64,000 bases of DNA from positions 258,332 to 322,331 of the forward strand of contig JBAZNR010000001.1 in assembly GCA_041649175.1 (NCBI GenBank). Reading direction: 5' to 3'. Within the stretch, counting starts at the first letter, position 1. The number at the start of each line of letters is the position of its first letter. The notes beneath the pieces are model-generated. The model saw only the letters and a program-made list of their open reading frames with translations, had not been told where the DNA came from and ran no database searches. The position numbers were made by a program, and so were the translations under genes. Source of the stretch: Candidatus Omnitrophota bacterium. GTDB lineage: Bacteria; Omnitrophota; Gorgyraeia; Zapsychrales; JBAZNR01. Below are positions 1 to 64,000 of this stretch, piece after piece.

Positions 1-239
1 ATCCCATCGGCGACGTCAAAACCAAAAACTCTCGACTTTGAAAATGTTTTGGACAATTCCCGCGCCAGCCAACCCGTTCCCATGCCGGCATCTAAAATAC
101 ACAAAGAGTTATTCTCGATCCTTATTTTATTAAGAAGTTTAATACCAATTCTTTTTTGTATATGCGCCGCTTCTTCGTAGCGGGACGCGGCATTAGAAAA
201 TGCCAGCCGCATTTTATTTTTCTGTCTAAGACTGATCAT
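1..239 (-). CDS. bioC: malonyl-[ACP] O-methyltransferase BioC; 5' part only, the gene continues beyond the window start
   Basis: Reverse-strand translation from the ATG at 239 reads MISLRQKNKMRLAFSNAASRYEEAAHIQKRIGIKLLNKIRIENNSLCILDAGMGTGWLARELSKTF... The LDAGMGTG element is class I SAM-MTase motif I. It overlaps the bioH stop by 14 nt and sits beside bioH and bioF. It is absent from the ORF track because it is truncated. Confidence 0.5.
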   Translation of the reverse strand, partial: MISLRQKNKMRLAFSNAASRYEEAAHIQKRIGIKLLNKIRIENNSLCILDAGMGTGWLARELSKTFSKSRVFGFDVADG

Positions 240-1032
240 GTTTTAGAAATCCTTCTAAAATCTTATTAAATTCCTGCGGCCTTGTTAAAAACGGAAAATG
301 GCCGCTTTTATTAATAAACGTTGTTTTTGCCGAAGGAAGTATTCTATTTAGGAACAAAACAGCATCCTTAGAGCAAATATAATCGTCAGTTCCATTCACG
401 AGCAAAACCGGAACATTTATTTTCTTAAAAACATCCCTCAAATCTCCTTCAATTAAAATATCGAGGATCTTTTTTAGAGCTCCTTTTTGAGGGAGGTCGT
501 CTTCTTTGCGAAATTTCATCAGCCACTGCAATTTTCCGTCTTGACGTTCTTCTCGCACAAAAAGTGAACGGAAAAAAATATCTACGATAGCCGGATAATC
601 ACTATCGACTTGCGCGCTTAGATTTTCGATCTGCTTACTATCTAAGCCGAACGGAAAATCTTCCGATTTTAAGAATTTGGGAAGAGAATCGACAAAACAA
701 GAACGCTTAAATAGATTTGGATCAAGCTCAAACATCTTAACACCGATCAATCCTCCGACGGAATTCCCGACAAGATTAACTTTATTCAATCCAAGTTGGC
801 CCACAAGGGCATTGATTCCCTGCGCAATACCTTGAAGCCCAACGTCTTGCCAATCGGTTTTTCCGTGGCCGGGAAGATCTATTGTGATAGTTTTGAATTC
901 GCGGGAGAAATATTCTACTTGCTGATTCCAAATCCGCGAACTCCCGCCCCAGCCATGGAGAAAAATGACCGGCTCGCCTTCGCCGCAAATTTCGTAATGC
1001 CAATTTATGTTTTCAATTCTTAAGAATGGCAT
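226..1032 (-). CDS. bioH: alpha/beta-hydrolase, pimeloyl-ACP methyl ester esterase (BioH-like)
   Basis: 268 aa with an FLHGWGGS oxyanion region and a GNSVGG nucleophile elbow (GxSxG). Its position between bioC and bioF is typical of BioH. Confidence 0.6.
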   Translation of the reverse strand: MPFLRIENINWHYEICGEGEPVIFLHGWGGSSRIWNQQVEYFSREFKTITIDLPGHGKTDWQDVGLQGIAQGINALVGQLGLNKVNLVGNSVGGLIGVKMFELDPNLFKRSCFVDSLPKFLKSEDFPFGLDSKQIENLSAQVDSDYPAIVDIFFRSLFVREERQDGKLQWLMKFRKEDDLPQKGALKKILDILIEGDLRDVFKKINVPVLLVNGTDDYICSKDAVLFLNRILPSAKTTFINKSGHFPFLTRPQEFNKILEGFLKHDQS

Positions 1033-1110
1033 GTTTACTTTAGAGGTATTTTGGGAGTTTTTGAGCGAATTTGGGCCTACCCATGGGCAAAAAACTCACA
1101 AAATGCCCTT

Positions 1111-2262
1111 TTATAATAATTTTCTAAATGCCTTTAACACCAAATCCAAGTCTTCTCTGCTGTGCGTCGCCATAACTGTCACTCGAATCCGTGCGGTATT
1201 TTCCGGTACCGTTGGAGGACGGATAGCTTGCGCAAAAATTCCCTGCTCAAATAATTCTTTTGAAAATTTAACAGCCATTTTAGAATCTTTGACTAAGATC
1301 GGAATTATAGGCGTTTGCGAGCTTACCTCAAACCCTAAATTCTGCAACCCTGCTTTAAGATATTGGGCATTCGCCAAAAGTTTCGCTCGCCGCTGCGGTT
1401 CTTTTTTTATAATGTCAATTGCCGCGCTGGAAGCCGCCGCAACCGACGGCGGCATCGCTGTTGTATAAATAAACGAACGCGCCCGATTTGCTAAGAAATC
1501 GACAAGATCCTTTGAGCCGCAAACATAAGCGCCAAAACTTCCCGCGGCCTTACTTAAAGTTCCCATTTGTATATCAATTTCTTTTTCCAAGCCAAGATGC
1601 TCTGCCGCGCCTTTACCATTTTTTCCTAAAACTCCGAAGGCATGTGCTTCATCAATCATCACCAAACAATGATATTTCCTTGCTAAGGCGACAATTTTAT
1701 CCAATGGCGCAATATCACCGTCCATGCTAAAAACACTATCAGTAACGATCAATTTCTTTTTGTAATTTTGAGAATTTTTTAGGAAACCTTCCAATGCTTC
1801 CATATCACAATGAGGATAACGCTTGAATTCTGCACCACTTAGAAGAATTCCGTCAATGATAGAGGCATGATTGAGTTTGTCGCCAAGAATAATGTCGCCA
1901 CGCCCGCAAAGGCTGGAAATGATCCCGACATTAGCCATATAGCCGGAAGAAAAAACCAAGCACTTCTCTGTTCCCTTAAATTCCGCCAGCTTTTTCTCAA
2001 GCGCTACGTGCGCGTTCATGTTCCCACATACTAAGCGCGACGCGCCGCTTCCAAATCCTTCTTTTTTAAGAGATTCGATGGCGGCTTGAGCCAACCTTGG
2101 ATCATCCGCTAATCCAAGATAATTGTTGGAGCAAAAGTTAAGGACCTCTTTGCCGTCAACGATAATCTTGCGATTCTGAGAGCTGTTCATTTCACGCATA
2201 CTACGCTTTAGACCCTTTGACTCCAGATCCTTCAGAATAGTTTTTATAAAATCCACTTCCAT
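1111..2262 (-). CDS. bioF: 8-amino-7-oxononanoate synthase (class II aminotransferase, KAPA synthase)
   Basis: 383 aa of the PLP-dependent AONS/KBL family, with a GTLSKA PLP-lysine motif and VFSMDGD. It lies in the bio cluster. Confidence 0.75.
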   Translation of the reverse strand: MEVDFIKTILKDLESKGLKRSMREMNSSQNRKIIVDGKEVLNFCSNNYLGLADDPRLAQAAIESLKKEGFGSGASRLVCGNMNAHVALEKKLAEFKGTEKCLVFSSGYMANVGIISSLCGRGDIILGDKLNHASIIDGILLSGAEFKRYPHCDMEALEGFLKNSQNYKKKLIVTDSVFSMDGDIAPLDKIVALARKYHCLVMIDEAHAFGVLGKNGKGAAEHLGLEKEIDIQMGTLSKAAGSFGAYVCGSKDLVDFLANRARSFIYTTAMPPSVAAASSAAIDIIKKEPQRRAKLLANAQYLKAGLQNLGFEVSSQTPIIPILVKDSKMAVKFSKELFEQGIFAQAIRPPTVPENTARIRVTVMATHSREDLDLVLKAFRKLL

Positions 2263-2280
2263 CGGTCAATCGTACTTTCT

Positions 2281-2325
2281 TTATTTAGGCTAAGGTTCAA
2301 CCGTCTAGAACCTTAGTCTAAATAA
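2281..2325. promoter_or_regulatory. 18-bp inverted repeat (one mismatch) separated by 9 bp, about 20 bp upstream of the bioF start; candidate BirA operator (bioO)
   Basis: Left arm TTATTTAGGCTAAGGTTC at 2281-2298 pairs with right arm GAACCTTAGTCTAAATAA at 2308-2325. No flanking T-run, so it is not a typical terminator. It lies between birA (HTH-containing group II BirA) and bioF. Confidence 0.35.
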
Positions 2326-2396
2326 GCCTAAGCTAATTGTCAACTTAGATTGAATATTAGGTTTACGGTAGAAACTGCGGCAGGAACCTTAAATAT

Positions 2397-3353
2397 CTAC
2401 TTAACCACCACAACGTCTCCGGCCATTTTCTTAACAATAACGCCGGAATCTTTGCGGATCAACAGCCCTCCGTCATGGTCAATGTCAACAGCAATGCCTT
2501 CAATAACGCCCGCGGGATCAGCAATGCGCACGCGTTTATGAAGGGTGGCGGAGAGTTCTTTCCATTTCTTAGCAACAGGCTCAAATCCGCTGCTTTGAAA
2601 CAACAAATACCACTTCTCTATCTCACGTAATATCTCTTTAGCTAGATCAACGCGAGAAACCGGATGTTTATTCTCAGCCAGAATTGATGTTGCCCCAGGG
2701 ACCAGCTGATCTAATTTCGCGTTAACATTGATACCGATCCCGACAATAACAAATTTCACTCGATCTATTTCCGCACTGATCTCTGTTAAGATCCCGGCAA
2801 GCTTTTTATGATGAACCAAAATATCATTGGGCCATTTAATAAGAGCTGAAATATTTGAAGTATTCTTAACGGCCTGGCTTACCGCTACACCGGTTAAAAG
2901 CGTTAATTGTGCGGCTTGCGTAGGATTTAACTGCGGACGCAATATCACCGACATGTAAATACCTTTTCCTTTAGGAGAAAACCATGCCCTGCCCAATCGC
3001 CCGCGTCCTTTGCTTTGTCCATCGGAGAAAACGACCGTTCCTTCAGGAGCTCCGTCCACGCCTTTTTGAAACGCCAAATCCATCGTCGACGAACATGTTT
3101 CGTGATATTCGATCTTCTTCCCTAAGATCTTTGTATGAAGATTGTGCTGAATTTCGTAAGAAAATAATTTGTCCGGAGAAGAGGCTAATTTATACCCCAA
3201 ATGAGGGACAGCAACGATGTCATAACCGATGTGGCGAAGCTCTTGGATGTATTTCCAGATCGCCGCACGGCTGATCTTTAGCTGCTCGCTGATTTCCTCT
3301 CCAGAAAAATAACCGTCGTGGTCTTTTAAGACCTGAATGATCTTTTCTTGCAC
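2397..3353 (-). CDS. birA: bifunctional biotin-[acetyl-CoA-carboxylase] ligase / biotin operon repressor BirA
   Basis: 318 aa. N-terminal HTH (GEEISEQLKISRAAIWKYIQEL), a central BPL catalytic domain (GRGRLGRAWFSPKGKGIY) and a C-terminal SH3-like tail. Confidence 0.85.
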   Translation of the reverse strand: MQEKIIQVLKDHDGYFSGEEISEQLKISRAAIWKYIQELRHIGYDIVAVPHLGYKLASSPDKLFSYEIQHNLHTKILGKKIEYHETCSSTMDLAFQKGVDGAPEGTVVFSDGQSKGRGRLGRAWFSPKGKGIYMSVILRPQLNPTQAAQLTLLTGVAVSQAVKNTSNISALIKWPNDILVHHKKLAGILTEISAEIDRVKFVIVGIGINVNAKLDQLVPGATSILAENKHPVSRVDLAKEILREIEKWYLLFQSSGFEPVAKKWKELSATLHKRVRIADPAGVIEGIAVDIDHDGGLLIRKDSGVIVKKMAGDVVVVK

Positions 3354-4511
3354 TTAGCTTTTCCCTGATTTTAATTTTCTTAAGCTTGCGATTATTTTCG
3401 GAAGCTGTTCCAGCAAATAATCCACCTCTTCGCTTGTGGTCCATCGCCCCAAGCTAAGACGCAAAGACCCAAGGGCTAATTCATCTGATACCCCAATTGC
3501 CTTTAGAACATGGGAGGCTTCCATCGCACCGGACGTACAAGCCGAGCCCATCGAAGCATGAATGCCCGCCATATCTAAGCTCATTAAAAGCGCCTCGCCG
3601 TCTATGCCAGAAAAAGAAAAATTCACAATATTAGAAAGCCTTTGTGCCGGATGGCCGTTTAAACGGCAATGCTCAATGTGTTTAGGAATTTCGTAAATTA
3701 ACCGGTCGTGTAGTGCGATTTGGATTTTGACATCGCTATCCATACGCTGTTTTAATAATTCCACTGCTTTCCCAAGCCCGACGATACCGGGCGTATTTTG
3801 GGTGGAAGCGCGACGCCCTCTTTCTTGCCCACCGCCAATAAGAAAACTGGGTAATTTAACACCTTTGCGGACAAATAAAAAACCGACACCTTTGGGCCCA
3901 TAAAATTTATGCGCCGAAGCTGACAGTAAATCAACGTTTAGGTCTTTGACATTGACCGTCGTGCGCCCCAAGGCTTGAACCGCGTCACAGTGAAATAATA
4001 TCTTTTGTTCACGCGCTATTTTTCCTATTTGCGCGATAGACTGGATAACGCCGATCTCATTATTGGCGTGCATAACCGATATCAGAATGGTTTTATCCGT
4101 TATGGCTGCTTTAATATCGTCCGGATTGATAAGGCCATAATGATCCACGCCCACAAAAGTTATTTTAAATCCATCTTTTTGTAGTTCTAGCAGCGCTTCA
4201 CTGACAGAATGATGTTCAATAGCCGATGCAATGATGTGATTGCCTTTTGAGCGTAAGGCGCGCGCCGCGCCAAAGATCGCGTGATTGTTTGATTCCGTTG
4301 CTCCAGATGTAAAAATGATCTCATCCAGCCCGGCATTGATAAAAGATGCCGTTAGTTGGCGCGCATCTTCTATAGATTGCTTAGCTTCGCGGCCGATTTC
4401 GTGTGGACTAGAGGCATTGCCGAATTTTTCAAAAAAGAATGGCCGCATCGCCTCCAAAACTAGGGGATCGGTCGGTGTTGTCGCGGCATAATCAAAATAG
4501 GCTTTATTCAT
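3354..4511 (-). CDS. cysteine desulfurase (NifS/IscS family, class V aminotransferase)
   Basis: 385 aa with SASAHKFYGPKGVGFLFV (PLP lysine) and SMGSACTSG (active-site Cys loop). Its start abuts the birA stop, which suggests translational coupling. Confidence 0.85.
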   Translation of the reverse strand: MNKAYFDYAATTPTDPLVLEAMRPFFFEKFGNASSPHEIGREAKQSIEDARQLTASFINAGLDEIIFTSGATESNNHAIFGAARALRSKGNHIIASAIEHHSVSEALLELQKDGFKITFVGVDHYGLINPDDIKAAITDKTILISVMHANNEIGVIQSIAQIGKIAREQKILFHCDAVQALGRTTVNVKDLNVDLLSASAHKFYGPKGVGFLFVRKGVKLPSFLIGGGQERGRRASTQNTPGIVGLGKAVELLKQRMDSDVKIQIALHDRLIYEIPKHIEHCRLNGHPAQRLSNIVNFSFSGIDGEALLMSLDMAGIHASMGSACTSGAMEASHVLKAIGVSDELALGSLRLSLGRWTTSEEVDYLLEQLPKIIASLRKLKSGKS

Positions 4512-4583
4512 AGGAAGCTTTCGATGAGAAATTTAGTTCAAATATAACGATTTTTGAAATGGATGTCAATGGCCCAAGGTTAC

Positions 4584-4634
4584 GATAAAATACAAGCGCC
4601 CCTGCGCCGAATATTACGGCGCAGGGGCGCTTTA
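4584..4634 (-). terminator. rho-independent terminator downstream of the 4655..5119 gene
   Basis: GC-rich hairpin AGCGCCCCTGCGCCG-loop-GGCGCAGGGGCGCT. On the minus strand it is followed by a U-rich run; the plus-strand sequence 4586-4594 is AAAATACAA. Confidence 0.6.
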
Positions 4635-4654
4635 CTAAGTTTAAGCCAAAACCC

Positions 4655-5119
4655 TTACTTTGAAACTGATTCTAACTCTTTTTTAGCCACATCCACGCGC
4701 GGTAATTTTCCGTTACCTTTTTTGACCGTCACGGTATGATAATTCGTATCTGTCTTAAAATAATCCATCCCGCGCTCGATATATTGCTGATCGATTTTTT
4801 TCGGTTCGAAAAACTTCTTGCACAGATCTTTCGCGCGTTCAACATCGAACCATTTACAGCAATATACATCAACGGAAATATAATTTTTTGGTGTCAGCGT
4901 ATGAATAACAATGGAACTTTCTATTAGGGGCGCCCATCCCGATAATCCCGCTTTATCAGGAAAACGCGTCGCATCGCTTCTAAAGATATTCGGCGGAGCC
5001 TGCTTTTCCATCCCCAAATCCGTTACAATGTCGTCTAGGAATTGATAGCACAACGTTAAGTCATCACAAGCGCCGGGTTTGCAGTTATAGAGATCCAAAA
5101 GAAGTTGATATCCAAACAC
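4655..5119 (-). CDS. pyruvoyl-dependent S-adenosylmethionine decarboxylase proenzyme-like protein (SpeH/AdoMetDC family)
   Basis: 154 aa. LIESSIVIHTLTPKNYISVDVYCC resembles the AdoMetDC self-cleavage/pyruvoyl region (..ES(H/S)..IHTWPE...D.F.C). Confidence 0.5.
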   Translation of the reverse strand: MFGYQLLLDLYNCKPGACDDLTLCYQFLDDIVTDLGMEKQAPPNIFRSDATRFPDKAGLSGWAPLIESSIVIHTLTPKNYISVDVYCCKWFDVERAKDLCKKFFEPKKIDQQYIERGMDYFKTDTNYHTVTVKKGNGKLPRVDVAKKELESVSK

Positions 5120-5259
5120 TTCATTCTTAGCTGTTGCGGTCTTAATCGGAGTCCTCCTTTTTCGCCTTAGCGAAAGTTAAATAATGAATGACTATTTATA
5201 GTTTTATACTAAATATTGCGCAATGCAATAAAAACTTTACTTTTTTGGCTGTCTTAAAA

Positions 5260-5460
5260 TCAAAATCTTAAGACAAATACCGTGATGATGATCAATGTGA
5301 TAAGGGCAAGAAAGAACCAAACAACTTTTTTGTTTGAATACCGTATTTTCCCTAGAAACCCGTCACCCGAACGCCCTAAGCTTTCCCCGCAAAAATGACA
5401 CAACAGAGCTTCTTCGTCATAGATCGGATTTTTACAATGAGGGCATCTGTATTCAGGCAT
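5260..5460 (-). CDS. small zinc-ribbon protein with a C-terminal transmembrane helix
   Basis: 66 aa with a CPHC...CHFC four-Cys ribbon, then FFLALITLIIITVFVL. No clear SD. A short hairpin GTCTTAA...TTAAGAC lies at its 3' end. Confidence 0.4.
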   Translation of the reverse strand: MPEYRCPHCKNPIYDEEALLCHFCGESLGRSGDGFLGKIRYSNKKVVWFFLALITLIIITVFVLRF

Positions 5461-5646
5461 AAAAATTTGATGGTGAAATTATGCCACGAAACATAAATTA
5501 GTCAATATTTTTCTAAGCCTAAGCCTCATCTTTTTATTTGCATTTTATTTTAAAGTGTTTTAAGATGACATCGGTTTTTGCCGCCGTTTTCCTAATTATT
5601 TACATTCAAGATCATTCTCACAATATCCACTCATCAGGAGAATCTT

Positions 5647-5847
5647 ATGAAAATTATTTTAAATGGGCAAGCCAAAGAAATTGCGGCCGCGTCTAATTTA
5701 AAGCATATCATTGAACAGTTTTGCCAGGATGCTAACCACGTGATCGCTGAGCTTAACGGCGAGATTGTCCGCAAACAACATTGGGACGGTCAATCCATTA
5801 AAGACGGCGACCGCTTAGAACTTGTTAATTTCGTTGGGGGCGGATAA
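5647..5847 (+). CDS. thiS: sulfur carrier protein ThiS
   Basis: 66 aa ending in a GG C-terminus (VNFVGGG). It is followed by thiG. Confidence 0.8.
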
Positions 5848-5852
5848 AGCGA

Positions 5853-6647
5853 ATGGATATTAGAGAAGCAACGCAAGACACGCCCCTTACGATAGCCGGA
5901 AAAACTTTTACCAGCCGTTTTCTTCTGGGAACAGGAAAATTTAAAAGTAAAAACGATCTAAAGGAATCTATTCTTTCTTCCGGATCGCAGATCGTTACGG
6001 TAGCACTGCGTCGTATTGACCTGGAACGCCACGAAGAAAATATTTTAGAGTATATTCCCGATGGAGTTACGCTTTTAGTCAATACTTCCGGCGCGCGCAA
6101 CGCCAAAGAAGCTCTTCGCATCGCGCAACTTGCCCGAGAATCCGGCTGTGGGAATTGGATCAAGATTGAAGTCATCAGTGATAGTAAATACCTTTTGCCG
6201 GACAATACCGAAACCGTTAAGGCAACGGAACTTTTAGTCAAAGACGGCTTTGTCGTTTTCCCTTATATGTATCCTGATCTATATATAGCGCGCGATTTGG
6301 CAAAAGCAGGTGCCGCTACCATTATGCCATTAGGTTCTCTGATCGGCAGTAATCAAGGTTTAAAAGCAAAAGAATTCATTCAGATCCTTATTGACGAAAT
6401 TGACCTTCCTATTATTGTCGATGCCGGAATAGGACGCCCGTCGCAAGCCGCCGAGGCCATGGAAATGGGAGCTGCGGCTGTTTTAGTCAATACGGCCGTT
6501 GCAACCGCGCAATACCCCGCCGAATTAGCAAAAGCCTTTTCTTTGGCCGTTGAAGCCGGACGCCTTGCCTACCTTAGCAAAATGCCAAACCAAAGAAATA
6601 TCGCCGACGCTTCGTCTCCTTTAACCGGATTTTTGTACGAATCATGA
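5853..6647 (+). CDS. thiG: thiazole synthase ThiG
   Basis: 264 aa; [18 protein letters not shown] is a typical ThiG N-terminus, with a TIM-barrel Schiff-base lysine region. Confidence 0.85.
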
Positions 6648-7666
6648 TCACTTTAAAAGAATTAAAAGATATTCTGGATGATCAAGATCCGGAATTTCTA
6701 GAAGATTTAGCGCGCAGGGCCAAGGAAGTTAAAGAACATTATTTCGGCCGCGCCATCGCTTTATACGCCCCGCTTTATCTTTCTAATTATTGCAGCAGCC
6801 ATTGCACCTATTGTGGATTTCACAGCCATAATAAAATTAAACGCATCAAATTAACTCCCCTGCAAATGCATACAGAAATGCGTTATGTGGCAAAGATAGG
6901 CATCGAAAATATTCTGCTTTTAACCGGAGAATCCTACAAGGCAACGCCTTTATCTTATTTGAAAGAAGCCGTTGATATCGCGAAGGGATATTTTTCCAGC
7001 ATTTCTTTAGAAGTCCATCCTATGGACGAAGAAGAATATCGAGAGCTTTATGTAAACGGTGTCGACGGCATAGCGATCTATCAAGAAACCTACGACCGGC
7101 AGCGTTACGCGCAAGTCCATTTATCGGGAAAGAAAAAAGATTACGACTATCGTCACGGCGCGCCTCAAAGGATCGCCCGTGCGGGGATCCGCAGCATTTC
7201 ACTTGGAATTCTTTTAGGGTTATCAGATACGACGCAAGACCTTTATGCCTTATATGAACATTTAAGTTCTATGGAAAAAGATTTTCCGGCTGTTGAATAC
7301 AGCGTTTCTTTTCCAAGATTGCGCACTATTAAAGGAATGGGATTCGCGCCCTGCGACATTTCTGACGCGCTTTTAGTAAAGATCATTTGTTTGACACGGA
7401 TCCTTTTCCCTCGTGTCGGTATTAATTTATCCACCCGTGAAAACTCACGGTTACGCGACCACGCGCTTGAAATTGGCGTCACCAAGATCTCCGCCGCATC
7501 CAAAACTTCCGTCGGAGGATACACAGCCACCGACCCCGAAGAGCTTGACCCGCAATTCGACATTCAAGACGACCGTTCGGTTGCGGAAGTTGTTTTAAGC
7601 CTAAAAAAAAGAGGGTTTGACCCTGTTTTTACCGATTGGCGAAGGATTGAAAATGAACGTTTTTGA
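6644..7666 (+). CDS. thiH: 2-iminoacetate synthase ThiH (radical SAM tyrosine lyase)
   Basis: 340 aa with a [10 protein letters not shown] radical-SAM cysteine triad (CxxxCxxC). Overlaps thiG by 4 nt within the thiS-thiG-thiF context. Confidence 0.75.
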
Positions 7667-8258
7667 CGAAGGGCTTTTGCGCTACCTAAAACCCGAGCAG
7701 CTTTCCAAGATCCGCGCGCTTAAGATCGGCATCGGCGGTGCCGGCGGCTTAGGGTCAAATTTGGCTGTGATGTTGGCGCGCAGCGGTTTTTCTCATTTTG
7801 AGATCTTAGATTTTGATGTCATTGAGCCGTCAAATTTAAACCGGCAACAATATTTTTTAGATGAAGTCGGAAAACCTAAAGTAGACATTTTGACAGATCG
7901 TCTTTTACAGATCAATCCTGAGATCCGCGTTATAACGCATAAAATGCGATGGAATGAAGAAAACGGACAGAAATTTTTTACCGGTTGCACTTTTATTGCC
8001 GAGGCCTTTGATCAGGCTATCTGGAAAAGGGATTTTGTCGAATTTTACCAAAATAAAACAAAATATATTGTTAGCGGTATTGGCATGGCGGGAATTTCTG
8101 TTGGACGCCCGATGGAAGTAAAAAAGGTTGGAAATATTTATTTTGTCGGCGACCGCACAACAGATTCGACAAAAGGACACCCGCCTATGGCACCGAGGGT
8201 CACCATGTGCGCGGCCATGATGGCAGAAATTATTTTAGATTTAACGCTTCAGGAATAA
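7653..8258 (+). CDS. thiF: ThiF/MoeB-family sulfur-carrier adenylyltransferase (E1-like)
   Basis: IGIGGAGGLGSNLAVMLARSG nucleotide-binding glycine-rich loop and FDVIEPSNLNRQ motif. The ORF track starts at 7617; I prefer the internal ATG at 7653 because an AAGGA SD lies 6 nt upstream. Confidence 0.75.
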   Translation: MNVFDEGLLRYLKPEQLSKIRALKIGIGGAGGLGSNLAVMLARSGFSHFEILDFDVIEPSNLNRQQYFLDEVGKPKVDILTDRLLQINPEIRVITHKMRWNEENGQKFFTGCTFIAEAFDQAIWKRDFVEFYQNKTKYIVSGIGMAGISVGRPMEVKKVGNIYFVGDRTTDSTKGHPPMAPRVTMCAAMMAEIILDLTLQE

Positions 8259-8277
8259 TTGTCAGAAAACTAAAGAA

Positions 8278-8312
8278 GGCGCCCCGACAAAATGTCGGGG
8301 CGCCTTTTCATT
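8278..8312. terminator. bidirectional rho-independent terminator between convergent thiF and cysK
   Basis: GGCGCCCCGAC-AAAA-GTCGGGGCGCC hairpin followed by TTTTCATTTTCTATTTTT. Confidence 0.75.
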
Positions 8313-8324
8313 TTCTATTTTTAT

Positions 8325-9257
8325 TTATCCGCGATATTCGGCAAATAGATCCGTACTTAAATACCGTTCGCCTGTGCTTGGCAAAATAACAACGACCAAT
8401 TTCCCTTTATTTTCCGCACGCTTCGCAATTTGCAATGCCGCCACAACCGCCGCTCCCGACGAAATACCAGCTAAGAGCCCTTCTTCTTTGATAAGCCTTT
8501 TGGCCATGGCAAAAGCTTCATCATTATCTACTTGAATAATTTCATCGATGATCTTTGTATTTAAAATTCCCGGAACAAATCCCGCGCCAATTCCCTGGAT
8601 TTTATGCGGACCCGGTTTGCCGCCAGAAAGAACCGGAGAACCCTTAGGTTCAATGGCGATCGCCTTAAAAGAGGGCTTGCGCTCTTTAATAACTTCCGCG
8701 ATACCCGTAATTGTTCCGCCGGTACCGATACCGGAAACAAGAAAATCCACTTTTCCGTCGGTATCTTTCCATATCTCTTCGGCTGTTGTCTTGCGATGAA
8801 TTTCCGGATTGGCAGGATTTTCAAATTGTTGGGGTACAAAATATTTTTTTTCAGATTGCGCTAATTCATTGGCTTTGGCAACCGCTCCTCGCATTCCTTC
8901 TGACCCAGGGGTTAAAATAATTTCCGCGCCCAAGGCTCGTAAAAGTGCGCGACGCTCTAAACTCATTGTTTCCGGCATGGTCAAGATCAATTTATAGCCG
9001 CGGACAGCGCACACAAAAGCCAAAGCAATACCGGTATTGCCCGATGTCGGCTCAACAATGATCGTATCTTTCTGGATCTTCCCCGCTTTTTCCGCCGCTT
9101 GGATCATGCTAAAACCAATGCGGTCTTTGACAGAGCCTAGCGGATTATAAAACTCTAATTTGGCCACAACTTCGGCAGCACAACCGCTTGCGACCTTGTT
9201 AAGTCTCACCAACGGTGTTTTTCCGATCAATTCTGTAACATCATTCGCGATATTCAT
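8325..9257 (-). CDS. cysK: cysteine synthase A (O-acetylserine sulfhydrylase)
   Basis: 310 aa with SVKDRIG (PLP lysine), TSGNTG and GIGTGGT motifs. Confidence 0.85.
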
Positions 9258-11146
9258 CTGCCTGTCGCCTCCTTATTTCTTTCTAAACTTCTTTTCTTTA
9301 AGTAGATCATTAAGATCGATATCGCCGCCGGAGTCACTCCGGAAATACGATTCGCCTGCCCCAAAGACACCGGAGCAAATTTCTTTAATTTCTGACGGAT
9401 CTCGATAGAGAGCCCTTGGATATGAGAATAATCCATATCCGGCGGAATTTTTATATTTTCAATATGGCGAAAGCGTTCAATATCTTTCTTTTGGCGTTCG
9501 ATAAACCCTTCGTATTTAATTTCATATTCCACCTGCTCGATCACTTGCCTAGGAAATTTCTTTAAATTGCCGTCGAAAGGAGCGACCAGCCCATAATGAA
9601 CACCCGGCCTCTTCAAAATATCTCTTAACGACGTTGGCCTTTTAAGAGGATTGCTATTGCACTTTTCCAATTCTTTATCCAGTGAAGTCCCCGGAGCAAT
9701 AACGGTTTTGTGAAGATGCTGGATTTCTTTAGCAATGGACGTATATTTCTTTGTAATTTTTCCGAAATCACGCCGGCTCACCAGCCCAAAATCATATCCA
9801 TATTTCGCTAAACGTTGATCGGCATTGTCTTCCCTGATCAGCAGTCTATATTCCACGCGTGACGTGAACATACGATACGGCTCTTCGGTTCCTTTGGTCA
9901 CCAGATCATCGATCAAAACGCCGATGTAAGCTTCATGGCGCCCTAAAATAAATGGCGGTCTATTCTTCGCTTTTAACGCGGCATTGATTCCGGCAACAAT
10001 TCCCTGTGCCGCGGCTTCTTCATAACCGGTTGTCCCATTGATCTGTCCGGCCAGAAATAACCCTTCGGCTCTTTTTGTTTCCAATGTGTGTTTAAGCTCC
10101 GTCGGCGGGACAACGCCATGTTCGATCGCGTATCCGGGCCGCATCAAGCGCGCGCGTTCCAAACCTTTAATGGAATGGACCATTTTTTCCTGAATATCAT
10201 ACGGAAGGCTGGTAGAAATCCCGTTAGGATAATATTCGTGCGTGTTATATCCTTCCGGCTCTAAAAATATTTGGTGGCTTTTTTTATCCGCGAATTTAAC
10301 AAGCTTATCTTCAATGGAAGGGCAATAGCGCACGCCCGTCGACTTGATAACGCCGGAATACATCGGCGAAAGATGAAGCCCGCTACGGATGATCTCGTGC
10401 GTTTGTTCCGATGTATGCGTGATATAACACGGTAATGTTTTTTGCTTTAACTTCTTTGTGCTAAATGAAAAAGGGATGGGATCAATGTCGGAAGGCTGTA
10501 TTTCCATCTTGGAAAAATCAATGGTACGCCCATCAATACGCGGCGGCGTTCCTGTTTTAAAACTAAGTAACGGAAATCCGATCGCCTCCAAGCTTTTGGC
10601 TAATTTATGCGATGCCGGTTCGCCAATGCGCCCGCCGGAAAAAGTGGTCGCTCCGATATGGATGCGCCCGTTGAGAAAAGTTCCGGGTGTTAAAACAACC
10701 GTTGTAGCATAAATTTCAATGCCGATGCTGGTTTTAATGCCAATAACGCAACCGTTACCAACTAAGATCTCACTCACTTTATCTTGGCGGACAGATAAAT
10801 TTTCCTGATTTTCAATAACCCGGCGCATATAGGTTTTATAGCGCAACCGGTCTGATTGGCATCGCGAAGAGCGCACCGCAGCTCCTTTAGACGTATTGAG
10901 TTGGCGGAATTGTACCGCCGTTTCATCCGCCGCCTTGGCCATTTCGCCACCTAAGGCATCGATCTCTTTGACCAACTGGCCTTTGCCAACGCCACCGATC
11001 GCCGGATTACAGCTCATCTGCCCGATGGTTTCAATATTCATGCAAACCATAAGCGTTTTAGCGCCCATGCGGCTAGCCGCTAAAGCCGCTTCAACACCCG
11101 CGTGGCCGGCGCCGATGACAATGCAATCATAATGATGGTCATTCAT
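9254..11146 (-). CDS. mnmG: tRNA uridine 5-carboxymethylaminomethyl modification enzyme MnmG (GidA)
   Basis: 630 aa; [26 protein letters not shown] is an FAD Rossmann motif, with full-length MnmG architecture. Confidence 0.9.
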
Positions 11147-11181
11147 AGACTTTTATTAGGAGTTGGTGAAACGAAAAGATT

Positions 11182-11347
11182 ACTTCTGTTTTAGCGTAAA
11201 AAAGGTATTGGCCAGAGTGAAAACAAATAAAATGATAACGATGGCATTTAAGTCGGAATACTGAAAGTTTGTGAACGTGATCACTAAGATCCCGATCAAA
11301 GAAAGGATCCACAAGGCATACATGACGAACGAAAAGAATTTATTCAT
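11182..11347 (-). CDS. unannotated small hydrophobic protein (55 aa, two predicted TM helices)
   Basis: Reverse-strand ORF MNKFFSFVMYALWILSLIGILVITFTNFQYSDLNAIVIILFVFTLANTFFTLKQK, preceded by a strong SD (AAAGAGGAA) about 5 nt upstream. It is below the ORF-track length cutoff. Confidence 0.4.
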
Positions 11348-11414
11348 AACTTCCTCTTTAAAAAAGGTAAAACAATTGTATATAAAATACCGTCAAAAAT
11401 GTGTTTTGTCAATC

Positions 11415-12425
11415 TTAAGGATGGGTGCTGACACTAGCGCAAGATTCGCGCGTAATAAGTTCAGGGGCAAGAATAATTTTGGCAGGAGCGGTCTTTTTCC
11501 CGGAGACAACGGCGCTTAAATAACGCACGGCATCTTCGGCCATTTTAAAAAGCGGCTGTTTGATGGTTGTAAGCCCGATCGGCCCATAAAGCCCGGCAGG
11601 ATTGTCGTCGAATCCAATCACAGAAATATCTTGCGGAACGCGTTTACCTTTTTCCATGATCACGGTAATAGCTTCCAACGCCATGTCATCACTGGCCGCA
11701 AAAACAGCCGTCGGAGGATTTTTTAAAGAGAGAAACCCTTCCATCGCTGTGCGGGCACAACGCCTGGAATAATCACCCTGATAGATATATCCTTCCTCGA
11801 TAGGAATATTTTTCTTTTTTAAAACCTGTTTAAACCCTTCAAGCCGCTGCGCGCCCGATTGTGTATGCAAAGCCCCGGTGATCGTCGCGATCCTTTTATG
11901 CCCCAGCCCAATAAGATAATCTGTGGCTAAGTAGCCGCCTTTTACATTATCAACCGCGATGTAATTGACCCCCAGGTCTTCCACAACATTATTAATGACC
12001 ATGCATGGGATCCCTTCTTCCAGAGCAGCTTCTACTTGCTTTCGATTCTCAATAATATCCGCAAAGATAACCGCGCCGACGGCCGTCGTATTGATAGGGT
12101 TATCACCATTGGTAATATGAAATACCAGGTCTGATTTGATCACTTCACAGGCATGCCCCACACCGCGGATGATCTCCATCGCGTAAAAGGAGTGAAAAAC
12201 ACCGGGATATCCGGGAATAACAAGCCCCACCGCGCTATTAAGCCCGCGCGCCAAACTTTGAGCGACCGGATTGGGTTTAAATTTAAAATGGGCAATGGCT
12301 TCTTCAACTTTTACGCGATTTTCCTTATTGACGGTAGGGACATTATTCAAAACGCGGGAAACGGTGGTGATAGAAACTCCTGCTCGGCGGGCAACATCTT
12401 CAATGCTAAGTTTTTTCTTCGGCAT
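11415..12425 (-). CDS. LacI-family transcriptional regulator
   Basis: 336 aa. N-terminal HTH LSIEDVARRAGVSITTVSRVLNN, then a periplasmic-binding-protein-like sugar-binding core. Confidence 0.85.
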   Translation of the reverse strand: MPKKKLSIEDVARRAGVSITTVSRVLNNVPTVNKENRVKVEEAIAHFKFKPNPVAQSLARGLNSAVGLVIPGYPGVFHSFYAMEIIRGVGHACEVIKSDLVFHITNGDNPINTTAVGAVIFADIIENRKQVEAALEEGIPCMVINNVVEDLGVNYIAVDNVKGGYLATDYLIGLGHKRIATITGALHTQSGAQRLEGFKQVLKKKNIPIEEGYIYQGDYSRRCARTAMEGFLSLKNPPTAVFAASDDMALEAITVIMEKGKRVPQDISVIGFDDNPAGLYGPIGLTTIKQPLFKMAEDAVRYLSAVVSGKKTAPAKIILAPELITRESCASVSTHP

Positions 12426-12438
12426 GATAAAGCTTTTC

Positions 12439-13662
12439 TTACTTTACGGCATCCCCGACTTTGATCTTGGCCCCTTTTTGCTTAATATCGGCTGCCGAAA
12501 TATCTTTGCGCACCTCAATAACTTCCAGGCCGGCAATATATTTCGAACCGCGATAAACACTTAAGCCATCGCCAACGCGAATACCGGAATTTTCTCCTAG
12601 ATCCACCACAACAAAGTTGCTGGCGTCATTAACGCTGACCACACGCCCGTTAAATCCGGCATGTGCTTCCGATCCGGATTTTGACGAAGGATGCGGCGCG
12701 CTGACAATAATGGGAGGCAATTCAATTTGTTTTGACCCATCCGCGTCTGCGGGTTTGATCTTTTTATCGAGATTGCTTTTGATGTCGAGGATCTCATCAA
12801 TACGATTTTGAATAATGCTCTCAGCCTCCGCGAGGCGGCGGCCGGTATTTTCTTTGTCTTCCGAAAGTTTCGCAATACTTTTTTCTAAACTGATCTTGGC
12901 AGAACTTAATTCTTTGACCTGGGAGCGAAGCGTGGTATTTTCTTCCTTCATTTTGGATAAACGCTCCGCCACATAGCGCTTATCATTCTTTTCCCGGGCA
13001 AGTTCGATCGATAGATTATTGGAGAGATCTTCCGAGTATTTAACCCTTCGTTCGATCTCTTCTTTTTCATTTTTTAATTGGCTTAATTCCAATTCCATAT
13101 CAGAGTTCTTTTTCTTAAGCTCGCCGACTTCAACAGCGCCGGATGAAAGATTGCTATGCAGTTCCTTCAGCCGCAACTCTAACGATGCTTTTTCTTTTAA
13201 AACACTGGCCCAATATTTGTCCTGAGTTTCCGCCGCGGTAGGATCCGGCAATGATTGTCCTTCGGGGCCTTTGATGATCTGAACTTCCGCGGGAGCCTGG
13301 ATCTTTGCTAAAAGGTCATCTCGTTCTTTGCGTAAAGACTCTACTCTGGTTTTCCAGTCTTCGCGCTCGCCGGTCAATGACTCAACTTGCCCGGTCAACT
13401 CACCGATACGGGCATTAAATTCCTCTAATTGCTTTTGTGCCGCTTGCCTGACAGCCTGGGCTTGCTTTAATTCACCGTCAAGCCTTTTAACGTCATCACT
13501 GAGCTTTTTTTCTTTTTCTTTGGATTGATTTAAATCAGCGTCAACTTTAGCTTTCGCGCTTTCCAGGGCAGTTTTTTCGTTCATCGTTGTGACAGCCACA
13601 TAAGCACTGAAGCCAAATAGGGCGACCAGGATCAGAATAATGACAATGGCATTTCTTGACAT
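12439..13662 (-). CDS. membrane-anchored coiled-coil protein of unknown function
   Basis: 407 aa. N-terminal TM helix (IVIILILVALFGFSAYVAV), about 250 aa of heptad-rich coiled coil (LKQAQ..LEE..), and a small C-terminal beta domain (VVSVNDASNFVVVDLGENSGIRVGDGLSVY). Confidence 0.5.
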   Translation of the reverse strand: MSRNAIVIILILVALFGFSAYVAVTTMNEKTALESAKAKVDADLNQSKEKEKKLSDDVKRLDGELKQAQAVRQAAQKQLEEFNARIGELTGQVESLTGEREDWKTRVESLRKERDDLLAKIQAPAEVQIIKGPEGQSLPDPTAAETQDKYWASVLKEKASLELRLKELHSNLSSGAVEVGELKKKNSDMELELSQLKNEKEEIERRVKYSEDLSNNLSIELAREKNDKRYVAERLSKMKEENTTLRSQVKELSSAKISLEKSIAKLSEDKENTGRRLAEAESIIQNRIDEILDIKSNLDKKIKPADADGSKQIELPPIIVSAPHPSSKSGSEAHAGFNGRVVSVNDASNFVVVDLGENSGIRVGDGLSVYRGSKYIAGLEVIEVRKDISAADIKQKGAKIKVGDAVK

Positions 13663-13809
13663 GCGTTTCTCCTTTTAACTTCCCGCATTATAATAGGACT
13701 ATTATAAAGAGGATGTGTACGTAACTGAAAACACTATATCAAAGGATTAATATAAGCACAAGAAAAATTAGGTTTTTTATATTCCTTTTTATGATAAATT
13801 CGCGCGATT

Positions 13810-15069
13810 TTATACCTGAACAAAAATTTTCCGCACCACCAGGCTGGCTGCCCCCACCGCCGCCGCATCAGCTCCTAGTCTGGACGCAACAACCTTGGCA
13901 ACGCTTGCCATTTCGGGAAAAGCAAACTCGCAAACGGACTCTTTAACAGCATCAAAGAATATATTTCCCGCTTCTTCCATGCCCCCGCCGATGATAACTG
14001 TTTGAGGGTTCAATAAATTAATCAAGAATGCGGCGCGCACGCCTAAACAACGCCCTGCTTGGCGAACAATATGAACGGCTAAACTATCGTTATTATTGGC
14101 CGCTTCAAAAATATGACGCAAATTAATTTCTTCCTGGCCGCTATTGATCAATTCCCGGAGGATCTTCCCTTTTTCCGGAAACTGCTCCAAGGCCTTTTGA
14201 GCATGGCGAACCATCCCAAGGTCGTCTTCCCAGGGCTGGATAAAGTAAGCGCCGCCTAATGAACTTAAAAATTCATTGCGATGCGCGTTATTGAGCGCCA
14301 CTTCTCCGGCGGCACCGCTAGCTCCTCGATAAACTTCTCCATTGAGAATAAATCCGCTGCCGACCCCGGAAAACATATAAACAACATTTTTGATATCTGT
14401 TTCGGACGACATCCACTGTTCTCCAAAACAAGAAGCGGTCGCATCATTTTCCAGAAGGCAAGAAAGGCCGAATTTCTGTTGAATGATCTCTTCTAGCGGG
14501 AAAGCGACCGAAGAATAACGGCATTCCCCATTCGATAATTTTTCCGGCCAACGGATCGTTTTATTTTGGCGGTCGATCATGCCTCCGATACCGATCCCAA
14601 TTCCCTTGATCCTTTTTTGTTCAATAATGGCAACGCGGCTGATCAATTCATCAATAATAGAAACGGCGCATTGCATAATATCGTTCATCATCATGCCGGG
14701 ATGTTTTCTAACAACGCGCGTCACAATGCGTCCGTCTAGATCAGCGATAACCCCAATCATATCTAAGAGATTTAAGCCTACACCAATGGCAAGATTAGCG
14801 TTGGAATTAAGCGAAAGAAGTGCCGGCCGGCGGCCGCCGGTTGAAACATCCAGCGCCTTAACCGAAACAAGATGAGAGCGGATATAGTGATCAACATAAT
14901 TAGATGTGGTAACAACATTAAGTCCTGCAACGCGGGAAATTTCGGCTTTACTGACGGGCCCTAAACGGCGGATCGCTTCCAGAATGGCGAGATTTTTTCT
15001 GGAGCGCTCGGTCAACATCTCTTCTTTGAAAACAAGCGGACGCATAAAAAATGTTCCTCTCGCAAACAA
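13810..15069 (-). CDS. ROK-family transcriptional regulator (NagC/XylR-like: HTH plus sugar-kinase fold)
   Basis: N-terminal winged HTH (ILEAIRRLGPVSKAEISRVAGL) and a ROK core with GIGIGIGGMI and NDATASCFGE motifs. Confidence 0.75.
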   Translation of the reverse strand: MFARGTFFMRPLVFKEEMLTERSRKNLAILEAIRRLGPVSKAEISRVAGLNVVTTSNYVDHYIRSHLVSVKALDVSTGGRRPALLSLNSNANLAIGVGLNLLDMIGVIADLDGRIVTRVVRKHPGMMMNDIMQCAVSIIDELISRVAIIEQKRIKGIGIGIGGMIDRQNKTIRWPEKLSNGECRYSSVAFPLEEIIQQKFGLSCLLENDATASCFGEQWMSSETDIKNVVYMFSGVGSGFILNGEVYRGASGAAGEVALNNAHRNEFLSSLGGAYFIQPWEDDLGMVRHAQKALEQFPEKGKILRELINSGQEEINLRHIFEAANNNDSLAVHIVRQAGRCLGVRAAFLINLLNPQTVIIGGGMEEAGNIFFDAVKESVCEFAFPEMASVAKVVASRLGADAAAVGAASLVVRKIFVQV

Positions 15070-15159
15070 CGCAGTTTCTAATAGTTACAATCATATTATG
15101 AGAGAAACTCTACAGTGTCCACATATTTTGTATGTTTTTAATTAATTTAGAGAAAAATA

Positions 15160-15222
15160 AAGGCGCCCCCAATGTTTTGTTTCGTTTTGTAAAACAAAAC
15201 GGAACAGTGGGGGCGCCTTTTT
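15160..15222. terminator. long GC-clamped hairpin terminator between the lipoprotein gene and the ROK regulator
   Basis: AGGCGCCCCCA...(inner palindrome CGTTTTGTAAAACAAAACG)...TGGGGGCGCCTTTTT, with an A-run on the 5' side, so it could act bidirectionally. Confidence 0.65.
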
Positions 15223-15239
15223 ACAAATACCAAATAACT

Positions 15240-15908
15240 CTATTCGTATCTTAAATCATCCAAATAAAACACGCAAGATTCCGGATTAACATCAACGTTG
15301 GTAGACCAAGAAAAACCTCCGCTGACATACGAAAGATCTTTACCGCGAAGATCGATGGAATATTGTTTCCATTCGGACGATAAAATAACCGGCCCGATCA
15401 TGGCCGTATCCGAGTCAGGATAATCACCCGTAACACCGCCCATCTTGAACTCTTCGATACGTTCTCCGCCTTTTTCTCCCTTAGCCCAGAACGTCAAGCT
15501 GGTCGCTCCGGTTAAGTCAAAGCCGCCTTTTCGATTGCCCCAATTATTCGCCGGATTTTGCCAATAAACCCCGGCCCATTTCTGCCCTGCTCTTGAGCAA
15601 ACAACATCGTAAGCGATCTTAATGCAGCTTTTTCCATCATGGCAATTTTCAATCCACGTATCGTCGAATGAAAGGCACTTTCCATCAGGCATAAATCCCG
15701 ATGGAATAAAGTGATTGTCCCGCGTCCCTTTATCGGCATAGATCCCGAAGGGAACAAAAACATCTCCGGTTTGCCCCGATGCGGATTTGGTTGTTGACGT
15801 ATCAGCGGCTTGCGCGATGCCGTTACCTGAGTTGCTGTCCTGAGCTGTCTTTGTGCATCCGGCCACCATGAAAAGAATAACCGCCAAACCCGTTATTACG
15901 CGTTTCAT
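15240..15908 (-). CDS. lipoprotein of unknown function (secreted, sugar locus)
   Basis: 222 aa with a lipobox signal MKRVITGLAVILFMVAGC. Confidence 0.55.
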   Translation of the reverse strand: MKRVITGLAVILFMVAGCTKTAQDSNSGNGIAQAADTSTTKSASGQTGDVFVPFGIYADKGTRDNHFIPSGFMPDGKCLSFDDTWIENCHDGKSCIKIAYDVVCSRAGQKWAGVYWQNPANNWGNRKGGFDLTGATSLTFWAKGEKGGERIEEFKMGGVTGDYPDSDTAMIGPVILSSEWKQYSIDLRGKDLSYVSGGFSWSTNVDVNPESCVFYLDDLRYE

Positions 15909-15960
15909 TATTTTCCTTTTGTTGATTTAAAGAACGATTTTAGTTATGTTGAATAATTTC

Positions 15961-16821
15961 TTATTCTTGATCTTTCAAAGCATCTAATTCGCGCACCGCT
16001 GCTTCCGAAGGCTTCCAAAACCAACCTTGAGGATCCCAGCTCTGAGCGTAAGAAAATTCATCAACGAGTTTTTTGTAAGATTCTTTGGCTTCTTTAATTT
16101 TACCGGCTTTCTTGAATGCCTCTCCTCTAATAAAGAGGCTTGTTCCGACGTCATTCAAAGCCCAGAAAGAAAAGATCTTATCTTTGCTTTCCCATGGATA
16201 CTCTTTTAAGGAAGCTTGCATTTCTTTGGCTTTCGCTTCATAAAGCTCTAATGTCTTTCCAACATACGCCAGAACTTCATCCAGCTTGTCTTCTTTTAAA
16301 GCAACCCATGCTTTTGTCGTCAACGATTCAGAGGTGTAATCACCGAAATCAAGCGTTGAACCACTTTCGATGGACGCTAACTTTTCCTTAGCGGCTTCCG
16401 CCGGTTTCCAAAACCAACCCTTGGTATCCCAGCATTGGCCGTAAGTATATTCGGTCATTAATTTCTTGAAGACTTCTTTGGCTTCATCCGTCATTTTAGC
16501 TTTACGATAAGCTTCACCCTGGATAAAAAGGCAGGTCGCCACATCATTAAGCGCCCAGAATCCAAAAATTTCTTCATTCGTTCCTTTAGGATAATCACTA
16601 AGGCTTGCTTGCATCTTTTTGGCTTGTTCGCCGTAAAGTTCCATGCACTTATTGGTATAAGCCAATACCGCTTCAATGTCGCCTTTTTCTAAGGCAGCCC
16701 ATGCTTTTGATGCTAGTGTCGTCGACCGATAATCGCCAAAATCATACGCTTGGGCAATTGTCGGAGAAACCAGCGCCATAGCCGTCAAAACGATCGCAAC
16801 TATTGACAACATCCTTCTCAT
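15961..16821 (-). CDS. secreted protein made of two tandem copies of a roughly 135-aa domain of unknown function
   Basis: Signal peptide MRRMLSIVAIVLTAMALVSPTIAQA. Two internal repeats (YDFGDYRSTTLASKAWAALEKGD... and LDFGDYTSESLTTKAWVALKEDK...), each containing FWALNDV...F(I/L)(Q/R)GEA and W(D)xxGWFWKP. Good GGAGG SD. Confidence 0.6.
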   Translation of the reverse strand: MRRMLSIVAIVLTAMALVSPTIAQAYDFGDYRSTTLASKAWAALEKGDIEAVLAYTNKCMELYGEQAKKMQASLSDYPKGTNEEIFGFWALNDVATCLFIQGEAYRKAKMTDEAKEVFKKLMTEYTYGQCWDTKGWFWKPAEAAKEKLASIESGSTLDFGDYTSESLTTKAWVALKEDKLDEVLAYVGKTLELYEAKAKEMQASLKEYPWESKDKIFSFWALNDVGTSLFIRGEAFKKAGKIKEAKESYKKLVDEFSYAQSWDPQGWFWKPSEAAVRELDALKDQE

Positions 16822-16885
16822 CGCTTCTCCTCCTTATTGTGGTTAAAAATTGCAATTAAACGACGTACTTCTTTCCCCTGTTATG

Positions 16886-19234
16886 CTATTGTTCCCGCCA
16901 CATCTTTTGATAACGATAATAACTTTCACGCAACTGCCTTAAAAACGGGCTGCTTTTACCGTCACCCTGGCCGATCAGGCCAAACCACTCTTCATACATA
17001 TATCCATCGGGAAACGGCCCGATAGCCCCGGCACTTTCATCATGAAAAGACGGTTCATAATTCTTCCACCATTCATCCATCCATTCAAAAACAACTCCGC
17101 CTAAGGCATTGCCGGCACCTTGCTTGCGTCCGGCTGAATTCGCCATAATATCCGTCCAATTGCCGTCATGATAATCTGCTTGGGCTTTTTCAGCTTCTTT
17201 CGCGGACATATTATTAGCGTAAGCCGGACAACCATATTCCGTGATAAAAGCTGCTTTACCGCTGGCATCGGAAACTTGTTCCCAATAAGAACCAAATCCG
17301 TAATCACCGCGATAGGCATTGGCCGCGAAGGCGTCCACATTGGGGCAGAACTTGCCGAATATGTCTAAGTATAGCGTATCTCCATTGCAAATTGCAACTG
17401 GATGATTTTTATCAATGGATTTGATCATTTGGGCTACTTTATCAACAAATTGATAGTAGGCTTCCGGTTTTTTATCGGCATTACACGCAACACCATAATT
17501 ATTTTCATTACCTAAAAGCCACATCAGGACATAAGGCTCATCTTTGAAAGCTCTTACCATTTTCTCGACGGAAGCCATCATATTTTTTTGATGCTCGGGA
17601 TTTTCATAATCGGTCCCTTCATACCAGGTAGCGCCGGAACCCAAAGCATATTTTCCTAAAAAGTCCGCCAAAATAACGCGAATGCCGTGTTCTTTATACA
17701 TTTTGCGTAAAACTTCTTTGTTAGGCTCGAAGGGCTGATGATAGATACGAAGCGTATTTGCGCCAAGATCCTTAAGAAGTTTAAAATCGCCTACCACCGG
17801 CTCATTAAAATCCTGTTTATTGTTTCGATTCGCATCCACCCAAGAATCATAAGGCCCATCCGCTAAGCCATTGTGGTTGGTATCTTCCAACATCCAGTCA
17901 GCCAACGTTCCTTTGTCCGGGCTTTGGCCGATCTTTGTGGCAACATAAGTGATCCCTTTAATAATGAACGGCCGATTATCCACCAAAAGCTGCCAGTGGC
18001 CGTTATCATATTGCACCAAACGAACACTTCCCTCGCCGATCGTCTTTTTAATTTTTCCTAAATTCATCGCCATAGAATCAAGATTGAGTTTCTCCTTGAT
18101 AAAATCAAAGAAATTCTTCTTCGCAACAATACCCGGATAAGTAATAACAACATCATTGGCTACGTCATTATCAAAACCATTGGTGATCTGAATTTTCGCC
18201 CAGCCAAATTTTAAATTTAACTCCGGATGAGCCCGTACCAAGTGTCGGATCTTCGCGATCGCCGCCTGCCCCGGATACCAAGGCGTATTCCAATATGTCC
18301 TTCCCGTGGCACTCGGAAAATGAATAACGATCGCGTGGTAAGCTTTGATCGCCTCAGAGTACATCTTGGCTTTTTCAAAAATAAGTCCTAAATAAAATAG
18401 CTTTACGCCCCACGGTTCAGGGGCTGTCGCCCATTTATAGAAAGCAGCTTCCAAGTCATTACTGTGAATGAAATCCCAGTGGCTTGCGTTCAGCCGGCCT
18501 TGTTTGCGCAGCTCATTGTACCGAGGATCTTTTAAAACAGAACCCGTATTAGGGTAAATTCCTTCTCCAACGGCTTCCGATAACCCTTTAGGGTCGGCGA
18601 CCTCATAACGGTAATCTTTTGTTCCGGCGTTAATAAACTGTCCGTATTTGGTGTAGTCCACCACATCTTCTTTTCCTTTAAATTTCAACGTCGGAATTGT
18701 TTTCGGGGTAACTTTAACTTCGATCTTAGGCTTGGCGATGGGAAGTTTTCCGGAAAGCATATCGATACTGTTTTGGCTTTTTTCGGCGATCCGCCAGTAC
18801 CAACCGCGCGGATCCCAGGCGTGAGACCATTTATATTCGTCGATGATCCGTTGAAAAACTTTTTTAGCCTCGTCGCTGCGCCCATTGTTCATTAAGGCTT
18901 CCGCCTGAATGAACATACATGTCCCCACATCATTTAAAACACCAAATTCTTCTTCTTGCTGAATAGTAGGAAATGTCGTTAGCCGAGCATGAAGTTCTGT
19001 GGCTTGAGCGCCATAGGTATTAATACACTGATTAGTAAGTTCGAGAACTTTATTGAGATCAGATTTTCCGGAGGCTTCCCAGGAAAGGCGTACCAATTCT
19101 TTAGAGGAAACGACTTCTTGAGCCAAAGCATAGGGGCTAGAAACTAGAGCATAGACAAATAAAAACATCGCCATGTTTGTGGAGAATTTCCTGCTGAACC
19201 TTCGGTTCTTTCCCCAAAATCCTAAATGGATCAT
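16886..19234 (-). CDS. secreted glycoside hydrolase (clan GH-A TIM barrel, GH5-like), with an N-terminal third copy of the 135-aa domain
   Basis: The N-terminus after the signal (probable start near 19174, MAMFLFVYALVSSPYALA) repeats the FGVLNDVGTCMFIQAEA...WDPRGWYWR domain. The C-terminal half carries LLGNENNYG (acid/base NE) and FITEYGCPAY (nucleophile TExG), as expected for clan GH-A. Confidence 0.55.
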   Translation of the reverse strand: MIHLGFWGKNRRFSRKFSTNMAMFLFVYALVSSPYALAQEVVSSKELVRLSWEASGKSDLNKVLELTNQCINTYGAQATELHARLTTFPTIQQEEEFGVLNDVGTCMFIQAEALMNNGRSDEAKKVFQRIIDEYKWSHAWDPRGWYWRIAEKSQNSIDMLSGKLPIAKPKIEVKVTPKTIPTLKFKGKEDVVDYTKYGQFINAGTKDYRYEVADPKGLSEAVGEGIYPNTGSVLKDPRYNELRKQGRLNASHWDFIHSNDLEAAFYKWATAPEPWGVKLFYLGLIFEKAKMYSEAIKAYHAIVIHFPSATGRTYWNTPWYPGQAAIAKIRHLVRAHPELNLKFGWAKIQITNGFDNDVANDVVITYPGIVAKKNFFDFIKEKLNLDSMAMNLGKIKKTIGEGSVRLVQYDNGHWQLLVDNRPFIIKGITYVATKIGQSPDKGTLADWMLEDTNHNGLADGPYDSWVDANRNNKQDFNEPVVGDFKLLKDLGANTLRIYHQPFEPNKEVLRKMYKEHGIRVILADFLGKYALGSGATWYEGTDYENPEHQKNMMASVEKMVRAFKDEPYVLMWLLGNENNYGVACNADKKPEAYYQFVDKVAQMIKSIDKNHPVAICNGDTLYLDIFGKFCPNVDAFAANAYRGDYGFGSYWEQVSDASGKAAFITEYGCPAYANNMSAKEAEKAQADYHDGNWTDIMANSAGRKQGAGNALGGVVFEWMDEWWKNYEPSFHDESAGAIGPFPDGYMYEEWFGLIGQGDGKSSPFLRQLRESYYRYQKMWREQ

Positions 19235-19625
19235 TATACGATCGCTCCCAAGGAAAGGCTTTTGATGATATGTTTTTGCATGGTTAAGTATACTATGAGA
19301 ACAGGAACAACGGCAATGGCTAGAGCTGCCGTCAAAACTGGGTGGTTAATGCTGTATGTTTCCAGGGATCCTATGAGAGCTTTTTTAAAAAACATCCGAT
19401 ACTTTTCAATGATGTAAAAATTACTTGATTAACTTCATTTCCATTTGATAAATATTATTGCGCACGCTGGATTTGTTTGTTATAGTATAAAATTCATAAT
19501 TCTTCAAGGAAAATATTAGTTACTTCAGCCAGAAAATCAAACATTTTTTGCCGTAGAAAAACAGCTACGCCGGTTTTGATCTAGAATCCACATTATCAAT
19601 TACAAACCTGAAACGGAGGCCATGA

Positions 19626-21173
19626 ATGTCGCAAGCAACAAATCAACCCGCTCATCACGTGACAGCCGGCGCAGACCGCATTTCTTTTTTTCAAAAAGCC
19701 ATATACGGCATGGGGTCATTCGTCAACCAATTTGCCGGAGCTGCCACGGGCCAGCTGATCCTTGTTTTAAACCTCGGATTGGGAGTGAATCCCGCTTTAG
19801 TCGGTTGGATCGGAGCCATTCCCCGGTTTCTGGATGCCTTTTCCGATCCTTTGATCGGCTACGGTTCAGACAATACCCGAACCCGGTGGGGACGCCGCAA
19901 ACCCTGGATATTCTTTGGGGCTCTTTTTTCCGGGCTTTTACTAGCTTTGATGTTCCAGCTTCATAAGGGACACGGTGAATATTTCTATTTTTGGTGGGTC
20001 TTAGGGATCCAATGCCTTTTCGTTCTTACCTTTGCTTGTTATTCGATTCCCTGGCTCGCCTTGGGATATGAAATGACACCTGATTATCACGAGCGGACGC
20101 GATTGCAAGCATACGCCAGTTTTTTCGCTCAGCCTGTTTGGATGATAGCACCATGGATCCCCTTGATCATGACCGCAAAAGAGGCTCCGCTTAAGTTAGG
20201 AAGTTTTACAGTACTGACTTTTCATTCCCCGTTCACGGATATTACTCATGCCACACGAACCATTGCCATCATCGTCGGGATATTTATCACGGTATTCGGC
20301 ATCCTTCCGGCCATTTTCAATAAAGAAATTTACGCAAATTTACCGCGGCCTAAAAAAGAAAAGGGGGCCTTAAATGTCATTAAAGACCTCTTAAGCAATT
20401 GCGCTACATCTTTTAAATGCGGGCCGTTCGTTAAGCTTGTTATTGTAACGTTCCTTATCTTTAATGGGTTCATGCTCGCTTCTGCCTTTACCGCCTATGT
20501 TGTTTTTTTCTATTGTTACGGCGGACAGCCGACGATGGACCTGATGTACCAGAACGGCGGAACCTTGCTGGGTGTCTTTGGAACGCTCAGTTCTATTTGT
20601 ACGGCTTTCGTCGCCATTCCCTTAACCACGTGGATATCAACAAAACTCGGAAAACGAAAAACCTTTTTGATCACCATGTCGCTTGCGATCTTCGGCTATG
20701 CCCTGAAATGGGTCGGATATAACACCGAACATCCTTACTTGTTGTTGGTTGCAGCACCCTTTCTGGCATTCCATCTGGGATCACTTTTCACAATCGTCTG
20801 TTCCATGATCGCAGATGTTTGTGACCTTGACGAACTTCAGACCGGCACACGTCGGGAAGGAATGTTCAGCGGTATTTACTGGTGGATACAAAAACTAGGC
20901 ATGGCCGGAGCATCTGTTCTTGCCGGATACCTTCTGAATTGGACCGGTTTCAAGCAAGAATTGGGCCTCAACCAAGCCCCCAGCACCTTGTTTTATATGA
21001 GGGTCTTCGACGTCGGAATTCCGATCGCAACCTCTTTGATTGCTATTTACATTATTATGACCTTTGACATTTCAGAAGCTAAAGCCTATGATATTCGTGG
21101 ACAGGTCGAAAGACGTCGAGAAGAAAGACGAAACGAAGAAAGACGCGAAGAAGAAAGACGAAAAAAGACGTAA
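19626..21173 (+). CDS. MFS transporter, glycoside-pentoside-hexuronide (GPH):cation symporter family, with a charged ERR-repeat C-terminal tail
   Basis: 515 aa, 12 TM. GPH signature GYGSDNTRTRWGRRKPWIFFGA in loop 2-3. The tail ERRREERRNEERREEERRKKT is encoded by a short GAAAGACG-type DNA repeat at 21100-21175. Confidence 0.75.
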   Translation: MSQATNQPAHHVTAGADRISFFQKAIYGMGSFVNQFAGAATGQLILVLNLGLGVNPALVGWIGAIPRFLDAFSDPLIGYGSDNTRTRWGRRKPWIFFGALFSGLLLALMFQLHKGHGEYFYFWWVLGIQCLFVLTFACYSIPWLALGYEMTPDYHERTRLQAYASFFAQPVWMIAPWIPLIMTAKEAPLKLGSFTVLTFHSPFTDITHATRTIAIIVGIFITVFGILPAIFNKEIYANLPRPKKEKGALNVIKDLLSNCATSFKCGPFVKLVIVTFLIFNGFMLASAFTAYVVFFYCYGGQPTMDLMYQNGGTLLGVFGTLSSICTAFVAIPLTTWISTKLGKRKTFLITMSLAIFGYALKWVGYNTEHPYLLLVAAPFLAFHLGSLFTIVCSMIADVCDLDELQTGTRREGMFSGIYWWIQKLGMAGASVLAGYLLNWTGFKQELGLNQAPSTLFYMRVFDVGIPIATSLIAIYIIMTFDISEAKAYDIRGQVERRREERRNEERREEERRKKT

Positions 21174-21179
21174 TAAAGT

Positions 21180-22133
21180 TTGAGAAAAGATATGGCCAAA
21201 CATCCTTCAAATAAAAGTACAAGCCCAAAACCAATTGTTATCTTTCCCTATTGGGGATATGAGAACAATAAGCAATGCGAATGGTATTTTTGGTGGACCA
21301 TTGACCGATGTAAGGAAATTGATCCCAAGCCGATCGTTATGCTGCCCCGGGCTACGGTTATCAGGCAAAATGCCGCTTCTTTTCTAGCGGATAAAAGATA
21401 CAAGACCCTTGAGGTTGTACAAACTTGGTCTGTTGATTCCTGCCAAACATGGCTTGCGGGCTGGGGCCACGTGCTTGACCACTATCCCGACGTAGAAAGA
21501 ATTGTGCTTTTGCCGGGCGACCTTGATTATGTTCATGAGGATGTTGAATTTTATAACAATCTCAAAGGCTTTATTGAAACGACCAGCTCGGATATCGCCA
21601 TCGGAGATTTTGGGACCGGAGATAAGTACAGCGCGAAAAGTCTCGTCGACACTTATGGTTCCTATACACTTTTGGCCAACTGGTTTCCCGAAGTCTCCAA
21701 AAGCATCAGGTCATTGCCTCTTCATCGACTGAGATCTGAATTTCTAAATATCAAAACATCTGTTTTGCGCGATCTTTTGATCAATAATAGAAATTTCGCT
21801 TATGAACAAACTCTCAATTTTCTCATCAAAAGCTGGAATCATAATGAGTCGAAATGGAAACATCAAATAACCACATATCCTTTGGGAAGCCTGTCTGACA
21901 ATAAGTCTTTTAGGGACTATCGATCGTGCATTGACCAAATAGAAAGAATAGAAAGAATGCTTTCTGTGCTATGGCGAGAGATCAAGGAACCTAAAAGGAA
22001 GGATAGCGCGAGCGATAAAAAATTTGAGGAACAATACACTTTGTTTAGCAATGAATACGACAAGCTCTACACAAAATCGAACAATATCATAGAATCTGCC
22101 AGAACGACCCTTAGAGCCCTCTTAGGCGTATAA
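21180..22133 (+). CDS. hypothetical cytoplasmic protein (possible GT-A-like fold with a DxD, LLPGDLD)
   Basis: 317-aa ORF immediately downstream of the transporter. I recognise no confident family. Confidence 0.4.
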   Translation: MRKDMAKHPSNKSTSPKPIVIFPYWGYENNKQCEWYFWWTIDRCKEIDPKPIVMLPRATVIRQNAASFLADKRYKTLEVVQTWSVDSCQTWLAGWGHVLDHYPDVERIVLLPGDLDYVHEDVEFYNNLKGFIETTSSDIAIGDFGTGDKYSAKSLVDTYGSYTLLANWFPEVSKSIRSLPLHRLRSEFLNIKTSVLRDLLINNRNFAYEQTLNFLIKSWNHNESKWKHQITTYPLGSLSDNKSFRDYRSCIDQIERIERMLSVLWREIKEPKRKDSASDKKFEEQYTLFSNEYDKLYTKSNNIIESARTTLRALLGV

Positions 22134-22979
22134 CTATCCCCCCGTCGCCCCGTACGAAAATCCTTTAACAATATGTTTCTGCATAGCTAAGTAAACAAGA
22201 ATGATAGGAAGAGCGGCAATAGTCAAGCCCGCCATCAAAACCGGATAATCAACGCTATGCGCGCCTTGGAACTTCATCAATCCCACCTGAAGAGGCATCA
22301 AGCTTTTTTCATTTAAAAGAAGCTGCGCCAAAATATATTCGTTCCAAACATTTAACGAATTGAAAATAACAACAACACCAATGGCCGGACGGACAAGCGG
22401 CAGCCCCACATGCCACCAGATCCCTATTTTACTGCATCCGTCAATACGCGCCGCATCTTCAAGGTCCGACGGTATTTTGTCAAAAAACGTCTTTAGGAAC
22501 AAAATGCTCATGGAAAGCCCAACATTGATCATACAAAGAATATAGCCGATACGCGTATCAGCTAAGCCTAATTTATTGACCAAAACAACCAGCGGGACAA
22601 AACTTCCCGGTAAGGGGATCATCATCGCGGCTATAAACATATAAAAAAAGAAATTCTTGCCCGGAAATTTCAGCCGAGAAAACGCGAAAGCAGCCAAAGA
22701 AGCGACGATCACTATTCCTATCACGACCGTCACCGTATAGATAATGCTATTTAAAAGATATATTTCAAAGCCCCCGCCAATCCAGGCTTTTATATAATTA
22801 TCAAAATTTAATACGGAAGGGATCAAAGACTTGTCCGTAAAAACCGTATCCAGGCTCATTAAAGACGAGCGAAACATCCAAAAAAGCGGGAATAAACAAG
22901 TAGCGGCCATCGTTAGTAAAAACATATGGATCGCCATGCCGTATAAAACTTTTAAAATTTGATGTTGGATCGCTTTCAT
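22134..22979 (-). CDS. ABC sugar transporter permease (MalG/UgpE-like)
   Basis: 281 aa, 6 TM, EAA loop DAARIDGCSKIGIWWHVGLP. Confidence 0.8.
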   Translation of the reverse strand: MKAIQHQILKVLYGMAIHMFLLTMAATCLFPLFWMFRSSLMSLDTVFTDKSLIPSVLNFDNYIKAWIGGGFEIYLLNSIIYTVTVVIGIVIVASLAAFAFSRLKFPGKNFFFYMFIAAMMIPLPGSFVPLVVLVNKLGLADTRIGYILCMINVGLSMSILFLKTFFDKIPSDLEDAARIDGCSKIGIWWHVGLPLVRPAIGVVVIFNSLNVWNEYILAQLLLNEKSLMPLQVGLMKFQGAHSVDYPVLMAGLTIAALPIILVYLAMQKHIVKGFSYGATGG

Positions 22980-22998
22980 AAGATCATTTCTTTAAAAC

Positions 22999-23934
22999 TT
23001 AAACCTGTTTCATTCTGTCGGAAATAAATTTAGATCCGAGCGAAATGGCGATCAAAATAACGCCGAATGTCACACCTTGCGCGCAAGCATAACCAAGGTG
23101 ATGGTCGAGCATTGAATCTAATATCTCGGTCACGGGAACGGACGTGTAATCAACAAGGCCGCTTCGCCCGATCATGGAAATGATCAAAATAAACGCCTGC
23201 ATCGAACCTAAGATCGTTAAGACAACAACGACCAGAATAACGGGAACCATCATCGGAAGCGTAACATTTTTTAAAATGCTCCAATTCCCGGCTCCGTCAA
23301 CTTTAGCGGCTTCATAAAGCTGTTTATCGATCGTCTGAAGCCCGGCTAAGAACATCAAAAATCCCCATCCAAAACCTTTCCAAGAGTGCACAATAGCGAT
23401 GCACGGCAAAGCTGTCGACGGATTAGAGAGCCAATCGTTCACTAAATGCGGCAATCCTGTTTTGACGAGCAGATGATTTAGAAGCCCTATCTGTTCGCCG
23501 TTTTGTATGCCGGCATTTAAGATCCATGTCCAAACCAAACCTACCACCACTTCGGATAAAACCGGCGGGATAAAAAATACCACGCTATAAAAATTTTTCA
23601 TTCTTAACTCGCGGTCACACGCGAAGGCAAGCGCGAAGGCTAGGATATTTTGCAGCGTTAACGCAATGAACGTAATAAATCCCGCGTTCCCCAAAGAATG
23701 CCACCATCCGCCGTCTTTAAGAAGATCCATAAAATTCTGAAGACCTACAAAATTTTCTTTGAAGTTAACGGCATCAATGCCATTCCACTCCAAAACAGAA
23801 AGCTTGAAGATGTCAATGAACGGATAAATATAAAAAATACAGAAAATAACAATCGCCGGCAAGATAAACAAGAAACTGGTGAAATAATTTCTTGTCATAA
23901 TGGCTTTATTATTTTTATTGATAAGTTCCGGCAT
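22999..23934 (-). CDS. ABC sugar transporter permease (MalF/UgpA-like)
   Basis: 311 aa, 6 TM, EAA-like EAAKVDGAGNWSILKNVTLP. Confidence 0.8.
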   Translation of the reverse strand: MPELINKNNKAIMTRNYFTSFLFILPAIVIFCIFYIYPFIDIFKLSVLEWNGIDAVNFKENFVGLQNFMDLLKDGGWWHSLGNAGFITFIALTLQNILAFALAFACDRELRMKNFYSVVFFIPPVLSEVVVGLVWTWILNAGIQNGEQIGLLNHLLVKTGLPHLVNDWLSNPSTALPCIAIVHSWKGFGWGFLMFLAGLQTIDKQLYEAAKVDGAGNWSILKNVTLPMMVPVILVVVVLTILGSMQAFILIISMIGRSGLVDYTSVPVTEILDSMLDHHLGYACAQGVTFGVILIAISLGSKFISDRMKQV

Positions 23935-23935
23935 T

Positions 23936-25225
23936 TTATTTTGTCTGCTCTTTCCTATCTTTTCTTTCCATAATTTTTTCTTTTACCGCTTGAACCTCTC
24001 CCGCGACCTCTTGGGGAGTTTTGTCTCCGATAATAATGGATTGGATCCCTTTGATGAATTTCTCGCTTACTTGGTCATTTTCATTGATGTCCCAGACGGT
24101 GGGATGAGTCGCGTAGTCGGTGCCTTTGGCAAAACCCGACAAAATAGGATCAATAGAAGAAAGTGCTTTTTTATTAGCCGGAAGATTTCTGGTTTCTACC
24201 GCAAATTGCACTTGTTGTTGTGTGGCGGTCAGCCATTTTAAAAAGTCGATCGCTTTTTGTTTTTTAGCAGACTGGCCGTTGACCACAAAAGATGAACCCG
24301 TGCCCCAGATCCTCATGGCCAGCGCTTCATTAACCTTAGGCGGCAGCATCACGCCATATTCCAGCTTTGGGTTCATAGCATGATAAACATTAACGCACCA
24401 AGAACCGTTAAACGCGAACGCCGCGCGCTCAAGAGCAAAATCTTGTTCGGCATATTTATTGCCTTTGGTCACGACCCCCGGCACTAAAGCGCCGCTATCG
24501 GTTAATTGTTTAAAAACATTGAAAACCTTGATCCAATCCGGGTCGGTGTAAGGGATTTCTCCGCGATAAGTCGCCATGATCTTATCTTCGCCCATAATAT
24601 TAAAAGCGTAATTGGACGCGAAACAATCGATCATCCAATCTTCACCCCAGCCGGCGACCAAACCGGAAACGCCCACTCTTTTGAGCGCGGCGATATCTTT
24701 AAAAAACTGCGCCATAGTTTTAGGCGGCTCAGAGATTCCGGCCTGCTTTAACAAATTTTTATTGTACAACATTTGCATATTAGTCACATCGATAGGAACG
24801 CCATAAATGCCGGGCTTGACTTTATAGATATTGCCTTCCAAAAAAACATTGGGGGCAAGCGCTTTAGGAAAGAGTTCGCTTTCCCAAGCGGAATCATTAA
24901 GTTTGTATTCGTCGGTTAAGTCGGCAACATGGCCGTTTTTAATGAAGGAGGCAAAAACTTCTTTTTCGCCTAAGACCCCAAAAATATCAGGAAGGGCGCG
25001 GGCTTGAGCGGTGGCGGTAATCTTTTGGGAATAAGCGTCGGAGGGAGCGTATAATTCGAAATTAACTTTGATGCCGGTTTGCTGTTCATATTGCCTGGCA
25101 AGCTGGATAAAAGCTGCGTTGCGGTCGGTCATCCAGTGCCAAACGGTGATCGAGTTTGGATCTTCTTTTTTAGCACAACCCGCGAACAATACGATCAGTA
25201 AACCAATAACCAGTATCTTTTTCAC
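23936..25225 (-). CDS. ABC transporter extracellular solute-binding lipoprotein (family 1, oligosaccharide)
   Basis: 429 aa with a lipobox LIVLFAGC. It abuts the permease gene, and no ATPase gene is present in this locus. Confidence 0.75.
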   Translation of the reverse strand: MKKILVIGLLIVLFAGCAKKEDPNSITVWHWMTDRNAAFIQLARQYEQQTGIKVNFELYAPSDAYSQKITATAQARALPDIFGVLGEKEVFASFIKNGHVADLTDEYKLNDSAWESELFPKALAPNVFLEGNIYKVKPGIYGVPIDVTNMQMLYNKNLLKQAGISEPPKTMAQFFKDIAALKRVGVSGLVAGWGEDWMIDCFASNYAFNIMGEDKIMATYRGEIPYTDPDWIKVFNVFKQLTDSGALVPGVVTKGNKYAEQDFALERAAFAFNGSWCVNVYHAMNPKLEYGVMLPPKVNEALAMRIWGTGSSFVVNGQSAKKQKAIDFLKWLTATQQQVQFAVETRNLPANKKALSSIDPILSGFAKGTDYATHPTVWDINENDQVSEKFIKGIQSIIIGDKTPQEVAGEVQAVKEKIMERKDRKEQTK

Positions 25226-25385
25226 TAATCCTCCGGGCAGTCAAGTAATTAACGAAGTAAGGCCTTCGTTAAAAAAATAACGGTACCTTGCTGCCGAATG
25301 GTATTGTACGCAGACTTTGAAGCGGAATCAATATTTATTACGGGCAAATTGAATACTAAAGCCGTCTTGATGCTCTCTCGCCCGT

Positions 25386-28300
25386 TTATCTTCCTTGGCT
25401 GACCGCCTGATGAAGCGAACGATATCTTGTTATTGTCGGCCCGTCACTAGCGCTGATGCTGTCAGGAAGAATGTTTGTTCCACCAGCTGTTAAAAACGCA
25501 TCATCAAAGATCGCTCTGCCGCCAATTGCGAACACATCGCCTTGCGGCGCATACAAAGAACAAATAAATCGTAATTTTACCGCACTCGGTGGCGCGATCG
25601 TTAAGATATCGATCCTTGTCCATCTGGAACGTCCGCCGATGGGATGGCCCGCAACTTCAGTGCCGACCTGATGGCCATTCGCGTCAAAGAACGCCAGCGA
25701 AAGGTTAGCCGAAGCGTTAGAAAGGAAATTGATATTTGTTTTCACCCAAACACGCGCCACAATCCCACTGTTGGGATTAATGCTAATATCCTGCGAAGCA
25801 GTTCCAAAATAATCCCCGCCTAGAGTGCCATCAACGGTAAAATAAGACGAGTAGGTTCCGCTATGCGCATCTCCCGGAGCGACATTCGACCAAATCGCGC
25901 TGACCTCGCCGGGTTTATTGAGCTCATCCCAATCATTCAACCCGTTCTCAAAACCGGGATTGATCAAGTTTCTTACTGGAAGAGGTAAAGCTAACGGTGT
26001 TCTGGAGAATTGGAAATCATCAAAATAAGCACTGCCGGCGCGAGAGGCATCTTGCTGACGAGCAAAAATCGTTCCACTGACTCGCACGCGCACTGTTCCC
26101 GCGGGAACTTGGCCCGTCACGTAAAGATAGCGCCAATTGGTTAACCCGCCAATAGAACTTTTCACAATAATAGGCTCGTTAGCATCTTCAATCACTTCAC
26201 CGTCTTCATTAATGAATTCTAACTGCAAGCCGGCCTTTGATTTTGTTATAGGGCTTATTCTCGTCTTAGCGTAAGCCGTTGCGTAAACGTTTGTGTTAGC
26301 AGGATACTCACTACCTACATTATCGTAGTAAATATCTTGGTAAATTTGGCTGTAATAACTTTGGTTCGGAATAACGCCAATATTTTTTTGAGCTGAATTA
26401 ACTCCCGTATGCGCATCTCCGCTAACCACTCCCGGAAATCCACCCGCCTCCGACCAATCGGTTAAACCATTTTCAAATCCTGCGTTGATAAGTTCTGTTC
26501 TAAAACCTTCCGGAGGAAATGGCGTATAGGAAAAAGTAACGCCGTCAAAATTAGCGACGGCTCCGTCGGCATTGACATCGTTGTCATTAGCGAGTGCAAA
26601 AGTAATAACACGTACTGTGGCTGTCCCGGCCGGAGGAACAACTCCGTCGACAACAAGCCTTCGCCAATCATTATTACCGGAAAGCTGTTGGCCGCTTTGG
26701 CCTAAGAAAGTTCCGGCCGCGTTAAAAAATTGAGTGATAAATCCTGCCCTGGCGGATGATGCCGGGTTCATCGCGGTTCTCACATAAACGGTAGCGTAAA
26801 CCGGATGTCCCGTCGGATCCGCGTATGGATAATGCAGATCCTGCGAAGCAGAGGCATAAAAATTAATGTCTAGATCTGTGTCAATGGTAGCTTTGGCTGA
26901 ATAAGATCCGTCATGATAGATAGCATTGTCCGTCCTAAGCCCGGGGCTATAAACTAGATCCCAGTCATTAAGTCCGTTTTCAAAATTCGCATTGATCAAG
27001 GTTTCTTGTACCGGAGGTAAAGGTAAGGCGCTTAAAGAAAAGGTGAAATCATCAAAATAAGCATCTCCGGCGAGTGATGCATCAGCAAGTGGTGCAAAAA
27101 TAAAACCGCTCACTCTGACTTTGGCAGTTCCTGCCGGTGTTGTGGCGTGAACATAAAGATAACGCCAATCGGTATTTCCGCCGATGGAATCATTGACGAC
27201 AATAGGATTATTTTGCGCATCTTCAATAACATTTCCGCTCGCGTCAATAAATTCAAATTGCAAACCGGCATTAGATTTTGCCATCGGGCTCATAATTGTT
27301 TTGACATAAGCCGTCGCGTAAACGTTTGTACCTGTTGCAAATGGCGTACCACTAGCATTCGCATAAATATCCTGGTAAATTTGGCTGTAATAATCTCGCG
27401 GCGGATCTAAAACTGATATTGTCTTTTGAGCCGAAGCAGTAGAGCTATTATGAGTTATTGTCGTGTTGACCGTAGAAGGAAATCCATACAATTCAAACCA
27501 GTCGGCAATTCCAGATTCAAAACCAGGGTTCAAAACAGTTGTTTGGAAATTTGACTGCGGCAAAGGAGTCGTTGAATAAACAAAATCATCAAAATAGGCT
27601 ATGCCACCATTCACCGAATGTGCTTCTGAAGAGTAGACATATCCACTAACCCTAATTTTTACAGCATTGCTTGGTGGATTTAAATCTTGGGCATAAAGTC
27701 GTTGCCATCCATTTGTAACCCCAACTTCGTGAAAAACTCTTGGGTGAGCAATAACAGAACCGTTTATATCTAGAAATTCTAATTCTAGCCCAGCTTTATT
27801 CGAAGTTGATTGGATAGGAAAGTTTGTCCTGACATAAACCGTAGCATACACATCGCCATCTTGAGCATAATTAAAATTAACAAGCTGATAAATTCGGCTA
27901 AAGTAATCTTGATTATTAATATGCTGTATATCTTTCGCTACAGCCAAATTACCGCTATGGTAAATACTCTCACTTAAGGTACCCGGAAAACCAAATAGAT
28001 TCGCCCAATCATTCAATCCATTCTCGAATCCAGCATTGTAAAGATTTGAATTCAATGGTGGAGTAATATAATCTGTCGAAACAACACAATCATCAAAATA
28101 AGCAATTCCATCAATAGCATCTTGATCGCCATTCGCCGCAAATTTATAGATTGTAAATCTAACACTTTCAGCTGTTGCTGGGGCTGTTGCCGCAACATAA
28201 AGAAGGCGCCAATCTGTTTGTCCACCAATTTCAGATTGCACAACAGGATTAGCTATTGGTTGGTTAGCACCATTATAGAACTGTATCTTAATCCCTGCTT

Positions 28301-28646
28301 TTGCTGTAGATAGCGGCGAAATGTTTGTCTTAACATAAGCTGTAGCATAAACATTTTGCCCTACTGTAACTGCAGGACTTTGCGATAATTCGCTATAATC
28401 GTTATCATTTAAATCTGAAATCAAGCTACTGGCTGAATAGGGGCCAGAATGATAAATACTGTCAGATACGCTAAAACCAGTACCGAAATTCGGATTATTC
28501 CAAAGATTAATTCCATTATCAAAATTTGGATTTACGAGAAGCTGGTTCGCAAACGCATTGCTTCCGACGAACAAAACAAATCCTAAAGTTAGGGCTAACA
28601 TTCTTACTTTACTCATCATATCTTTCTCCTCCGTGGCTTTTTTCAT
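25386..28646 (-). CDS. secreted protein built from six tandem roughly 175-aa CBM4/9/22-like beta-sandwich repeats
   Basis: Signal peptide (probable start at M10, 28619, GGAGGAG SD). Each repeat opens with N(P/A)(G/N)FE(N/S)G(L/I)xxW and ends AYFDDF(x)F(S). There are six copies at the protein level, diverged at the DNA level. Confidence 0.6.
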   Translation of the reverse strand: MKKATEEKDMMSKVRMLALTLGFVLFVGSNAFANQLLVNPNFDNGINLWNNPNFGTGFSVSDSIYHSGPYSASSLISDLNDNDYSELSQSPAVTVGQNVYATAYVKTNISPLSTAKAGIKIQFYNGANQPIANPVVQSEIGGQTDWRLLYVAATAPATAESVRFTIYKFAANGDQDAIDGIAYFDDCVVSTDYITPPLNSNLYNAGFENGLNDWANLFGFPGTLSESIYHSGNLAVAKDIQHINNQDYFSRIYQLVNFNYAQDGDVYATVYVRTNFPIQSTSNKAGLELEFLDINGSVIAHPRVFHEVGVTNGWQRLYAQDLNPPSNAVKIRVSGYVYSSEAHSVNGGIAYFDDFVYSTTPLPQSNFQTTVLNPGFESGIADWFELYGFPSTVNTTITHNSSTASAQKTISVLDPPRDYYSQIYQDIYANASGTPFATGTNVYATAYVKTIMSPMAKSNAGLQFEFIDASGNVIEDAQNNPIVVNDSIGGNTDWRYLYVHATTPAGTAKVRVSGFIFAPLADASLAGDAYFDDFTFSLSALPLPPVQETLINANFENGLNDWDLVYSPGLRTDNAIYHDGSYSAKATIDTDLDINFYASASQDLHYPYADPTGHPVYATVYVRTAMNPASSARAGFITQFFNAAGTFLGQSGQQLSGNNDWRRLVVDGVVPPAGTATVRVITFALANDNDVNADGAVANFDGVTFSYTPFPPEGFRTELINAGFENGLTDWSEAGGFPGVVSGDAHTGVNSAQKNIGVIPNQSYYSQIYQDIYYDNVGSEYPANTNVYATAYAKTRISPITKSKAGLQLEFINEDGEVIEDANEPIIVKSSIGGLTNWRYLYVTGQVPAGTVRVRVSGTIFARQQDASRAGSAYFDDFQFSRTPLALPLPVRNLINPGFENGLNDWDELNKPGEVSAIWSNVAPGDAHSGTYSSYFTVDGTLGGDYFGTASQDISINPNSGIVARVWVKTNINFLSNASANLSLAFFDANGHQVGTEVAGHPIGGRSRWTRIDILTIAPPSAVKLRFICSLYAPQGDVFAIGGRAIFDDAFLTAGGTNILPDSISASDGPTITRYRSLHQAVSQGR

Positions 28647-28880
28647 AAGAAAACGTTTTCTTAAGTGGTTTTTAAAAAAGTGCTTATCTTAAGCACTTTA
28701 ACAAATACTTTTTAAATGTTTTTAATCAACTCGCCTTAGGTCAGAAGTATACCGCATTGCGAAAAACTGTCAATTAGACCCAAGTACACTACCCTAATAT
28801 ATACGGCAGAATACGTAGCAGGTAACCAGAGTATAGCCGATGACTTATGTTTTGTCAATTTTTGAGGTGAAAATAGAAGT

Positions 28881-28919
28881 GGGCGTCCCCCCGCCACACT
28901 TCTTGGCGGGGGGACGCCC
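28881..28919 (-). terminator. rho-independent terminator of the GH94 gene
   Basis: Perfect hairpin GGGCGTCCCCCCGCC-ACACTTCTT-GGCGGGGGGACGCCC, with a U-rich run on the minus strand. Confidence 0.65.
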
Positions 28920-28949
28920 AACTTTGCTAAACATCCATGATCTTAAAAC

Positions 28950-31370
28950 CTATCCTAAAGTCACCTGCACCTTATGGACTTTTCCATCATTAAAAGGCGT
29001 TATTAAGTTCCCTTCAATTTCATTTCCATCCACTACGACTTTCGTAACACCTTTTTCTTTTCCTTTAGGATTTAAGATCTCAATGTCATAAATATCACCT
29101 CGAAAGGGGCGACGAATAGAACATTTTTTCCATTTTTTAGGAATGCAAGGATCAACCCTTAAACCGTCAAAATCCCTGCGCGCGCCCAAAACCCATTCGG
29201 TTCCGGCCATAAACGTCCAGCCAGAGGTTCCGGTGATCCAAGTAAATGCCCCTTCCCCGTAACGATAGGGATTTTCCGGCCCTACCAAATATTCGGAATA
29301 AATATACGGTTCTGTTTTATACAGATCCATATCTTTTTGCGCGTTGGGCATAATTTTGCGCATCGCTTCATAAGCCTTGTCGCCGTATCCGGCCATCGCT
29401 AATCCAACCAGCATAAACGTTGCCGCGTGACAGAACACGGCTGCGTTTTCTTTTGTCCCTTCCGAAAACATACTGATGCGCCCTAAGCGTTTGACCCAAG
29501 ACGAATACGCCGGATAAAATAGCGCGAAACCATGCGCGCCGTTCAAATATTTATCGGCTGATTCAACGATCGTCTTTAATCTCTCCTCACGCGCCACACC
29601 GGAAAGAATAGCCCAGGCTTGCGTATTGATATAAATTCTTTTTCCTTCTTTATCTTTAGCGCTTCCGTAAACAACGCCGTCATCATCAAACCCGCGCACA
29701 TACCAAGCTCCGTCCCAGGCGAGCGTATTAACGCGCTCATCCATGGTTTTAGCCATTTGCAGATATTTATTCTTTTTGTCTTGATCGCCCATGCGCTCGC
29801 AAAGATCCGCCAATATTTTTAACGAACGCACCAAGGCTTGCGCTAACCAAACGCTTTCACCCTTATGGCGAATTCCGGCCGCGTCAATAGCATCGTTCCA
29901 ATCGGCATGGCCGATACGCGGGAAACCTTTTTCGCCGACATCGTTAAAACAAAATTCCAGATTTTTTTCCAAATGTTCAAAAAGCGTTCCTTCGCCGTCT
30001 GTTTGCGCGCCGCCTTTCCAATTGCGGTCAATTTCCCATCCTGCCACCCACTGATCTTTTAAATACGGAACGTATTCCGATAAAATGCCCTGATCACCGG
30101 TTTCCTTAATATAGGCACTCACGGTCGCCGTCAACCAAACCTGATGGTCTTTATTAGGACGGTGTTTATTAGGCCCCGTTGTATCCGACCAGCCCGGAGC
30201 GGACGTGCCGTCACGGCGAATGAGTGAAGCTATTTTGAGGATCTTTTTTCTGGTCAACTCCGGATTAATGGAACAAATGCCTTCCGAATCTTGACAGCTA
30301 TCACGATAACCGCGCCCACCGGACCCTTCATGATAAAACGACGGTGAACGCGACCAAAGATTACAAATATAAACCTGGTATTTCACCCAGACATTCATCA
30401 TGGTGTTGAAATCTTGATCGGGAGTTTCGATAACGATATTATCCGCAATGCGTTTTTTCCAAATATTTTTAGTAGCCTGCAATTCTTTTTTGGCGTGAGA
30501 AACATCGCGGTATTTTTCCAACACTTTGGTGATGGTGGGGATCTTTTCGGTCTGCCCTAAACAAATCGTAAATTCTTTGGTTTGTCCGGGTGCTAATTTT
30601 ATCGAATGACGGAATGTGCCGATGCCGTCTTCGCCGGAACACAAAGGAAAATTCTGGAATTTTCCTTCTAAAATACCTTCCGGATTTTCTTCCGTATTGC
30701 AACGTCCGAGAAAAACATCTTTTTGCGTACAGCAACCTTTGACCGGCAGAGAAGAAGCGAAAAAGATCAAACTGTCAAAGGGTTGGATATTCATTCCCTG
30801 CCATTGAGCCGTCTTTTTGGCGTAAATGGCTTGATGAGATTTATCGAACCAAATACGGCTGTAGAGATTCATGATATTGCGATAACGCAATTCTTCGTGA
30901 TAATCACCGATCAAAAATTCTACGTAGGGAAAAACTTCTAAATTTTTTGTCTTTTTTGTTTTATTGGTCAAAGAAACGATCCAAACTTCGCAATCATCAT
31001 GTTCGGGGACAAAATAAGTGACTTCGGAGGCCAGGCCATTGTTAACGGCGGAGATCGTCGTATAGCCTAAACCGTGACGGCATTCAAATTGACTCGGTTT
31101 GGTACGAATGGGCTGATAGGTCAGCGAAAATGTTTTACCGCCGTCACGGACATAAATATATTTTCCGGGGCGGTCAAAATGCCAATTTTCCGGCGCCCAG
31201 CGCGTAATGCGGTTGGTGCGGCAATCTTTATAAAAACTATAGCCGCCGGCGCACTGCGAAATAATAGAACAATAGGTTTCATTAGTTAAATAATTGATCC
31301 AGGGGCGAGGGGTGGTGGGTGTTGTGATAACGTACTCTAAACTATCTTTGGAAAAATGGCCGTATTTCAT
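28950..31370 (-). CDS. GH94-family glycoside phosphorylase (cellobiose/cellodextrin/chitobiose phosphorylase-like)
   Basis: 806 aa. N-terminus MKYGHFSKDSLEYVITTPTTPRPWINYLTNE...AGGYSFYKDCRTNRITRW closely matches the cellobiose phosphorylase N-terminal signature, and length and architecture fit GH94. Confidence 0.8.
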   Translation of the reverse strand: MKYGHFSKDSLEYVITTPTTPRPWINYLTNETYCSIISQCAGGYSFYKDCRTNRITRWAPENWHFDRPGKYIYVRDGGKTFSLTYQPIRTKPSQFECRHGLGYTTISAVNNGLASEVTYFVPEHDDCEVWIVSLTNKTKKTKNLEVFPYVEFLIGDYHEELRYRNIMNLYSRIWFDKSHQAIYAKKTAQWQGMNIQPFDSLIFFASSLPVKGCCTQKDVFLGRCNTEENPEGILEGKFQNFPLCSGEDGIGTFRHSIKLAPGQTKEFTICLGQTEKIPTITKVLEKYRDVSHAKKELQATKNIWKKRIADNIVIETPDQDFNTMMNVWVKYQVYICNLWSRSPSFYHEGSGGRGYRDSCQDSEGICSINPELTRKKILKIASLIRRDGTSAPGWSDTTGPNKHRPNKDHQVWLTATVSAYIKETGDQGILSEYVPYLKDQWVAGWEIDRNWKGGAQTDGEGTLFEHLEKNLEFCFNDVGEKGFPRIGHADWNDAIDAAGIRHKGESVWLAQALVRSLKILADLCERMGDQDKKNKYLQMAKTMDERVNTLAWDGAWYVRGFDDDGVVYGSAKDKEGKRIYINTQAWAILSGVAREERLKTIVESADKYLNGAHGFALFYPAYSSWVKRLGRISMFSEGTKENAAVFCHAATFMLVGLAMAGYGDKAYEAMRKIMPNAQKDMDLYKTEPYIYSEYLVGPENPYRYGEGAFTWITGTSGWTFMAGTEWVLGARRDFDGLRVDPCIPKKWKKCSIRRPFRGDIYDIEILNPKGKEKGVTKVVVDGNEIEGNLITPFNDGKVHKVQVTLG

Positions 31371-31517
31371 AGAACGTGTTCCTTATCCGAATATAAGAAA
31401 TGGTTAATAGAAATTTGTAGGAGAAAATTTTATTTCCGAGAAATTTGATCCCAAAAGAAATATTCGAGAGTTTAACACAAGGGCAATGCGAAGGTCAAGA
31501 TTTTTTAGGAAATAGAG

Positions 31518-31561
31518 AAAGGCGCCTGTCTTGCCATTTTTGCGGCAAGACAGGCGCCTTT
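31518..31561 (-). terminator. rho-independent terminator downstream of PilZ gene 31596..31925
   Basis: AAAGGCGCCTGTCTTGCC-loop-GGCAAGACAGGCGCCTTT hairpin, with a T-rich run on the minus strand. Confidence 0.6.
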
Positions 31562-31595
31562 CGTTTTCAACATCTTCCCGTGCTTTTGAAAAACC

Positions 31596-31925
31596 CTATT
31601 GACAGTACTTAAAGATCCTCTGGGTATCCATAAAGTCAACCTTATCAAATCTTAATCCGGCATCAAAAGCGCTTGGATTAATGGCCCTGCTCCAAACGAT
31701 TTTCCCGCTTAAAATAAGCGGGTCGTGGCCATCAGGAAGCTCCACGACAAGGTCTACTTTATCCTCAAGATTTATTTGCTCTTTGGTGACAATCTTTGCG
31801 CCCTCGGCGGAGATATCACGCAAAAAAACATTACTGCCAAAATCATTCCGTGAATATTGAAACTTAACGGGGAACCTCGCGGTAAAACGATCGAAGACAC
31901 GACGGTCATCTATTTTCACTGTCAT
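31596..31925 (-). CDS. single-domain PilZ protein (c-di-GMP receptor family)
   Basis: 109 aa with RRVFDR (RxxxR) and DISAEGAKI (DxSxxG) motifs. Confidence 0.65.
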   Translation of the reverse strand: MTVKIDDRRVFDRFTARFPVKFQYSRNDFGSNVFLRDISAEGAKIVTKEQINLEDKVDLVVELPDGHDPLILSGKIVWSRAINPSAFDAGLRFDKVDFMDTQRIFKYCQ

Positions 31926-31997
31926 GGCTTCCTTTCTCCGTGGCTTTTAAGCTGTCTATTCCCCTCTCCTTTAAAATAGACAATAGGTTAAACATTT

Positions 31998-32025
31998 GGG
32001 CGCCTGCCTTTTAAGGCAGGCGCCC
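31998..32025 (-). terminator. hairpin terminator downstream of PilZ gene 32037..32360
   Basis: GGGCGCCTGCC-TTTTA-GGCAGGCGCCC. Confidence 0.5.
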
Positions 32026-32036
32026 ATATATTCATT

Positions 32037-32360
32037 TTAAGCAAAATGCTTGCTTAAACTTGCGCGCGAACCATCCAGAATTTCGGTAAATGTCATGCCC
32101 ACACGATAAAGGTCGGATTCCAAAATCTTCGTAACCCAGCGCACTTCCCCTACCGCCACCACCGGCTCTCCTTCAGGCGTTAAGTTAAGCTCTACCAACA
32201 TCTTAGTATCTATCGGAATACGGTTTTTAGAAATAAACCCTACTCCGCCTTTACTGATATCGGTCGTTTGTGTGTCCGAAAATCTTGCCGCTTTTTGCGA
32301 AACAACCGGAACCTGGCAATCGTAACGGGCTGATTTTCTTTTTTCTGCTGCTGATGCCAT
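32037..32360 (-). CDS. single-domain PilZ protein (c-di-GMP receptor family)
   Basis: 107 aa with RKSAR (RxxxR) and DISKGGVGF (DxSxGG) motifs. Confidence 0.7.
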   Translation of the reverse strand: MASAAEKRKSARYDCQVPVVSQKAARFSDTQTTDISKGGVGFISKNRIPIDTKMLVELNLTPEGEPVVAVGEVRWVTKILESDLYRVGMTFTEILDGSRASLSKHFA

Positions 32361-32475
32361 TTTAATGAACCTCCATTTATATTGTGCACTATCATTTCAC
32401 AAAATACAAATTATTTTTTTATTTTTTTCTCGTCGGAAAAATAAAATAAATTTCCTATTCAAAAATAATTTGTAT

Positions 32476-35400
32476 TTATTCCGTTATAAACCTATTTTTG
32501 CTCACTCTGGGCGATACGTCATCCGTCGACGAAACACTTGAGCTCCAGTTGATCACTCCCGGCGTAATACCTAAGTTGTCAATAGATTGCTCTTCGTCAG
32601 GGCACACCATGAATAACTGCCCGGGAACGCAAACACGTTCGGTCTGTGACCAAAGAACATTTCGCGGCTGGGCATTATCAAAGCTTCCCAGCCTCGCGTA
32701 ATAGAATCCTCCTCGAAGAAGCCGAAAGAAATGGGACGTTCTACCTAAGGAAATATCAACTGATTCCGTATCAGCAAAATCATCTCTGCGTGATACCTCT
32801 AGAACGTATCCGATAAGACCGTTAGCGGGGGGCGGCTCCTGCCATTGCGCAGAAATCCCAAAGTAACGCCCTTTATTTCCGCGATGAGCTTCAAAGTTGA
32901 TCGGCGCGCTAAACCGCGGATAGTGCCCCGAACGGTCATAGCCCTGCCGCAATGTTGGCCATATTTTCTGGATAGAACTATCGGCAGGAATATTTAAATC
33001 CCACGCAAAAATTGAATGGTGTTCACTGGCTATTCTGCCAAAGTAATCTCCGTTCATGCGATAAAAGCCATCCGCAGTGGCGACAAACTCTAGTGTTCCA
33101 TCTCCATCTAAATCCACAAGGCTTTTATCGGTAAACGCGACTGACTCAACATATTTAGCAAACCCGTCAATGATCTGTCCTTGGGCATTGCGAGCCATTA
33201 TTTTGGTGAAAATGATCCCGTCAACCCATTCATAGGTTGCGTAAATAACATCCGGGTTTCCGTCGGAATCAATATCTCCCAGAATCGGCCCCAGGCGATC
33301 ATCGCCGGACAGGTTCTCCCAGCTGGTTATTATTGTTCCATTTTGATTTAAAATATAGATCGTATACGGCGAAGAGAAGGAGCTGATAATAATATCTAAG
33401 ACGCCGTCTCCGTTCATATCCGCGATCGCCGGGCTGGACACCCTAAAATCAACATCGGGAAACCAGCGCTCTAATTGTTGCGTATTCGGCCTATAGACAT
33501 AAATGCCGCTTGAGGTATTGATAACGATCTCATCTTTGCCGTCATTATTAAAATCCGCTGTTGACGGTGACCCATGGACAGCAAAGGCATCAATGTAAAG
33601 CGGTTCTCTCACTTGCGTCCCGTCGCTATTAAACAACCACAGCATTTTGCTGTAGACCCCATGCTCACAAAAAGCTACAGAATCAGATACGTAAACAATT
33701 TCATCATCCGCGTCATCGTCAAAATTACCTACGCCGACACCAGCGTCAAGATTGGTCCCGGAACAGTCCGGCATTAATTGCGGCCAATTATGTTCGGGAT
33801 TGGCTTCACCATTGATTTGCATCGCGAATAGGGCGCGATGCGGAACTGAAAGGACAGTAAAAATATGCTCTTTGATCCCATTGTGGTCAAGGTCCCAGAG
33901 GGCATTAAATGTGCCATTAGGGCGATACATAATGCCCGAAAAATAGTTTGAATACAAAACTTCCCCATCCCTGTCATGGGCCACAACTCTATTTTCAATC
34001 TCAGTATCATATTTATGATAGAGAAAATCAGAGCTATCGTCTGCATTTAAATCCTCAATAAAAAGCGAGAATTTATTAACGCCATTATACCCATCATCGA
34101 GCGAGATGATATCATCCAGGCCGCCATTAACCCCGATCACGTAAACAGAAGACAATCCTTGGTCGTTAGAACGCAAGAATGTGATCTCTTTTTCCGGATC
34201 ATCATCAACATTTCCTATTGTGGGAATAATGTTGGCAGAGCTCGTCCCATTGGGCAAAGCCATTCTTGCCGGAAAACCTTCTCTGATCGTTGGGTCAAGA
34301 TAAACCAAAGCCATTGGATCTCTTTTGAAAAGCTCTCCGCCATTATAAACACTTAGACGGAATTGATAAAATCCTCTTTGGGTATCCGCCGGGGCATTGA
34401 ACTGCCCTAAGGTTCCGCTTTCAACAGGCTCTTGCCCGTCATTTTCAAGTACGATTCCTGCTGTCGTCCAACTTTCCGTTCCCTGTGGAGCATAATCAAT
34501 AGAGTAATGATGCCCCGTCGACATTCGCATCGTTCCTAAAAAGTCAAAGCTTGTGCGCCAAACATCGCCATCATAAGGATCAGTGATTTGAGTATTATCC
34601 ACGATGAACGAATGATAATCTGTGCTTTCTTGCCCGTTTCCGGTGATCTGTACGCGCACCAAATAAACACCTTCATTGACAAGTTCCAATTTGTTCACCG
34701 AAGACAATCCTAAAACCGTTGGCTGACCCGGCATTAAAGTGACAGTTCCTTCCGCGTGCAGATCCGGATCCCAGATTTGCGGATCCGGAAGATCCCACGG
34801 CTGAAACTGAGGGTCTTGTCCCATATATCCAACATCGTACGTATAATTGTAGATCTGCTGGTTCTGATCGTGATAACTAATAACAGAGGCTTCATACTGG
34901 GCCGAGCTGACACTGTCCGTCAATTTATTGATTTTCACAATGACCGGAACGATTTCTTGGCTGGCGGTTAAGGCGTCAACGCGTCCATGGCCCTGTTTAA
35001 ACGCATTTTCCGTTCCCTCAACAGCACTGTTACGAATTGCATATTTAACCTGATCGGGATTCCAAGTGGGATGTTGCTCAAGTAAAAGCGCCGCCAAACC
35101 GGACACATGCGGCGCTGCCATCGATGTTCCGCGCAGATTAATATGTTCATTATCAATACAATCACTGGCATCCATGCCTTGACCCGGATATTTTGCCGCG
35201 CAGATCCATTGACCCGGAGCCGAAACATCCGGCTTAATACTCCCATCGATCAAAGGCCCTTTGGAAGAAAAATCTGCGATAGAATCGCCATAGTCAAAAC
35301 TTGCCCCTACCGTAATTGCCTTACGCGATGTTCCGGGGCTATTGATTGTTTTGTATTGATAATCATTACCGGCTGAAACAACAACGACGACGCCGGAATT

Positions 35401-36402
35401 GACAAGATTATCCACAGCTAAAGACATCGGATCATCGGGGTCATTGCTTGACGCACCCAAACTCATAGAGACAACGTCAAGTTGATCTACTACCGCTTGA
35501 TCTAAGGCCGCACTTAGGGCGCCTCCTGGGCAACCATGATTTTGGTGTTCCGGATCAAGATAGCCGCAGGCCCTATAGGCATACAACGTGGCATCAGGAG
35601 CAACGCCCCGAATAGGCTGCCAATTACCAGCTATGCCGTTTCCGGCGATGGTGGCCGCTACATGTGTTCCATGGCCATGATCATCCGCGGGATCATTATC
35701 GTTATCAAAGAAATCGTAGCCGCCTTCGATCTTACATCCTTCCCCTAAGCAACCGTTAGGAAATCCATCGACGGCAAAATCGGCATGCGTATAATAAATC
35801 CCGGTATCGATCACGCCGACTTTAACACCTTCCCCTGTATATCCCTCTTGCCAAACCTGCGGAGTATGAATATACGGTATTGACTGCTGCAAAAGTGTGC
35901 GATAAACCGGCCATGCAAAAACTTTCTTCACAAAGCTGAGGTTTTCAATTTGATCTTTTTCCGATGAATTTAAATCAACCGTAATTCCGTTAAGAACATA
36001 AAATACTTCTGTTTTCTGTCTTTGAGCAAATCCGGAAATAATGTTATTGATCTGCGCAATATACTGAGCATGCAAAACCGAAAGATTGCCGGCATATTGC
36101 TGAGCGCTTGTTCTTTGGTTCACGCTGATCGGATAAGAATTAAATTGTGACGCCGCCGGAAGCTCATGGAACTCGATGAAATATGATACGCTTTCTTCCT
36201 GCGGGACAATGACAACTTCTTGATTGTTATTATTAGGAATAACCGGAACTCCGATGGGAATTTCCAGATTTTGCATATCAACTTGCTGCTGCATCAAAGG
36301 CTGTGGTTCTTCAGCAATATACGCTAGTGAAGCAACCGGAACCGCAGAAATTATGAAGAAGCTGACAGCTAAACATCGCGTAAAATGAAAAATACTTTTC
36401 AT
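32476..36402 (-). CDS. secreted subtilisin-like serine protease (S8) with I9 propeptide and a C-terminal FG-GAP/VCBS beta-propeller region
   Basis: Catalytic triad motifs VGVIDTGI (D), HGTHVAAT (H) and GTSMAAPHVSG (S). Repeated DxDGDG calcium-binding FG-GAP motifs (DLDGDGTLEF, DMNGDGVLD, DIDSDGNPD, DFNNDGKDE). Start placed at the signal-peptide Met (MKSIFHF...) with a GGAGG SD; the ORF track extends to 36456. Confidence 0.8.
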   Translation of the reverse strand: MKSIFHFTRCLAVSFFIISAVPVASLAYIAEEPQPLMQQQVDMQNLEIPIGVPVIPNNNNQEVVIVPQEESVSYFIEFHELPAASQFNSYPISVNQRTSAQQYAGNLSVLHAQYIAQINNIISGFAQRQKTEVFYVLNGITVDLNSSEKDQIENLSFVKKVFAWPVYRTLLQQSIPYIHTPQVWQEGYTGEGVKVGVIDTGIYYTHADFAVDGFPNGCLGEGCKIEGGYDFFDNDNDPADDHGHGTHVAATIAGNGIAGNWQPIRGVAPDATLYAYRACGYLDPEHQNHGCPGGALSAALDQAVVDQLDVVSMSLGASSNDPDDPMSLAVDNLVNSGVVVVVSAGNDYQYKTINSPGTSRKAITVGASFDYGDSIADFSSKGPLIDGSIKPDVSAPGQWICAAKYPGQGMDASDCIDNEHINLRGTSMAAPHVSGLAALLLEQHPTWNPDQVKYAIRNSAVEGTENAFKQGHGRVDALTASQEIVPVIVKINKLTDSVSSAQYEASVISYHDQNQQIYNYTYDVGYMGQDPQFQPWDLPDPQIWDPDLHAEGTVTLMPGQPTVLGLSSVNKLELVNEGVYLVRVQITGNGQESTDYHSFIVDNTQITDPYDGDVWRTSFDFLGTMRMSTGHHYSIDYAPQGTESWTTAGIVLENDGQEPVESGTLGQFNAPADTQRGFYQFRLSVYNGGELFKRDPMALVYLDPTIREGFPARMALPNGTSSANIIPTIGNVDDDPEKEITFLRSNDQGLSSVYVIGVNGGLDDIISLDDGYNGVNKFSLFIEDLNADDSSDFLYHKYDTEIENRVVAHDRDGEVLYSNYFSGIMYRPNGTFNALWDLDHNGIKEHIFTVLSVPHRALFAMQINGEANPEHNWPQLMPDCSGTNLDAGVGVGNFDDDADDEIVYVSDSVAFCEHGVYSKMLWLFNSDGTQVREPLYIDAFAVHGSPSTADFNNDGKDEIVINTSSGIYVYRPNTQQLERWFPDVDFRVSSPAIADMNGDGVLDIIISSFSSPYTIYILNQNGTIITSWENLSGDDRLGPILGDIDSDGNPDVIYATYEWVDGIIFTKIMARNAQGQIIDGFAKYVESVAFTDKSLVDLDGDGTLEFVATADGFYRMNGDYFGRIASEHHSIFAWDLNIPADSSIQKIWPTLRQGYDRSGHYPRFSAPINFEAHRGNKGRYFGISAQWQEPPPANGLIGYVLEVSRRDDFADTESVDISLGRTSHFFRLLRGGFYYARLGSFDNAQPRNVLWSQTERVCVPGQLFMVCPDEEQSIDNLGITPGVINWSSSVSSTDDVSPRVSKNRFITE

Positions 36403-36479
36403 CACGCCTCCTCTGTTGGATGATATTGTTTTTATTTCCACATTTCGACTGAACATTTATCTTCTCCTTTCGATCAAGA

Positions 36480-39400
36480 TCAATGACACGTTGGACAAAA
36501 TTCCACCGGGCCGCTTCCAGTCCAATCGTCTGGGTCTCCTCCGGCAAAATACCCCCAAAACTTTTCCATATTTCCTTCCGGGAAAATATGATCGACAGGC
36601 TTGTAGCGCGTCAAGGGATCGTCTTCTTGATCATTACAAACGACATGGCCTCCGGGAACACAAATTGTTTTAACCGATGACCACATCACGTGGCTTCTAT
36701 CATCACGATTAATACTGCCCACGCGAGTAAAATACCAGCCCGCAGAAAGATCAGAAAAGCGGTAATTATAATTCCGTATTCCCACATCAATGGCGCTAGC
36801 ACCATTGATCAGATGACGGAATTGTGGATCTGAGGCAACTTCAGCCGTATAGGCATACACGTACTTTGATGCCAACGCATCATTCCAGGACAAGGAAGCG
36901 CTGTTGGGCCCTTGTCGAGACGCTTGGAAATTCAACGGCGCGCCAATACCGGCGTAAAGGCCGCGGCGTTGTTGATCCTGACGCAGAGATGGCCATAAAT
37001 GATTAAAAGAGGAATCAGGCACATTCAAATTCCACGCATAAAGTGATACTCGCGGGACGAGATCCGTATTTTCATCAAACCCCGCATCGTCATCATCGGA
37101 GGAACGCTGCAATCCCTTTGATGTTGCCACCAGTTCAAGTGTTCCGTCACCATCAAGATCTGTGAGGATCTTGCCGGGCGTTGTACCCGGCTCAATGTAT
37201 TTAGGAAAACCTGTTATCTCCTGTCCGAGGTAATTCTTGGCGTGGATAGAGCTGAAATAATGATCACCAATATCTTCAAAATCGCTATAAAGAACATCTA
37301 CCTGATTGTCTCCGTTAACATCGCCAAGTATTGCTCCATGAAAATCAGTAAATTTACCATGGACCGGCCAACCGCTTAGCACCGTTCCATTTTGATGCAG
37401 AACATAAATCGAGAACATAGTTGCCTCTCCTGCCTCGAAATTGGCGCTAACCACAACAATGTCGAGATAACCATCGCCATCAACATCACCTAAGGCAGGA
37501 GTAGAAAATGAACAGTCAATGCCAGATAAAAGATGCGCAGTAATTCCAGTTGCCGGATCATACCTATAAACCCCTTGATCAGTATTGACAAAAATTTCGT
37601 CAATGCCATCACCGTTAGAATCACCGCTGGAAGGAGTAGAATACGAGGCCCCGCTAAAATAAACAGGATCAGCGACAGAAAGACCGTCGTAATTAAAAAT
37701 ATATAGCTGCATTAATGGAACACCCGCGTCACAAAATGCCTCAGACTCTCCGACATAAGCAATTTCTTTATCTTCCCTATTGCTGTTAAAATTACCGACC
37801 AAAGGACTCGGCCCAAGTTCCGGCAGTCGACAAGCTGTTATGGTCTTTGGCCAGTTATCGGAGACAGGGTCTCCATTAAAATCAATCAGGTGAAGCGACT
37901 TGCTAAAAGGAGATATAGAATTTACTTGAGCAAAAATGATCTCTCTCGCCCTGTCATTATTAAGGTCCGTATTAACAAAAAAAGTGTCCTGAATGAATCC
38001 ACCGTTAAGTAGCCCACCTGCAAATATTCGAGACCATATGTGTCCTCCATCTTGACGTTTAGTACGCAATTCATTAGGATTTTGAAAACTATCGTGGCTT
38101 TGGCTTTGAAAAAGAAAATCATCGACACTATCTCCGTCAAAATCATCAAGGATAAGAGAGTGATGATTAAAATAGTTATATGTATTTCCATAATTTATTG
38201 TATTTTCATGTTCCCCATTGCTACCAAAAATATGAATACTTCTTCTGTAGCCTGAAGTTAGGCCATAAGAAACAAAGGACATTTCTTGCCTGCCATCATT
38301 GTCAATATCCTTAATGACCAGAACTGGATCTGCCTCAGAGGACTCGGAAGCATATCGTATGGTCCGTGCCGGAAAACCGCTGCGCAATTCTTGATCAACG
38401 CGAACAACGGCAATTGGCTTACTCCACCTCAGTTGATTACCATCATATATCCTTATCCAGAATTTATAAAAACCCGTTGGAAGAGATTCCGGTGTCTGAA
38501 AATTCCCTAATGCTCCTTCCTCTACAGGTTCAAGTCCCTCTTGGGTAAGTGTAATTCCATCACTCGTGAAATATGGCAACGATGAAAGATACGGCTCATA
38601 TTCGATCATATATCGGTATCCCGGGTTTATACGGATCGATCCGGAAAATGATATCGTCTCCCGCCCGATCACATCACCGCTACGCGGACTGACCACTCGC
38701 GCATTTTCTACCAAAAACGTATGGTAGTCTGTCGAATCATACCCACCTGCACTGATCGTCCTAAATCGCGCCAAATAAATACCATCAGCCGGCAATAAAG
38801 ATTTATCGATCGGATTTTGTAGTAATTCTTGAGGAATTCCCGCTTGAAGTACGATCGCGCCTTCTTGATGAAAATTAGTCATCCACTGACCGGGATCCTG
38901 CAGGTCATCCGGCTGAAAATAAGGGTCACTTCCCATATAGCCAACATCAAAGGCATATTGATATTCACCCGGCAATTCATCATGATAGCTTATCAACTGA
39001 GTTCTAAATGAGACTTCGTCTACCGTATCAACATCTTTCAGTATTTTGACAATGACCGGTGGCGGCTCTTGGCTTGCCGCAACCGCGCTAACACGGCCAT
39101 GGCCCTGAGTAAGGACATTGTATCCAAGATCGATCGCGCTATTACGAATGGCATATTTAATTTGGTCCGGATTCCAACCGGGGTGCTGCTCTAAAAGAAG
39201 AGCCGCCATGCCCGCCACATGCGGTGCCGACATAGACGTTCCCCAGGCGCTGACATGCGTACCATCAATACACGGAGTCCATCCCACGGTATTGGCTGCT
39301 TTTGCGGCACAAATTATTGCCCCAGGAGCAACAACATCAGGTTTTACACTGCCATCCATCGTTGGCCCTTTTGACGAAAAATCGATCATCTGATCAGACC

Positions 39401-40496
39401 ATATGTGGCTATCATCAAAAGTCGCCCCAACGGCAATAACCTTTCTGCCTGAAGCTGGATTACCAATAGTTTCATAGAGATAATCATTTGAAGCCGCAGC
39501 AACGGCGACAACACCAATCTCAGCCGCATTGTCAAATGCCTCAGAACAATAATTGTCTGGATCGCCAAAAAGGCCCACAGTAAAGCTTGCCGTCACAACA
39601 TCAAGATGGTCTTCCATATTGTCATCATTGTTGGGATCCACGATTTCTTCAACAGAAAGAGAACAACCTCTAATATAGGCATACAATGTCGCTCCCGGCG
39701 CAACACCTCTTATAGGCTGTCCATCACCAGCGATACCATCACCGGCAACAATGGACGCCACATGAGTTCCATGCCCGTTTGTTAGATCAAGGGCTCCCGG
39801 ATTTCCCCCGGCAACTTTTGCGCAATTTCCGCTTTGGTATTGCTCTATAGTGCAACTTCCAAAATCGGCATGAGTATAATCAATGCCAGTATCTATAACC
39901 GCAACCGTAATACCTGATCCGTCAAACCCGGGATCTTCCCACACGGCTGTTGCGCCGATCTGAGGAGCCGATTCACGCAAAAGAAACCTGGGATCTTCAA
40001 GGATATGGACTTTCTTAACAAAACCTTGTCCTTCAGCTTGTTCCTTCTCCAATCCGGTCAGGTCGATAATAATTCCGTTAGACGCTAAAACAAGATGTTC
40101 TATGTCCCGCTGGCTTAGTGCGGGAACAATAGCGCCTAATTGGGCAACGTACTGATCTTGCATATTCCGAAGATTCTGCGCGTAGATTTGTGCCCTTGAG
40201 TACTGTTCAGACGTACGAGGATACGGGCCTAATTCTAAGGCGGCAGGATGTTCATTAAACTCAATAAAACATTTTTTGATTTCGTCGGGACCCTGCTGGA
40301 CATCTTGCTGAGGAACAATGATTGTCGATTGCGTATTCCAATCAAAGGTTTTTCGGCCTTCCAACGGCGTCAAGGGATAGCGTATCGTCCCCGGAACATC
40401 CGCCGCATGAACAACGGATGGCATGGATATTGAGCTCAATAAAATAACAACAGCCAAGAACCCCAAAAAAACGTTTCGTGTCTTAAAAAACATGGT
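36480..40496 (-). CDS. paralogous secreted S8 subtilase with FG-GAP/VCBS repeats
   Basis: VAVIDTGIDYTHADF, HGTHVASI, GTSMSAPHVAG; FG-GAP motifs DIDNDGRQE, DFDGDSVDD, DSNGDGIDE, DVDGDGYLD, DLDGDGTLE. Same architecture and C-terminal VCVPG..VC motif as its neighbour. Start set at the MFFKTRNVFLGFLAVVIL signal-peptide Met with an AAGGAG SD; the ORF track extends to 40601 and would overlap the giant gene. Confidence 0.8.
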   Translation of the reverse strand, partial: TMFFKTRNVFLGFLAVVILLSSISMPSVVHAADVPGTIRYPLTPLEGRKTFDWNTQSTIIVPQQDVQQGPDEIKKCFIEFNEHPAALELGPYPRTSEQYSRAQIYAQNLRNMQDQYVAQLGAIVPALSQRDIEHLVLASNGIIIDLTGLEKEQAEGQGFVKKVHILEDPRFLLRESAPQIGATAVWEDPGFDGSGITVAVIDTGIDYTHADFGSCTIEQYQSGNCAKVAGGNPGALDLTNGHGTHVASIVAGDGIAGDGQPIRGVAPGATLYAYIRGCSLSVEEIVDPNNDDNMEDHLDVVTASFTVGLFGDPDNYCSEAFDNAAEIGVVAVAAASNDYLYETIGNPASGRKVIAVGATFDDSHIWSDQMIDFSSKGPTMDGSVKPDVVAPGAIICAAKAANTVGWTPCIDGTHVSAWGTSMSAPHVAGMAALLLEQHPGWNPDQIKYAIRNSAIDLGYNVLTQGHGRVSAVAASQEPPPVIVKILKDVDTVDEVSFRTQLISYHDELPGEYQYAFDVGYMGSDPYFQPDDLQDPGQWMTNFHQEGAIVLQAGIPQELLQNPIDKSLLPADGIYLARFRTISAGGYDSTDYHTFLVENARVVSPRSGDVIGRETISFSGSIRINPGYRYMIEYEPYLSSLPYFTSDGITLTQEGLEPVEEGALGNFQTPESLPTGFYKFWIRIYDGNQLRWSKPIAVVRVDQELRSGFPARTIRYASESSEADPVLVIKDIDNDGRQEMSFVSYGLTSGYRRSIHIFGSNGEHENTINYGNTYNYFNHHSLILDDFDGDSVDDFLFQSQSHDSFQNPNELRTKRQDGGHIWSRIFAGGLLNGGFIQDTFFVNTDLNNDRAREIIFAQVNSISPFSKSLHLIDFNGDPVSDNWPKTITACRLPELGPSPLVGNFNSNREDKEIAYVGESEAFCDAGVPLMQLYIFNYDGLSVADPVYFSGASYSTPSSGDSNGDGIDEIFVNTDQGVYRYDPATGITAHLLSGIDCSFSTPALGDVDGDGYLDIVVVSANFEAGEATMFSIYVLHQNGTVLSGWPVHGKFTDFHGAILGDVNGDNQVDVLYSDFEDIGDHYFSSIHAKNYLGQEITGFPKYIEPGTTPGKILTDLDGDGTLELVATSKGLQRSSDDDDAGFDENTDLVPRVSLYAWNLNVPDSSFNHLWPSLRQDQQRRGLYAGIGAPLNFQASRQGPNSASLSWNDALASKYVYAYTAEVASDPQFRHLINGASAIDVGIRNYNYRFSDLSAGWYFTRVGSINRDDRSHVMWSSVKTICVPGGHVVCNDQEDDPLTRYKPVDHIFPEGNMEKFWGYFAGGDPDDWTGSGPVEFCPTCH

Positions 40497-40575
40497 TCTG
40501 CTCCTTTTGCTAAGATGTTGATAAAAACGATCTATAGAAACTTGACGCGCGGACGCGTCAGACTGATTTGATCTG

Positions 40576-43500
40576 CTACAAATGAAGCATTTTTCTGACA
40601 ATTCTTATCTCCTTTCCAAAACTGTTCCCCTGAAGTTGATAAAAATAAACTCTCGGAGGTAAGTCCGAAAGATAAACGGTGATGGGGCGAATGATCACCG
40701 CCGGAAGTGACGGATCCGGAACGAACGGATAAATAGCGAAAACATCTACATAAGAACAACTATCTAAAAGATAACGGCGGATTTGGTTCGTCCGCCAGGA
40801 TAAAAGCGGCGTGTCGTGGTCGGTTGAGTCGAAATCTTGTGAGAAAATATATGAGTCTAAGGAAGATGAATCTTTGAGGGTTTCTTGAGCAGGCGCGATT
40901 TTAAATAGACTTGGATTTTCCTCCGGCGGAGAACGCGCGTCGTGAATATTATCTTTTCCACCTGATACATTATTAAGATCAGCGTTACCATGCCCAAAAA
41001 TTGTCCGCGGGAATAAAATAATAACCGCGGCAACGATCATCAAAAATGTGCCGAATCCACGTTTAAGAATTCTTTGGGGAACATTAGTCTTTATCGGAAG
41101 AGAGTTTGTTCGAGAACCTTGCTCCTTGGCTCCAACCCAGGCATTGTCATCCGTAATGCTTGAAAATGGGATCGTGCCGTTATCATCCACATGATAAAAA
41201 GTTATCTGAGCACCGTTTCGAACAATGCGTTTGGTTTCCACAAGTTTAATATCCCGGGCAACACCTTTTAATAATTCTTGAGCCGGCACAATACGAATAA
41301 GCGTCTTTCCGTTGCGTTCTGAAGATTTATGCACCATATAATCGCGCACGCCATTTTCTAATAGATAAAGTTGGGAAAGAAAATGCGCCAAGGCGATCCG
41401 ATGATCTCTTTTTAACTTTTCAATAAGACAGTTATTGTAAAGACCGAGAAATTCAATAACCGATTTTATGGTGCATGGAGACTGTCGAAAGGAAGGATCT
41501 GATCGAGAAGGGTCATCATCGGGAAAAAGGCTGTTTGCGGAACCAAAATCATTTTCACTGCGGACAAGTCCGAAAAATACAAAACTTAATAAAGAAATGC
41601 TAACTGAAGAAAAATTTTCTATCGGCCAAAGGCCTATCGGCGGGGCGTGGGCCGTTAGAGACAGCCAATCGCCAAGCTGAACAATCATTGTCTCTAACGG
41701 CCCGATCAATACTCCTAAAACAGTTGCGGCGATCATCAAAGGTAAAGCGATAAAACCAGATGAGCGAGGTAAAGAATCCTCCAATAAACTTTTCTTGCCA
41801 AAAAACTTCTTTAATATGGGCCTGAGTTTCTCAAGGACATCAGAAAATTCATTTTCTACCGCGCTTTTTTCAATATCTAAAAGCTTGGCCTCAATTCCAT
41901 CCTTAGACATCCTTTCCCCGGATTTCCTCAGCTTCTTTTTAGCTTCATCTAAATTTTTAGATCCTTTTAAGATATTCAGTATCCATTCTTCAATCAATGC
42001 CCTTTTAAAGCGCTGAAAAAGCTCTTTTGAATCATGGCCTGATTCAAGCGCAAGGATAATACCGGGAATACGGCTATCACGCAAAGCCTTATAGGACATG
42101 GAAAATACCTGGGCCGTTTTTCTTTGGTTTCCGCGTTTTTTCTGCAAAACTGTTATGATTTTCTCGATAAAATCGTGGCTAATAATTTTCTTCCGGCGGA
42201 TCTTATCCTCTTCAGCGCTCTTCGAATTTTCCAATGCCTTGTTCAAACTTTCAAGGATCTCTTGATTATTCGCAGATACTGCCTTCTCGCGAATGGTAGA
42301 AATCCTGCGGTCTAAACTTTTTTTTGCTATATTTAAAGTTTTGGCTGCTTTTCCTCGATCTCCCCTCGCATCTTTTAAAGCTTTTATAGTTTCTTCTGTA
42401 CGGGACGGCAACAAGACTTTCTTTTCTGTCTCTAATGCTTTAGCTAAACGATCAAGAACCTCTTTTTGGCCTGCTTTTACAACTTTTCTACGAAGCTTGG
42501 GGATTCTATCGCGCAAACGCTCAAGAGGAATGTTAAGTGTTTCAGCCGCTTGTTTTTTGTCTCCTTGAGCAGCTTCTAACGCTTTTAAAATATCTTCCGA
42601 ATAAGACGGTAATGCTACTTCTCTGCTTCTTGCTTCGCCTATAGAAAAAGCAAACCGCCCAAATAACAACTCTAATTTTTGAGAAAGCATGCTATCGGAA
42701 GATTCTTTGGCAAAATCATCCAATCGTAATAAAAGCCTCCCTAAGCATTGCAGTGGAACCTGAAGGTTTGAGGCCGCCTCTTGCGCGCTTTCTGATATTT
42801 CTAAGACACTGACAATGCGCTCAGTATAAGTTCCTATAGAACAAATCTCTTGTAGACGCCGCTCATAGAAAAACATATGATACTGAGAAACTGCCGCTTT
42901 AAATTCGTTTAGCTGTAAATAAAATATCTTTTTACTGATCTTATAGCCGCTTCGTTGTATGGCTTCTTCTTCATCACCATAGGATTCTTTTAATTTATCC
43001 AAGAATCTTTTGACCCGGTCCGGGCACAATATTTCACTTAGCTGCTCTTCAATACTTATAGCTGTTTTCTCCCATTCTCCACCTTTATCTTTTGCTTCCT
43101 GCTCAATATCTTCCAACCATTGAATAAATTTTGTCGTAGAAATACCGTTTTTCGCATTGAGCAAATTATAAAAACGCTCCCGGCGTGATGCTGATTTTGC
43201 GTTGATCCTCTTTGCAACAGACAAGATCCTTTGCGATTTCTCTTGAAAAGACATTGCCTCGGCAGAAACACTAGCTGTCTCATCGCTTAATGAAGATCTT
43301 AGATATCTTCGCAATTCATCTAATGAAAAGACTCTTGCGATAAGCTTTAAACTTTTTAATTCCCTCCAATGCTCTTGATCAACTTCTGCTTTGGCAGAAT
43401 TAAACAGGATCACTCGCAACAATACATCGAAATGATTCTTAACAGCCTTACAAAACTGAGGAAATTCTTCCGTATGGAACTTCTCATATTCAAAGTCCTG

Positions 43501-46500
43501 GATGAATCTTCTCCACAAATAATGCATCGAAAACACGGTTCTTTGAGATTCCGCCTTCAAGGCCAGGTCACAAATCCAATAATAAATTTCTGTATACCGG
43601 GCAAAAACCCTGTCGTACTTAATAAGCGTCTGGCGCAAAACCTTCGCGCGGGCTTCATTATCTTCCTGGATTGAATTTATCAACTCTTGCGCTTTTTCTC
43701 CCGACAGAGGATTGTCGTTATGATCTTCCGCGATTTTCTCAAAGGGAGAATTTCTTAGGCTGCGCCAAATCACTTCATCTTCCAGACATAGTATTGATTT
43801 TGAAAATCCCGGATCTCCCTGACGTGCCGTGCGATTAAATAATTGTTGGTCTTGGCGCCCAAACTTATTAGGTTCTGCCTGAATCACGACAAGCCCGCCC
43901 ATTTTGGAAACTCCTTCGCCTAATTTAATATCTTCTCCACGGCCCATCATGTTTGTCCCGACGGTAACCATCTTCTTTTGCCCGGCAGTAGCCACAATAT
44001 CAGCTTCTTGCCAAGCGTTAATGCCGTTTAGGACTTGGCAAGAGATCCCGTTCGCATTTAACAGCGCTCCTATTTCATTGGCTGTTTCAATATAACAAAC
44101 ACCAATAAGCACAGGATTTCCCTTAGCGTGCCATTTTTTTATTTCCTTAAGAACTTCCTCATATTTCTTTTTCTTTGTTCCATAAATCACCACGCCTAAG
44201 TCAGTCCGGCGGCAAGGCTTATTACGCGGGATAAAAGATGTCTTTAAGCCATAGTATTTCTGCAATTCATCCTGCTGGCGGCCAATACTTCCGCTCATTG
44301 TTGACGCTCTCTCGGCAACAGATAAGAAAAAGTGATGCTGCGTCATAATAAGCGCCGGGTCATATACTTGCGAAACGGGCAAATGCTCTTTTGTTTCAAT
44401 AAATTGATGAAGTTGTAAAGCCCAAATATGTTCCGGATGAAGCCGGCCCGTATATTCGTCCACGATCACGATCCTGCCATTTTGCACAACATACTCTTTT
44501 TCTCTGCGATAAAAATAATGGGCTTCTAGCGCCACAAAAATAAGCCGTTCAAAATATTCCTGCAAAGCTTTTTTTCCCTTGGGTGTGAGCAAAGCTATTT
44601 GCCGATAATCTAAGCGATAATGAACTCCCTTTGCTAATAAGGATTTATAAATATTGTTACGCGCCATTTCGACGGGATCTTCCTCTTCCTTTTGCTGATG
44701 GTCATTTTTGCTGATCCAGGAAATGACCTTGACAGTGTCGCGAAACCACGCATGATCGATATATTTCACGATAAAATTTTCTACCAGCTTTGCGCGCGCG
44801 TTTTTTCCTTTCTCGGTAAATCGGACATGCTTTGTAGCCGGATTTAAAATGTAATCTTCCCCCGGTAAAAGCCTATTTAAGGATTCCTGATAAAGGATCT
44901 TGTAAAAAGCACCCATATCCCATCCGTCTTTGACCGTCGTTATGATAGGCTCAAAAGCATTATCAATAAGTGTTTCATCGCCTTCATCAATAACGACAAA
45001 AGAAATTTTTCCGGGCCGGCGTACTTGTTGCTGCGCGTCCGTAACTAAATGATCTCGTTCTATATCGTACACAAACTCATCATTAACGCCGTAAGTGATA
45101 TCTGCCGCGTAGGCTTGCTTTCGATAAAGCCGCAGATTCTCTTTTTTGTTGTGTCCATTGCCATTTCCATTCCCATTTTTAGGAACTTCTAAGGGGCGTA
45201 AATTTTTATAATGCGCGCTGCCGTTTTGATAGGAAGGATCGAAAAGGTACGACTGGCCCCTGACAACAACACCGACGCTTAATCCTAAGAAATGATATAT
45301 GCCGCCCATATCATGAGCATCACGCAAGGCAAGATTTTCTTTAACCGTTGCCACATAGACGCCTTGCTCTTTTAAAGCATTTAAGTAAACAGCCGAAACG
45401 GCCGCTAATGTTTTCCCTTCGGAAGATTCCATCTGGATAGCGCGGCCTTGATAAAGTTGAAAGGCCGCCAAAAGCTGAACATCGTAAGGGCGCATTCCCG
45501 TTACCCTGAAAGCCGCCTCACTGACAACCGCAAATGCTTTCGGCAAGATCTCCTCCAAGCTTCCTCCGTTTTTAAGCCGCAGACGAAATTCTAATGTTTT
45601 GGCCCGCAATTCTTCGTCAGAAAGACCTCCAAGCTCTTTTTCAAGTTCTCTAATGCCGCTTAACAAGAGATTACTAAAAAGAACCTCATTTTCTGAGGGC
45701 AAATTATTAACATCCATAACCTTCGAGAGAGAAAGCCCAAAGTTTTTAGCCAAAACATTCACCACATTTCTAGCAATGCCTAATTCTTTGGCAGAAAGCG
45801 TTCGGTTATTCTTATTTCTCCAAAGTGCGCGTATGCCTGCCCACTCTTTAAGCTCTTCCAGCGCCAAATACAGCGTTGGCTCATCTAAAATAGCGATGAA
45901 ATTCTCTTGTGCTTGCCGCATATCACCCTCGGAATAATTTTTCATCAAAATCCTTATACCTCTTGTGCTTATCTTTAACATTTTTGCGGCTTCGGTTTTA
46001 TTGCGGCCGGCCGCTAAAAACGCGTGAAGAACGGCTCTTTTCTTGATTTCATCCCATGTTAAGGCATCGTTTTTAGCAATGTTCAAATACGGCAATATAA
46101 AAATAAAATCATGAAAGGTGTTTTGGTTTATTTGATATTCGGCTATTTTTTGATCTAAATCTTCCTTTGACAGTCCTAAGTTTCTTGCCGCATTTTCTAT
46201 ATCACCGCCGCATTTCGCCAATGCAAAAAGAATTTGTTTTTTCTCTTTTAATGTCAATTCTGCGACGGGGTCTGATTCTTCTCGGTCTTTTTTTGATCTT
46301 TTGCTAACCGCCAAAACCGCGGCGGCAAAAACCATCTCCGTTGGGGCGTGAGGAAAATAGCCAAACACCGTGATCAAGATAAGAACCGCGCCAAGAGGAT
46401 AAACAAGGTTGTAAATCCTCTTTTTCTTTAAAATAGAATAGATCCTCCCCCGAAGATATCTCTGCAGCATAATGGGGTAAAGATTGCCGAAAATATTAAA

Positions 46501-49500
46501 GATCCCTAAAACAGAAAGTAAAATCATTCCCGCTATTTGAATAATTCCTGTTGTCAGCAAACTTACGGCCAATAATCCGCCCATGACAGAAAGCACGATC
46601 AAAGAGTATATGTAGTGGATCGTTTCCATTTCCCTGGTTGTTGTCTCTTTTCTTTTTAATGCCTCAGCGGAGAAGTGATCGACAAATACACTCGGCGGTA
46701 ATTTCTTAATATCTCTCAGCAGCCATTTTCTAAACATCTTGATCCCGAGAAGCTCATATAGTTTGCCGCTTCGTTCGAAGAATTTCGGCTTAAAAACAAA
46801 CTCAGCCCGACGAGGATCTTTTAAAAATACATTCACTAAAGATGTGGAGAAGTAGGAAATCACAAGAACACCCGCAATCAAGATGAGAGAAGCTATCCCA
46901 ATAAGAACGGCCGATAAAGAAATAATAGCGAAGGATTTAGAGGAAAGAATGGTGGTGGCAAGAAATATCGTGGAATTCATCGACCCAGGGGCGAAATTTC
47001 CAAACAGATATTCCAGCATTCCCCAAAGTACCACAAACCCTGTAAGCCCAAATCCGATCCAGCCGTGAAGCTTTTCTCCATCAAGCTCTTTTAAAGAATC
47101 GTCTTCTTGCCGAGAATGAATATCCTCAAGGATGTTCTTTAAAGGTTGATGAACTCTTTGGACAGAAATAATTTTTGGGCGCAAGTATGGTATTTCTCTC
47201 AATACTGCGACACTCAGCCGAGGAGAAAAATTGCCCACTTCAAAAAAAAGATTAGTTCGGATATTGCGAAGTGCTAAGCCCCCGATATACGCACTCTTGC
47301 TCTTACCTAATTTTATGCCTGGCCTCATCACTTCAAAAGTACTACCATTCGCCCCATTAAGCACATCACCCATTTGCAAATCTTTAAGTAAAAATTGATC
47401 AGCAGGAATAGTGAGGGTTGCCATTTTTTCTTCTTGTGAAGGAGAGGAAGGAGCCTGAGCCAAAGAATTTACCGGAGAAACACTTACTACCGCTGTTAAA
47501 ACTGCGGCAGAGAAAATAAAGCGTGGGTTGAGATATTTTATCGGTGGCGCCTGGGCGAAATGGCCGAAGAGATATCCCAAAACTCCCAACAATCCTACAA
47601 ATCCAAACAACACCCAGCTGCAAAGTGCGGTTTCTTGGGAATCTAATACAAAACCTTTTGTTTGTTCTTTAGCTGACTGAGATCTATCAAGGGAACTCTT
47701 CCGAGCAAGGGCATGACCGGCTAAGACAATAAATTCGCCATTTCCCACCGGGAAGAGCAGTTTATTAGCTATGAAAATGTAAACTGCTTTTTTCATGTGC
47801 TCTGTAGATTTAATGATTTCCAACGAGGCTTTATCCAAGATTCTTTCCAAAGTTAACCGCGCCCCAATACCTGCCGCAAGGCAACATCGTTCTATTTCTT
47901 GAAGATCAACCAATACAAATTCGCCCAACGTCCCTAGTGCTTCTTTTGAGTTAATTTGAAATCTTTTTTGGAATCTGGAAATATATACCGCAATCTCTTC
48001 TGGAGTAAGAAGTTTCTCCCATGCCCTATCGGGTAGCGTGATAGACGAAACATGTTTTAGACGCTTAAATTCCCCGTTCATTCCGGGAAGAGCTAAAATT
48101 AAAATTCCATTGCGTTCATATCGAAATATAAAGCCGCGCTTATAGCTTAACGCCCCTAATATTTTTTTGATGGTTACGACAGAATTGATCATCGACAACG
48201 GCACTTGATCATAAACGATAAAAGTATTTTCCGTAAGGCCGTTAAAATAGATCGATAGCATGTCGACCCAAAATGATTCAAAATTGTCTAGGATTGGCTG
48301 GCTTTGTTCTCTGGAAAAACCCCAAACTTCAAGATTACGGATAAGTTTTTCATCTTCCCGCAAAAAAAGCGCAGGAACACTATTAGAAACACTTTGTGGA
48401 CGACTTGCTGAGCGTTTACTTTTTCCGGAGGATCGTTTTGAAGATACTCTATTTTCTTTCTGACTACTCTTTCTTAGAACATCATCTTCGTAAATCTTAT
48501 TCTTAATATCTTCCAGCAAGTGTTGTAACTCGCGGATACGAACCAAGAATCTTAAATCATCAATACCTTGGCTTAAAGGATCTAGTTGCGACAATGCCAT
48601 CTCGGCATCTTTATGATCAAAGTATTCTTGATAAATTTCGATAAGCGCCTTGGTCTTTGAGCGTAATTTTTCTGCATTCGCATCAGGAAAATTTTTCTTA
48701 GGAGCCCGCAAAGCAATCCATTGACTTAAACGTACGTCTCTGGTTTTTGTCGGTTCCTTAAAAACCGGAATGATATTCTTCAAGTCCCTAGCAGGAGGCA
48801 CCTGCCGACCGATATATGGATCAATTAGGTCTAGTAGCGCCTTAAACCGTGAGCGTGGCAAAGTTTTAAGGAAGAACTCGGGATTACTATCAATAAGCTG
48901 AGCAATTTGACGTGATGTAAATCCAAAAAGGCTTAAAACAAGATACAAGAAATGGAGGAAAACGACAGACTCTAAAAACCTTTGCTTGGTCCAATTTGAA
49001 ACCCGGTACCAATACGTGCGGCTAAAAGAAACCCCGTAGTTTTCAGGAATACGCATCCGTTCTAAAATCTCTTCCGGTAACCGAAGCCTTTCCCAAACAA
49101 CATCCGGAACAGGCCCAATATATTCCGCATCATCTCGTCCGGATAGAACAGATTCTTTTCCCGCCTTGTGCTGCGCCTGTATTTCTCGTAATTCTTTCCG
49201 AATCCTGTCTTCCTTATAATTAGATATTATAAGAGCAGAGATGGGCATTTTGAATTCATCCTGAAATATTCTTGCCTTCCTTAAATATTCCGACGGAGAA
49301 ATCTTTCTTTGGATATATTTCGGAAGTCTATGATATTCAATACCGCGGGCACGTAATTCTCTTAAAGCCGCCGGACGCCCGCTATTGCTCATTTCTTTGG
49401 CTACGCGCATTTTTTTGTTCTCGATCAAAAGAAGCCTTTGGCTATGCGCTGGCTCTGCAGCCAAATCACACCGTAACGGTTTAAATTCAACGACTAAACT

Positions 49501-52500
49501 CCGCAAAGGCCTATTTTTTAGAGTTCCAAAATCAGCCTCGGTAGCCAATCGAAATACCGCCCAGGCATATTCACCCGGATTTCCTAAAGAAAAGCTTAAT
49601 CCTTCAATGCCCTTACACCAAAGGCATGTTCCTAATTGCTCATGCTGGGCTTTACGCAATTTAACTAATTCCCTAGAGGGAATCGCCTTGGTAAATTCTT
49701 CAACGTATAAACGTAATTCGGATTCTATTTTCTCATGGGAAGGAGTTTTGCATAAACTTAACCCCAAACTCTGACAACGCGCGCGAACTTGATAAGGCCA
49801 TTGTCTTTTTCTTAAACCATCAAATGCTTTGATCATTTCTGTTGCCGTCGGAAATCTTTCATGAGCAATCGTTAAGGATTGATGAGCCGTACGGTATTCT
49901 TGATCGGTTGTCACCGATCTTCTTGTGCTTGTTTCCTGTTTTACCGTCGCCCACGCCATACCCAAGGGCGCGAAAAGAGGCAAAAACGCAAATCCGTGAA
50001 GCTTTTCTTCCGTCATTCCCTCAACCGCTTTTTCCCAGTAATCAAAAGAGTCCCCGATAACATCAGAATAAGATTCATTCAGTTTCTTAAGTGCCAAAAA
50101 TAAAGCTGTTGCCTGATCATTTAATCCAACTAAACGTAATGATTCAAGGATTCGCGTAAGGCGTAGAAAATTGTCATTCGGTGAAGATAGCCAAACACGG
50201 CTTCTATTCTTAAATCCCGGGCTATGGACGACGCGCAGGCCATTTTGACTGTTTCTTAAGGCAAGCCCATAGAAGGAAAGCATGACCTTAAGGGATCGGA
50301 TCATATTTGATCTAAGGTTTTGACCGATTTTTGTATCGGCACGAAAAGTATCGGCAGTTTCCCGGGTTAAAACAGGAGGAACAACCTTTTCTCCTAGGTT
50401 ACGGCCCATGATTTCCCACACAAAAGCACCAAGGCTTTTTGTAGGGAACAATAACTGTATAAAATTGTGGTCTTCTTCAAGCTGCTCATGGCTAAATCGC
50501 CAAATATCACGAATATATCTTCCTTCGTGGTCTGTTCTTCTTCCCAAATAAAAATCAATCAGTTTGTCATTGAATCCTGTAAGCGGCCATGAGTCATCCC
50601 CCACCGTTCCTAGGGCCGGCAAGCAGAATAAAAGCGAAATAAACGGTAGCCCGAAACAACAAAGAGCTTCCGATACAATTTTCCTGTTTTCCAACACCAC
50701 AAATTCTATTTTCCGTGCCGTGATGACATAATATTCCGTCGGGAAACCTTTGCTGTCGTAAACCTGCTTAACGGTAATGCCGCTATACCTTTGAGATCGC
50801 TCAAAATAGTGTAAAACTAAATTTATCCTTTCTTGGGCAGAGTGATGATCATTCCACGTTTTAGTTCTTGCTGAAGGATCGGAACGGTCGTCAAAAACAA
50901 CAGCAAAAGGCGCGCCAACTTTTAAAATTCGGTTAACCTCTCTAAAAAATCTCCTCGGCTGTTTAACATAGGCAATGCCGTTTTTCATCAATACGCCCGA
51001 AGCGTAATCATTCGCCAGTAATCCTAGCCCCCGATTGACATCAAAAACAATGCCTTGGGTGAGCCTTTGATTTGCGCGTAATTCAACTTGATTTAACCCG
51101 ATGCCAATAAATTCTCCCTGAAGAGTGCGCGGAAAATATGTCTTAGCGCCGCTCATCAGGTCAACAAAAATAGGTTTTTTGATCCGATGATCATTTTTAA
51201 AAATACTCATTAAGGCATGTTCAATGGCGATCTCTTGTTCAGTATTGGTATAACCGATCAAATTAGGCTTCTGCCAAACGGAAGATAGGTTTTCTACCGT
51301 CCCCCACAGCCCAAACGGCAAGAAACAAGCAAGATTATTTTGTTTCTGGAAAATATAAGCTCCATTTCTTGCCCCACCGTAAGCAGGGCCGTTATAACCA
51401 AAAATAGCCCCCTGTCTTTCTAACCCCAAAAGAACACCATCTTGCACCAAGGTTAGTAACCCGCGTGCGCTACGCTCCATAGCCCTGTCGCTATCAAGAA
51501 TGACAAATCCTCCGGGCCTTAAGAACTCTTCAATAAGCCGAGCTGATAAAAGGAATTTTCCGTCTCTAATATAAACATCACCGGCTTTGATAATGATAAG
51601 ATCAACCCCTTGGGACGCTTCAAGATGACTTCGATAGGAATCAACGGCTAAACCATCCGTTTTTTCAACAAAGATCAAAGAACGCTCTTTTCCCTGCAGC
51701 ATAAAATTCAAACTGAAAGTACCCGCGTGGTGGCCGGTCGAATTTAAATCAATATCAGTCACACCGCTTGCCCTTAGCTCTTTCTTTAAAAATGGCCATA
51801 TCCCTTGGCACATCCACAACAATTCATTCGAGATAAAACCCATTCGGCTTTTTTCTATTAAATACAATTCGATGATCTTATCTTGGTGTATGGCGCAACG
51901 CGGATCAATATCATCCATCTTGCCGCCTGTTAGCATCATCATAAGCTTGATCATCAAAAAATATTGAAGAAGCTGCTGTTGTTGCTCTTGAGAAACTGCA
52001 TTTAGATTTGTGTGAAACGGAAGTTTTTCGATAAAAATAAATTTGGCGGCATTGGTCGTAACCCAAGCTGTAGAAAAATCAGCGGCCGGCCCGATCAAAA
52101 GCGCCACTCTTTGTTCATTGTCTCTCATGGTTTCTGCGCTGTTAACAATTTCGCGGATACGGCTCATGTATCGGAAATTCAACTCTCCGCCAACCAACAT
52201 TTCCACGGACCAGATTGCCGATGATCGATCACCGCTTCTATTGCCCACCGTCGCCCACACTAAACCTAGCGGCAGACAGGCCGACAGTATAAAGCAGGAA
52301 AGTTTTTCTTGCTGTGCCGGCGAAGCGGAACTATCAGCAAAAAATTCATCCCAACCGCTGTCCATCCAATCGGCCTTCTGAATTAAACCAAATTTAGCGA
52401 CAATTTCTCCCTTTAACTCACGCGTGCACATGTTTAAGTTAACGCTCATGCTCCCGCTAGAATGAACCACGGTTGTTCCGACGCGTTGTGAGATTTTCTC

Positions 52501-55500
52501 GCGAGGATTAAATCCCGCGCTTGTTAGTTTCTTAAAATCGAAACTCAAAACTATCGGCTGACTGGCATAAATCATACGATAGCCTTCTCCGACAGCACCG
52601 GGAGAAAGAAACGCCGCTACATCTTCTGGTTCATAACCGCTACTGCCCTCTTCGACAAACGGATATATTATTGCGCGCGCATGCATATCGGCAGATGCCG
52701 CTTCAGTAATCAGTTCAACATTCCCTCGGCCAAAAACCCAGCCTTCAGTTTCTAATGCCCTGTCAACAATCGCCGTAATTGTGCCATGATAGAAAATAGG
52801 TTGGAGAGGGGAAAGCGTTTCGTCATTTTCCGCGTCCACCGTCCCCCACGCCAGCGGTAGTGAAAACACAAACAGCATCACAAAAGCAAACGTTCCCTGA
52901 AGTTTATCATCGTGTCCGGTATTTTGAATAATCAAATCCCAGCGAGGGTTTAATTCTCTCATCTGAAGGTCTATAGCCCACCAACGGGAAGCATATTCAT
53001 CGTCGGCTTCTTGGATCCTGTAAGAATTAATTTGGTCTTTCGAAATGCCTTGGCGCTCAAAATATCGTCCATAGGACGCCAAGCGGGAGATGCCTTCCGA
53101 ACGTTCGATCAAGATATGGATATCCGGATCTAAATCGTGATGGTCCAGCCATTTGGGCGCATGGTAACCTTCGACCACGATCACCTTGGCTTCTTCGCGA
53201 TGTTCGTAAGGTAGTAAGAATTCCGGATTTTCTTCACTGTAAACACTGACATGGTGGCGGAGAATTCCATCCAGCTCTCCTTGAGCAATTAAACGGCTTA
53301 AAGTTGTTTTTCCGCGCGCAGGCAATCCGCAGATACTGATCACTACCGGTTCTTCGCCCCTTTCTAATCTCTCCTCGATCATAGCGCTTAATTCTTTTAA
53401 TCCCTCCCAAAGATCATTAGCGCGCCGCGGAGCGGGTTTTCTGGCCCAGACAACCATATTGTGATTCACAACAACGGCAAGATCGGAAAGTTCAAAACCA
53501 TAATCGTCGTCGGTTTCCTGATTAGCGGTGTAAGAGCCGGATCCCACTTCGAGATTTAATTCCTTTCCAACTGCCTTAAGCATCTCTTCGTATTCTTGTG
53601 CCGTCATCGGCTTGATGGATGGATCTCGATTAGTTGCTCCTAAAAAGTTACTGGGCCCTTCATCCATACTGCGATATAGAATAACGATGTATCCGCCCTC
53701 TTCCAAAAGCTCAAAAGCTTGCTTCAAGATTCTCGCCCTGTCTTCCGGAGAATAGAAAAATAGGACGTTAGCAATGGTGATGATATTAAATTTCTCTGCA
53801 ATACCGTTTTGATTCAGCAGATCTTTTATATTGAGAATATCTCCTTCGATAAGCCGGATCTGTGTGTTGGCGCGAAACGGCTCTAATTTTTCTTTTGCCC
53901 ATTTGAGCATTTCACCGGAAATATCCACGCCGACAATTTCGGCGGCGCCGTTTTGCGCAGCCAATTCAGCGACCATCCCGGTTCCCGTCGCCAAGTCCAG
54001 AACTCTACTTCCCTTAACATGATCGAGCGGAACAGCCGCACCAAAAATAGATGCCGCCGCTTTCCTCATTGCCACTTTTACGCCGATATCATAATTCCGC
54101 CGAACGGCAAAACCATCGTATTGTCTTTTGAGGTTTTGCGCGGTAGATAAAGATTCAAGATACGCATCAATGTCTGCTTGTGTTAACGCCGCGGAAAATA
54201 TTTCCCGTTCCCAGCTCATCGTCGAACGCACGAGTCCATCTTGAATACGTTTTATTTTTCTTTCGTCAAAATTAAATCCTTCAAACCCCTGGCCTATTCC
54301 TCGTCGAATTCCGGAAATAAAAATATCTTCCTTATCGCTATTTTCCGGCTTTGCCAAGTTTTCCGCGACACCGCTAACCAAGACAATATGTTCCACAAAC
54401 TCTTCATCAGGATAATGACGGACAAATGCCGCAAACGCTTGTCCTATTTGTTCTGCCATATCATTAACAAATAACATGGTAAATTCATCTTTCGAATTAA
54501 CAGCGTTGCTCATTCCCCTTAAAATGCTATCAACGGCGCGAGCCTTCAATATCTGCTCATCTTCGTTGAGTGAATCTGTAGCGCTAATTAAACGCGATAA
54601 ACTTTCATAGTCGGTAACACCTTCGGGAAGTTCTATATATTGCAAAGCCAAACGATTGTCCCCAACAGCTTCCATAAACGCCGCGGCAATCTTCGGCCCG
54701 CCGAACAGGTCTTCAAAATCAACTCTGCCTTCATGCTCAACGGGATGTTGCCCCTTAGCCGTAAAGCCAACAAATTCCCATTTAAGCGAAGGCAAAGCAA
54801 ATGGCCCATTGTCATGAAAAGTAGCTTCGATAACATGGCCTAATTCTAAGATCTCATTTTCTTGCCCAAAATAGGGTTTTCTGTTTTTCCCGGCTGTTCC
54901 ATTATTTCCGGTCCCTAAAATAAATGCCATACCATCTTGGACTTGCGCCAATCCTCCGCGAGGACTGAATTCTCCCAAGAGAGCCGCTTCGCAATCATTG
55001 TAAACAGCCACTGCAATACGATAACCGTATTGATCATTAAGTTTCTTCTCTAGCACGTCTTTAAGAGGATAATTTTCAAACGGTAAGTTAGCCGCTTTAA
55101 ACGGTGTTCCGACGATGCCGCGATAAGAATCCACAGGACCGGCAAAGGCAATTCCAATTTTTATAACTTTTTTATCCGGCAAGCCGGTGATGATATTTTC
55201 AATTTGAAGCAGAATGCCCTCAATGATATTGTCACTGGTCGCAGATGCCGTGTATTTTTCTTTCCATTTGATAGCGTCCACAGTCGCAATGATATTCCCT
55301 TGTACATCTACCGCCCCGGCGCCGATCTTAGTTCCACCCAAACTGATCCCGACAGATACGACTGAATCTTTTATAGAGAAAAGTGCTCCCATCGGCAAAA
55401 AGGCCGAAAGTTTCTCTGTCTTTTGCCCACTACCATTGTCCTCATCCGAAATGATTTGCTCAGGCCGTCCATCAAAATAAACAGCTTTCCAGTGTAACCC

Positions 55501-58500
55501 GTCGTAAACAACAACGCCCGCGTTACGCCCAAATTCGAGATGTTTTTCAGCCAAAATAATATTGGTATTGATGACCTTGCCATTTTGAGTCCAGCGAATT
55601 TCTTTCGCCTCTTTGTGTCCGACGATCTGCGGCAGTAAAAGATTTTCCGGGGTTAGATTAAGTTCATCATCAAAGTCAGCCCAAATAATACCGCCTGGTT
55701 TATACCCGCTTTGCCCGCGTTTTTTGGGGCCAAAGTGGGCATTGCCGCGCTCAAAAACAATATCGCTAAAATTATTTGCCCTAATCGCCTCTACTAAACG
55801 ACGATTCAACTCTTGGGCAATATCTTCCATCGGCAATAAATTCGGCCGATCATTTATTTTTATGGCAATATCTTCATCGGTTAGTTCTTGCGGATCTTTA
55901 TCAAGTTCCTGGGCAATGAGAAGAATTGATTCCGGATGAAGTTTCTTAAGTAAATGCGCCGTAATATGCGGCAGCATTCCACCATGAACCATTAAGCGGT
56001 CGTGGATATGAAAGGCGGCCACCATTTCACCTGAAAGAATGGAATTTCGCATTTCCGGAATGATTTCAGTGGCTCGCTTATCTTCCGGTTTTCCCTGAAA
56101 ATGCTGGAGCTCATGATTTCCGACAAGCGTTACCAAACTATTAGCCTTTGATAAAGCCTTTCGATGCAGCATGTGCAAATAACGATACAGCTCTTTTTGA
56201 TATTTGCCGCGGTCTAAAATATCCCCGATCACCACAACCGTAACGCCGCACACTTTCCACTCATCATTCATGAAATCGCTTCCAAATTCAATGATGCCAA
56301 GCTTACTTAAGGCATTGCGCACGCCCCACAGCTCTCCGTGGGGGTCACCAATGATAACCGTTGTTACGGCGGCTAAGGTTTGCGCTTCAAGCAATTCCCC
56401 TTCAACTCGAATAATGCCGTCCCCAAAAGTAAGCGAAGCGTTTGTCCATGTTTCTCCTTTATCGGTGGAAAATACCGGCCGGATAGAATATGATCCCGGG
56501 CGGGTCATGAGCACTCTTGCCTTAAAAAGATAGTTATTACCCTCAAATCTTAGGAATTCCAGAGGAGTGAAGGAATATGGGGCTTCATCTTCGAATTTAA
56601 TTTCGAGAGTTGCCGCTATGCTATGAGCAAAAATAGCGTCGTGAAGTTTCCGGGAAACATACGCCTGAGCATAGATCTCTATCATTTGACCGGATACGAC
56701 TTTAACCGTTTTTCCGGAAAATGGGCCGGCATAACTTTGTGCCGCGATATCCAAATTGCCGGCCCAAACAATTGGGGCATGCCCTAAGTCGCGATTAAGA
56801 ATTCGTGCAAAATCAGCAATGGAGAATTCTTCAAGCTGCATTAACTCCCCGGCCAGGTCCAACCGGACCTGGGCCCACTCTCTTAAATTCCATTTTTGGT
56901 GCGCGACCCATGCCCCCTGCAAAAGTTGAGTAACAAGATAAAAATAAACCCTTAATAGAAATAACTTTTCCGCATCCAAGGACAAATCAACTGGGGATAA
57001 ATGAACCGTGCGTTTAGAATATGTTAATCCATATCGCTTTTGATAAGTCGTCAGAAATTCGTGCATCAATTCTTCGATGTGCCCTATCAATAAGGCGTTA
57101 TTTTTTCTGGCATCAATAAGGCCCAACAGCGCGTTGGCTAATTCTTTTGTTGCCGCGTCAAATCCGCCTAATTCAGCATCGATCCAGGCCATCACGTGGC
57201 CGGAGTCGCTATCAACAAACCAATTCCAGGGGAAAGGATCGCCGTGAGTAAGAACTTTTTGCTCACCTAAAACAACGTTGTAAAATTTATTGAAGAAATC
57301 TATAACGGCGGGAGGATGAACCGAGGCAAGGTGCTCTTTGAACTCCGGGTTATCGATCATGCCCATTATTTTGTCTAACAATGTCGCATAATCGCTTCTT
57401 GAGACCGGCTGAGCCGTTGGATAGCTTTTGTGAAGGCGCGCTAAGCCGCCGGCGGCGGAACGTAACGTTGCCTTAACTTTTTCAATATCAGACCGGGGAC
57501 GATGTAAAAAGCCAAATTGACTTATTAACCCTAATCGATTTAAATTCTCCAGAACAAGAGCCCTGGCATTGTCATTGAATAATAGAAGATGGGGGCGCTT
57601 ATACGGATTAGCCTCAACAAAAAAACATTTCTCGGCTTCATAAGCCTTGGGGGCACTTGTTTTGTCCATATAGATCTTAATAATGTATTCCCCCTCTAAG
57701 GCTTCAAAAACAATGCGGCTTTTTACCGAGATCAAAACTCTCCCCTTTAAGTAATTAACTAACTCCGGCAAGCTCATATCACCGGCGGCAAAGAAATTAA
57801 GCAATTCTTCAATGTATTTTAATTCCTCATCTGGACTCTCTTGCTCTTTGACCATCGCCCAAAACCCAAGAGGGAAAAATATTCCGGCAAAACCGTTAAG
57901 AGATTGTCCGTCTTCTTCATCCGACAATAGTTTACCGATCTTGGCTCTTAGCAATCCTACAATCGCGCTATGAAGCTGGGAAATACGGCTTTCTGTTAAA
58001 TTTAACAACCCCCCGATTTCTCTCATGCTCATGCCGTTAAAATAGTATTGTTGAATGATCGTACGGTCCCGGGCGGGAAGCTTTTCAATATATTCACGCA
58101 AAATAGAAACTTTTTCTAAGGCGACAACCCGTTCGTGAATGTCTTCATCCGACGGAAATAATGCTTTTAAAGAATGTAGATCGTTGCCTGTCGTTCTTGA
58201 AATGAAATTATCCAAAGAATCAAATCCGCTTTGACGGGCATAAATAATCGTACGCAGCTCTTCGATCCCGATATGAAGCTCCGCCGCTATGGCTTCTTCC
58301 GTCACATATCCTCCGGAAATAGCAGCCAATTTATCCACCGCTTCATTTAATTTATTGATTTTGGCATACATGCCACGCGGCAAATGATCTTGGGAACGTA
58401 GGAAATCGATGAGCTCTCTTTGAATACAGCCAAAAGCGTAAACTTCAAACGGAACATCTTGGCGGTTATTGAAATCCCTCGCGGCCGTAAACAGCCCAAT

Positions 58501-61500
58501 AGAAGCTACCTGCTTTAATTCTTTGAGCATTTGGGAATCTTGTTGAATTTTTTGGGGTAGTTTTCGATAAATATATCTGGCAACGCGATCGGTAAGATAC
58601 GAATACTTCTTTATCACCTGTCGATATTTGTTTTCTTCTTGGTTTTTCTCGTAAACAGCTTTTTCGCTTTCAAAATGAATGCCATAAGATTTAATTCGCC
58701 ATTGAAGATTTCTTCTCGACAAACCAAGCTCCTGGGATGTTTGATCCTTATCGAATTTATTTTCCTGCAAAGCATTCAATATTTTCTGACGTTTAGCCTT
58801 GAATTTAAACTCCCGATGAATTTTTTTCACATCAATTCTTAGTTTCTTTAAGTACTTATATAAAACTACCTTACCAATATCCAGAAATTCGGCTAACTTA
58901 GGAACATCGCCCTGAAACTGGTTAAGCAAAGCTTTAAGAACTTTCTTTCTTTTCTCTCGGATAGTTCTTCTTACAGGAGCATCGGAACGCAATCCTGATT
59001 TTCTTATATGGCCATATAAAGTCCCTTTTCCGATTTTTAAGAATTCGGCTAACTTAGGAACATTATTCTGGAACTGATCAAGTTGGATCTTAAGGGTTTC
59101 CCTTCTTTTGTCTCGAACAATTTCTCTCACGCGAATGCCGGCGCGCAATAATTCACTATTTAATACGGCCCTGTCGCATTCGAGAAATTCGGCGGTTTTC
59201 GTAATATTCCAGTCATGCTTTTCTAAAAGCTCTAATAATTGTTGTTTTCGCGCTTTTTTATCTTTTCGTTCCAAGGAGAATAACTTATAGCGGCTAAATA
59301 ATAATTCCCGGAGGTAGCCCTCACTCACACCGCGAGCTTCGGCTGTCTTGGCAATATCATCACCGTGCGCTTTAAAGTCTTCACGCAATTGTCTTTTACG
59401 ATTGCGTTGTTTTTTCTCACCCGGACGAATACCATAACGGCTAATCCGAGAACGCAGCGTATGAATGTTAATATTTTCACCTTTGGCTAATTCTTCGGTA
59501 TCCCAATGATATTTGTTGAGTAAACGTAAGAATTCGTTCTTGCGCCGATCTCTTTTTTCTCGTCGCTTAGACCTTGGATGGTTAGGAGATTCTTCTTTTG
59601 TATTTGCAACCATGCCAAACACAGCAAAAGGAAATATAAAGCTATTAAGGGCTTCTGTTTTCTTATTCGGCGAAACAGGTTTTAACCGAATTGCGAACGT
59701 GGTTCCCTCTCCCGGAGTAGATCGCGCGACAAAGATCTCGCCACCCATTCGCTCGATACTACGTCGCGCGCCGCTTAATCCAACACCAGTCCCATCCATG
59801 ACAACTTTCTTGGCCTGATCAGTGCGATAGAAAACTTTAAATACCTTCGCCATATCCTCAGGGGCCATTCCCATACCATTATCGACAACATCAACCCGGA
59901 CCCAAGTTGTTCCGTTATTGTTCTCCTCGGAAATACCGATTTTGACCAAATTACCGCCGTATTTTTTGGCATTTGTCAAAAGTTCGATCATCACCTGCTC
60001 TAATTTCTCCTGATCTATTAATACCGGCATGCGTTGCTGAAGAATATCAACAATAAATAATGGATCGTGTACAACAGCTTCTCCTGAGGTTTTGACATGG
60101 TTCTTAAGAAAAATCCTTGGCAGCCATGAAGCTAAATTAACATCCTTTATAACAACGGCCGGCTCAACGATCTTTCCGGAAACTAGATCATGCAGTCTTG
60201 TCGTTAAAAGCATGAAAGTTTCATAGGAAGATTTTTGTTGTTCTTCTGCTTCCACCTCCGGGATCCGTGATGAGTCCAGCAAATCCCGTGTTGCGTTAAT
60301 AAAAGTAGTCAAGGAATAGTACGTCACTCTCAGGCGCTTAGTCTTTTGCCCAATATCAATACGCAAAATGATCTCTTCTCTTGTAACTCGAGCGAGGTCT
60401 TCCATAAGCTGATTGAGAGACCCGCTATGAACCGATAAAGCTTGCATTCGATATTGCTGTTCTTCGCCGGGAACTGCGTCTAGATCCAAACGGGAAAGAG
60501 CCCCTAACATGCTTTTTAAGAATTGAGACAGGATGTCGATCTCATTTTCTCTTAGCATGCTGAGATCTTGTTCGCCGTATTCCTGTAATAGGCTCCCCTT
60601 TCTTTCTACTAAACCTTGCCAATCTTGTGTTTGGTTCATGAATTCCCGGGAAACAAGCTGAAGTTTTGCCAATATATCGACAAATTCTGGAAAACGCTTG
60701 GCGGCTTCATAAAGCCCTGATAGATAATTACGAATATCATGAACGGTTTCCACGATATTGTGGGCGTTACGGCTCATATTCAATGTATTCTCAACACTCG
60801 CGTCTAAATTAAGCCGGTCCATCACCAGCGTAACTAATTGCGCTATCATCAAAATGTATTTCGTTTTAAGCTGTTGGTCTTCTTCGCTATAAAACAAAGG
60901 CTGGGAAACGGATAGATCGGCCGATGAGGCGGCTATTTGCCAATTATCCATCATCAGGATGTAAGAAATTTCTCCGCTAAACGCGTCAATAATACCGATA
61001 TGAAACACCTCTTCTACGCGCCCCGCGTGCTTACCGCCGAAATGAACGCGGTCGGATTCAAACATAAGCCTATCAACAAAATGTTCATCATCCATTAGCC
61101 CATTGTCGCCGATAAAATGATCACTGCGTTTCTTGGTATGCAATAAAAGCGGCTTCCCCTGAGCGTTCATGCGCTCAAAAGTATTGAGCGCTCTTAATTT
61201 CTCATCGCTGGAATCAGAAAATACTTCTTTGTGACGGCTGGGGCGAAATCCACCGCGCGAGGCATCCAAAACATGGCTGACCTGCCAAACATTGTCAATT
61301 TTTCTAACCTTGTAAAGCCTAGCCCGGCCGATGTGCAGGACTTGAATGATCGCTTTACTAAAGATATCCTCCACTTTTTCTTTGTGTTTAACGGAGAAAA
61401 GGGCTACCGCCAATTGAATGAGATTTCCCACATGCCAACGCGACGGCGAATAATCGACCAAGTTGCGCACGGCTGCCCCTGAGAATAAAACATCGAAAGA

Positions 61501-63996
61501 CGCGCCAGCCAAAGCTATTTGTTCATTATTGGACATACGCCGCAGAGCTTCGATATGTACCTTTGATGAGCGCAAGACCCGTAAGAATAACCCCATGATC
61601 TTTTGCGCTGATCTAAGCGGCCCGCTTTGATCGATCACCTCTTTGAGTATCTGGCGCGATAAATATCCCTTTGAATAACTTCCCGATAATTCTTTCAGGC
61701 GTACCTTAAGGGCAAGGACAGGTGTAATGAAAATATGGTTTACTCTTCCCGAAATATCGATAGGTGCCGAGGTTTTTAATTGGAAATTCTCCAGAAGAAG
61801 GCTCATGGTCTCATGTTCTTCCGAGGCTTTTTGAAGCGCGGTAGAAATATTTACTTTCTGCTGATAAGTAAGGTCTTGGACTTGGATCTCGTTTTGTTGC
61901 GGCAAAATTCCCTGCTCAGCACCAACAAGGCTGTCGCGAAGCGCATCTATTGCTTCGATCAAATCCTGATTAGCGATTTGCAAATTGGAAAAGACGGAAT
62001 TGATATTTTCCCACTCTTTATTCTTCAAAACCCGACGGAAGAAAACCCTAAAGATCCCTAAAGCTAATATTTTATCGCCTACGCGCAACCGCCTTGATAG
62101 CATCGTCATGTCAAGATCAGAGAATCTTAAAGCCTTTATTTGCCTTTTACCAATGTCCATGGCAAGATCATTTAACTCATTTTCAAAATCATCGTCTAAG
62201 GAAAGTTTATAGTCACTAAGAGCTTTTAGATAGACCCTGAATTTCCATGGATTATCTCTAAAGTAAAGAATGCTTTTGTGGCGGGCTAGGGCTTCCTCAT
62301 CGCCATCCAAATGCGAAAATTCATGGCGGAAAATATCTTCGCGGATAACCCAAGAAAGGTCAAAGTGTTCGGCAGGAATATGAGCCAAGTGAAAGAAATA
62401 TGGATGTAAGAATATGGTTTTGATTTCCCCATCACTGAATGCGATGTGGCTACGGGTCAGATCAAGGTCGGTGGTGATAACTAAACGCCAAGTACCTACG
62501 GCCGGCGGTGCGCGTCCGTTTTCGCTAAGGCGTTTAAAAACATTTTGCATAATTTCAAAATGCCCATCGTAAAAACCTTCAGGATCCGTTAAATCAAACC
62601 CGGATATGAAGACATCGGTTAATGTCTTTTGAATACCGAATTGTTCATCCGCCTTCTGGGCGGCTTCAGCCGGAACGCGCAGAGGATAAGCGGCAGTAAC
62701 AGGAAGATTCTCCGGACAGCTGTTATGAGGAGAAAAGTCATCATTTACATTACTCACCATTCCGAACAATGCCGGAATTAGTGAGTCGAATATATTTCCG
62801 ACTGAAGGACAGAAGCATGCCAGAGAAACTTCTTCTAATCTTGTCAGCAGAAATATTTCCTTGGGATCATATCCGGTCAGCACAATAATGTTCTCTCTGG
62901 CGAGAATAAATCTTTCCACATGAAAAACGTTAGGAAAGATCTTAAAGGCCCGTTGAACACCTTCAAGAGACGTAATATAAAAAAGTTTCCTGTGACGGAT
63001 AATTTCTTCTATGGAAACAGTTTTTCCAAAACCTTTGCTCAGTAAATACTTAACGATGATCTGTAGGTCATCTCGGATAAACTCATGTAAATTCTCCCTG
63101 GCTTCGCGCTGAGATTCAATCTTAAAATCCCGTTTGATCCTTTCAATGGAATGTTCGATTTCCTGCCCGCTTAATAAACCTTGAATAGCTTTATCGCTGA
63201 CAGATATATTTTCAATTTGTCCCATTGTAGAATCTTTAGGCAGGCTTTCCGCTTTGGGAGATCTTAAAATTTCAACTCCGTCTTTAAAATACCGGAAAAC
63301 AAAGCCGTAATCTTGGCTTAAAATGCCTAAAATCCGTCGGGTAATCTCAGTAGAAGCGGCAAACTGTGAATATTTAACAATGTCTTTCCCCTTTTGCCCG
63401 GCTGAATGAGACTTTACCATTTCCAGATATCTCGCAAAATGAGAAAAATAGGCAAACTCAATATTGCGTAATATTGTGCGGATTCTATCATTGGATAAGT
63501 TCCATTTTTTAGTTAACAACTTTATCAGATTCCGACGTTCTTGATGCGTTAATATAGAAATCTCTTGCTTACTGACTACAGTAGCACTTTCTTTCTTTTG
63601 GCTTGAAGCGGCCGCTAAGGATTTATTGCGGGGCTTAGAGGATTCCTTTTGCTTTTGAAGAGCCGCTTTTAAATTATCCAAGCTGAGATGAGTTATTTGC
63701 TCCAAAACCGGCTCGAAACCAAATTCTTCGTAAATGAGAAGCTTTTCAAAGAAAGAAGACGGCGTATTTCCGGCTCTTACCCATTTTGGAAGTTCTTTGT
63801 AAATATAGCCTTTTCGCTCTAATTCACGCAGTGCAAATTCCCTATCAACGCCAAATTCTCTTTTCACTTTGACAATCCCATTTTTGATGCTCAGGTAACG
63901 CTGTGCGTGGACAGGTTCTGTTTCTTGATCAGCCCCATAAGGCTTGAAAGACACAATAAGATCACGGCTTTTATTAATTCTTCTAAAACTAATCAA
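40576..63996 (-). CDS. giant multidomain protein of at least 7,806 aa; signalling, enzymatic and SecA-like mosaic; N-terminus unresolved at the window edge
   Basis: A single stop-free reading frame of 23.4 kb in AT-rich DNA. The first in-window codon is TTG and the frame stays open to position 64000. Recognisable domains are listed as separate entries below. Confidence 0.85.
   Translation of the reverse strand: [7806 protein letters not shown]
42037..42609 (-). other. giant ORF domain: C-terminal array of three Fis-type HTH motifs
   Basis: [91 protein letters not shown] (aa about 7130-7320). A further pair lies at aa about 5910-6020, just before the SecA-like module. Confidence 0.55.
43297..45669 (-). 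other. giant ORF domain: complete SecA-like motor (NBD1 with Walker A, NBD2, helical scaffold)
   Basis: [76 protein letters not shown] (Walker A rc verified at about 45400-45430); [45 protein letters not shown] (DEAD-like); NBD2 [16 protein letters not shown]...[15 protein letters not shown]; scaffold [20 protein letters not shown]. Each matches a canonical SecA signature in the expected order (aa about 6110-6900). Confidence 0.75.
46297..47634 (-). other. giant ORF segment: cluster of about 8 predicted transmembrane helices
   Basis: [150 protein letters not shown] (aa about 5455-5900). Confidence 0.6.
50077..50589 (-). other. giant ORF domain: OGFr_N-like (opioid growth factor receptor conserved region) domain
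   Basis: [44 protein letters not shown] resembles the ..H.YIQWLFPL.E.G.N...P.LT core of PF04664 (aa about 4470-4640). Confidence 0.4.
52897..53355 (-). other. giant ORF domain: P-loop kinase (Walker A [9 protein letters not shown], 6-phosphofructo-2-kinase/zeta-toxin-like)
   Basis: [17 protein letters not shown] (rc verified at about 53300-53345), at aa about 3548-3700. Confidence 0.55.
53662..54039 (-). other. giant ORF domain: class I SAM-dependent methyltransferase fold
   Basis: Motif I [11 protein letters not shown], then GVDIS, LIEGDI and EEGGYIVI (aa about 3320-3445). Two or three further MTase-like folds follow at aa about 4040-4220 and 4250-4430 ([10 protein letters not shown]...[21 protein letters not shown]...[11 protein letters not shown]). 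Confidence 0.55.
54637..55374 (-). other. giant ORF domain: ROK-family sugar kinase fold
   Basis: [28 protein letters not shown], ELGHV (aa about 2875-3120). Confidence 0.65.
55597..56364 (-). other. giant ORF domain: PPP-family calcineurin-like metallophosphatase
   Basis: GDPHG (IIGDPHG), GDxxDRG ([10 protein letters not shown]), GNHE (LVGNHE), HGG (MVHGG), at aa about 2545-2800. Confidence 0.7.
56737..57819 (-). other. giant ORF domain: aminoglycoside-phosphotransferase/choline-kinase-like kinase fold (APH family)
   Basis: [42 protein letters not shown] matches the HGD...N and (I)D(F/W)E..G.GD..DLA catalytic and activation motifs of PF01636 (aa about 2060-2420). Confidence 0.6.
57922..58599 (-). 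other. giant ORF domain: sigma-70 family factor-like (regions 2, 3, 4)
   Basis: Region 2-like [41 protein letters not shown]; region 4 [45 protein letters not shown] (aa about 1800-2025). Confidence 0.7.
58642..59529 (-). other. giant ORF domain: array of four Fis-type helix-turn-helix motifs
   Basis: [94 protein letters not shown] (aa about 1490-1785), in a basic, Arg/Lys-rich context. Confidence 0.6.
59677..60009 (-). other. giant ORF domain: GHKL/histidine-kinase-type ATPase (HATPase_c)
   Basis: N-box [11 protein letters not shown]1 VDNGMGM (rc at about 59868-59886 verified), G2 GTGVGL, at aa about 1330-1440. Confidence 0.7.
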
Positions 63997-64000
63997 GATC

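Follow-up and report, generated by a model that had tools for sequence, protein, structure and literature searches.

The 64,000-nucleotide window analyzed here, from a Candidatus Omnitrophota bacterium, contains the 3′ part of a giant open reading frame (ORF), followed on the same strand by two large genes, designated A and B, each encoding a secreted subtilase (family S8) with an FG-GAP beta-propeller, and then by two small pilZ genes (Table 1). The giant ORF ends with a stop codon at positions 40578-40576 and runs off the window, the codon at 63997-63999 being ATC and not a stop. Its portion within the window encodes SecA_DEAD, methyltransferase, ROK, HATPase_c, sigma-70, HTH_8, OGFr_N, and CrtO domains and 12 TM-like segments, a content that resembles that of the Archaeovorin category of giant proteins. 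No S8 domain was detected in this 3′ portion; the N-terminal part of the protein lies outside the window, and a cis S8 domain may be present there. Along with the two pilZ genes, the surrounding island includes GH94, a CBM-like repeat protein, an ABC sugar importer, MFS, GH2, and ROK genes, a content that agrees with the published conserved context of giant genes. Two published surveys of giant-gene flanks report pilZ, secretion, solute-binding, and glycoside-hydrolase genes and do not list subtilases, one of them being the conserved flanking-gene list of West-Roberts et al. 2023 (bioRxiv 10.1101/2023.11.21.568195).

Table 1. Features of the protease locus, in window positions
Feature	Positions	Strand	Basis or detail
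Giant ORF, 3′ part (at least 7,807 codons), running off the window edge	40576..64000	minus	ORF analysis
Giant ORF-gene A spacer, 82 nt	40494..40575	minus	7-bp GC-rich hairpin, then RBS of A
Gene A, S8 subtilase with FG-GAP propeller, 1337 aa	36480..40493	minus	ORF, RBS, Pfam S8 and FG-GAP
Gene A S8 catalytic domain, residues ~192-462	39108..39920	minus	Pfam, BLASTP alignment, 51-sequence alignment
A-B spacer, 77 nt (23 nt if B starts at 36456)	36403..36479	minus	RBS ahead of both candidate B starts
Gene B, paralogous S8 subtilase with FG-GAP propeller, 1308 aa	32476..36402	minus	ORF, Pfam, identical to P0001
Gene B I9-like propeptide, residues ~71-165	35908..36192	minus	AlphaFold model, Foldseek
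Gene B S8 catalytic domain, residues ~166-482	34957..35907	minus	Pfam, alignment, AlphaFold model
Gene B two beta-sandwich (Ig-like) domains, residues ~483-704	34291..34956	minus	Model ma829434c419b
Gene B eight-bladed FG-GAP/VCBS calcium-binding beta-propeller, residues ~705-1142	32977..34290	minus	Pfam, loop motifs, model
Gene B FN3-like domain (residues ~1171-1267) with CVPGQLFMVC Cys pair, then ~40-aa disordered tail	32479..32892	minus	Model, motif search
B-pilZ1 spacer, AT-rich	32361..32475	minus	Perfect 17-nt inverted repeat, 32402-32418/32461-32477
Two small PilZ-domain genes, 32037-32360 and 31596-31925	31596..32360	minus	Pfam PilZ, E 1e-13 and 6e-13

Both protease ORFs are intact and lie on the minus strand, in the place given by the first-pass annotation, which had described them as a tandem pair of strongly diverged paralogs of about 1,300 residues. 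Its end coordinate for gene A (40496) required correction: the codon at 40496-40494 is ACC, and the gene starts at the ATG at 40493, preceded by an AAAGGAG ribosome-binding site (RBS). For gene B, the mechanical ORF spans 32476-36456 (1326 aa, from an alternative upstream ATG at 36456), whereas the start at 36402 has a GGAGG RBS and opens with a canonical signal peptide (MKSIFHFTRCLAVSFFIISAVPVASLA), giving a product identical to the database protein P0001. Gene A is taken to be the database protein P0002 ([quoted passage not shown]), which matches it in length and whose identity and score against gene B equal those of gene A. The pair and its divergence were borne out by pairwise alignment, as the two are full-length paralogs with 39% identity across 1337 columns (BLASTP, E = 0); they are also sister sequences in 199 of 200 neighbor-joining bootstraps, and a repeat search recovered residual traces of 72-79% DNA identity between them at a spacing of ~4.1 kb. 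These observations suggest an old, lineage-specific tandem duplication of a large secreted subtilase gene, a view that shares the probability given below for the explanation as a whole. The GC content of the pair resembles that of its surroundings, and no flanking direct repeats, which would mark a mobile element, came out of the repeat search.

The gap behind the giant ORF, described earlier as about 80 bp on the same strand and as suggestive of co-transcription, measures 82 nt and holds a single modest hairpin (40560-40543, -10.9 kcal/mol) whose U tract is poor. Since this gap has no strong terminator or promoter, co-transcription of the giant gene, A, and B stays plausible. No significant structure was detected in the A-B spacer (z-score, +0.28). 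Strong hairpins occur only farther downstream, one after each pilZ gene (-30.9 and -40.2 kcal/mol), and the pilZ-proximal part of the B-pilZ1 spacer is kept upstream of pilZ1 in the syntenic relative L024. A promoter scan performed no better than chance (22 sites versus 20.5 expected) and gave no recognizable promoter, and an Rfam search of positions 31300-41300 (E ≤ 1) returned chance-level matches only, with no riboswitch and no c-di-GMP element near the pilZ genes. Judging from this spacing and from the absence of a strong terminator, transcription of the giant gene probably reads through into A and B.

The two proteins share one domain order, comprising a Sec signal peptide (the sole hydrophobic segment in each), a predicted I9-like propeptide, the S8 domain, a pair of beta-sandwiches, an FG-GAP propeller of eight blades, and an FN3-like domain with a disordered tail behind it. 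The Peptidase_S8 match (PF00082) reaches 163.4 bits in A (E = 9e-48) and 195.7 bits in B (E = 1e-57) against a cut-off of 21.8. The calcium-binding propeller blades named by the first-pass annotation were recovered above the Pfam gathering cut-offs in both proteins, with FG-GAP_3 (PF13517) at 47.4 (A) and 62.5 (B) bits (cut-off, 26.9) and FG-GAP (PF01839) at 30.1 and 43.2 bits (cut-off, 22.1). Each protein has eight calcium-loop motifs of the D/N-x-D/N-x-D/N type; in B, seven came from a pattern search and the remaining one, VGNFDDDADDEI, was read from the sequence. The model of the B propeller shows eight four-stranded blades with about 32 strands (overall pLDDT, 84.9), and the sandwiches correspond to fragment residues 6-120 and 123-221 of the model listed for them (pLDDT mostly ~90 or higher).

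At the two ends of the proteins, the earlier description held in part. An I9-like propeptide is suggested by the predicted fold of B, where a beta-alpha-beta-beta-alpha-beta unit (residues 72-163) lies just before the S8 domain (block pLDDT mostly 76-98) and where Foldseek aligns the propeptide and catalytic domain over 430-442 columns to the unprocessed pro-subtilisins 3afg and 3whi. The Pfam I9 model (PF05922), carried by many homologs, was not detected in the N-terminal regions of A and B, even at E < 1. Both proteins do carry the C-terminal Cys motif (CVPGGHVVC in A, CVPGQLFMVC in B), which is limited to a small clade, as a search of 261 retrieved proteins found A, B, and one unrelated match only, with a variant (RVCIGGIANC) in P0123. 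The suggested search for C-terminal sorting domains (T9SS CTD, PEP-CTERM, LPXTG, GlyGly-CTERM, and similar) yielded no NCBIfam match at E ≤ 0.1 in either protein; there is no terminal hydrophobic helix, and the tail is predicted to be disordered (pLDDT < 50 in the model of B).

The motifs VIDTGI, HGTHVA, S/G-N-D, and GTSMA/SAPH are found in both proteins, placing the active-site residues at D202, H241, N336, and S420 in A (counted from the alignment) and at D199, H244, N346, and S427 in B. Across the 51 aligned family members, A and B included, no substitution occurs at the catalytic Asp, His, and Ser or at the oxyanion Asn. Because these residues are intact, with none of the triad substitutions that had been raised as a sign of inactivity, A and B are not obviously inactive homologs. 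Gene A has SFTVG in place of the SLGG substrate-binding strand, and the helix region between the His and that strand is shortened, features from which its activity or specificity may differ. The best solved relatives of the S8 domain are all S8A enzymes (Tk-SP, Vpr, and subtilisins BPN′ and Carlsberg). Among narrower NCBIfam families, the top match was mycosin (TIGR03921), at 100.1 (A) and 151.3 (B) bits against an equivalog cut-off of 278.75; assignments to PrtP, CspBA, and the anti-phage peptidase IteS were also dropped, their scores being sub-threshold.

The architecture, previously called unusual, proved widespread, as more than 100 database proteins of 1,100-2,000 aa combine S8 and FG-GAP domains, frequently in paralogous arrays. 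The eight homologs with an organism name belong to Patescibacteria (CPR) bacteria or to archaea, mostly DPANN, and at least three examined homolog contigs carry archaeal marker genes. The protein type is a frequent one among very small symbiotic microbes, and what is unusual about it here is only the location beside a giant gene. The enrichment seen for episymbiont lineages, in eight named hits and three contigs, could reflect groundwater-metagenome sampling. A contig scan with gene B gave only partial matches to the S8 or propeller parts and no close relatives, and a literature search on FG-GAP with subtilisin or Peptidase_S8 returned nothing relevant, the literature found holding no experimental characterization of this architecture.

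The first-pass annotation had also proposed that the pair could process or work with the giant protein, and this idea found no comparative support. None of the eight homolog loci adjoins a giant gene. In L024, the genes directly behind a large ORF are pilZ1, pilZ2, and GH94, and the protease genes are absent. Thus, recurrent placement of S8-FG-GAP genes beside giant genes was seen neither at these loci nor in the two flank surveys. When the last 1,000 aa of the giant protein served as the query of a homology search, no matches came back, not even the giant protein itself, and consequently the downstream neighbors of related giants were sampled through the pilZ homolog only. At three of the homolog loci, a small neighboring gene encodes a T9SS-type C-terminal domain (Por_Secre_tail); A and B have no such neighbor.

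Our preferred explanation, to which we assign a probability of about 0.6, is that A and B, secreted proteases targeted to a surface, are tandem duplicates specific to this lineage and inserted into the conserved Omnitrophota island of giant gene, pilZ genes, and sugar-uptake and glycoside-hydrolase genes. According to their sequences and models, both proteins would be exported through the Sec signal peptide; the I9-like propeptide would aid folding and then be cleaved autocatalytically, and what remains would be an active serine protease of S8A type, linked by the two Ig-like sandwiches to the propeller and FN3-like domain. By analogy with integrin alpha and Vibrio Bap1/RbmC, the propeller may act as a binding or targeting device, keeping the protease on a surface, most plausibly a host or prey envelope or the cell's own surface, where it might cut surface or matrix proteins. 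Surface retention is assumed, since no anchoring or sorting signal was found in A or B. The pair would in this way add a proteolytic arm to the supposed attachment and cell-wall-degradation toolkit of the island. The placement is best read as a recent lineage-specific insertion, with no conserved partnership between the pair and the giant protein.

A rather unlikely alternative sees in A and B extracellular proteases for general nutrient scavenging, inserted beside the giant gene by accident and regulated independently. The occurrence of homologs in many unrelated contexts, the lack of the pair at the syntenic L024, a GC content like that of the surroundings, and the absence of any known conserved regulatory link are all consistent with this idea. 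However, the large binding module fits a targeted protease better than one that diffuses freely, and the insertion lies in the same orientation within an otherwise functionally coherent island, with neither a strong terminator upstream nor a recognizable promoter.

Dedicated maturation proteases, cutting exported segments of the giant in trans as S8 and C39 domains of other Omnitrophota giants are proposed to do in cis, seem improbable. The position directly downstream on the same strand, behind a short gap with no strong terminator, would suit them, as would the lack of an S8 domain in the giant's portion within the window and its 12 TM-like segments, by which parts of the protein could lie outside the cytoplasm. 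West-Roberts et al. 2023 (bioRxiv 10.1101/2023.11.21.568195) report an N-terminal S8 domain in some giant proteins and propose cleavage of the giant by it. Against this stand the homolog loci, none beside a giant gene and at least three on contigs with archaeal markers, the direct succession of large ORF and pilZ in L024, and the omission of subtilases from both flank surveys; moreover, a big adhesion-type propeller module is unexpected in a processing protease. We give little credence to the related proposal that A and B are trans partners of the giant, whose propellers dock on its exported segments while S8 cuts out functional pieces, replacing a cis S8/C39 domain. It is very improbable that one or both are catalytically dead adhesins using the subtilase fold as a scaffold, like the pseudoprotease CspC, for although gene A has the altered strand and shortened helix after the catalytic His and there are weak matches to CspC/CspBA models, the active-site residues are kept in both proteins and across the 51 family members and the CspC matches fall far under the cut-off (about 30 bits versus 675).

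For Omnitrophota giant genes, it matters whether the products act whole or are cut up and how they take part in prey attachment or predation, and a protease pair directly behind one naturally suggests itself as an enzyme that processes the giant or acts along with it. The trans-partner proposal, if true, would offer a first handle on the maturation of giant polypeptides. Nevertheless, the finding should not be over-read, because the comparative evidence argues for a single, isolated insertion of a protein of common type. The combination of S8 and propeller has repeatedly appeared, often in arrays, in small-celled host-dependent lineages (CPR, DPANN, and Omnitrophota), and this recurrence may merit a systematic survey.

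Among characterized enzymes, Tk-SP of Thermococcus kodakarensis (3afg, 9ues) and Vpr of Bacillus subtilis (8jmw) stand close to A and B in the S8 domain, with sequence matches at E 3e-51 to 4e-47 and 31-38% identity by structure. These proteases share with A and B secretion and extra beta-rich C-terminal domains, and they have an I9-fold N-propeptide like the one predicted for A and B. They have no FG-GAP propeller, whereas A and B add ~800 residues (two sandwiches, the eight-bladed propeller, and the FN3-like domain) and have putative propeptides that the Pfam I9 model misses. Uncharacterized CPR/DPANN proteins annotated as S8 family serine peptidases and bearing FG-GAP/VCBS repeats (for example, P0003, P0123, P0006, P0062, and P0098) have the same architecture and length, with 27-40% identity over 70-92% of the query and conserved active-site columns; they differ in that none of the eight loci examined has a giant neighbor and in lacking the CVPG..C motif, which is restricted to A and B.

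For the propeller, the nearest counterparts are the integrin alpha headpiece and Vibrio cholerae Bap1/RbmC, in which a calcium-binding FG-GAP propeller is followed by Ig-like domains, as in A and B. Foldseek matched the B propeller to integrin alpha headpieces and Bap1 with a probability of 1.0 at an identity of only ~10-13%. Integrin alpha propellers have seven blades, compared with eight in the model of B. Neither integrin alpha nor Bap1/RbmC has a protease domain, unlike A and B with their S8 domains; their propellers mediate adhesion or ligand binding, a role that A and B may share by analogy. Finally, the S8 and C39 domains inside Omnitrophota giant proteins (10.1101/2023.11.21.568195) also tie the S8 family to a SecA_DEAD-type giant in the same phylum. 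In those giants the domains lie within the giant polypeptide, whereas A and B are secreted as proteins in their own right, each with a signal peptide and a propeller module.

Genes A and B, two adjacent S8 + FG-GAP paralogues, are best read as secreted, self-processing subtilases with a surface-binding propeller, duplicated in tandem and inserted into a giant-gene island; they would probably digest surface or matrix proteins, and we give this reading a probability of about 0.6. Both are intact ORFs, and the position of the giant ORF's stop codon leaves a spacer of 82 nt to gene A. The first-pass annotation had placed the pair right after the giant ORF on the same strand, and this placement holds, although the start it gave for gene A (40496) is the ACC codon preceding the ATG. 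For gene B, the ATG inside the mechanical ORF is preceded by GGAGG and yields a canonical signal peptide, and the product from this codon is identical to the database protein P0001. Gene A is taken to be P0002 ('S8 family serine peptidase [Candidatus Omnitrophota bacterium]' in NCBI), which shares its length, because both match gene B with equal identity and score; P0001 and P0002 lie on a single contig of 1,225,647 bp. Overall, the original observation stood with small coordinate corrections, and its interpretation was borne out in part.

Coordinates of the protease pair and neighboring features in the window
Feature	Coordinates	Strand	Details
Giant ORF, window part	40576-64000	-	SecA DEAD, SecA preprotein-binding and P-loop domains; HATPase_c, two Fis-type HTH_8, sigma-70 regions 2 and 4; APH, Metallophos, ROK, SAM methyltransferase, OGFr_N, CrtO
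Giant ORF stop codon	40578-40576	-	
Gene A	36480-40493	-	ATG at 40493, 7 bases past AAAGGAG ribosome-binding site; 1337 aa
Gene A, C-terminal end	36483-36560	-	ends ...GSGPVEFCPTCH
Gene B, mechanical ORF	32476-36456	-	
Gene B	32476-36402	-	ATG at 36402; 1308 aa
Inverted repeat, B-pilZ1 spacer	32402-32418 / 32461-32477		perfect, 17 nt, AT-rich, -17 kcal/mol
pilZ1	32037-32360		
Hairpin after pilZ1	31997-32026		13 bp, GC-rich, -30.9 kcal/mol
pilZ2	31596-31925		
Hairpin after pilZ2	31517-31562		20 bp, GC-rich, -40.2 kcal/mol
Secreted repeat protein	25386-28646	-	1086 aa, six repeats of ~170 aa

A full-length alignment of the two proteins gives 39% identity (E = 0), in keeping with the strongly diverged paralogous pair described at the outset. 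By domain, identity amounts to 40% for the propeptide, 50% for S8, 45% and 37% for the pair of beta-sandwiches behind it, 35% for the propeller, 24% for the FN3-like region and 16% for the tails, and a nucleotide identity of 72-79% persists in stretches at a spacing of about 4.1 kb. In a neighbor-joining tree of 25 family members (1,071 columns, 200 bootstraps), A and B were sisters in 199/200 replicates, with P0003, P0004 and P0123 as their nearest homologues (148/200). The pair is an old tandem duplication inside this lineage.

Giant genes are usually followed at once by small pilZ genes, after which come solute-binding proteins, transporters and glycoside hydrolases (West-Roberts et al., bioRxiv 10.1101/2023.11.21.568195). 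Beyond the protease pair, the window has this same published order, with two PilZ genes, GH94, a 1086-aa CBM-like repeat protein and an ABC sugar importer, the set being completed by an MFS transporter, a GH2-TPR protein and a ROK kinase. Since the published pattern resumes after the pair, A and B separate two elements that usually lie side by side. The only database relative of pilZ1, P0122 (60% identity), lies on contig L024, where an open-ended large ORF (at least 1385 aa) is followed by pilZ1, pilZ2 (72%) and GH94 (86% over 92 aa). This large ORF is similar to the HTH-repeat region of the giant (E 9e-12) and unrelated to B, and the locus has no protease genes. Immediately upstream of pilZ1, L024 and the B-pilZ1 spacer (32361-32475) have a conserved sequence in common, which puts the downstream edge of the insertion directly above a conserved pilZ leader. 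The inverted repeat in this spacer overlaps the B stop codon, and its pilZ-proximal arm falls within the stretch GAAAAA..AAAAAAATA.TTTGTATTTTGT, conserved upstream of pilZ1 in L024 (4190-4260). Such conservation suggests a conserved pilZ leader or promoter, and one repeat arm may have arisen, or been preserved, where the insertion joins it. The secreted repeat protein, encoded between GH94 and the ABC sugar-binding protein, was matched by no Pfam model; its repeats start with N-x-G-F-E-N-G-L-x-D-W, finish near (A)YFDD and resemble a carbohydrate-binding jelly-roll module.

At S8-FG-GAP loci elsewhere, a giant neighbor was found in none of the eight examined, several of which have instead FG-GAP paralogue arrays or a small neighbor with a T9SS-type C-terminal domain. 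A 2026 survey of the flanks of 14 giant genes likewise listed secretion/pilus genes, glycoside hydrolases, transposases and defense genes, and no subtilases. Linkage of S8-FG-GAP genes to giant genes is not conserved in the sampled loci, and A and B might be generic scavenging proteases whose placement is accidental, a reading that we hold to be unlikely. That the pair serves specifically to mature the giant protein in trans is more doubtful still: some giants do have S8 domains in cis (West-Roberts et al., bioRxiv 10.1101/2023.11.21.568195), but the comparative data give no support, and both the eight homologue loci and the protease-free L024 speak against the initial proposal that the pair processes or works with the giant. 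Under the preferred reading of secreted subtilases, tandem duplication and insertion into the giant-gene island would have occurred in this lineage.

Between the giant gene and A (40494-40575), a 7-bp GC-rich hairpin (40543-40560, -10.9 kcal/mol) has a poor U tract as its tail (AGUUUCUAUA); the A-B spacer (36403-36479) has no significant structure, and promoter-like sites do not exceed their frequency in shuffled sequence. Because no strong terminator and promoter separate the genes, co-transcription of the giant gene, A and B, as first suggested, is plausible from the sequence, and the three may be co-expressed. Both hairpins after the pilZ genes have the core GGCGCCTG in common and are perhaps duplicates of one recurrent terminator.

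At the window edge, where codon 63999-63997 is ATC, the giant ORF is still open and continues upstream, so that it is truncated by the window and spans at least 7,807 codons; no Met occurs in the first ~200 codons within the window. The part inside the window combines a mosaic of domains that are normally cytoplasmic with 12 TM-like segments. Most Omnitrophota giant genes are reported to encode SecA_DEAD and several transmembrane segments, and in its methyltransferase content the giant is similar to the 'Archaeovorin' category (West-Roberts et al., bioRxiv 10.1101/2023.11.21.568195).

Pfam Peptidase_S8 matches A (E 9e-48) and B (E 1e-57), and FG-GAP_3 and FG-GAP exceed the cut-off in both. In a family alignment of 51 sequences that includes A and B, the catalytic triad (Asp, His, Ser) and the oxyanion Asn do not vary, and neither protein appears to be an obvious pseudoprotease; the triad substitutions that would mark inactive homologues are absent, and inactive adhesins are a most improbable reading. 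Gene A has SFTVG in place of SLGG in the substrate-binding strand and a shortened helix after the catalytic His. For the I9 propeptide proposed earlier, the predicted structure of B has an I9-like fold, and the Pfam I9 model matches neither N-terminus, even at E < 1. In the AlphaFold model of B residues 1-502 (pLDDT 83.9), a signal helix and a disordered linker precede a confident beta-alpha-beta-beta-alpha-beta unit (residues 72-163) and the subtilase fold. In Foldseek, 430-442 columns of this model aligned with 3afg and 3whi, both unprocessed pro-enzymes, and therefore both propeptide and catalytic domain align. The model of B residues 482-1308 (pLDDT 84.9, pTM 0.82) starts with two beta-sandwiches, after which come an eight-bladed propeller with four strands per blade, an FN3-like sandwich and ~40 disordered residues as a tail. 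Eight calcium-loop motifs occur in each protein, whose sole hydrophobic segment is the signal peptide, and no C-terminal sorting domain was detected in either. The CVPG..C motif marks the end of the FN3-like domain and, among the 261 proteins retrieved, is confined to A and B apart from one unrelated match, while P0123 has a variant; it is probably a local disulfide rather than a sorting signal. Gene A also ends in a terminal CxxC pair, which B does not have and which may bind metal or have a redox function.

The first-pass annotation had called this architecture unusual, a description that does not survive the homology search with B. Of the 3,034 proteins retrieved at E <= 1e-10, the best 120 were inspected, and more than 100 of these share S8 + FG-GAP at 1,100-2,000 aa, many with 27-33% identity over ~80% of the query. 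With the non-protease part as query (9,084 representatives at E <= 1e-3), about 10 span the whole sandwich-propeller-FN3 module. All eight named matches outside the source genome are CPR bacteria (Patescibacteria group, Sungbacteria) or archaea (Pacearchaeota, Micrarchaeota, two Woesearchaeota, Aenigmatarchaeota and one unclassified archaeon), five being DPANN lineages. Archaeal marker genes were found on three homologue contigs: archaeal-type PheRS and a KH/beta-CASP nuclease on L003; archaeal LonB (849 bits), replication factor A and archaeal RqcH on L026; and ribosomal L10 with an RL10P insert and Ribosomal_60s on L029. These eight matches, which sampling may bias, suggest that the architecture is concentrated in ultra-small, host-dependent lineages, Omnitrophota included. 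In the present comparison A and B cluster with CPR/DPANN proteins, which would point to independent acquisition rather than to fission from a giant protein. On the archaeal contig L026 (10001-22528), two S8-FG-GAP genes (2024 and 1780 aa) flank a 364-aa gene with a T9SS-type C-terminal domain (Por_Secre_tail), odd in such a setting; contigs L002 and L025 have a small Por_Secre_tail gene ahead of the homologue, and L028 (1258-22536) has five FG-GAP proteins of 1270-1465 aa in a row, one with S8. Our literature search found no paper describing S8 + FG-GAP, which is a known, annotated and uncharacterised protein type.

A and B add to this type, and the main points of interest are their position beside a giant gene and the apparent enrichment of the family in very small microbes that depend on hosts. 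Both proteins would be exported and would process themselves, the propeller would bind calcium and serve in binding, and the substrate may be surface or matrix proteins that are cut while the cell attaches to, or feeds on, others. Among known systems, the catalytic domain of B is closest to Vpr (8jmw) and Tk-SP (9ues), at 38% identity each, and its propeller module best matches integrin alpha headpieces and V. cholerae Bap1.

Follow-up and report, generated by a model that had tools for sequence, protein, structure and literature searches.

What kind of product is specified by a reading frame that stays open for more than 7,800 codons and runs out of the stretch of DNA in which it was found? 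In order to answer this question, we analysed the whole of that stretch, 64,000 nucleotides from an Omnitrophota genome (hereafter the window). Its MnmG protein matches, at 100% identity, NCBI MFA5059255.1, which is encoded on a 1,225,647-bp contig of a Candidatus Omnitrophota MAG, and the named relatives of MnmG, at 66-77% identity, all belong to the Omnitrophota.

An earlier note on the same DNA had treated the frame as an unknown kind of object. This view had to be abandoned: giant mosaic open reading frames (ORFs), in which hydrophobic segments are numerous and a truncated SecA lies near the C-terminus, are documented and common in the phylum. Seymour et al. (2023, PMC10066038) studied 116 Velamenicoccia genomes and reported ORFs longer than 20 kb in 77 of them, and further giants were described by West-Roberts et al. 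(2023; bioRxiv 10.1101/2023.11.21.568195) and by Nielsen and Lui (2026; bioRxiv 10.64898/2026.06.07.730766). For the 39,678-aa protein of V. archaeovorus, the detection of peptides has been reported, and transcription of each giant ORF is believed to yield a single mRNA. It is still fair to say, as the earlier note did, that such proteins are essentially uncharacterised functionally.

The window holds the last, 3' third of a gene that occupies at least 72.6 kb of the chromosome. Its product is one of the giant multi-enzyme and regulatory membrane-associated proteins on record for Omnitrophota, and we consider it probable that it forms a single, mostly cytoplasmic chain with a proposed role as a platform. 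What is new here relative to the described giants is a short hydrophobic junction that recurs between the units.

Extent and integrity of the reading frame

The stop-free frame lies on the minus strand, from position 63999 to position 40576, and comprises 7,807 sense codons followed by a TAG at 40576-40578. Consequently, the end missing from the window is the 5' (N-terminal) one, and the C-terminus and the stop codon lie inside. The frame had previously been placed at 40576-63996 and seen to run into the window edge. Both statements hold, except that this span was counted from the first TTG whereas the stop-free frame itself reaches 63999; nothing had been said of the minus strand or of the missing end being the N-terminus. 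Since the base composition gives a random codon a probability of 0.061 of being a stop, 7,807 stop-free codons are expected by chance with a probability of about 10^-213, and the claim that the frame is not fortuitous was borne out. The description of the DNA as AT-rich has to be softened, the window having a GC content of 43% and being only moderately so.

An independent Logan assembly (run SRR8542065) was 100% identical to the window over shared stretches of 16.6 kb and 20.6 kb, which include the last 9.9 kb of the giant gene, the only part of it in the window that is directly comparable. On Logan contig SRR8542065_7826 (83,333 bp), the gene is called at 24,212 aa, fills the remainder of the contig and is still cut by the contig end. 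Its lower bounds are at least 24,212 codons and at least 72.6 kb; the earlier minimum of 7,806 aa was true, but about threefold too low. The domain, motif and topology results given below cover the 7,807 residues of the window, about the last third of the product, and at least 16,400 N-terminal residues lie outside.

Could the long frame be an assembly chimera, or correspond to separate genes expressed through internal initiation or transcript processing? Some risk of chimera always attaches to a metagenome-assembled origin, and the second assembly bears on the last 9.9 kb only. Nevertheless, this reading is extremely unlikely in view of the length of the stop-free run and of the agreement between the two assemblies. 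Furthermore, GC, GC3 and codon usage are even along the ORF and similar to those of the neighbouring genes (codon-usage cosine of 0.96-0.98 within the ORF and of 0.95 to the neighbours), no tandem DNA repeats that might mislead an assembler were detected in the window part of the gene, and giant ORFs are common in complete long-read Omnitrophota genomes. Only six in-frame starts preceded by a Shine-Dalgarno (SD)-like sequence were found in the 7,807 codons, and no SD-plus-start combination occurs within 60 codons after any of the nine junctions described below. Because no internal start signals follow the junctions, we infer that the giant is translated as one chain.

A mosaic of enzyme and regulatory units

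Pfam and NCBIfam recognised HATPase_c, HTH_8, Sigma70_r2/r4, APH, Metallophos, ROK, Methyltransf, OGFr_N, CrtO and SecA in one chain (Table 1). These searches recovered all the contents that the earlier note had read from the translation (signalling, transcription, small-molecule kinases, a phosphatase, methyltransferases, membrane segments and a translocation motor). Its count of at least a dozen unrelated folds was right as to the mosaic, in which about ten domain families are confidently recognised. It had also held that the gene is of neither NRPS/PKS nor adhesin type; indeed, the window part contains no condensation, KS, AT, ACP or Ig-like or cadherin-like adhesin-repeat Pfam families and no tandem repeats.

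Table 1. Features of the giant gene, in the order of translation, and of the region downstream of it (window coordinates; aa, residues counted along the window part of the product)
Feature	Position	Strand	Evidence or remark
Giant gene, C-terminal 7,807 codons + TAG	40576..63999	-	ORF call; N-terminal part beyond right window edge
Head module copy 1, shortened (aa 1-392)	62824..63999	-	internal duplication; lineage-specific, 'FKP..A...EP.HA.R' block
Junction J393 (aa 393-415) LACFCPSVGNIFDSLIPALFGMV	62755..62823	-	motif, 12-mer scan
1,035-aa unit, unannotated N-part then histidine-kinase core	59650..62754	-	HATPase_c aa 1329-1440; VicK-type alignment from aa 1201
Junction J1451 (aa 1451-1464) LNSFIFPFAVFGMV	59608..59649	-	motif, hydrophobicity, 12-mer scan
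Six tandem Fis-type HTH units (aa 1487-1778)	58666..59541	-	Pfam
Sigma-70-family module, FliA/WhiG (sigma-28)-like, regions 2 and 4 (aa 1779-2024)	57928..58665	-	Pfam, NCBIfam
Junction J2034 (aa 2034-2050) LNGFAGIFFPLGFWAMV	57850..57900	-	motif, hydrophobicity, 12-mer scan
APH-type phosphotransferase (aa 2173-2292) and calcineurin-like metallophosphatase (aa 2547-2687) unit	55939..57483	-	Pfam
Junction J2864 (aa 2864-2877) LSAFLPMGALFSIK	55369..55410	-	loosest copy
ROK sugar-kinase-like (aa 2883-3058), SAM methyltransferase (aa 3327-3478), weak P-loop kinase-like (~aa 3540-3700)	52900..55353	-	Pfam, NCBIfam
Junction J3703 (aa 3700-3721) LQGTFAFVMLFVFSLPLAWGTV	52837..52902	-	borderline TM-competent
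Unit M5, 178 aa	52303..52836	-	no detectable family
Junction J3900 (aa 3900-3918) LSCFILSACLPLGLVWATV	52246..52302	-	borderline TM-competent
Unit M6, 304 aa	51334..52245	-	no solid family; weak Dam-like match, E 0.0014
Junction J4223 (aa 4223-4235) LACFLPFGLWGTV	51295..51333	-	13 residues
Unit M7, 210 aa, weak methyltransferase-like	50665..51294	-	Methyltransf_11, E 0.008
Junction J4446 (aa 4446-4466) LCCFGLPFISLLFCLPALGTV	50602..50664	-	borderline TM-competent
OGFr_N-like unit (aa 4497-4670)	49990..50511	-	Pfam
Junction J4667 (aa 4667-4686) LHGFAFLPLFAPLGMAWATV	49942..50001	-	motif, hydrophobicity, 12-mer scan
Head module copy 2, full version (aa 4815-5440)	47680..49557	-	internal duplication; predicted all-helical core
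Transmembrane block 1 (aa 5456-5899)	46303..47634	-	~8-9 TM-length segments; CrtO-like membrane acyltransferase region aa 5735-5859
Two Fis-type HTH units upstream of SecA (aa 5920-6021)	45937..46242	-	Pfam
SecA motor: NBD1 (Walker A SEGKT, DEGD box), preprotein cross-linking domain, NBD2, first scaffold helix	43555..45666	-	Pfam, NCBIfam, alignment
Two further Fis-type HTH units (aa 7135-7237)	42289..42597	-	Pfam
Transmembrane block 2 (aa 7413-7442, 7462-7481), 165-aa unannotated unit, last TM segment (aa 7647-7670)	40990..41763	-	hydropathy
137-aa C-terminal tail after last TM segment	40579..40989	-	no family
Weak terminator-like hairpin	40543..40560	-	16 nt after the stop codon of the giant
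Secreted S8 subtilase + FG-GAP repeats, 1,337 aa	36480..40493	-	starts 82 nt after the giant gene
Second secreted S8 subtilase + FG-GAP repeats, 1,326 aa	32476..36456	-	paralogue of the first, 41% identity

The visible part of the chain opens with a head module, followed by a sensor-kinase-like unit, six Fis-type helix-turn-helix (HTH) units with a sigma-28-like module, an APH kinase with a metallophosphatase, a ROK kinase with a methyltransferase and a weakly supported P-loop kinase-like region, then four small units and, after these, a second head module. Up to the latter, one copy of the junction stands between each unit and the next. The units so delimited are protein-sized (about 180-1,035 aa), and several are multi-domain without an internal junction. 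After the second head module come a polytopic transmembrane (TM) block, a SecA motor flanked by Fis-type HTH units, a TM hairpin, a last TM segment and a short tail. The window part contains 10 Fis-type HTH units (six in tandem, then two and two).

In the sigma module, Sigma70_r2 and Sigma70_r4 scored above the Pfam cut-offs and TIGR02937 (sigma-70 superfamily) reached 76.4 for a cut-off of 42.9, whereas FliA_WhiG (TIGR02479) fell below its own (139.9 versus 189.6). As judged from these profiles, the module is a FliA-like member of the sigma-70 family and no certified FliA. The 1,035-aa unit matched HATPase_c with 79.6 bits; an H-box-like 'VHDIRNYLSGL' was noticed by eye, and HisKA gave no Pfam match at E ≤ 0.01.

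For the head module, seven relatives, all distant, were found among 1.84 × 10^9 representative proteins, and none in GTDB genomes or JGI metagenome contigs; the alignment is too divergent for pattern design. Its predicted structure had a pLDDT of 58 overall and of 75-89 in the core, and the model gave no match in the PDB at E ≤ 0.001 (Foldseek). Sequence searches of the PDB with the unannotated units found nothing, and an AlphaFold prediction made without alignment for residues 3690-4240, a junction-flanked region, was unusable (pLDDT 35). An HExxH at aa 559 raised the possibility of a zincin protease embedded in the chain; this was rejected, since Pfam gave the site no support and a single match of this sort is expected by chance.

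A truncated SecA motor

The SecA module sits between the two TM blocks near the C-terminus, with Fis-type HTH units on both sides. It aligned to residues 17-663 only of T. maritima SecA, stopping at the first scaffold helix. SecA_DEAD, SecA_PP_bind and P-loop_SecA were matched in Pfam; SecA_SW was not, and the wing domain, the two-helix finger and the C-terminal domain are absent. The best NCBIfam SecA score was 468 bits against a cut-off of 862, short of the canonical SecA architecture.

With canonical SecA and SecA2, the module has in common an NBD1 with Walker A GKT and DExD box, the PPXD, an NBD2 with GRGxDI and the first scaffold helix, and it shows 32-40% identity to the SecAs of many phyla. 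It differs from canonical SecA in being part of the giant chain, from residue ~6,100 onward, and in lacking the helical wing domain, the two-helix finger/IRA1 and the C-terminal zinc-binding tail. When the module was used as a query, canonical SecAs at 32-40% identity swamped the results and no giants appeared among the top 120 matches; in JGI contigs, only one ordinary SecA of 861 aa was matched.

A recurring hydrophobic junction

Nine copies of a hydrophobic junction of 13-25 residues join the units, with the pattern L.[GSAC]F...P.[GA]..[WF][GA][TM]V. The full pattern was observed five times for 0.006 expected, and its C-terminal half six times for 0.03; no other frame or gene in the window contains it. 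The motif was defined post hoc on one protein. An ungapped profile built from four copies proved over-fitted, the held-out copies ranking 5th to 16th and not above the shuffle maxima. It was replaced by an unsupervised 12-mer self-comparison, in which eight of the nine copies were linked within the 40 best pairs. Synonymous codons are also conserved within the motif, giving a nucleotide core TGGG[CG]GACGGT[GA], and the flanks of the junctions are acidic or neutral. The detectable relatives of the head module, all of them distant, lack the motif. Lipobox, sortase LPXTG, PEP-CTERM-type and double-glycine (C39) signals were set aside, as on inspection their residue patterns do not fit the junction.

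Membrane topology

Along the window part, 26 hydropathy peaks were found, nine of which are the junctions and about 12 TM-length segments. Insertion free energies were estimated as a simple position-independent sum of hydrophobicities on an approximate scale. The estimate was at least +6 kcal/mol for six of the nine junctions, versus -2.8 to +2.7 kcal/mol for most segments of the TM blocks. On this approximate scale, six of the nine junctions are probably too short to span the membrane. In those that set the sigma factor and its Fis-HTH array apart from their ATP-dependent neighbours, the uncharged run is only 11-15 residues long and includes Pro and Gly, and dG was estimated at +6.8 to +8.3 kcal/mol.

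In the published DeepTMHMM analyses of other giants, every such segment is scored as a TM helix and much of the enzyme content is assigned to the outside of the cell. Transposed to this locus, this default describes a surface protein in which every hydrophobic segment, junctions included, spans the membrane and successive units alternate between cytoplasm and exterior; the external enzymes would act on prey or host surfaces, or enter the prey as effectors using its ATP and SAM. Such a topology suits the Omnitrophota, which are probably predatory or episymbiotic. The peptides of the V. archaeovorus giant rise on attachment to prey, secreted proteases and sugar uptake are encoded near the present gene, and three junctions are borderline TM-competent. 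However, since exactly one junction separates the members of each pair, strict alternation forces one of them outside, that is, either the sigma factor with its Fis-HTH array or the ATP-dependent neighbours (histidine-kinase ATPase, APH kinase, ROK kinase, SAM methyltransferase). The junctions concerned are precisely the short Pro- and Gly-containing ones, and the published authors themselves call such localisations 'highly unlikely'. We therefore regard strict alternation as very unlikely here. More generally, cytoplasm-type modules flanking junctions too short for spans argue against the simple topologies assumed to date, in which one hydrophobic segment equals one TM helix.

In the single-chain, mostly cytoplasmic arrangement that we favour, the four junctions between ATP-, SAM- and DNA-dependent units would not cross the membrane, given how short they are and how much Pro and Gly they contain, and may serve as shallow membrane staples or flexible joints. 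Spans would be provided only by the longer junctions (J3703, J3900, J4446 and perhaps J4667) and by the TM blocks, so that every recognisably cytoplasmic module, SecA included, would face the cytoplasm. The exterior would be left to small units alone (M5, the OGFr_N-like unit and the tail). The SecA-derived motor would most likely drive the insertion or translocation of segments of its own chain.

Possible cleavage or recombination at the junctions

Flavivirus polyproteins, which are cut at internal signal sequences, and MARTX toxins string unrelated protein-sized units together in one product by means of short recurrent elements, as the giant does. The giant could similarly be a bacterial polyprotein, one precursor cut at the junctions into about a dozen proteins, among them a free sigma-28-like factor and a histidine kinase, by a signal-peptidase-like, prepilin-peptidase-like or other dedicated enzyme; the junction would then be a processing site and not an anchor. 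In both size and composition, the units between junctions match whole proteins, and most junctions (six of nine) are implausible as TM anchors. Moreover, specific residues are kept, and not mere hydrophobicity: a small residue [GSAC] before F at the start, and P.[GA] followed by an aromatic and a small residue [GAS] before [TM]V at the end, which resembles the anatomy of peptidase sites (a helix breaker and a small -1 residue). Cleavage of giant proteins, at points that are not known, was proposed by West-Roberts et al. (bioRxiv 10.1101/2023.11.21.568195).

The two large subtilase genes directly downstream might supply the protease, but both products bear signal peptides and thus act outside the cytoplasm. 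The window part of the giant yielded no protease domain, and its single HExxH has no family support. The acidic or neutral flanks of the junctions are unlike the n-region of signal peptides, which is positively charged. Cleavage has not been directly demonstrated for any Omnitrophota giant, and the conserved junction codons suggest shared descent or a role at the mRNA level, neither of which a protease site requires. The likeness to viral and toxin polyproteins is limited in the same way: the giant has no detected protease module in its window part and no positive n-region at its junctions, its units are housekeeping-type bacterial enzymes and regulators, and the gene sits on the chromosome of a bacterium that is free-living or episymbiotic. 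On balance, the polyprotein appears rather unlikely.

A bolder proposal is that the junction is a functional signal common to Omnitrophota giants, either a polyprotein processing site (releasing, for example, a membrane-sequestered sigma-28-like factor) or, through its core TGGG[CG]GACGGT[GA], a recombination joint by which modules are added. We hold this to be clearly unlikely. If true, the recombination joint would explain how genes of 70-440 kb are built, and either form would be the first defined sequence rule for the biology of giant genes.

Neighbouring genes

Besides the two subtilases, the downstream part of the window encodes a sugar ABC importer, MFS_2, GH94, GH2 and a LacI regulator. 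The secreted S8 subtilases, GH94 and the sugar ABC importer agree with the gene context published for this class of giants. No type II secretion or pilus genes were found in the window, and only the carbohydrate-import part of the class neighbourhood is present. Alignment of the subtilases against GTDB genomes returned generic subtilases of many phyla, at no more than 41% identity, and none adjoins a giant ORF. An exact look-up of the GH94 protein of the window and of P0121 gave no recorded match. Returning to the favoured single chain, the assembly may be a membrane-tethered signalling and sugar-processing platform of fixed stoichiometry, which would work with the adjacent secreted subtilases, the GH94 phosphorylase and the sugar importers while the cell feeds on its host or prey.

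Place among the Omnitrophota giants

The nearest described kind is the Archaeovorin type (West-Roberts et al. 2023), the type protein of which is the 39,678-aa V. archaeovorus LiM protein and which, in the scheme of Nielsen and Lui (2026), equals 'multi-enzyme' class 1 / regulatory module 1. The present giant shares with it the host phylum and the length class (>20 kb; here at least 72.6 kb); its at least 24,212 aa compare with >30,000 aa in the 'giant' set of West-Roberts et al. Other common traits are the many unrelated enzyme and regulatory Pfams that tile one chain with none dominant, the presence of HATPase_c, methyltransferase and ROK domains, hydrophobic segments at intervals of a few hundred residues, carbohydrate import nearby, poor sequence conservation (a sequence singleton), and divergent SecA_DEAD and preprotein-binding domains without scaffold/wing, placed after TM anchors near the C-terminus.

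In contrast to that type, the 7,807 residues contain no glycosyl transferases, glycosyl hydrolases, NUDIX, HEAT repeats or C39/S8 peptidase domains, the S8 peptidases being encoded here by separate downstream genes. The part in the window is dominated by signalling and transcription (the sigma-28-like module and the 10 Fis-type HTH units), which the papers do not highlight; the junction sequence is defined here and not in the literature, and type II secretion genes are missing from the window. Dockerin and TSP3 arrays gave no Pfam matches in the window part of the giant.

Residues 3690-4700 had no match at E ≤ 1e-5 among 5.8 × 10^9 proteins, and no close relative of this giant was found in any of the collections scanned (GTDB, JGI and protein libraries). 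As the libraries returned no self match and head-module matches of at most 3,561 aa, very long proteins are probably missing from them, which makes the absence of giant homologues uninformative.

Significance

The locus is one more example of its kind and leaves the picture of what such genes are unchanged. Giant genes make up several percent of the small genomes of the Omnitrophota, widespread, ultra-small and probably predatory or episymbiotic bacteria. The wider question is how such cells make and insert proteins of 20,000-150,000 residues, and whether they cut them. It offers a compact and well-resolved C-terminal third with clearly delimited units. Its junction sequence provides concrete candidate anchor or cleavage points, information that is lacking according to West-Roberts et al.; should this motif turn out to be general, it would open the processing and topology of the giants to direct tests.

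The giant reading frame

The earlier note had described a single frame at 40576-63996 running into the window edge. These coordinates were right, and the frame lies on the minus strand; it is therefore the N-terminal end that is cut, and the C-terminus is present in the window. From position 63999 to the TAG stop at 40576-40578, 7,807 sense codons were read without interruption. At a random-codon stop rate of 6.1%, calculated from base composition, the odds of such a frame by chance are about 10^-213. Along the ORF, GC content is about 43%, GC3 remains at 0.38-0.43 and codon usage is even (cosine 0.96-0.98 against the whole). The other genes of the window have a matching GC3 of 0.416, and the codon-usage cosine between them and the giant is 0.95. 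No tandem DNA repeats were found.

Exact protein look-up of two genes just downstream of the giant led to the Logan contig SRR8542065_7826 (83,333 bp), the DNA of which is 100% identical to window 29884-46456; a second look-up extended this DNA to the last 9.9 kb of the giant gene. On the Logan contig, the gene call yields a product of 24,212 residues and extends to the other end of the contig. Thus, the true protein is no shorter than 24,212 aa, and only its last third lies in the window. Regarding the source, MnmG (window 9254-11146) matches NCBI MFA5059255.1 of a Candidatus Omnitrophota MAG (1,225,647-bp contig) at 100% identity, and all its named relatives (66-77% identity) are from Omnitrophota. 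The giant reading frame is genuine.

Unit order and conserved modules

Pfam and NCBIfam searches bore out the domain content reported in the earlier note.

Units of the giant (from Pfam, NCBIfam and an internal profile search; aa counted from the codon at window 63999) and features of its neighbourhood
Feature	aa	Window	Strand	Remarks
Head module, copy 1	1-392	62824-63999	minus	
1,035-aa unit, C-terminal histidine-kinase core	HATPase_c 1329-1440			Pfam/NCBIfam
Six tandem Fis-type HTH units	1487-1778			fused to sigma module
Sigma-70-family, FliA/WhiG-like module	1779-2024			140 bits; under FliA cut-off, over sigma-70 superfamily cut-off
APH-type kinase	2173-2292			
Calcineurin-like metallophosphatase	2547-2687			
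ROK sugar-kinase-like domain	2883-3058			
SAM methyltransferase	3327-3478			
Weak P-loop kinase region				after SAM methyltransferase, same unit
Two units, no family detectable	3722-3899; 3919-4222			
Second methyltransferase	4236-4445			weak
OGFr_N-like unit	4497-4670			
Head module, copy 2	4815-5440	47680-49557	minus	
TM block 1 (TM-length segments)	5456-5899			includes CrtO-like membrane region
Two Fis-HTH units				between TM block 1 and SecA
SecA motor	6112 to ~6815			
Two more Fis-HTH units				after SecA
TM pair	7413-7481			
165-aa unit				between TM pair and last TM segment
Last TM segment	7647-7670			
C-terminal tail				137 aa, after last TM segment
Weak terminator-like hairpin		40543-40560	minus	7-bp stem, 5 G-C pairs, poor T tail; 16 nt after TAG
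S8 subtilase 1		36480-40493	minus	secreted, large, C-terminal FG-GAP repeats; directly downstream of giant
S8 subtilase 2		32476-36456	minus	secreted, large, C-terminal FG-GAP repeats
Two small PilZ-domain genes (c-di-GMP-binding type)		32037-32360; 31596-31925	minus	between subtilases and GH94
GH94 phosphorylase		28950-31370	as giant	
Secreted 1,086-aa protein		25386-28646	as giant	no Pfam family
Sugar ABC importer		22134-25225	as giant	binding protein, two permeases
MFS_2 transporter		19626-21173	plus	
GH2/TPR protein		16886-19234	as giant	
LacI-type regulator		11415-12425		further left of sugar cluster

Alignment of the SecA module to T. maritima SecA is confined to residues 17-663, from NBD1 through the preprotein cross-linking domain and NBD2 to the first scaffold helix. 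The module keeps Walker A GKT, the DEGD box and GRGEDI; compared with the T. maritima protein, it has no wing domain, two-helix finger or C-terminal domain. The two copies of the head module share 33-39% identity, indicating an internal duplication. This module is very rare, with 7 matches among 1.84 billion cluster representatives (27-32% identity), in which it often recurs with a period of about 857 residues; it is lineage-specific. Its core is predicted to be all-helical (pLDDT 75-89), and the predicted core matched none of the solved structures.

Two small repeats were also observed. G[VM]L[GE]YLFG[HN]FA, the second-best 12-mer pair of the giant, ends two TM-length segments of TM block 1 (aa 5472-5483 and 5660-5671, window 47551-47586 and 46987-47022). 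The last TM segment is flanked by LIRIVPAQELLK (aa 7567-7578, window 41266-41301) and LFKIAPAQETLK (aa 7698-7709, window 40873-40908), a pair that scores barely above the shuffle maximum in the unsupervised 12-mer scan.

A junction element between units

Nine short hydrophobic junctions lie between units (window 49942-62823), at aa 393, 1451, 2034, 2864, 3700, 3900, 4223, 4446 and 4667 (named J plus number, the copy at aa 3700 being J3703). They follow the pattern (E/D/K)-L-x-[GSAC]-F, 6-18 hydrophobic residues, P-x-[GA], 0-4 residues, [WF]-[GAS]-[TM]-V, then acidic or polar residues. Shuffles gave an expectation of 0.006 for the full pattern, which was found 5 times, and of 0.03 for its C-terminal half, found 6 times; these figures are optimistic since the patterns were drawn from the same data. 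The motif was not found in any other frame or gene of the window.

In an unsupervised scan, all 12-residue windows of the giant were compared pairwise, with the shuffle maximum as reference. Beside the HTH and head repeats, junction pairs ranked in the 40 best: J3900-J4667, with a score of 41 versus a shuffle maximum of 37-38, and also J393-J1451, J2034-J4223, J2864-J4223 and J3703-J4667. Jointly, the pairs connect eight of the nine copies; an additional one links the N-half of J2034 with a real TM segment, at aa 5644. A profile built from four copies was over-fitted and not decisive.

At the codon level, CTT encodes the conserved Leu in 8 of 9 copies (P = 1.5e-4), ACG encodes the Thr in 6 of 6 (P = 3.6e-4), and the string TGGG[CG]GACGGT[GA] is common to five copies. 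These non-random synonymous sites suggest either a common origin of the junction DNA or a role at the nucleotide level (mRNA or DNA). Some domains have no junction between them; the units bounded by junctions are the size of whole proteins, and several contain more than one domain. The motif is established in one protein only: the collection scans returned no close relative for comparison in other species, and the protein libraries appear to lack very long proteins.

Membrane topology

Junction insertion energies were approximated by a position-independent sum on the Hessa biological hydrophobicity scale. For six of the nine junctions, the best 19-mer gave an approximate dG of +6.0 to +8.3 kcal/mol, and in five of these six the uncharged run is just 11-15 residues, with Pro and Gly. 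J3703, J3900 and J4446 were borderline (about +1), and most TM-block segments fell between -2.8 and +2.7 on the same approximate scale. Most junctions thus appear, approximately, too short for a TM helix.

Were every junction to cross the membrane, successive units would alternate between its two sides. Junctions of the non-spanning type separate head copy 1 from the kinase unit, the histidine kinase from the sigma-HTH unit, the latter from the APH-phosphatase unit, and this one from the ROK-methyltransferase-kinase unit. These units need ATP, SAM, DNA or RNA polymerase, with exactly one junction per pair. Strict alternation would be functionally absurd because neighbours with such needs sit one junction apart. 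If spanning is limited to the TM blocks and the TM-competent junctions, all recognisably cytoplasmic modules, SecA included, would lie in the cytoplasm, and the only parts outside would be the 178-aa unit between J3703 and J3900, the OGFr_N-like unit and the tail. We infer from this arrangement that the units of the giant may lie mostly in the cytoplasm.

One product or several

AGGAG-type Shine-Dalgarno sites are frequent at the real genes of the window, and just six in-frame ATG/GTG codons inside the giant ORF carry one. None lies within 60 codons after any junction; therefore, the sequence gives internal initiation no support. Pfam searches found no protease domain in the visible part of the giant. 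The HExxH signature HEFSH (aa 559-563, window 62311-62325), considered as a protease signature, had no Pfam support. It sits in the unannotated unit that follows the first junction, is not kept as HExxH in distant relatives, and is compatible with chance (roughly 0.3 HExxH expected per 7.8 kaa).

Genomic neighbourhood

The two downstream S8 subtilases are paralogues (41% identity), and their signal peptides and FG-GAP repeats place them outside the cytoplasm. The first starts 82 nt past the giant's stop, beyond the hairpin, so that the subtilases may be transcribed partly independently of the giant. Their best full-length relatives in GTDB genomes (26-40% identity) are spread over several phyla, and none of these relatives adjoins a giant ORF. 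A sugar-utilisation cluster extends over window 16886-31370; beyond it are ordinary housekeeping genes (LacI-type regulator, MnmG, ThiG, BirA). Every 2-kb bin of the window has a negative GC skew (cumulative -3.0) and nearly all genes, including the giant, are on the minus strand, which fits a single replichore with genes co-oriented with replication.

Comparison with published Omnitrophota giants

The earlier note had regarded the giant as an unknown kind of gene; it is instead a further member of a documented Omnitrophota class. ORFs above 20 kb, little conserved and with few annotations, occur in most Omnitrophota lineages (Seymour et al. 2023, PMC10066038). West-Roberts et al. 2023 (bioRxiv 10.1101/2023.11.21.568195) described 46 giants, the largest of 85,804 aa, all with numerous TM regions and most with divergent SecA_DEAD and preprotein-binding domains without scaffold/wing; carbohydrate import systems lie near them. 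Their cleavage was proposed, not demonstrated, and the cleavage points were stated as unknown. Nielsen and Lui 2026 (bioRxiv 10.64898/2026.06.07.730766) compiled a catalogue of 916 long proteins, the longest of 147,155 aa. They reported 80% sequence singletons and, for one extreme case, a predicted TM helix about every 370 residues. They defined a 'multi-enzyme' class and a regulatory Pfam module that includes methyltransferase and HATPase_c, the ROK kinase belonging to a second, sugar-metabolism module.

Like these giants, the present gene is from Omnitrophota, falls in the same length class, is tiled by unrelated Pfams and punctuated by hydrophobic segments, has a truncated SecA behind a TM block and lies in a carbohydrate-import context. 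Unlike typical members, its visible third lacks glycosyl transferases, hydrolases, NUDIX and peptidase domains; a sigma-28-like factor and ten Fis-HTH units make up its distinctive transcription-type content. A defined junction sequence is described neither by West-Roberts et al. 2023 nor by Nielsen and Lui 2026. What is new here, in one protein, is a specific junction element marking the limits of units, together with the hypotheses on topology and processing derived from it.

Follow-up and report, generated by a model that had tools for sequence, protein, structure and literature searches.

Residues 6112 to 6823 of a giant protein encoded by a Candidatus Omnitrophota MAG are a genuine SecA homologue, embedded in a polypeptide of at least 7,807 codons. 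We regard this segment as probably a fast-evolved SecA paralogue, reduced to motor and clamp and serving as a cytoplasmic module of a membrane-anchored, multi-enzyme giant protein. Its core comprises both nucleotide-binding domains (NBD1 and NBD2) and the preprotein cross-linking domain (PPXD), and about one third of canonical SecA is missing.

The giant ORF is read on the minus strand of the window (the whole 64,000-nucleotide stretch of DNA analyzed here), in a single stop-free frame that extends from 40576 to beyond 64000 and is unbroken over 23.4 kb; a run of this length in DNA of 43% GC cannot have originated by chance. Because the ORF is still open at the window edge, the N-terminus lies outside the window, and the full length extends beyond 7,807 codons (published sets of giant proteins were drawn up with length cut-offs of 10 or 30 kaa). 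The earlier note's figure of about 6,100 residues for the depth of the module in the protein is counted from the window edge, and the module's true position is further in. Assignment to the host rests on the MnmG of the window, which matches MFA5059255.1 from a Candidatus Omnitrophota MAG at 100% identity, and on an S8 peptidase and adjoining genes that are identical to MFA50592xx proteins of the same MAG. A Pfam scan shows the giant protein to combine ten or more unrelated modules in a mosaic, among them sigma-70, ROK kinase, methyltransferase, and SecA types. The surroundings of the SecA module are as follows:

40576..64000, minus strand: giant ORF (stop codon at 40576-40578; open at the window end).
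46351..47625, minus strand: upstream TM cluster of about 8 hydrophobic segments (aa 5459-5883; Kyte-Doolittle scan).
46423..46797, minus strand: CrtO-like (PF18927) membrane acyltransferase-type module inside the upstream TM cluster (aa 5735-5859; Pfam, 56.6 bits).
45730..46257, minus strand: Fis-type HTH array (HTH_8 / HTH_30-like) preceding the SecA module (aa ~5915-6090, with HTH_8 matches from aa ~5919-5955 onward; Pfam).
42010..42843, minus strand: HTH_8 / HTH_30-like repeat array downstream of the SecA module (aa ~7053-7330; Pfam).
40999..41757, minus strand: C-terminal hydrophobic TM segments (aa 7415-7667; Kyte-Doolittle scan).
36480..40601, minus strand: S8 subtilase with FG-GAP repeats, the next gene downstream and a candidate processing or secreted partner.
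32476..36456, minus strand: second S8 subtilase with FG-GAP repeats (MFA5059273.1).

The SecA module sits between the two TM clusters. The TM bundle and Fis-type HTHs said to precede it are both upstream, the bundle also containing the CrtO-type membrane-enzyme module, whose only matches are small stand-alone CrtO-like proteins.

Homology to SecA is specific at the levels of both sequence and fold. Three Pfam families exceed their gathering cut-offs: SecA_DEAD (PF07517, NBD1) at 202 bits versus 24.6, P-loop_SecA (PF21090, NBD2) at 136 bits versus 27, and SecA_PP_bind (PF01043, PPXD) at 59.7 bits versus 23.5 (profile positions 17-110 across 158 residues), and T. maritima SecA matches the module at 350 bits in a phmmer search of the PDB. 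In the AF2 model (mean pLDDT 68.7, falling below 50 past the scaffold helix), NBD1 and NBD2 are confident, and Foldseek returns exclusively SecA structures at E values of 1e-44 to 1e-23 (TM up to 0.70), other SF2 helicases reaching only about 1e-7. A generic DEAD-box or SF2 helicase domain, which could appeal to nothing beyond superficial motif similarity, is rejected on the presence of the PPXD, the gap between these E values, the absence of a PF00270 match, and a Helicase_C (PF00271) score of 15.9 bits against a cut-off of 23.5. The earlier reading of the module as SecA-specific and equipped with a PPXD is upheld. Among the profiles suggested for checking it, SecA_DEAD and SecA_PP_bind are above cut-off, and SecA_SW (PF07516; 13.4 bits, cut-off 26.7) joins Helicase_C below it.

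The span first proposed for the module, 43297-45669, translates cleanly only on the minus strand, the strand having been left unstated. Within it, we recognize the following parts:

44950..45666, minus strand: first part of SecA NBD1, starting at about canonical residue 20 (aa 6112-6350; Pfam, NCBIfam, and AF2 model).
45409..45426, minus strand: Walker A / motif I, MESSEGKT (canonical MkTGEGKT), with Lys and Thr kept.
45136..45225, minus strand: low-complexity, NG-rich NBD1 loop (aa 6259-6288), including NGNGNGNG (pLDDT <50, model residues 160-189).
44977..44988, minus strand: Walker B / motif II, DEGD (canonical DEVD).
44470..44949, minus strand: preprotein cross-linking domain (aa 6351-6510); a charged insertion, about 60 residues long, occupies aa 6415-6472.
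43720..44469, minus strand: end of NBD1 and NBD2 (aa 6511-6760), with motif III (SGS), motif V (GRGED), and motif VI.
43807-43845, minus strand: motif VI, QLFNRTARQGDPG, in NBD2.
43531..43710, minus strand: vestigial helical-scaffold helix 1 (aa 6764-6823; 48-residue helix, pLDDT about 60).
43300..43530, minus strand: helical stretch of about 77 residues (aa 6824-6900), with no wing-domain or two-helix-finger assignment.

The signature motifs are present in canonical order, as had been reported: SSEGKT at aa 6192, NGNGNGNG at aa 6275, VVIDEGD at aa 6335, and NRTARQGDPG at aa 6722. The low-complexity insertion noted in NBD1 is likewise present, as the NG-rich stretch of a low-confidence loop whose site is naturally variable and carries an insertion in T. 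maritima SecA too. As to whether the PPXD is intact, the domain is found, at 25% identity to canonical SecA, and its charged insertion is of low confidence in the AF2 model. Residues kept for ATPase function include the Walker A Lys, the Walker B Asp-Glu, the motif V Arg, and two of the three motif VI Arg residues, the first Arg and the Gly of motif VI being changed; from these we infer that ATP binding and hydrolysis are retained.

Beyond NBD2, little of canonical SecA can be recognized. We built region profiles for scaffold helix 1, the wing domain, and the two-helix finger from 33 canonical SecAs, with 88 SecAs as controls. The scaffold helix 1 profile scores 3-7 bits in the giant protein (versus 73-109 bits in the controls) and aligns by hhalign over 60 columns at 23% identity (P 0.0055), so that the helical scaffold claimed to follow in canonical order survives as this weak helix after NBD2. 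For the two-helix finger/IRA1 (LRxGIxLRxYxQxDPLxEYK), neither HMM nor hhalign gives a match anywhere in the giant protein (controls score a median of 125 bits, and the finger is recovered in the divergent L001 SecA at 52.9 bits and an hhalign probability of 98%). The wing-domain profile has no matches across the giant protein, in a weak test in which the L001 control itself scores only 2.6 bits. The C-tail alignment columns, covering the C-terminal tail/zinc finger, are all gaps in the module, and the N-terminal amphipathic helix is missing, since the module starts at about canonical residue 20. Judged by its sequence, then, the module is a SecA without a wing domain, two-helix finger, C-tail/zinc finger, or N-terminal lipid-binding helix and with a scaffold reduced to vestigial helix 1, and the earlier description of it as complete does not stand. 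In the model, aa 6824-6900 (pLDDT <50) may hold a structurally analogous helix-loop-helix.

What is present has diverged strongly. The module is about 35% identical to every canonical SecA, its identity falls below the minimum among canonical SecAs in every domain, which lends indirect support to a long branch, and only 147 of 266 canonical near-invariant columns (55%) are kept. The 45% of positions that have changed include those in the NBD1-PPXD stems (IDEARTPLII to IDNAFEPIIT and GRRYSxGLHQ to EHIWALQLHQ) and in motif VI, changes that could impair coupling or catalysis itself. Searches for a close relative found none, the best identity to anything being about 40%. The NCBIfam SecA equivalogs score 441 bits (TIGR00963, cut-off 800) and 469 bits (PRK12904, cut-off 814), and the SecA2 models, whose cut-offs are 725-1100, reach 294-433 bits.

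The SecA equivalog scores, about half of the cut-offs, together with the low identity, the missing third, and a codon usage equal to that of the rest of the gene, agree with the earlier view that this is not the housekeeping secA. They also bear on the possibility that an ordinary secA was joined to its neighbors by misassembly or a sequencing frameshift, which, like the generic helicase, we consider extremely improbable. Against a displaced ordinary secA stand this divergence from every canonical SecA and the lack of the finger, wing domain, C-tail, and N-terminus, which all 88 control SecAs possess. The module lacks its own start and stop; its codon usage and GC3 equal those of the remainder of the giant gene, flanking modules included, with no composition break; and the neighboring genes recur in two assembly versions (contigs of 1.17 and 1.23 Mb). 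Misassembly is effectively refuted by the divergence, the missing ends, the uniform codon usage, and the two assembly versions, and the claim that the module is internal to the giant polypeptide is sustained by the single stop-free frame and matching codon usage. Also in keeping with an internal position, promoter and terminator sites show no excess.

Removal of IRA1 and the C-domain from E. coli SecA deregulates its ATPase and abolishes translocation. The corresponding engineered truncation, SecA-N68 (PDB 5k9t), is among the Foldseek matches of the module and resembles it in having the DEAD motor and PPXD without the C-domain, and its behavior offers a mechanistic analogy for the module. In contrast to this laboratory construct, the module is natural, tethered to the membrane in cis, and far more diverged, and keeps one scaffold helix. 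With canonical SecAs (E. coli, B. subtilis, and T. maritima; PDB 3jux, 1tf5, and 3din), it shares the NBD1-PPXD-NBD2 fold and order, the Walker A Lys, the DExD, the motif V Arg, and the RQGDPG of motif VI, but it is not a stand-alone protein of 800-1000 aa and lacks their N-terminal amphipathic helix, wing domain, two-helix finger/IRA1, and C-terminal linker/zinc finger. SecA2 proteins retain the scaffold and two-helix finger. Like the accessory SecA2 of Gram-positive bacteria and mycobacteria (PDB 6sxh and 4uaq), the module is a diverged SecA paralogue whose presumed task is to handle special substrates beside a housekeeping SecA; SecA2, however, stands alone, whereas the module is embedded and does not reach SecA2 equivalog scores. 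Pfam detects no SecY2/Asp partner families in the giant protein and 10 neighboring proteins.

The module is most likely a membrane-tethered, ATP-driven polypeptide clamp for the giant protein's own membrane biogenesis. It would bind and hydrolyze ATP and clamp unfolded polypeptide, and the flanking TM segments would hold it at the membrane in cis, standing in for SecA's own lipid-binding ends. The chain would be held or fed to the cell's ordinary SecYEG/YidC, with no finger-driven push as in canonical SecA. The autonomous, self-contained secretion proposed in the earlier note finds no support, as the finger, wing domain, and C-tail are absent and no SecY-, SecE-, or YidC-like domains were detected in the giant protein. 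It is unlikely, though worth stating, that the module is a fingerless, cis-tethered SecA that actively translocates or inserts substrates through SecYEG by means of the NBD1/NBD2 motor and PPXD clamp; its substrates could then be the many TM or exported segments of the giant protein or the co-encoded S8/FG-GAP proteins. If so, it would be a natural working SecA without a two-helix finger, with bearing on the debate between power-stroke and Brownian-ratchet mechanisms and on the membrane insertion of polypeptides of 10 to >100 kaa.

Two further explanations dispense with a motor acting in place. The more credible of them, to which we give perhaps one chance in four, is that the module is a decaying or noncatalytic passenger, i.e., a neutral relic or pseudo-enzyme spacer, giant genes accumulating copies of ordinary genes. 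The loss of the C-terminal third and of nearly half of the near-invariant positions, the subcanonical identity in every domain, the failure to find relatives, and the mosaic of unrelated housekeeping-type modules in the giant protein would all suit such a passenger, as would the long branches reported for giant-protein SecA domains (10.1101/2023.11.21.568195). Against this, the module has lost none of the residues on which ATP hydrolysis most directly depends, while many others have drifted; one reading frame runs unbroken through 23.4 kb; and the AF2 model gives confident folds for NBD1 and NBD2. SecA_DEAD plus PPXD is moreover reported from several subtypes of Omnitrophota giants, in most of the full-length proteins, a recurrence that argues for selection. 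Rather improbable is a polyprotein whose cleavage, at a hydrophobic junction motif or at other sites and perhaps by the downstream S8 subtilases, would free an N68-like SecA paralogue to act as a deregulated ATPase or chaperone. A motif of this kind (..F-L-P-[LF]-G-x-W-[GA]-T-V followed by polar residues) does recur between modules, in 5 strict and about 9 loose copies versus 0.07 expected from locally shuffled sequence; the giant ORF is immediately followed, on its own strand, by the genes for both S8 peptidases; and West-Roberts et al. mention possible cleavage by C39/S8 peptidases (10.1101/2023.11.21.568195). All copies of the motif, however, fall within aa 400-4700, none of them flanking the SecA module, and both S8 proteins carry ordinary signal peptides and therefore probably act outside the cytoplasm.

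[quoted passage not shown] According to West-Roberts et al. (2023, 10.1101/2023.11.21.568195), most such proteins have a divergent SecA_DEAD plus PPXD, without scaffold or wing, after C-terminal TM anchors. These domains form a long-branch clade, distinct from the normal secA found in those genomes, and their proposed role is export of the giant protein to which they belong. Nielsen & Lui (2026, 10.64898/2026.06.07.730766) add a 20-protein PF07517 architecture cluster among giants and "multi-enzyme" giants with HATPase_c, methyltransferase, and ROK modules. Our protein agrees with these accounts in phylum, in an embedded divergent SecA_DEAD plus PPXD with the scaffold and wing absent at the Pfam level, in the position of the module toward the C-terminal end past TM anchor segments, in a mosaic host of HATPase_c, methyltransferase, and ROK modules punctuated by TM helices, and in nearby S8 peptidases and carbohydrate-uptake genes. 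Because this arrangement has already been described for Omnitrophota, the module adds an example rather than a new kind of system. The earlier note's suggestion of high novelty is not borne out, and the finding alone repeats a reported phenomenon. The module here differs in lacking detectable close relatives (no match exceeds about 40% identity) and in having a still recognizable vestigial scaffold helix 1 and Fis-type HTH arrays on both sides.

For the synthesis and membrane insertion of many-thousand-residue proteins with dozens of TM segments, a built-in SecA-derived motor is the only obvious clue, and its residue-level anatomy adds to what the available portions of the published surveys give at the Pfam level. 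The ATPase core, the polypeptide clamp, and one vestigial scaffold helix are kept, and every element by which canonical SecA engages lipids, SecB, and the pore of SecY (N-terminal helix, wing domain, finger, and C-tail) is gone. The module boundaries define an expressible construct of about 700 residues.

On the minus strand, positions 43297-45669 read as a clean sequence of 791 residues; the plus-strand reading is full of stops and was rejected. The interval marked in the earlier note as a complete SecA-like ATPase holds as a reading frame on the minus strand. It forms part of a single stop-free frame that extends from the window edge at 64000 down to a stop codon at 40576-40578, counts at least 7,807 codons, and has no 5' limit within the window. 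Because residues are counted from the window edge (residue i begins at 63999-3(i-1)) and the frame is open there, the module's placement "about 6,100 residues in" is a minimum rather than its true position. All of the motifs picked out in the earlier note lie in this one frame and in the expected order: SSEGKT at residue 6192, NGNGNGNG at 6275, VVIDEGD at 6335, and NRTARQGDPG at 6722. By Pfam, the giant protein is a mosaic of modules, all on the minus strand:

aa 1329-1440: HATPase_c (histidine-kinase ATPase domain)
aa ~1480-1780: Fis-type HTH_8 array of at least 3-5 units
aa 1804-2018 (window 57946-58590): complete sigma-70, regions 2 to 4 (2 and 4 above Pfam cut-offs)
aa 2173-2292: APH-type kinase
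aa 2547-2687: metallophosphatase
aa 2883-3058: ROK kinase
aa 3329-3448: SAM methyltransferase
aa ~4497-4670 (window 49990-50511): OGFr_N (opioid growth factor receptor conserved region, PF04664), 56 bits (cut-off, 22)
aa 5735-5859: CrtO-like membrane module
from aa 5919: HTH_8 units
aa 6112-6823: SecA module
aa ~7053-7330: further HTH_8/HTH_30-like repeats

Hydrophobic segments are concentrated in two clusters, aa 5459-5883 and aa 7415-7667; the first cluster and the HTH_8 units that follow it account for the transmembrane (TM) bundle and Fis-type HTHs previously seen ahead of the module. With TM clusters on either side, the module and its flanking HTH arrays form a loop of ~1,500 residues, which we infer to be cytoplasmic because the module needs ATP.

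The module is a true SecA homologue. It scores far above the Pfam gathering cut-offs for SecA_DEAD (202 bits), P-loop_SecA (the NBD2 profile, 136 bits), and SecA_PP_bind (the preprotein cross-linking domain, PPXD; 59.7 bits); Helicase_C (15.9 bits) and SecA_SW (13.4 bits) fall short of theirs. Top matches among solved structures are all SecA (e.g., Thermotoga maritima SecA, 350 bits); alignments to the latter stop near residue 663 of the chain, within the first scaffold helix. An AlphaFold2 model built from the module and 33 canonical SecAs (alignment A1) has a mean pLDDT of 68.7, with good confidence for NBD1 and NBD2, intermediate confidence for the PPXD core, and low confidence in an NG-rich loop (model residues 160-189), in a PPXD insertion (316-373), and in all that lies beyond ~residue 736. 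One 48-residue helix (669-716) lies at the place expected of the scaffold helix. The PPXD is present by profile and model but carries a poorly modeled insertion. The low-complexity insertion reported within NBD1 is likewise real, and falls in a loop of variable length among SecAs, where T. maritima SecA carries an insertion of its own. Foldseek searches of the PDB return SecA and SecA2 chains only at E values of 1e-44 to 1e-23 (highest TM-score, 0.70); SF2 helicases (e.g., DinG and LGP2) come next, at only ~1e-7. TM-scores are higher for SecY-bound conformers (3din, 3dl8, 6itc; ~0.70), although PPXD placement is unreliable at a pLDDT of ~69. The SecA-specific Pfam scores and the SecA-only top structural matches therefore dispose of the possibility that the similarity is only that of a generic DEAD-box protein.

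The module is not, as had been proposed, complete. HMMs for scaffold helix 1, the wing domain, and the two-helix finger (IRA1) were built from the 33 canonical SecAs and searched against the whole giant protein; the controls were 88 canonical SecAs outside model building plus L001, a divergent stand-alone SecA.

Scores of SecA region profiles against the giant protein and control SecAs
NBD1 + PPXD + NBD2: giant protein, 498 bits
Scaffold helix 1: giant protein, 3-7 bits at aa 6773-6814; 88 controls, 73-109 bits
Wing domain: giant protein, no relevant match; control median, 99.7 bits, but L001 undetected (2.6 bits)
Two-helix finger (IRA1): giant protein, zero matches; control median, 125 bits; L001, 52.9 bits

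By hhalign, only the first 60 profile columns, corresponding to the long scaffold helix, match aa 6764-6823 (23% identity, P = 0.0055), and nothing else of a finger or wing emerged from aa 6760-7000. The L001 tail is recovered at 99.7% probability overall (finger, 98%), such that the finger and whole-tail profiles pass this control; a hidden divergent finger or wing in that interval was rejected on this basis, with the qualification that the wing profile alone misses L001. The N-terminal amphipathic helix is also absent, since alignments begin at about canonical residue 20, and the columns of the C-terminal linker and zinc finger are all gaps. What survives of the scaffold is a vestigial helix 1; the ~77 helical residues that follow it (aa 6824-6900) match no SecA element, but may, in the low-confidence model (pLDDT < 50), form a structurally analogous helix-loop-helix.

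Of 266 columns with 90% or greater conservation among the canonical SecAs (the top matches from a search of 5.8 billion proteins and not a balanced sample), the module keeps 147. Its mean identity to canonical SecAs falls below the minimum between any two of them in every region except the unalignable tail.

Mean identity of the module to canonical SecAs, and minimum identity between canonical pairs
NBD1: 0.49; 0.57
PPXD: 0.25; 0.36
NBD2: 0.40; 0.60
Scaffold helix 1: 0.24; 0.40

Scores of 294-480 bits against the NCBIfam SecA and SecA2 equivalog models (cut-offs, 725-1493) rule out membership in SecA2. Residues with the most direct role in ATP hydrolysis are nonetheless retained, as judged by sequence comparison: Walker A reads MESSEGKT (canonical, MkTGEGKT), Walker B DEGD (DEVD), motif III SGS (TGT), motif V GRGED, and motif VI QLFNRTARQGDPG (QLRGRaGRQGDPG), with two of three arginines kept. 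The stems joining NBD1 to the PPXD are strongly changed (IDEARTPLII to IDNAFEPIIT and GRRYSxGLHQ to EHIWALQLHQ).

That the module might be the organism's ordinary secA joined to its neighbors by misassembly, or else a generic helicase, we regard as having next to no chance of being correct. Its GC content (0.429), GC3 (0.42), and codon-usage distance (0.225) are within the range of the gene's other 790-codon blocks, no composition break occurs at the scale of the window, and the number of promoter- and terminator-like sites near the module does not exceed shuffled expectation; moreover, two versions of the assembly on record carry the genes adjoining the giant ORF, on contigs of 1.17 and 1.23 Mb. 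Together, these rule out misassembly and recent transfer, and the presence of a PPXD and the structural matches rule out a generic helicase. The suggestion that this is not the housekeeping SecA is borne out by its divergence, missing parts, and internal position, making the earlier interpretation as a whole partly right; the presence of a normal secA beside the module rests on a literature statement for the class (10.1101/2023.11.21.568195).

The only matches to the module among 5.8 billion proteins were canonical SecAs (800-900 aa, ~35% identity); the search gave neither close relatives nor a self-match. GTDB species genomes yielded no close relative, and JGI metagenomes only L001, an ordinary 861-aa SecA on a 5.6-kb contig. 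The giant protein is absent from the searched collections although its neighbors MnmG, S8, and GH94 are present (MFA5059255-MFA5059273), and the missing self-match is therefore a property of the databases and not of the biology. The MnmG in the window is 100% identical to MFA5059255.1, and other neighbors match MFA5059269, MFA5059270, and MFA5059273 (locus tags WC676_014xx); these proteins all belong to a Candidatus Omnitrophota bacterium MAG. An exhaustive HMMER search with the TM/HTH region (aa 5430-6110) recovered no giant relatives; its matches were confined to free-standing small CrtO-like proteins and a handful of proteins with multiple HTHs.

SecA domains embedded in giant proteins are already published, and the window adds another example; novelty is for this reason low to moderate. 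West-Roberts et al. (10.1101/2023.11.21.568195), whose report covers Omnitrophota and some Actinobacteriota, place such domains after TM anchors near the C-terminus and in a long-branch clade separate from the SecA of normal length encoded in those genomes, and consider export of the giant protein itself by these domains possible. Nielsen and Lui (10.64898/2026.06.07.730766) recognize a "multi-enzyme" class of architecture in which methyltransferase, HATPase_c, and ROK modules abound, a PF07517 (SecA_DEAD) architecture cluster of 20 proteins, and TM helices ranging from ~1 per 370 residues in the densest giant to ~1 per 1,000 (147 helices in a giant of 147,155 aa). Our giant protein shares with the published ones the SecA_DEAD domain, TM anchors, multi-enzyme modules, and S8 and carbohydrate-import neighbors. 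New here is the residue-level anatomy, fingerless and wingless with an intact catalytic core, which is a useful refinement and provides a testable construct.

The module comprises an NBD1-NBD2 motor with core catalytic residues intact, a PPXD, and a vestigial scaffold helix, set between TM clusters. Such an arrangement would most likely act as an ATP-driven polypeptide clamp, held at the membrane by the giant protein's own TM segments, which would replace the lipid-binding N-terminus and the C-domain. The clamp would help to insert or export the giant's own segments or co-encoded secreted proteins, handing the chain to the cell's normal SecYEG/YidC with no finger-driven pushing. The autonomous, self-contained secretion previously envisaged is not supported: nothing SecY-, SecE-, or YidC-like was detected in the giant protein. 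The earlier reading was sound in recognizing a real SecA-like module but overstated its completeness. The engineered Escherichia coli fragment N68 has the same domain set and is among the Foldseek matches (5k9t). Its ATPase is deregulated and it is not known to translocate protein, a warning that a working motor is not necessarily a translocase. A decaying or purely structural passenger is an appreciable, if minority, prospect; release of a free, N68-like SecA from a polyprotein seems distinctly improbable. We favor the membrane-held clamp.

A conserved hydrophobic junction motif, roughly L-[SA]-[CA]-F-L-P-[LF]-G-x-W-[GA]-T-V with polar or acidic residues after it, occurs at the boundaries of unrelated enzyme modules (window ~49950-62770, minus strand; aa ~400-4690). 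Copies end at aa 415, 1464, 2050, ~2876, 3721, 3918, 4235, 4466, and 4686, and strict matches number 5 against 0.07 expected from 20-residue block shuffles; neither the latter half of the giant protein nor the window's other ORFs contain the motif. It is not an ordinary signal peptide, as genuine ones in the window end in AxA-type sites and look different from it. The motif may be the source of the many "TM helices" called by predictors in giants, or else a processing or anchoring site.

A "unit-start" module of ~400-600 residues occurs twice in the giant protein (aa 12-377, window 62869-63966; aa 4833-5429, window 47713-49503; both minus strand), with 28-39% identity between copies, a duplication suggesting that the protein is built of at least two tandem super-units. 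A word-indexed search of the 5.8 billion proteins with the second copy (aa 4833-5450) found zero homologues. HTH_8/HTH_30-like units form three separate tandem arrays (45730-46257, 42010-42843, and 58600-59682, minus strand), the first two flanking the SecA module; the sigma-70-type module is preceded by HATPase_c and an HTH_8 array. A few unrelated proteins of 550-830 aa recovered by exhaustive search (P0248, P0252, P0269, and P0318) are built of 6-10 HTH units. Rather than binding DNA, such arrays may serve as structural linkers.

The giant gene is followed directly, on the same strand (32476-40601, minus), by two paralogous S8 subtilase genes with FG-GAP repeats, of ~1,350 aa each, the second with an ordinary signal peptide; S8 and C39 peptidases have been raised as possible processing enzymes (10.1101/2023.11.21.568195). 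Beyond them, a carbohydrate-uptake and metabolism cluster (13810-31370) adjoins the locus, containing a GH94 phosphorylase, a secreted 1,086-aa protein with no Pfam match, ABC sugar-uptake genes (a solute-binding protein and two ORFs, 22134-23934, that are putative permeases from their hydrophobic N-termini), an MFS transporter, a TPR/GH2-like protein, and a ROK regulator/kinase gene. This agrees with the published link of giant genes to carbohydrate import, genes for which are frequent near giants (10.1101/2023.11.21.568195).

Follow-up and report, generated by a model that had tools for sequence, protein, structure and literature searches.

A recurring hydrophobic motif at the module junctions of a giant Omnitrophota protein as a candidate punctuation signal

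We report a recurring hydrophobic motif that is present in ten copies at junctions between the modules of a giant protein encoded in a 64,000-nucleotide stretch of a Candidatus Omnitrophota genome (hereafter the window). The motif begins with [E]-[K/A]-L-x-[G/C/S/A]-F, continues with 8-19 hydrophobic residues featuring a P-[L/F]-G, and closes with [W/F]-[G/A]-[T/M]-V and an acidic or polar stretch. Our tentative reading, to which we assign a probability of roughly 0.4, is that it is a lineage-specific “punctuation” signal for the modules, which associates with the membrane surface and probably acts as a processing or targeting site.

The giant protein and its junction motif

The giant ORF occupies 40576..64000 of the minus strand and codes for at least 7,807 aa as a chain of complete protein modules; its N-terminus lies past the window end, and residues are numbered from the first codon of the window-internal part (63999-63997). 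Strung together in it are enzymes and regulators that include a histidine kinase, a FliA sigma factor, a kinase-phosphatase, a ROK kinase, a methyltransferase, a P-loop domain, an OGFr_N-like module and a HTH, as well as a SecA-like module (43345..45666, minus strand) with SecA_DEAD, preprotein cross-linking and P-loop_SecA domains. The module types are cytoplasmic (sigma factor, HTH and ATP- or SAM-dependent enzymes), and hydrophobic segments are scattered along the ORF.

A first-pass annotation had claimed at least eight recurrences of the motif, and the eight peptides that it quoted, starting at aa 2036, 2864, 3704, 3902, 4223, 4447, 4669 and 7415, are indeed all found in this single minus-strand ORF. 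Seven of them fit the motif, whereas the eighth, GFIALPLMIAATVLGVL, belongs to a distinct class of elements described below. We found three further copies, namely mA (aa 392-415; 62755..62826; SLACFCPSVGNIFDSLIPALFGMV, then SNVNDD), m0 (aa 1449-1464; 59608..59655; EALNSFIFPFAVFGMV, then ANTKEE) and m9 (aa 7465-7479; 41563..41607; SVSISLLSFVFFGLV, then RSENDF), the first two of which fall outside the range of 41100-57900 originally given for the motif. The remaining copies, likewise on the minus strand, are m1 (aa 2032-2050; 57850..57906; QSLNGFAGIFFPLGFWAMV), m2 (aa 2862-2874; 55378..55416; EKLSAFLPMGALF), m3 (aa 3698-3721; 52837..52908; DKLQGTFAFVMLFVFSLPLAWGTV), m4 (aa 3898-3918; 52246..52308; EKLSCFILSACLPLGLVWATV), m5 (aa 4221-4235; 51295..51339; NNLACFLPFGLWGTV), m6 (aa 4444-4466; 50602..50670; EALCCFGLPFISLLFCLPALGTV) and m7 (aa 4665-4686; 49942..50007; EKLHGFAFLPLFAPLGMAWATV), the last being preceded by the OGFr_N-like module. 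The copies had been described as near-identical, but they are merely similar, and m2, which contains LSAFLPMGALF, is degenerate.

The motif recurs far more often than chance would allow. With leave-one-out HMMs, each omitted copy was the top non-training match in the 7,807-aa protein, the copies scoring -1.3 to 13.9 bits versus -1.1 to -4.1 bits for the best non-motif match, with m2 and m3 being marginal; the controls reached at most -1.0 bit in 50 protein shuffles and -0.1 bit in 15.9 kaa of other window ORFs. The core [FW][GA][TM]V is found 7 times where 0.22 would be expected (maximum of 3 in 2,000 shuffles); when an upstream P[LFMA][GAL] is included, the count is still 7 and the expectation falls to 0.004. 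The acidic or polar character of the following stretch is also borne out, the seven residues after the motif having a mean net charge of -1.1 versus a background of +0.04 (P = 0.006).

The motif lies 6-15 residues past the natural C-terminus of the preceding complete protein, and the first homologue-aligned residue of the next module, where it can be mapped by homologue alignment, comes 1-4 residues after the motif end. Thus, the histidine-kinase profile (end at aa 1439-1446) and the FliA profile (end at aa 2021-2024) reach their last positions right before m0 and m1, respectively; m1 is followed by the kinase-phosphatase module, with homologue alignments from aa 2052-2054, and five homologues align to aa 2052/2054-2850/2853, which is exactly the m1-to-m2 interval. 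From the phosphatase end at aa 2850-2853, m2 leads to the ROK kinase, ending 9 residues before profile position 2 (aa 2883). The claim that every motif sits exactly between domains holds for the natural ends of complete proteins, but some domain boundaries carry no motif: the ROK, methyltransferase and P-loop domains share one motif-to-motif segment.

The copies differ at synonymous codons while their residues are kept, and the junctions show no extended DNA repeats (27 nt at 78% identity at most), which together point to selection on the peptide; the motif is conserved at the protein level and not at the DNA level. The lack of repeats also counts against an artefact or non-protein feature, be it a mis-assembled or frame-fused operon, internal starts at a motif ATG/GTG, or an RPE-type in-frame mobile insert. 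Three copies do have ATG-GTx at the M-V position; however, no Shine-Dalgarno precedes the motif M/V codons, while the next gene has an AAGGAG. Moreover, the frame stays open for 23.4 kb over unrelated modules, with ordinary genes and stop codons elsewhere in the window, and equally long homologous ORFs are present in independent assemblies. Such an explanation is already largely refuted and we consider it very improbable.

Membrane association and the candidate processing machinery

It had also been suggested that the motifs are repeated transmembrane (TM) or re-entrant anchors, which for most copies is unsupported as far as TM helices are concerned. The Hessa-scale dG summed over 19 residues is 6-8 kcal/mol in six of the ten copies, about 3.9 in m9 and a borderline 1.0-1.4 in the other three; judging by these values and their uncharged, Pro/Gly-containing cores of 9-19 residues, most copies are too short and proline-rich to span the membrane, with a shallow or interfacial insertion being possible. 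Predicted TM helices instead characterize the separate class of elements to which GFIALPLMIAATVLGVL belongs (aa 7413-7454; 41638..41763, minus strand; dG 0.26, then “..LTAHAPP”), along with two paralogous elements that combine a TM segment with “YLFG.FA.APP/APG” (aa 5457-5486 and 5642-5672; within 46984..47631, minus strand). The element at aa 7413-7454 lies just upstream of m9, with which it forms a bipartite junction like those of the Omnitrophota giant protein P0009.

In P0009, whose shared module is ~32% identical, at least nine junctions end in F-G-M-V-x-G-G, a form related to the motif, and its junction AFIFPFLFATTG resembles SFIFPFAVFGMV of the present protein. The conserved segment there is not TM-like (dG 6-9); of 11 junctions examined, 9 have a variable segment of borderline TM character ahead of it. 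Other relatives have at the same module boundary either TM helices or a polar “SSSPV” mark, which in P0006 occurs 27 times, never inside a Pfam match, with all Pfam domain matches falling between two successive SSSPV sites.

These relatives bear on the possibility that the junctions are uncleaved, each acting as a short hydrophobic hairpin or interfacial wedge in the cytoplasmic leaflet, such that the intact polypeptide would array its modules on the inner membrane face. The aromatic/aliphatic-rich cores with a central P-x-G turn would suit such a role, as would the cytoplasmic type of the modules and the TM helices or ~45-residue double-hydrophobic stretch that occupy this boundary in relatives (L002, P0003, P0001 and the P0009 TM1 segments); indeed, 46% of long Omnitrophota proteins were classed as “TM-only” and read as membrane-anchored with cytoplasmic domains (preprint 10.64898/2026.06.07.730766). 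However, a generic anchor has no need for the conserved [W/F]-[G/A]-[T/M]-V end, the TM-like part is not the conserved segment either here or in P0009, and the polar SSSPV at the equivalent boundary in P0006, P0011 and L006 is incapable of anchoring. We regard this arrangement as possible but rather unlikely.

In the processing or targeting reading that we prefer, the aromatic-rich core would place the junction at the translocon or the surface of the cytoplasmic membrane, perhaps by engaging the SecA-like module of the same polypeptide, and one common factor would recognize the invariant small-residue/[T/M]-V end. That factor would most probably be a protease, either type I signal peptidase or two S8 subtilase + FG-GAP proteins encoded immediately downstream, and cleavage would free each module with a near-native N-terminus. 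For a hypothetical cut before [T/M]V, G/A stands at -1 in all ten copies and A/V/L/M at -3 in eight. The first S8 gene (36480..40601, minus strand) lies directly downstream of the giant ORF, with a likely ATG start at ~40496, 80 nt past the giant ORF stop and behind the above-mentioned AAGGAG; the second (32476..36456, same strand) is a paralogue with 38% identity to it. Both proteins have signal peptides and are predicted to be secreted, and the first is a candidate processing protease. The motif position, the invariant G/A at -1, the SSSPV equivalents and the adjacent S8 proteases would all fit a processing site.

Several observations run counter to it. Export of all these cytoplasmic-type modules is hard to picture, and with one hydrophobic segment at each junction the topology would alternate from one module to the next; the secreted S8 proteases would meet the junctions only if these were exported. 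Unlike Sec signal peptides, the motif has no positive charge on the upstream side of its hydrophobic core, where the mean net charge is -0.5. It is also conceivable that the motif is bound uncleaved by a common partner (a chaperone, an in-cis SecA-like clamp or a scaffold), or that the motifs pack together and bundle the junctions. A short linear peptide conserved outside folded modules, and a SecA preprotein cross-linking domain in the same polypeptide, would accord with docking, but the data in hand do not separate it from cleavage; we judge it distinctly unlikely.

Equivalent boundaries and the origin of the motif

All of the best homologues found carry an Omnitrophota annotation. A “YIIKIY” anchor lies 53-69 residues after the end of the mark in all lineages. 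Stand-alone kinase-phosphatase homologues have at the place of the motif either an N-terminal signal peptide with “LRP....[V/I]” or no leader, and certain relatives have another domain fused at the same boundary with the hydrophobic segment absent. The closest kinase-phosphatase relatives, P0005 (46% identical) and P0001 (~40-45%), are without the motif, and HMM comparison of the motif with the leaders of stand-alone homologues reveals no similarity; both facts also weigh against our preferred reading.

The first-pass annotation had considered relics of gene fusion, each donor keeping its N-terminal anchor. In their position the motifs agree with this, given the signal peptides of the stand-alone homologues and the tandem, unfused and unrelated genes of L004/L005, which have only a conserved leader (41-71% identity) in common; in sequence they do not, no similarity to the known leaders being detectable by HMM. 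Module order varies among the giant proteins, implying shuffling and fusion, and it could be envisaged that the motifs are scars inherited from shared leaders of once-separate tandem genes, alike by common origin and with little present function. Yet the residues are kept despite synonymous-site differences between copies, and the four-residue core is common to P0009, for all the divergence of the shared module. We find such scars an improbable explanation.

Comparison with known systems

Class I Sec signal peptides occur internally in polyproteins, such as the flavivirus structural polyproteins and the Bradyrhizobium japonicum FbcH cytochrome b/c1 precursor. The motif resembles them in its h-like hydrophobic core of 9-19 residues, the P/G helix breaker shortly ahead of a small-x-small site, the acidic early “mature” region and a position matching exactly that of the signal peptide of stand-alone homologues; unlike them, it has no positive n-region, is conserved in sequence, and is found between cytoplasmic-type modules, with ten or more copies in a single chain. 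The Bacillus pro-sigma-K provides another parallel, in which a short, membrane-associating hydrophobic pro-sequence on a sigma factor is removed by a membrane protease. Here a complete FliA-type sigma factor is flanked by motifs, but the pro-sequence is single and N-terminal with no sequence similarity to the motif, and no SpoIVFB-type protease was seen within the window. The putative function of the motif would be akin to that of this pro-sequence or of the signal peptides found inside viral and rare bacterial polyproteins.

MARTX toxins are processed bacterial multi-effector proteins whose sites are simple Leu-containing loops. They too string unrelated modules in one polypeptide with short recognizable sites in between, but the present motif is hydrophobic, and the domain searches revealed neither a cysteine protease domain nor RTX repeats or toxin-type domains. 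Cyanobactin-type precursors have repeated recognition sequences at which PatA and PatG, two subtilisin-like (S8) proteases, cut; shared with them are a bipartite conserved recognition sequence that is repeated around every unit of cargo and a pair of S8 paralogues encoded beside the precursor. However, the cargo here consists of whole enzymes of 200-1,000 aa rather than 6-8-residue peptides, and the S8 proteins are secreted FG-GAP proteins.

The host protein class itself is known: giant multi-enzyme Omnitrophota proteins have been described (West-Roberts et al. 2023, bioRxiv 10.1101/2023.11.21.568195), including class 1 “multi-enzyme” giants (bioRxiv 10.64898/2026.06.07.730766). Like these, the present ORF is very long and tiled with unrelated domains (HATPase_c, ROK, methyltransferases, kinase, phosphatase), with an embedded divergent SecA_DEAD and preprotein-binding domain, scattered hydrophobic segments and associated S8 peptidases. 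It differs in its junction, a defined motif mostly too short for a TM helix, and in that HEAT, glycosyltransferase and dockerin content was not seen in the window part. Both papers describe TM helices and speculate on cleavage, the cleavage points being posed as an open question (10.1101/2023.11.21.568195), with no conserved junction motif reported in either (10.1101/2023.11.21.568195; 10.64898/2026.06.07.730766). To that extent the claim that no such linker had been described stands, the motif being undescribed in the searchable literature, and it offers a candidate answer to the question of whether giant proteins of this kind are cut or tethered to the membrane, and at which points.

A giant ORF composed of unrelated modules

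The junction motif recurs within a single giant ORF on the minus strand, which runs from 40576 to past 64000, beyond the end of the window, and holds 7,807 codons without a stop inside it. The rest of the window carries normal-sized bacterial genes (biotin and thiamine synthesis, MnmG, CysK, sugar transporters and glycoside hydrolases); these ordinary genes, and the stop codons seen elsewhere in the window, speak against an alternative genetic code or mis-assembly, and an artefact is essentially excluded as an explanation of the motif. Pfam returns 27 rows for the ORF; many come from methyltransferase or sigma-factor models that overlap one another, and the rows reduce to ~12 non-redundant domain types, including HATPase_c, HTH_8, Sigma70, APH, Metallophos, ROK, methyltransferase, OGFr_N, CrtO and SecA. 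Going by the Pfam and NCBIfam profiles, the giant protein is a string of complete, mutually unrelated proteins, all on the minus strand (aa numbers count along the part of the ORF within the window): the catalytic end of a histidine kinase (aa about 1201-1446); tandem HTH_8/PucR-like helix-turn-helix units of ~75-100 residues each (58675-59571 and 42220-42843, aa 1477-1775 and 7053-7260), one set of which lies directly upstream of a full-length FliA/WhiG-type sigma factor (aa 1795-2021, profile positions 1-223 of 224); an APH-like kinase and, after it, a metallophosphoesterase; a ROK kinase, a SAM methyltransferase and a P-loop kinase-like segment; three small modules succeeded by an OGFr_N-like module and a CrtO-like membrane segment; and a SecA-like ATPase with a preprotein cross-linking domain, after which come further HTH units.

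With one ORF of thousands of codons bearing many unrelated Pfam domains, this protein probably falls among the giant multi-enzyme proteins of Omnitrophota, and the named homologous giant proteins are all annotated as Candidatus Omnitrophota. Giant genes of this phylum have been reported to encode many enzyme domains, divergent SecA domains and many predicted TM helices, and to be associated with S8 or C39 peptidases (10.1101/2023.11.21.568195); a 2026 preprint deals with giants of this "multi-enzyme" kind and with their bias towards the membrane (10.64898/2026.06.07.730766). The SecA of this class is defined here as an embedded, divergent SecA_DEAD with a preprotein-binding domain, devoid of the scaffold and wing domains; in the present ORF, Pfam recovers SecA_DEAD (E = 2.9e-58), SecA_PP_bind and P-loop_SecA, and the NCBIfam SecA match extends to profile position 692 of 789. 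An insertion in the DEAD/PPXD region of this module holds a low-complexity "NGNGNGNGH" run (~45130-45200, minus strand, aa ~6268-6285). Within the 7,807 aa in the window, Pfam detects no HEAT repeats, glycosyltransferases or glycoside hydrolases, TPR or NUDIX domains, which sets this part of the protein apart from the archaeovorin subtype of West-Roberts et al. 2023, and no C39 domain. Two paralogous secreted proteins that combine an S8 subtilase with FG-GAP repeats (1,326 and about 1,338 aa, 38% identical, both with signal peptides) are encoded at 32476-40601 on the minus strand, the first of them beginning 80 nt past the stop of the giant ORF; by proximity only, these subtilases are candidate processing enzymes.

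Two further features of the giant ORF have no counterpart among known domains. One is an internal duplication that relates aa 12-377 to aa 4833-5429 (62869-63966 and 47713-49503, minus strand) over three BLAST segments of 28-39% identity, with a hydrophobic junction element after each copy. The other is a small module, "GRAPP...HPYFF...RHEFSH", at 62080-62682 on the minus strand (aa ~440-640). It conforms to a broader pattern in which "G(L)GARAPP" or "GRAPP" is followed by a beta-strand-like stretch and then by HExxH/HExxGH (RHEFSH, RHEVLGH, RHDVIGH). Related "GLGARAPP...RH[E/D]V[L/I]GH" modules stand directly N-terminal of the kinase module in the homologous proteins P0001, P0002 and P0003 and at loci L002 and L009; the GARAPP modules lie at aa ~2120-2330 of P0001, ~250-460 and 1260-1441 of P0002, ~880-1090 of P0003 and ~3130-3340 of the L002 ORF. 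Neither the RAPP/HExxH module nor the other unannotated segments gave a match in Pfam or PDB sequence searches, and an AlphaFold2 model from a 4-sequence alignment was uninformative (pLDDT 41). These modules may be zincin-like proteases embedded in the giant proteins.

A peptide-level mark at the ends of modules

The first-pass annotation had quoted eight near-identical hydrophobic peptides. All eight occur in the giant ORF and seven indeed share a motif; the eighth is of a different class and consists of a predicted TM helix with "LTAHAPP" after it. Hydropathy and pattern scans add three copies (aa 392-415, 1449-1464 and 7465-7479), the first two lying outside the range over which the motif had been placed, so that its copies are those we call mA, m0-m7 and m9. 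Aligned by their C-terminal ends, they display a bipartite structure: [E]-[K/A]-L-x-[G/C/S/A]-F leads into a hydrophobic core with P-[L/F]-G, which ends in [W/F]-[G/A]-[T/M]-V. The acidic or polar character ascribed to the residues that follow holds up (mean net charge of the next seven residues -1.1, P = 0.006). In a leave-one-out test of an HMM built from the occurrences, each left-out copy was the top non-training match in the giant protein, and nothing comparable was found in shuffled sequence or in the other ORFs of the window. The core [FW][GA][TM]V is observed 7 times against 0.22 expected, and its composite with an upstream P-x-G 7 times against 0.004; the recurrence is not due to chance.

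The eighth peptide (aa 7413-7454), for its part, has two paralogues (aa 5457-5486 and 5642-5672), and together they form another class of junction, in which "[H/N]F.[R/Q/H]APP" comes after a predicted TM helix, at 41638-41763, 46984-47076 and 47542-47631 on the minus strand. Its variants are AHAPP, AQAPP and FAPG in the window and TRAPP in the L002 ORF (aa about 7360-7402).

Among the motif copies, synonymous codon positions vary, and similarity at the DNA level is confined to a single pair of junctions, over a 27-nt stretch of 78% identity. As the codons differ synonymously and the junctions are not DNA repeats, conservation must act on the peptide. The same two observations eliminate a DNA insert of the Rickettsia palindromic element type; that the motif is a scar of gene fusion devoid of function also strikes us as improbable. 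An internal translation start was likewise rejected, since no Shine-Dalgarno site precedes the motif, whereas the next gene has AAGGAG.

The location of the copies was mapped most closely at m0, m1 and m2. The histidine kinase and FliA profiles reach their last positions ~3-12 residues ahead of m0 (aa 1449-1464) and m1 (aa 2032-2050), and position 2 of the ROK profile starts 9 residues past m2 (aa 2862-2874), which has a polar lead-in from about aa 2857. Metagenomic relatives recovered by BLAST align over aa 2052/2054-2850/2853, i.e., exactly from the end of m1 (2050) to the start of m2 (2862). In a HMMER search of aa 1300-2499 against 1.84 billion representative proteins, the best matches were other giants (5.7-7.5 kaa), joined by stand-alone homologues of the kinase or kinase-phosphatase module (~450-860 aa), and the best alignments start within or right after m1. 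At the junction mapped by homologue alignment, the motif adjoins the first aligned residue of the next module, and a short polar spacer separates it from the natural C-terminus of the preceding one. The initial proposal that the motif sits between globular domains is therefore borne out as to module ends where these could be mapped; some domain boundaries lack it, implying that the segments from motif to motif are whole, sometimes multi-domain, proteins. In sum, selection maintains the motif as punctuation at the protein level, marking off complete modules from one another.

The suggestion that the copies are repeated transmembrane anchors is not supported for most of them. Where a TM helix is taken to need an unbroken hydrophobic run of at least ~19 residues and a favourable insertion energy, the motif mostly offers short cores of 9-19 residues that contain Pro and Gly, with mostly unfavourable energies. 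On the summed Hessa scale over 19 residues, an approximate measure, six of the ten copies (mA, m0, m1, m2, m5 and m7) give a dG of 6.0-8.3 kcal/mol and m9 gives 3.9, while m3, m4 and m6 are borderline at 1.0-1.4 kcal/mol; for comparison, the TM helices of the CrtO region range from -2.8 to 2.5, and the eighth peptide has 0.26. An AlphaFold2 model of aa 3685-3930, which spans two motifs, from the single sequence was uninformative (pLDDT 33).

Positionally equivalent marks in other Omnitrophota

A related form of the motif is present in a second Omnitrophota giant, and marks of other chemistries occupy the equivalent position elsewhere. The former is P0009 (7,299 aa, ~32% identical in the shared module), in which at least nine junctions end in F-G-M-V-x-G-G and then run into acidic residues. 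One of these, AFIFPFLFATTG followed by STNRDD, is close to m0 of the window, SFIFPFAVFGMV followed by ANTKEE, and alignment reveals an E-x-[L/I]-x-small...F-G-M-V pattern common to both proteins. In P0009 a G is seen at +2 in 6/9 copies and at +3 in 4/9. Its conserved segment is not TM-like (dG 5.9-8.9); ahead of it, nine of the 11 junctions examined feature a variable, borderline-TM segment (dG -1.8 to 3.1, the other two being at ~10). The same bipartite layout is seen in the window where the TM element m8 (the eighth peptide) precedes m9.

In P0006, P0011 and L006, a polar mark, (S/A)SSP(V/L/A/I), takes the place of the hydrophobic motif. P0006 (7,546 aa, L007 10001-32641) has 27 copies of this SSSPV-type mark, none within a Pfam match, and each Pfam domain match falls between two consecutive sites; large genes that neighbour P0006 on its contig (L007 1271-7192 and 33535-36141) also carry the mark. 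In P0001, P0003 and L002, the end of the phosphatase domain is instead occupied by TM helices or a ~45-residue double-hydrophobic stretch. The L002 ORF also has internal prepilin-like (class III) sites of canonical appearance, "G/SSLIE" and "G/FVALE", with E at +5; the sequences concerned read "SQG/FVALETVFLV..." and "KNG/SSLIEMALVIAISAV..." (aa ~4125-4185 and ~7345-7400). These deserve attention because a type II secretion/pilus-like locus has been reported beside Omnitrophota giant genes.

A separate gene encodes the kinase-phosphatase module at L003, L004 and L005. At L004 (2069-14347) and L005 (841-13119) this gene lies in a cluster of three that point the same way, and the proteins of the cluster (858, 1,438 and 1,814 aa) are unrelated apart from two features: a leader of 45-55 residues at the N-terminus (41-71% identical), comprising a signal peptide and "TLRPAS..[V/I]", and a C-terminal "...QAA/KAA" end. 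Together these resemble a system of tags dedicated to export or sorting in unfused relatives. The stand-alone homologues have their N-terminal signal peptide at the place equivalent to the motif. From the end of the mark to the conserved "YIIKIY" kinase strand there are 54 residues in the window, 55 from SSSPV in P0006, 53 in L006, 62 in P0011 and 69 in P0009, and 64-66 from LRP....[V/I] in the stand-alone proteins; these similar distances indicate that the marks of different lineages are positionally equivalent.

Sequence homology among these equivalent marks was not detectable. The motif HMM had no match in P0001, P0002, P0003, P0004, P0006, P0011, L002-L006 or L009, and a leader HMM from the stand-alone homologues had none to the window motifs; hence, we dropped homology between motif and leader and retain positional equivalence alone. 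Word-indexed protein searches with a five-motif segment and with the motif alignment returned nothing useful, and one with the kinase-phosphatase alignment a single match, P0005. A scan of the genome collection found only a weak OGFr-like match, in a Rickettsiaceae MAG.

Candidate roles of the marks and comparison with known signals

Host proteins of this class have been described before. In the literature searched, no description was found of the conserved junction motif or of the lineage-specific boundary marks, and a junction, linker or boundary motif is mentioned in neither 10.1101/2023.11.21.568195 nor 10.64898/2026.06.07.730766. The chief question surrounding these genes is whether each yields one enormous membrane-bound protein or many cut products. 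Cleavage of the product has been raised as a question, with the lack of known cleavage points blocking further analysis (10.1101/2023.11.21.568195). A mark placed exactly at module ends, with equivalents in other lineages, supplies concrete and testable candidate cleavage sites. Such marks can be used to search proteomes for peptides that start or end there and to split giants for structure prediction, and they can be correlated with the proteases that each genome encodes. The motif alone reveals no new mechanism; it makes the issue of whether the protein is cut, and where, directly testable.

We put a probability of roughly 40% on the reading that the motif is a membrane-surface recognition site, probably for proteolytic processing and/or for engaging the SecA-like module. 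We favor it because the conserved part is not membrane-spanning, a polar mark can replace the motif, and stand-alone homologues would generate the same N-terminus by removal of a signal peptide. Its main rival, which we consider somewhat less likely, is a hydrophobic staple that stays uncut and holds cytoplasmic modules in an array at the membrane; this would fit the cytoplasmic character of the modules and, if true, would be a new way to array cytoplasmic enzymes there, but it leaves the conserved tetrapeptide and the polar equivalents unexplained. A docking peptide that is not cleaved appears to us a poor prospect.

On a bolder reading, which we consider rather unlikely, the Omnitrophota giant ORFs would be genuine polyproteins of bacteria, written in a "punctuation code" that differs between lineages, namely [W/F]-[G/A]-[T/M]-V in the window, F-G-M-V-x-G-G in P0009 and SSSPV in P0006, P0011 and L006, each mark being cut by a co-evolving protease. 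One product of 8-150 kaa would then give rise, in stoichiometric amounts, to dozens of enzymes and regulators or of effectors for export. To our knowledge, the polyprotein strategy has so far been associated with RNA viruses, and a literature search for bacterial giant-gene polyproteins turned up only synthetic nif polyproteins.

Comparison with established signals discards several candidates. The motif does not match a lipobox. The class III (prepilin) signal combines G at -1 and F/M at +1 with E at +5 and a ~20-residue hydrophobic helix; here three of ten copies (m1, m3 and m7) show G-F or G-T-F, no copy has E at +5, and the cores are short. Double-glycine (C39) leaders carry GG, GA or GS at -2/-1 after an amphipathic leader, and no window copy ends in GG. 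C-terminal sorting signals (LPXTG, PEP-CTERM, PGF-CTERM and GlyGly-CTERM) close the protein with a signature motif, a TM helix and a basic tail, and NCBIfam or Pfam models recognise them; the motifs are internal, followed by acidic residues and without a model match, 18 motif peptides having given no NCBIfam match and no meaningful Pfam match at E <= 10. Several features recall Sec class I signal peptides. As a pattern match only, the cores of 9-19 residues with P/G reproduce their h-region (7-15 residues), helix breaker and small residues at -1 and -3: were the motif cut before [T/M]V, -1 would be G/A in all ten copies and -3 would be A/V/L/M in eight and F in two, with acidic residues downstream. 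Sec signals, however, are N-terminal and cut by signal peptidase I, whereas the motif is internal and lacks their positive n-region, the net charge over the ten residues ahead of the core being -4 to +1 (mean -0.5).
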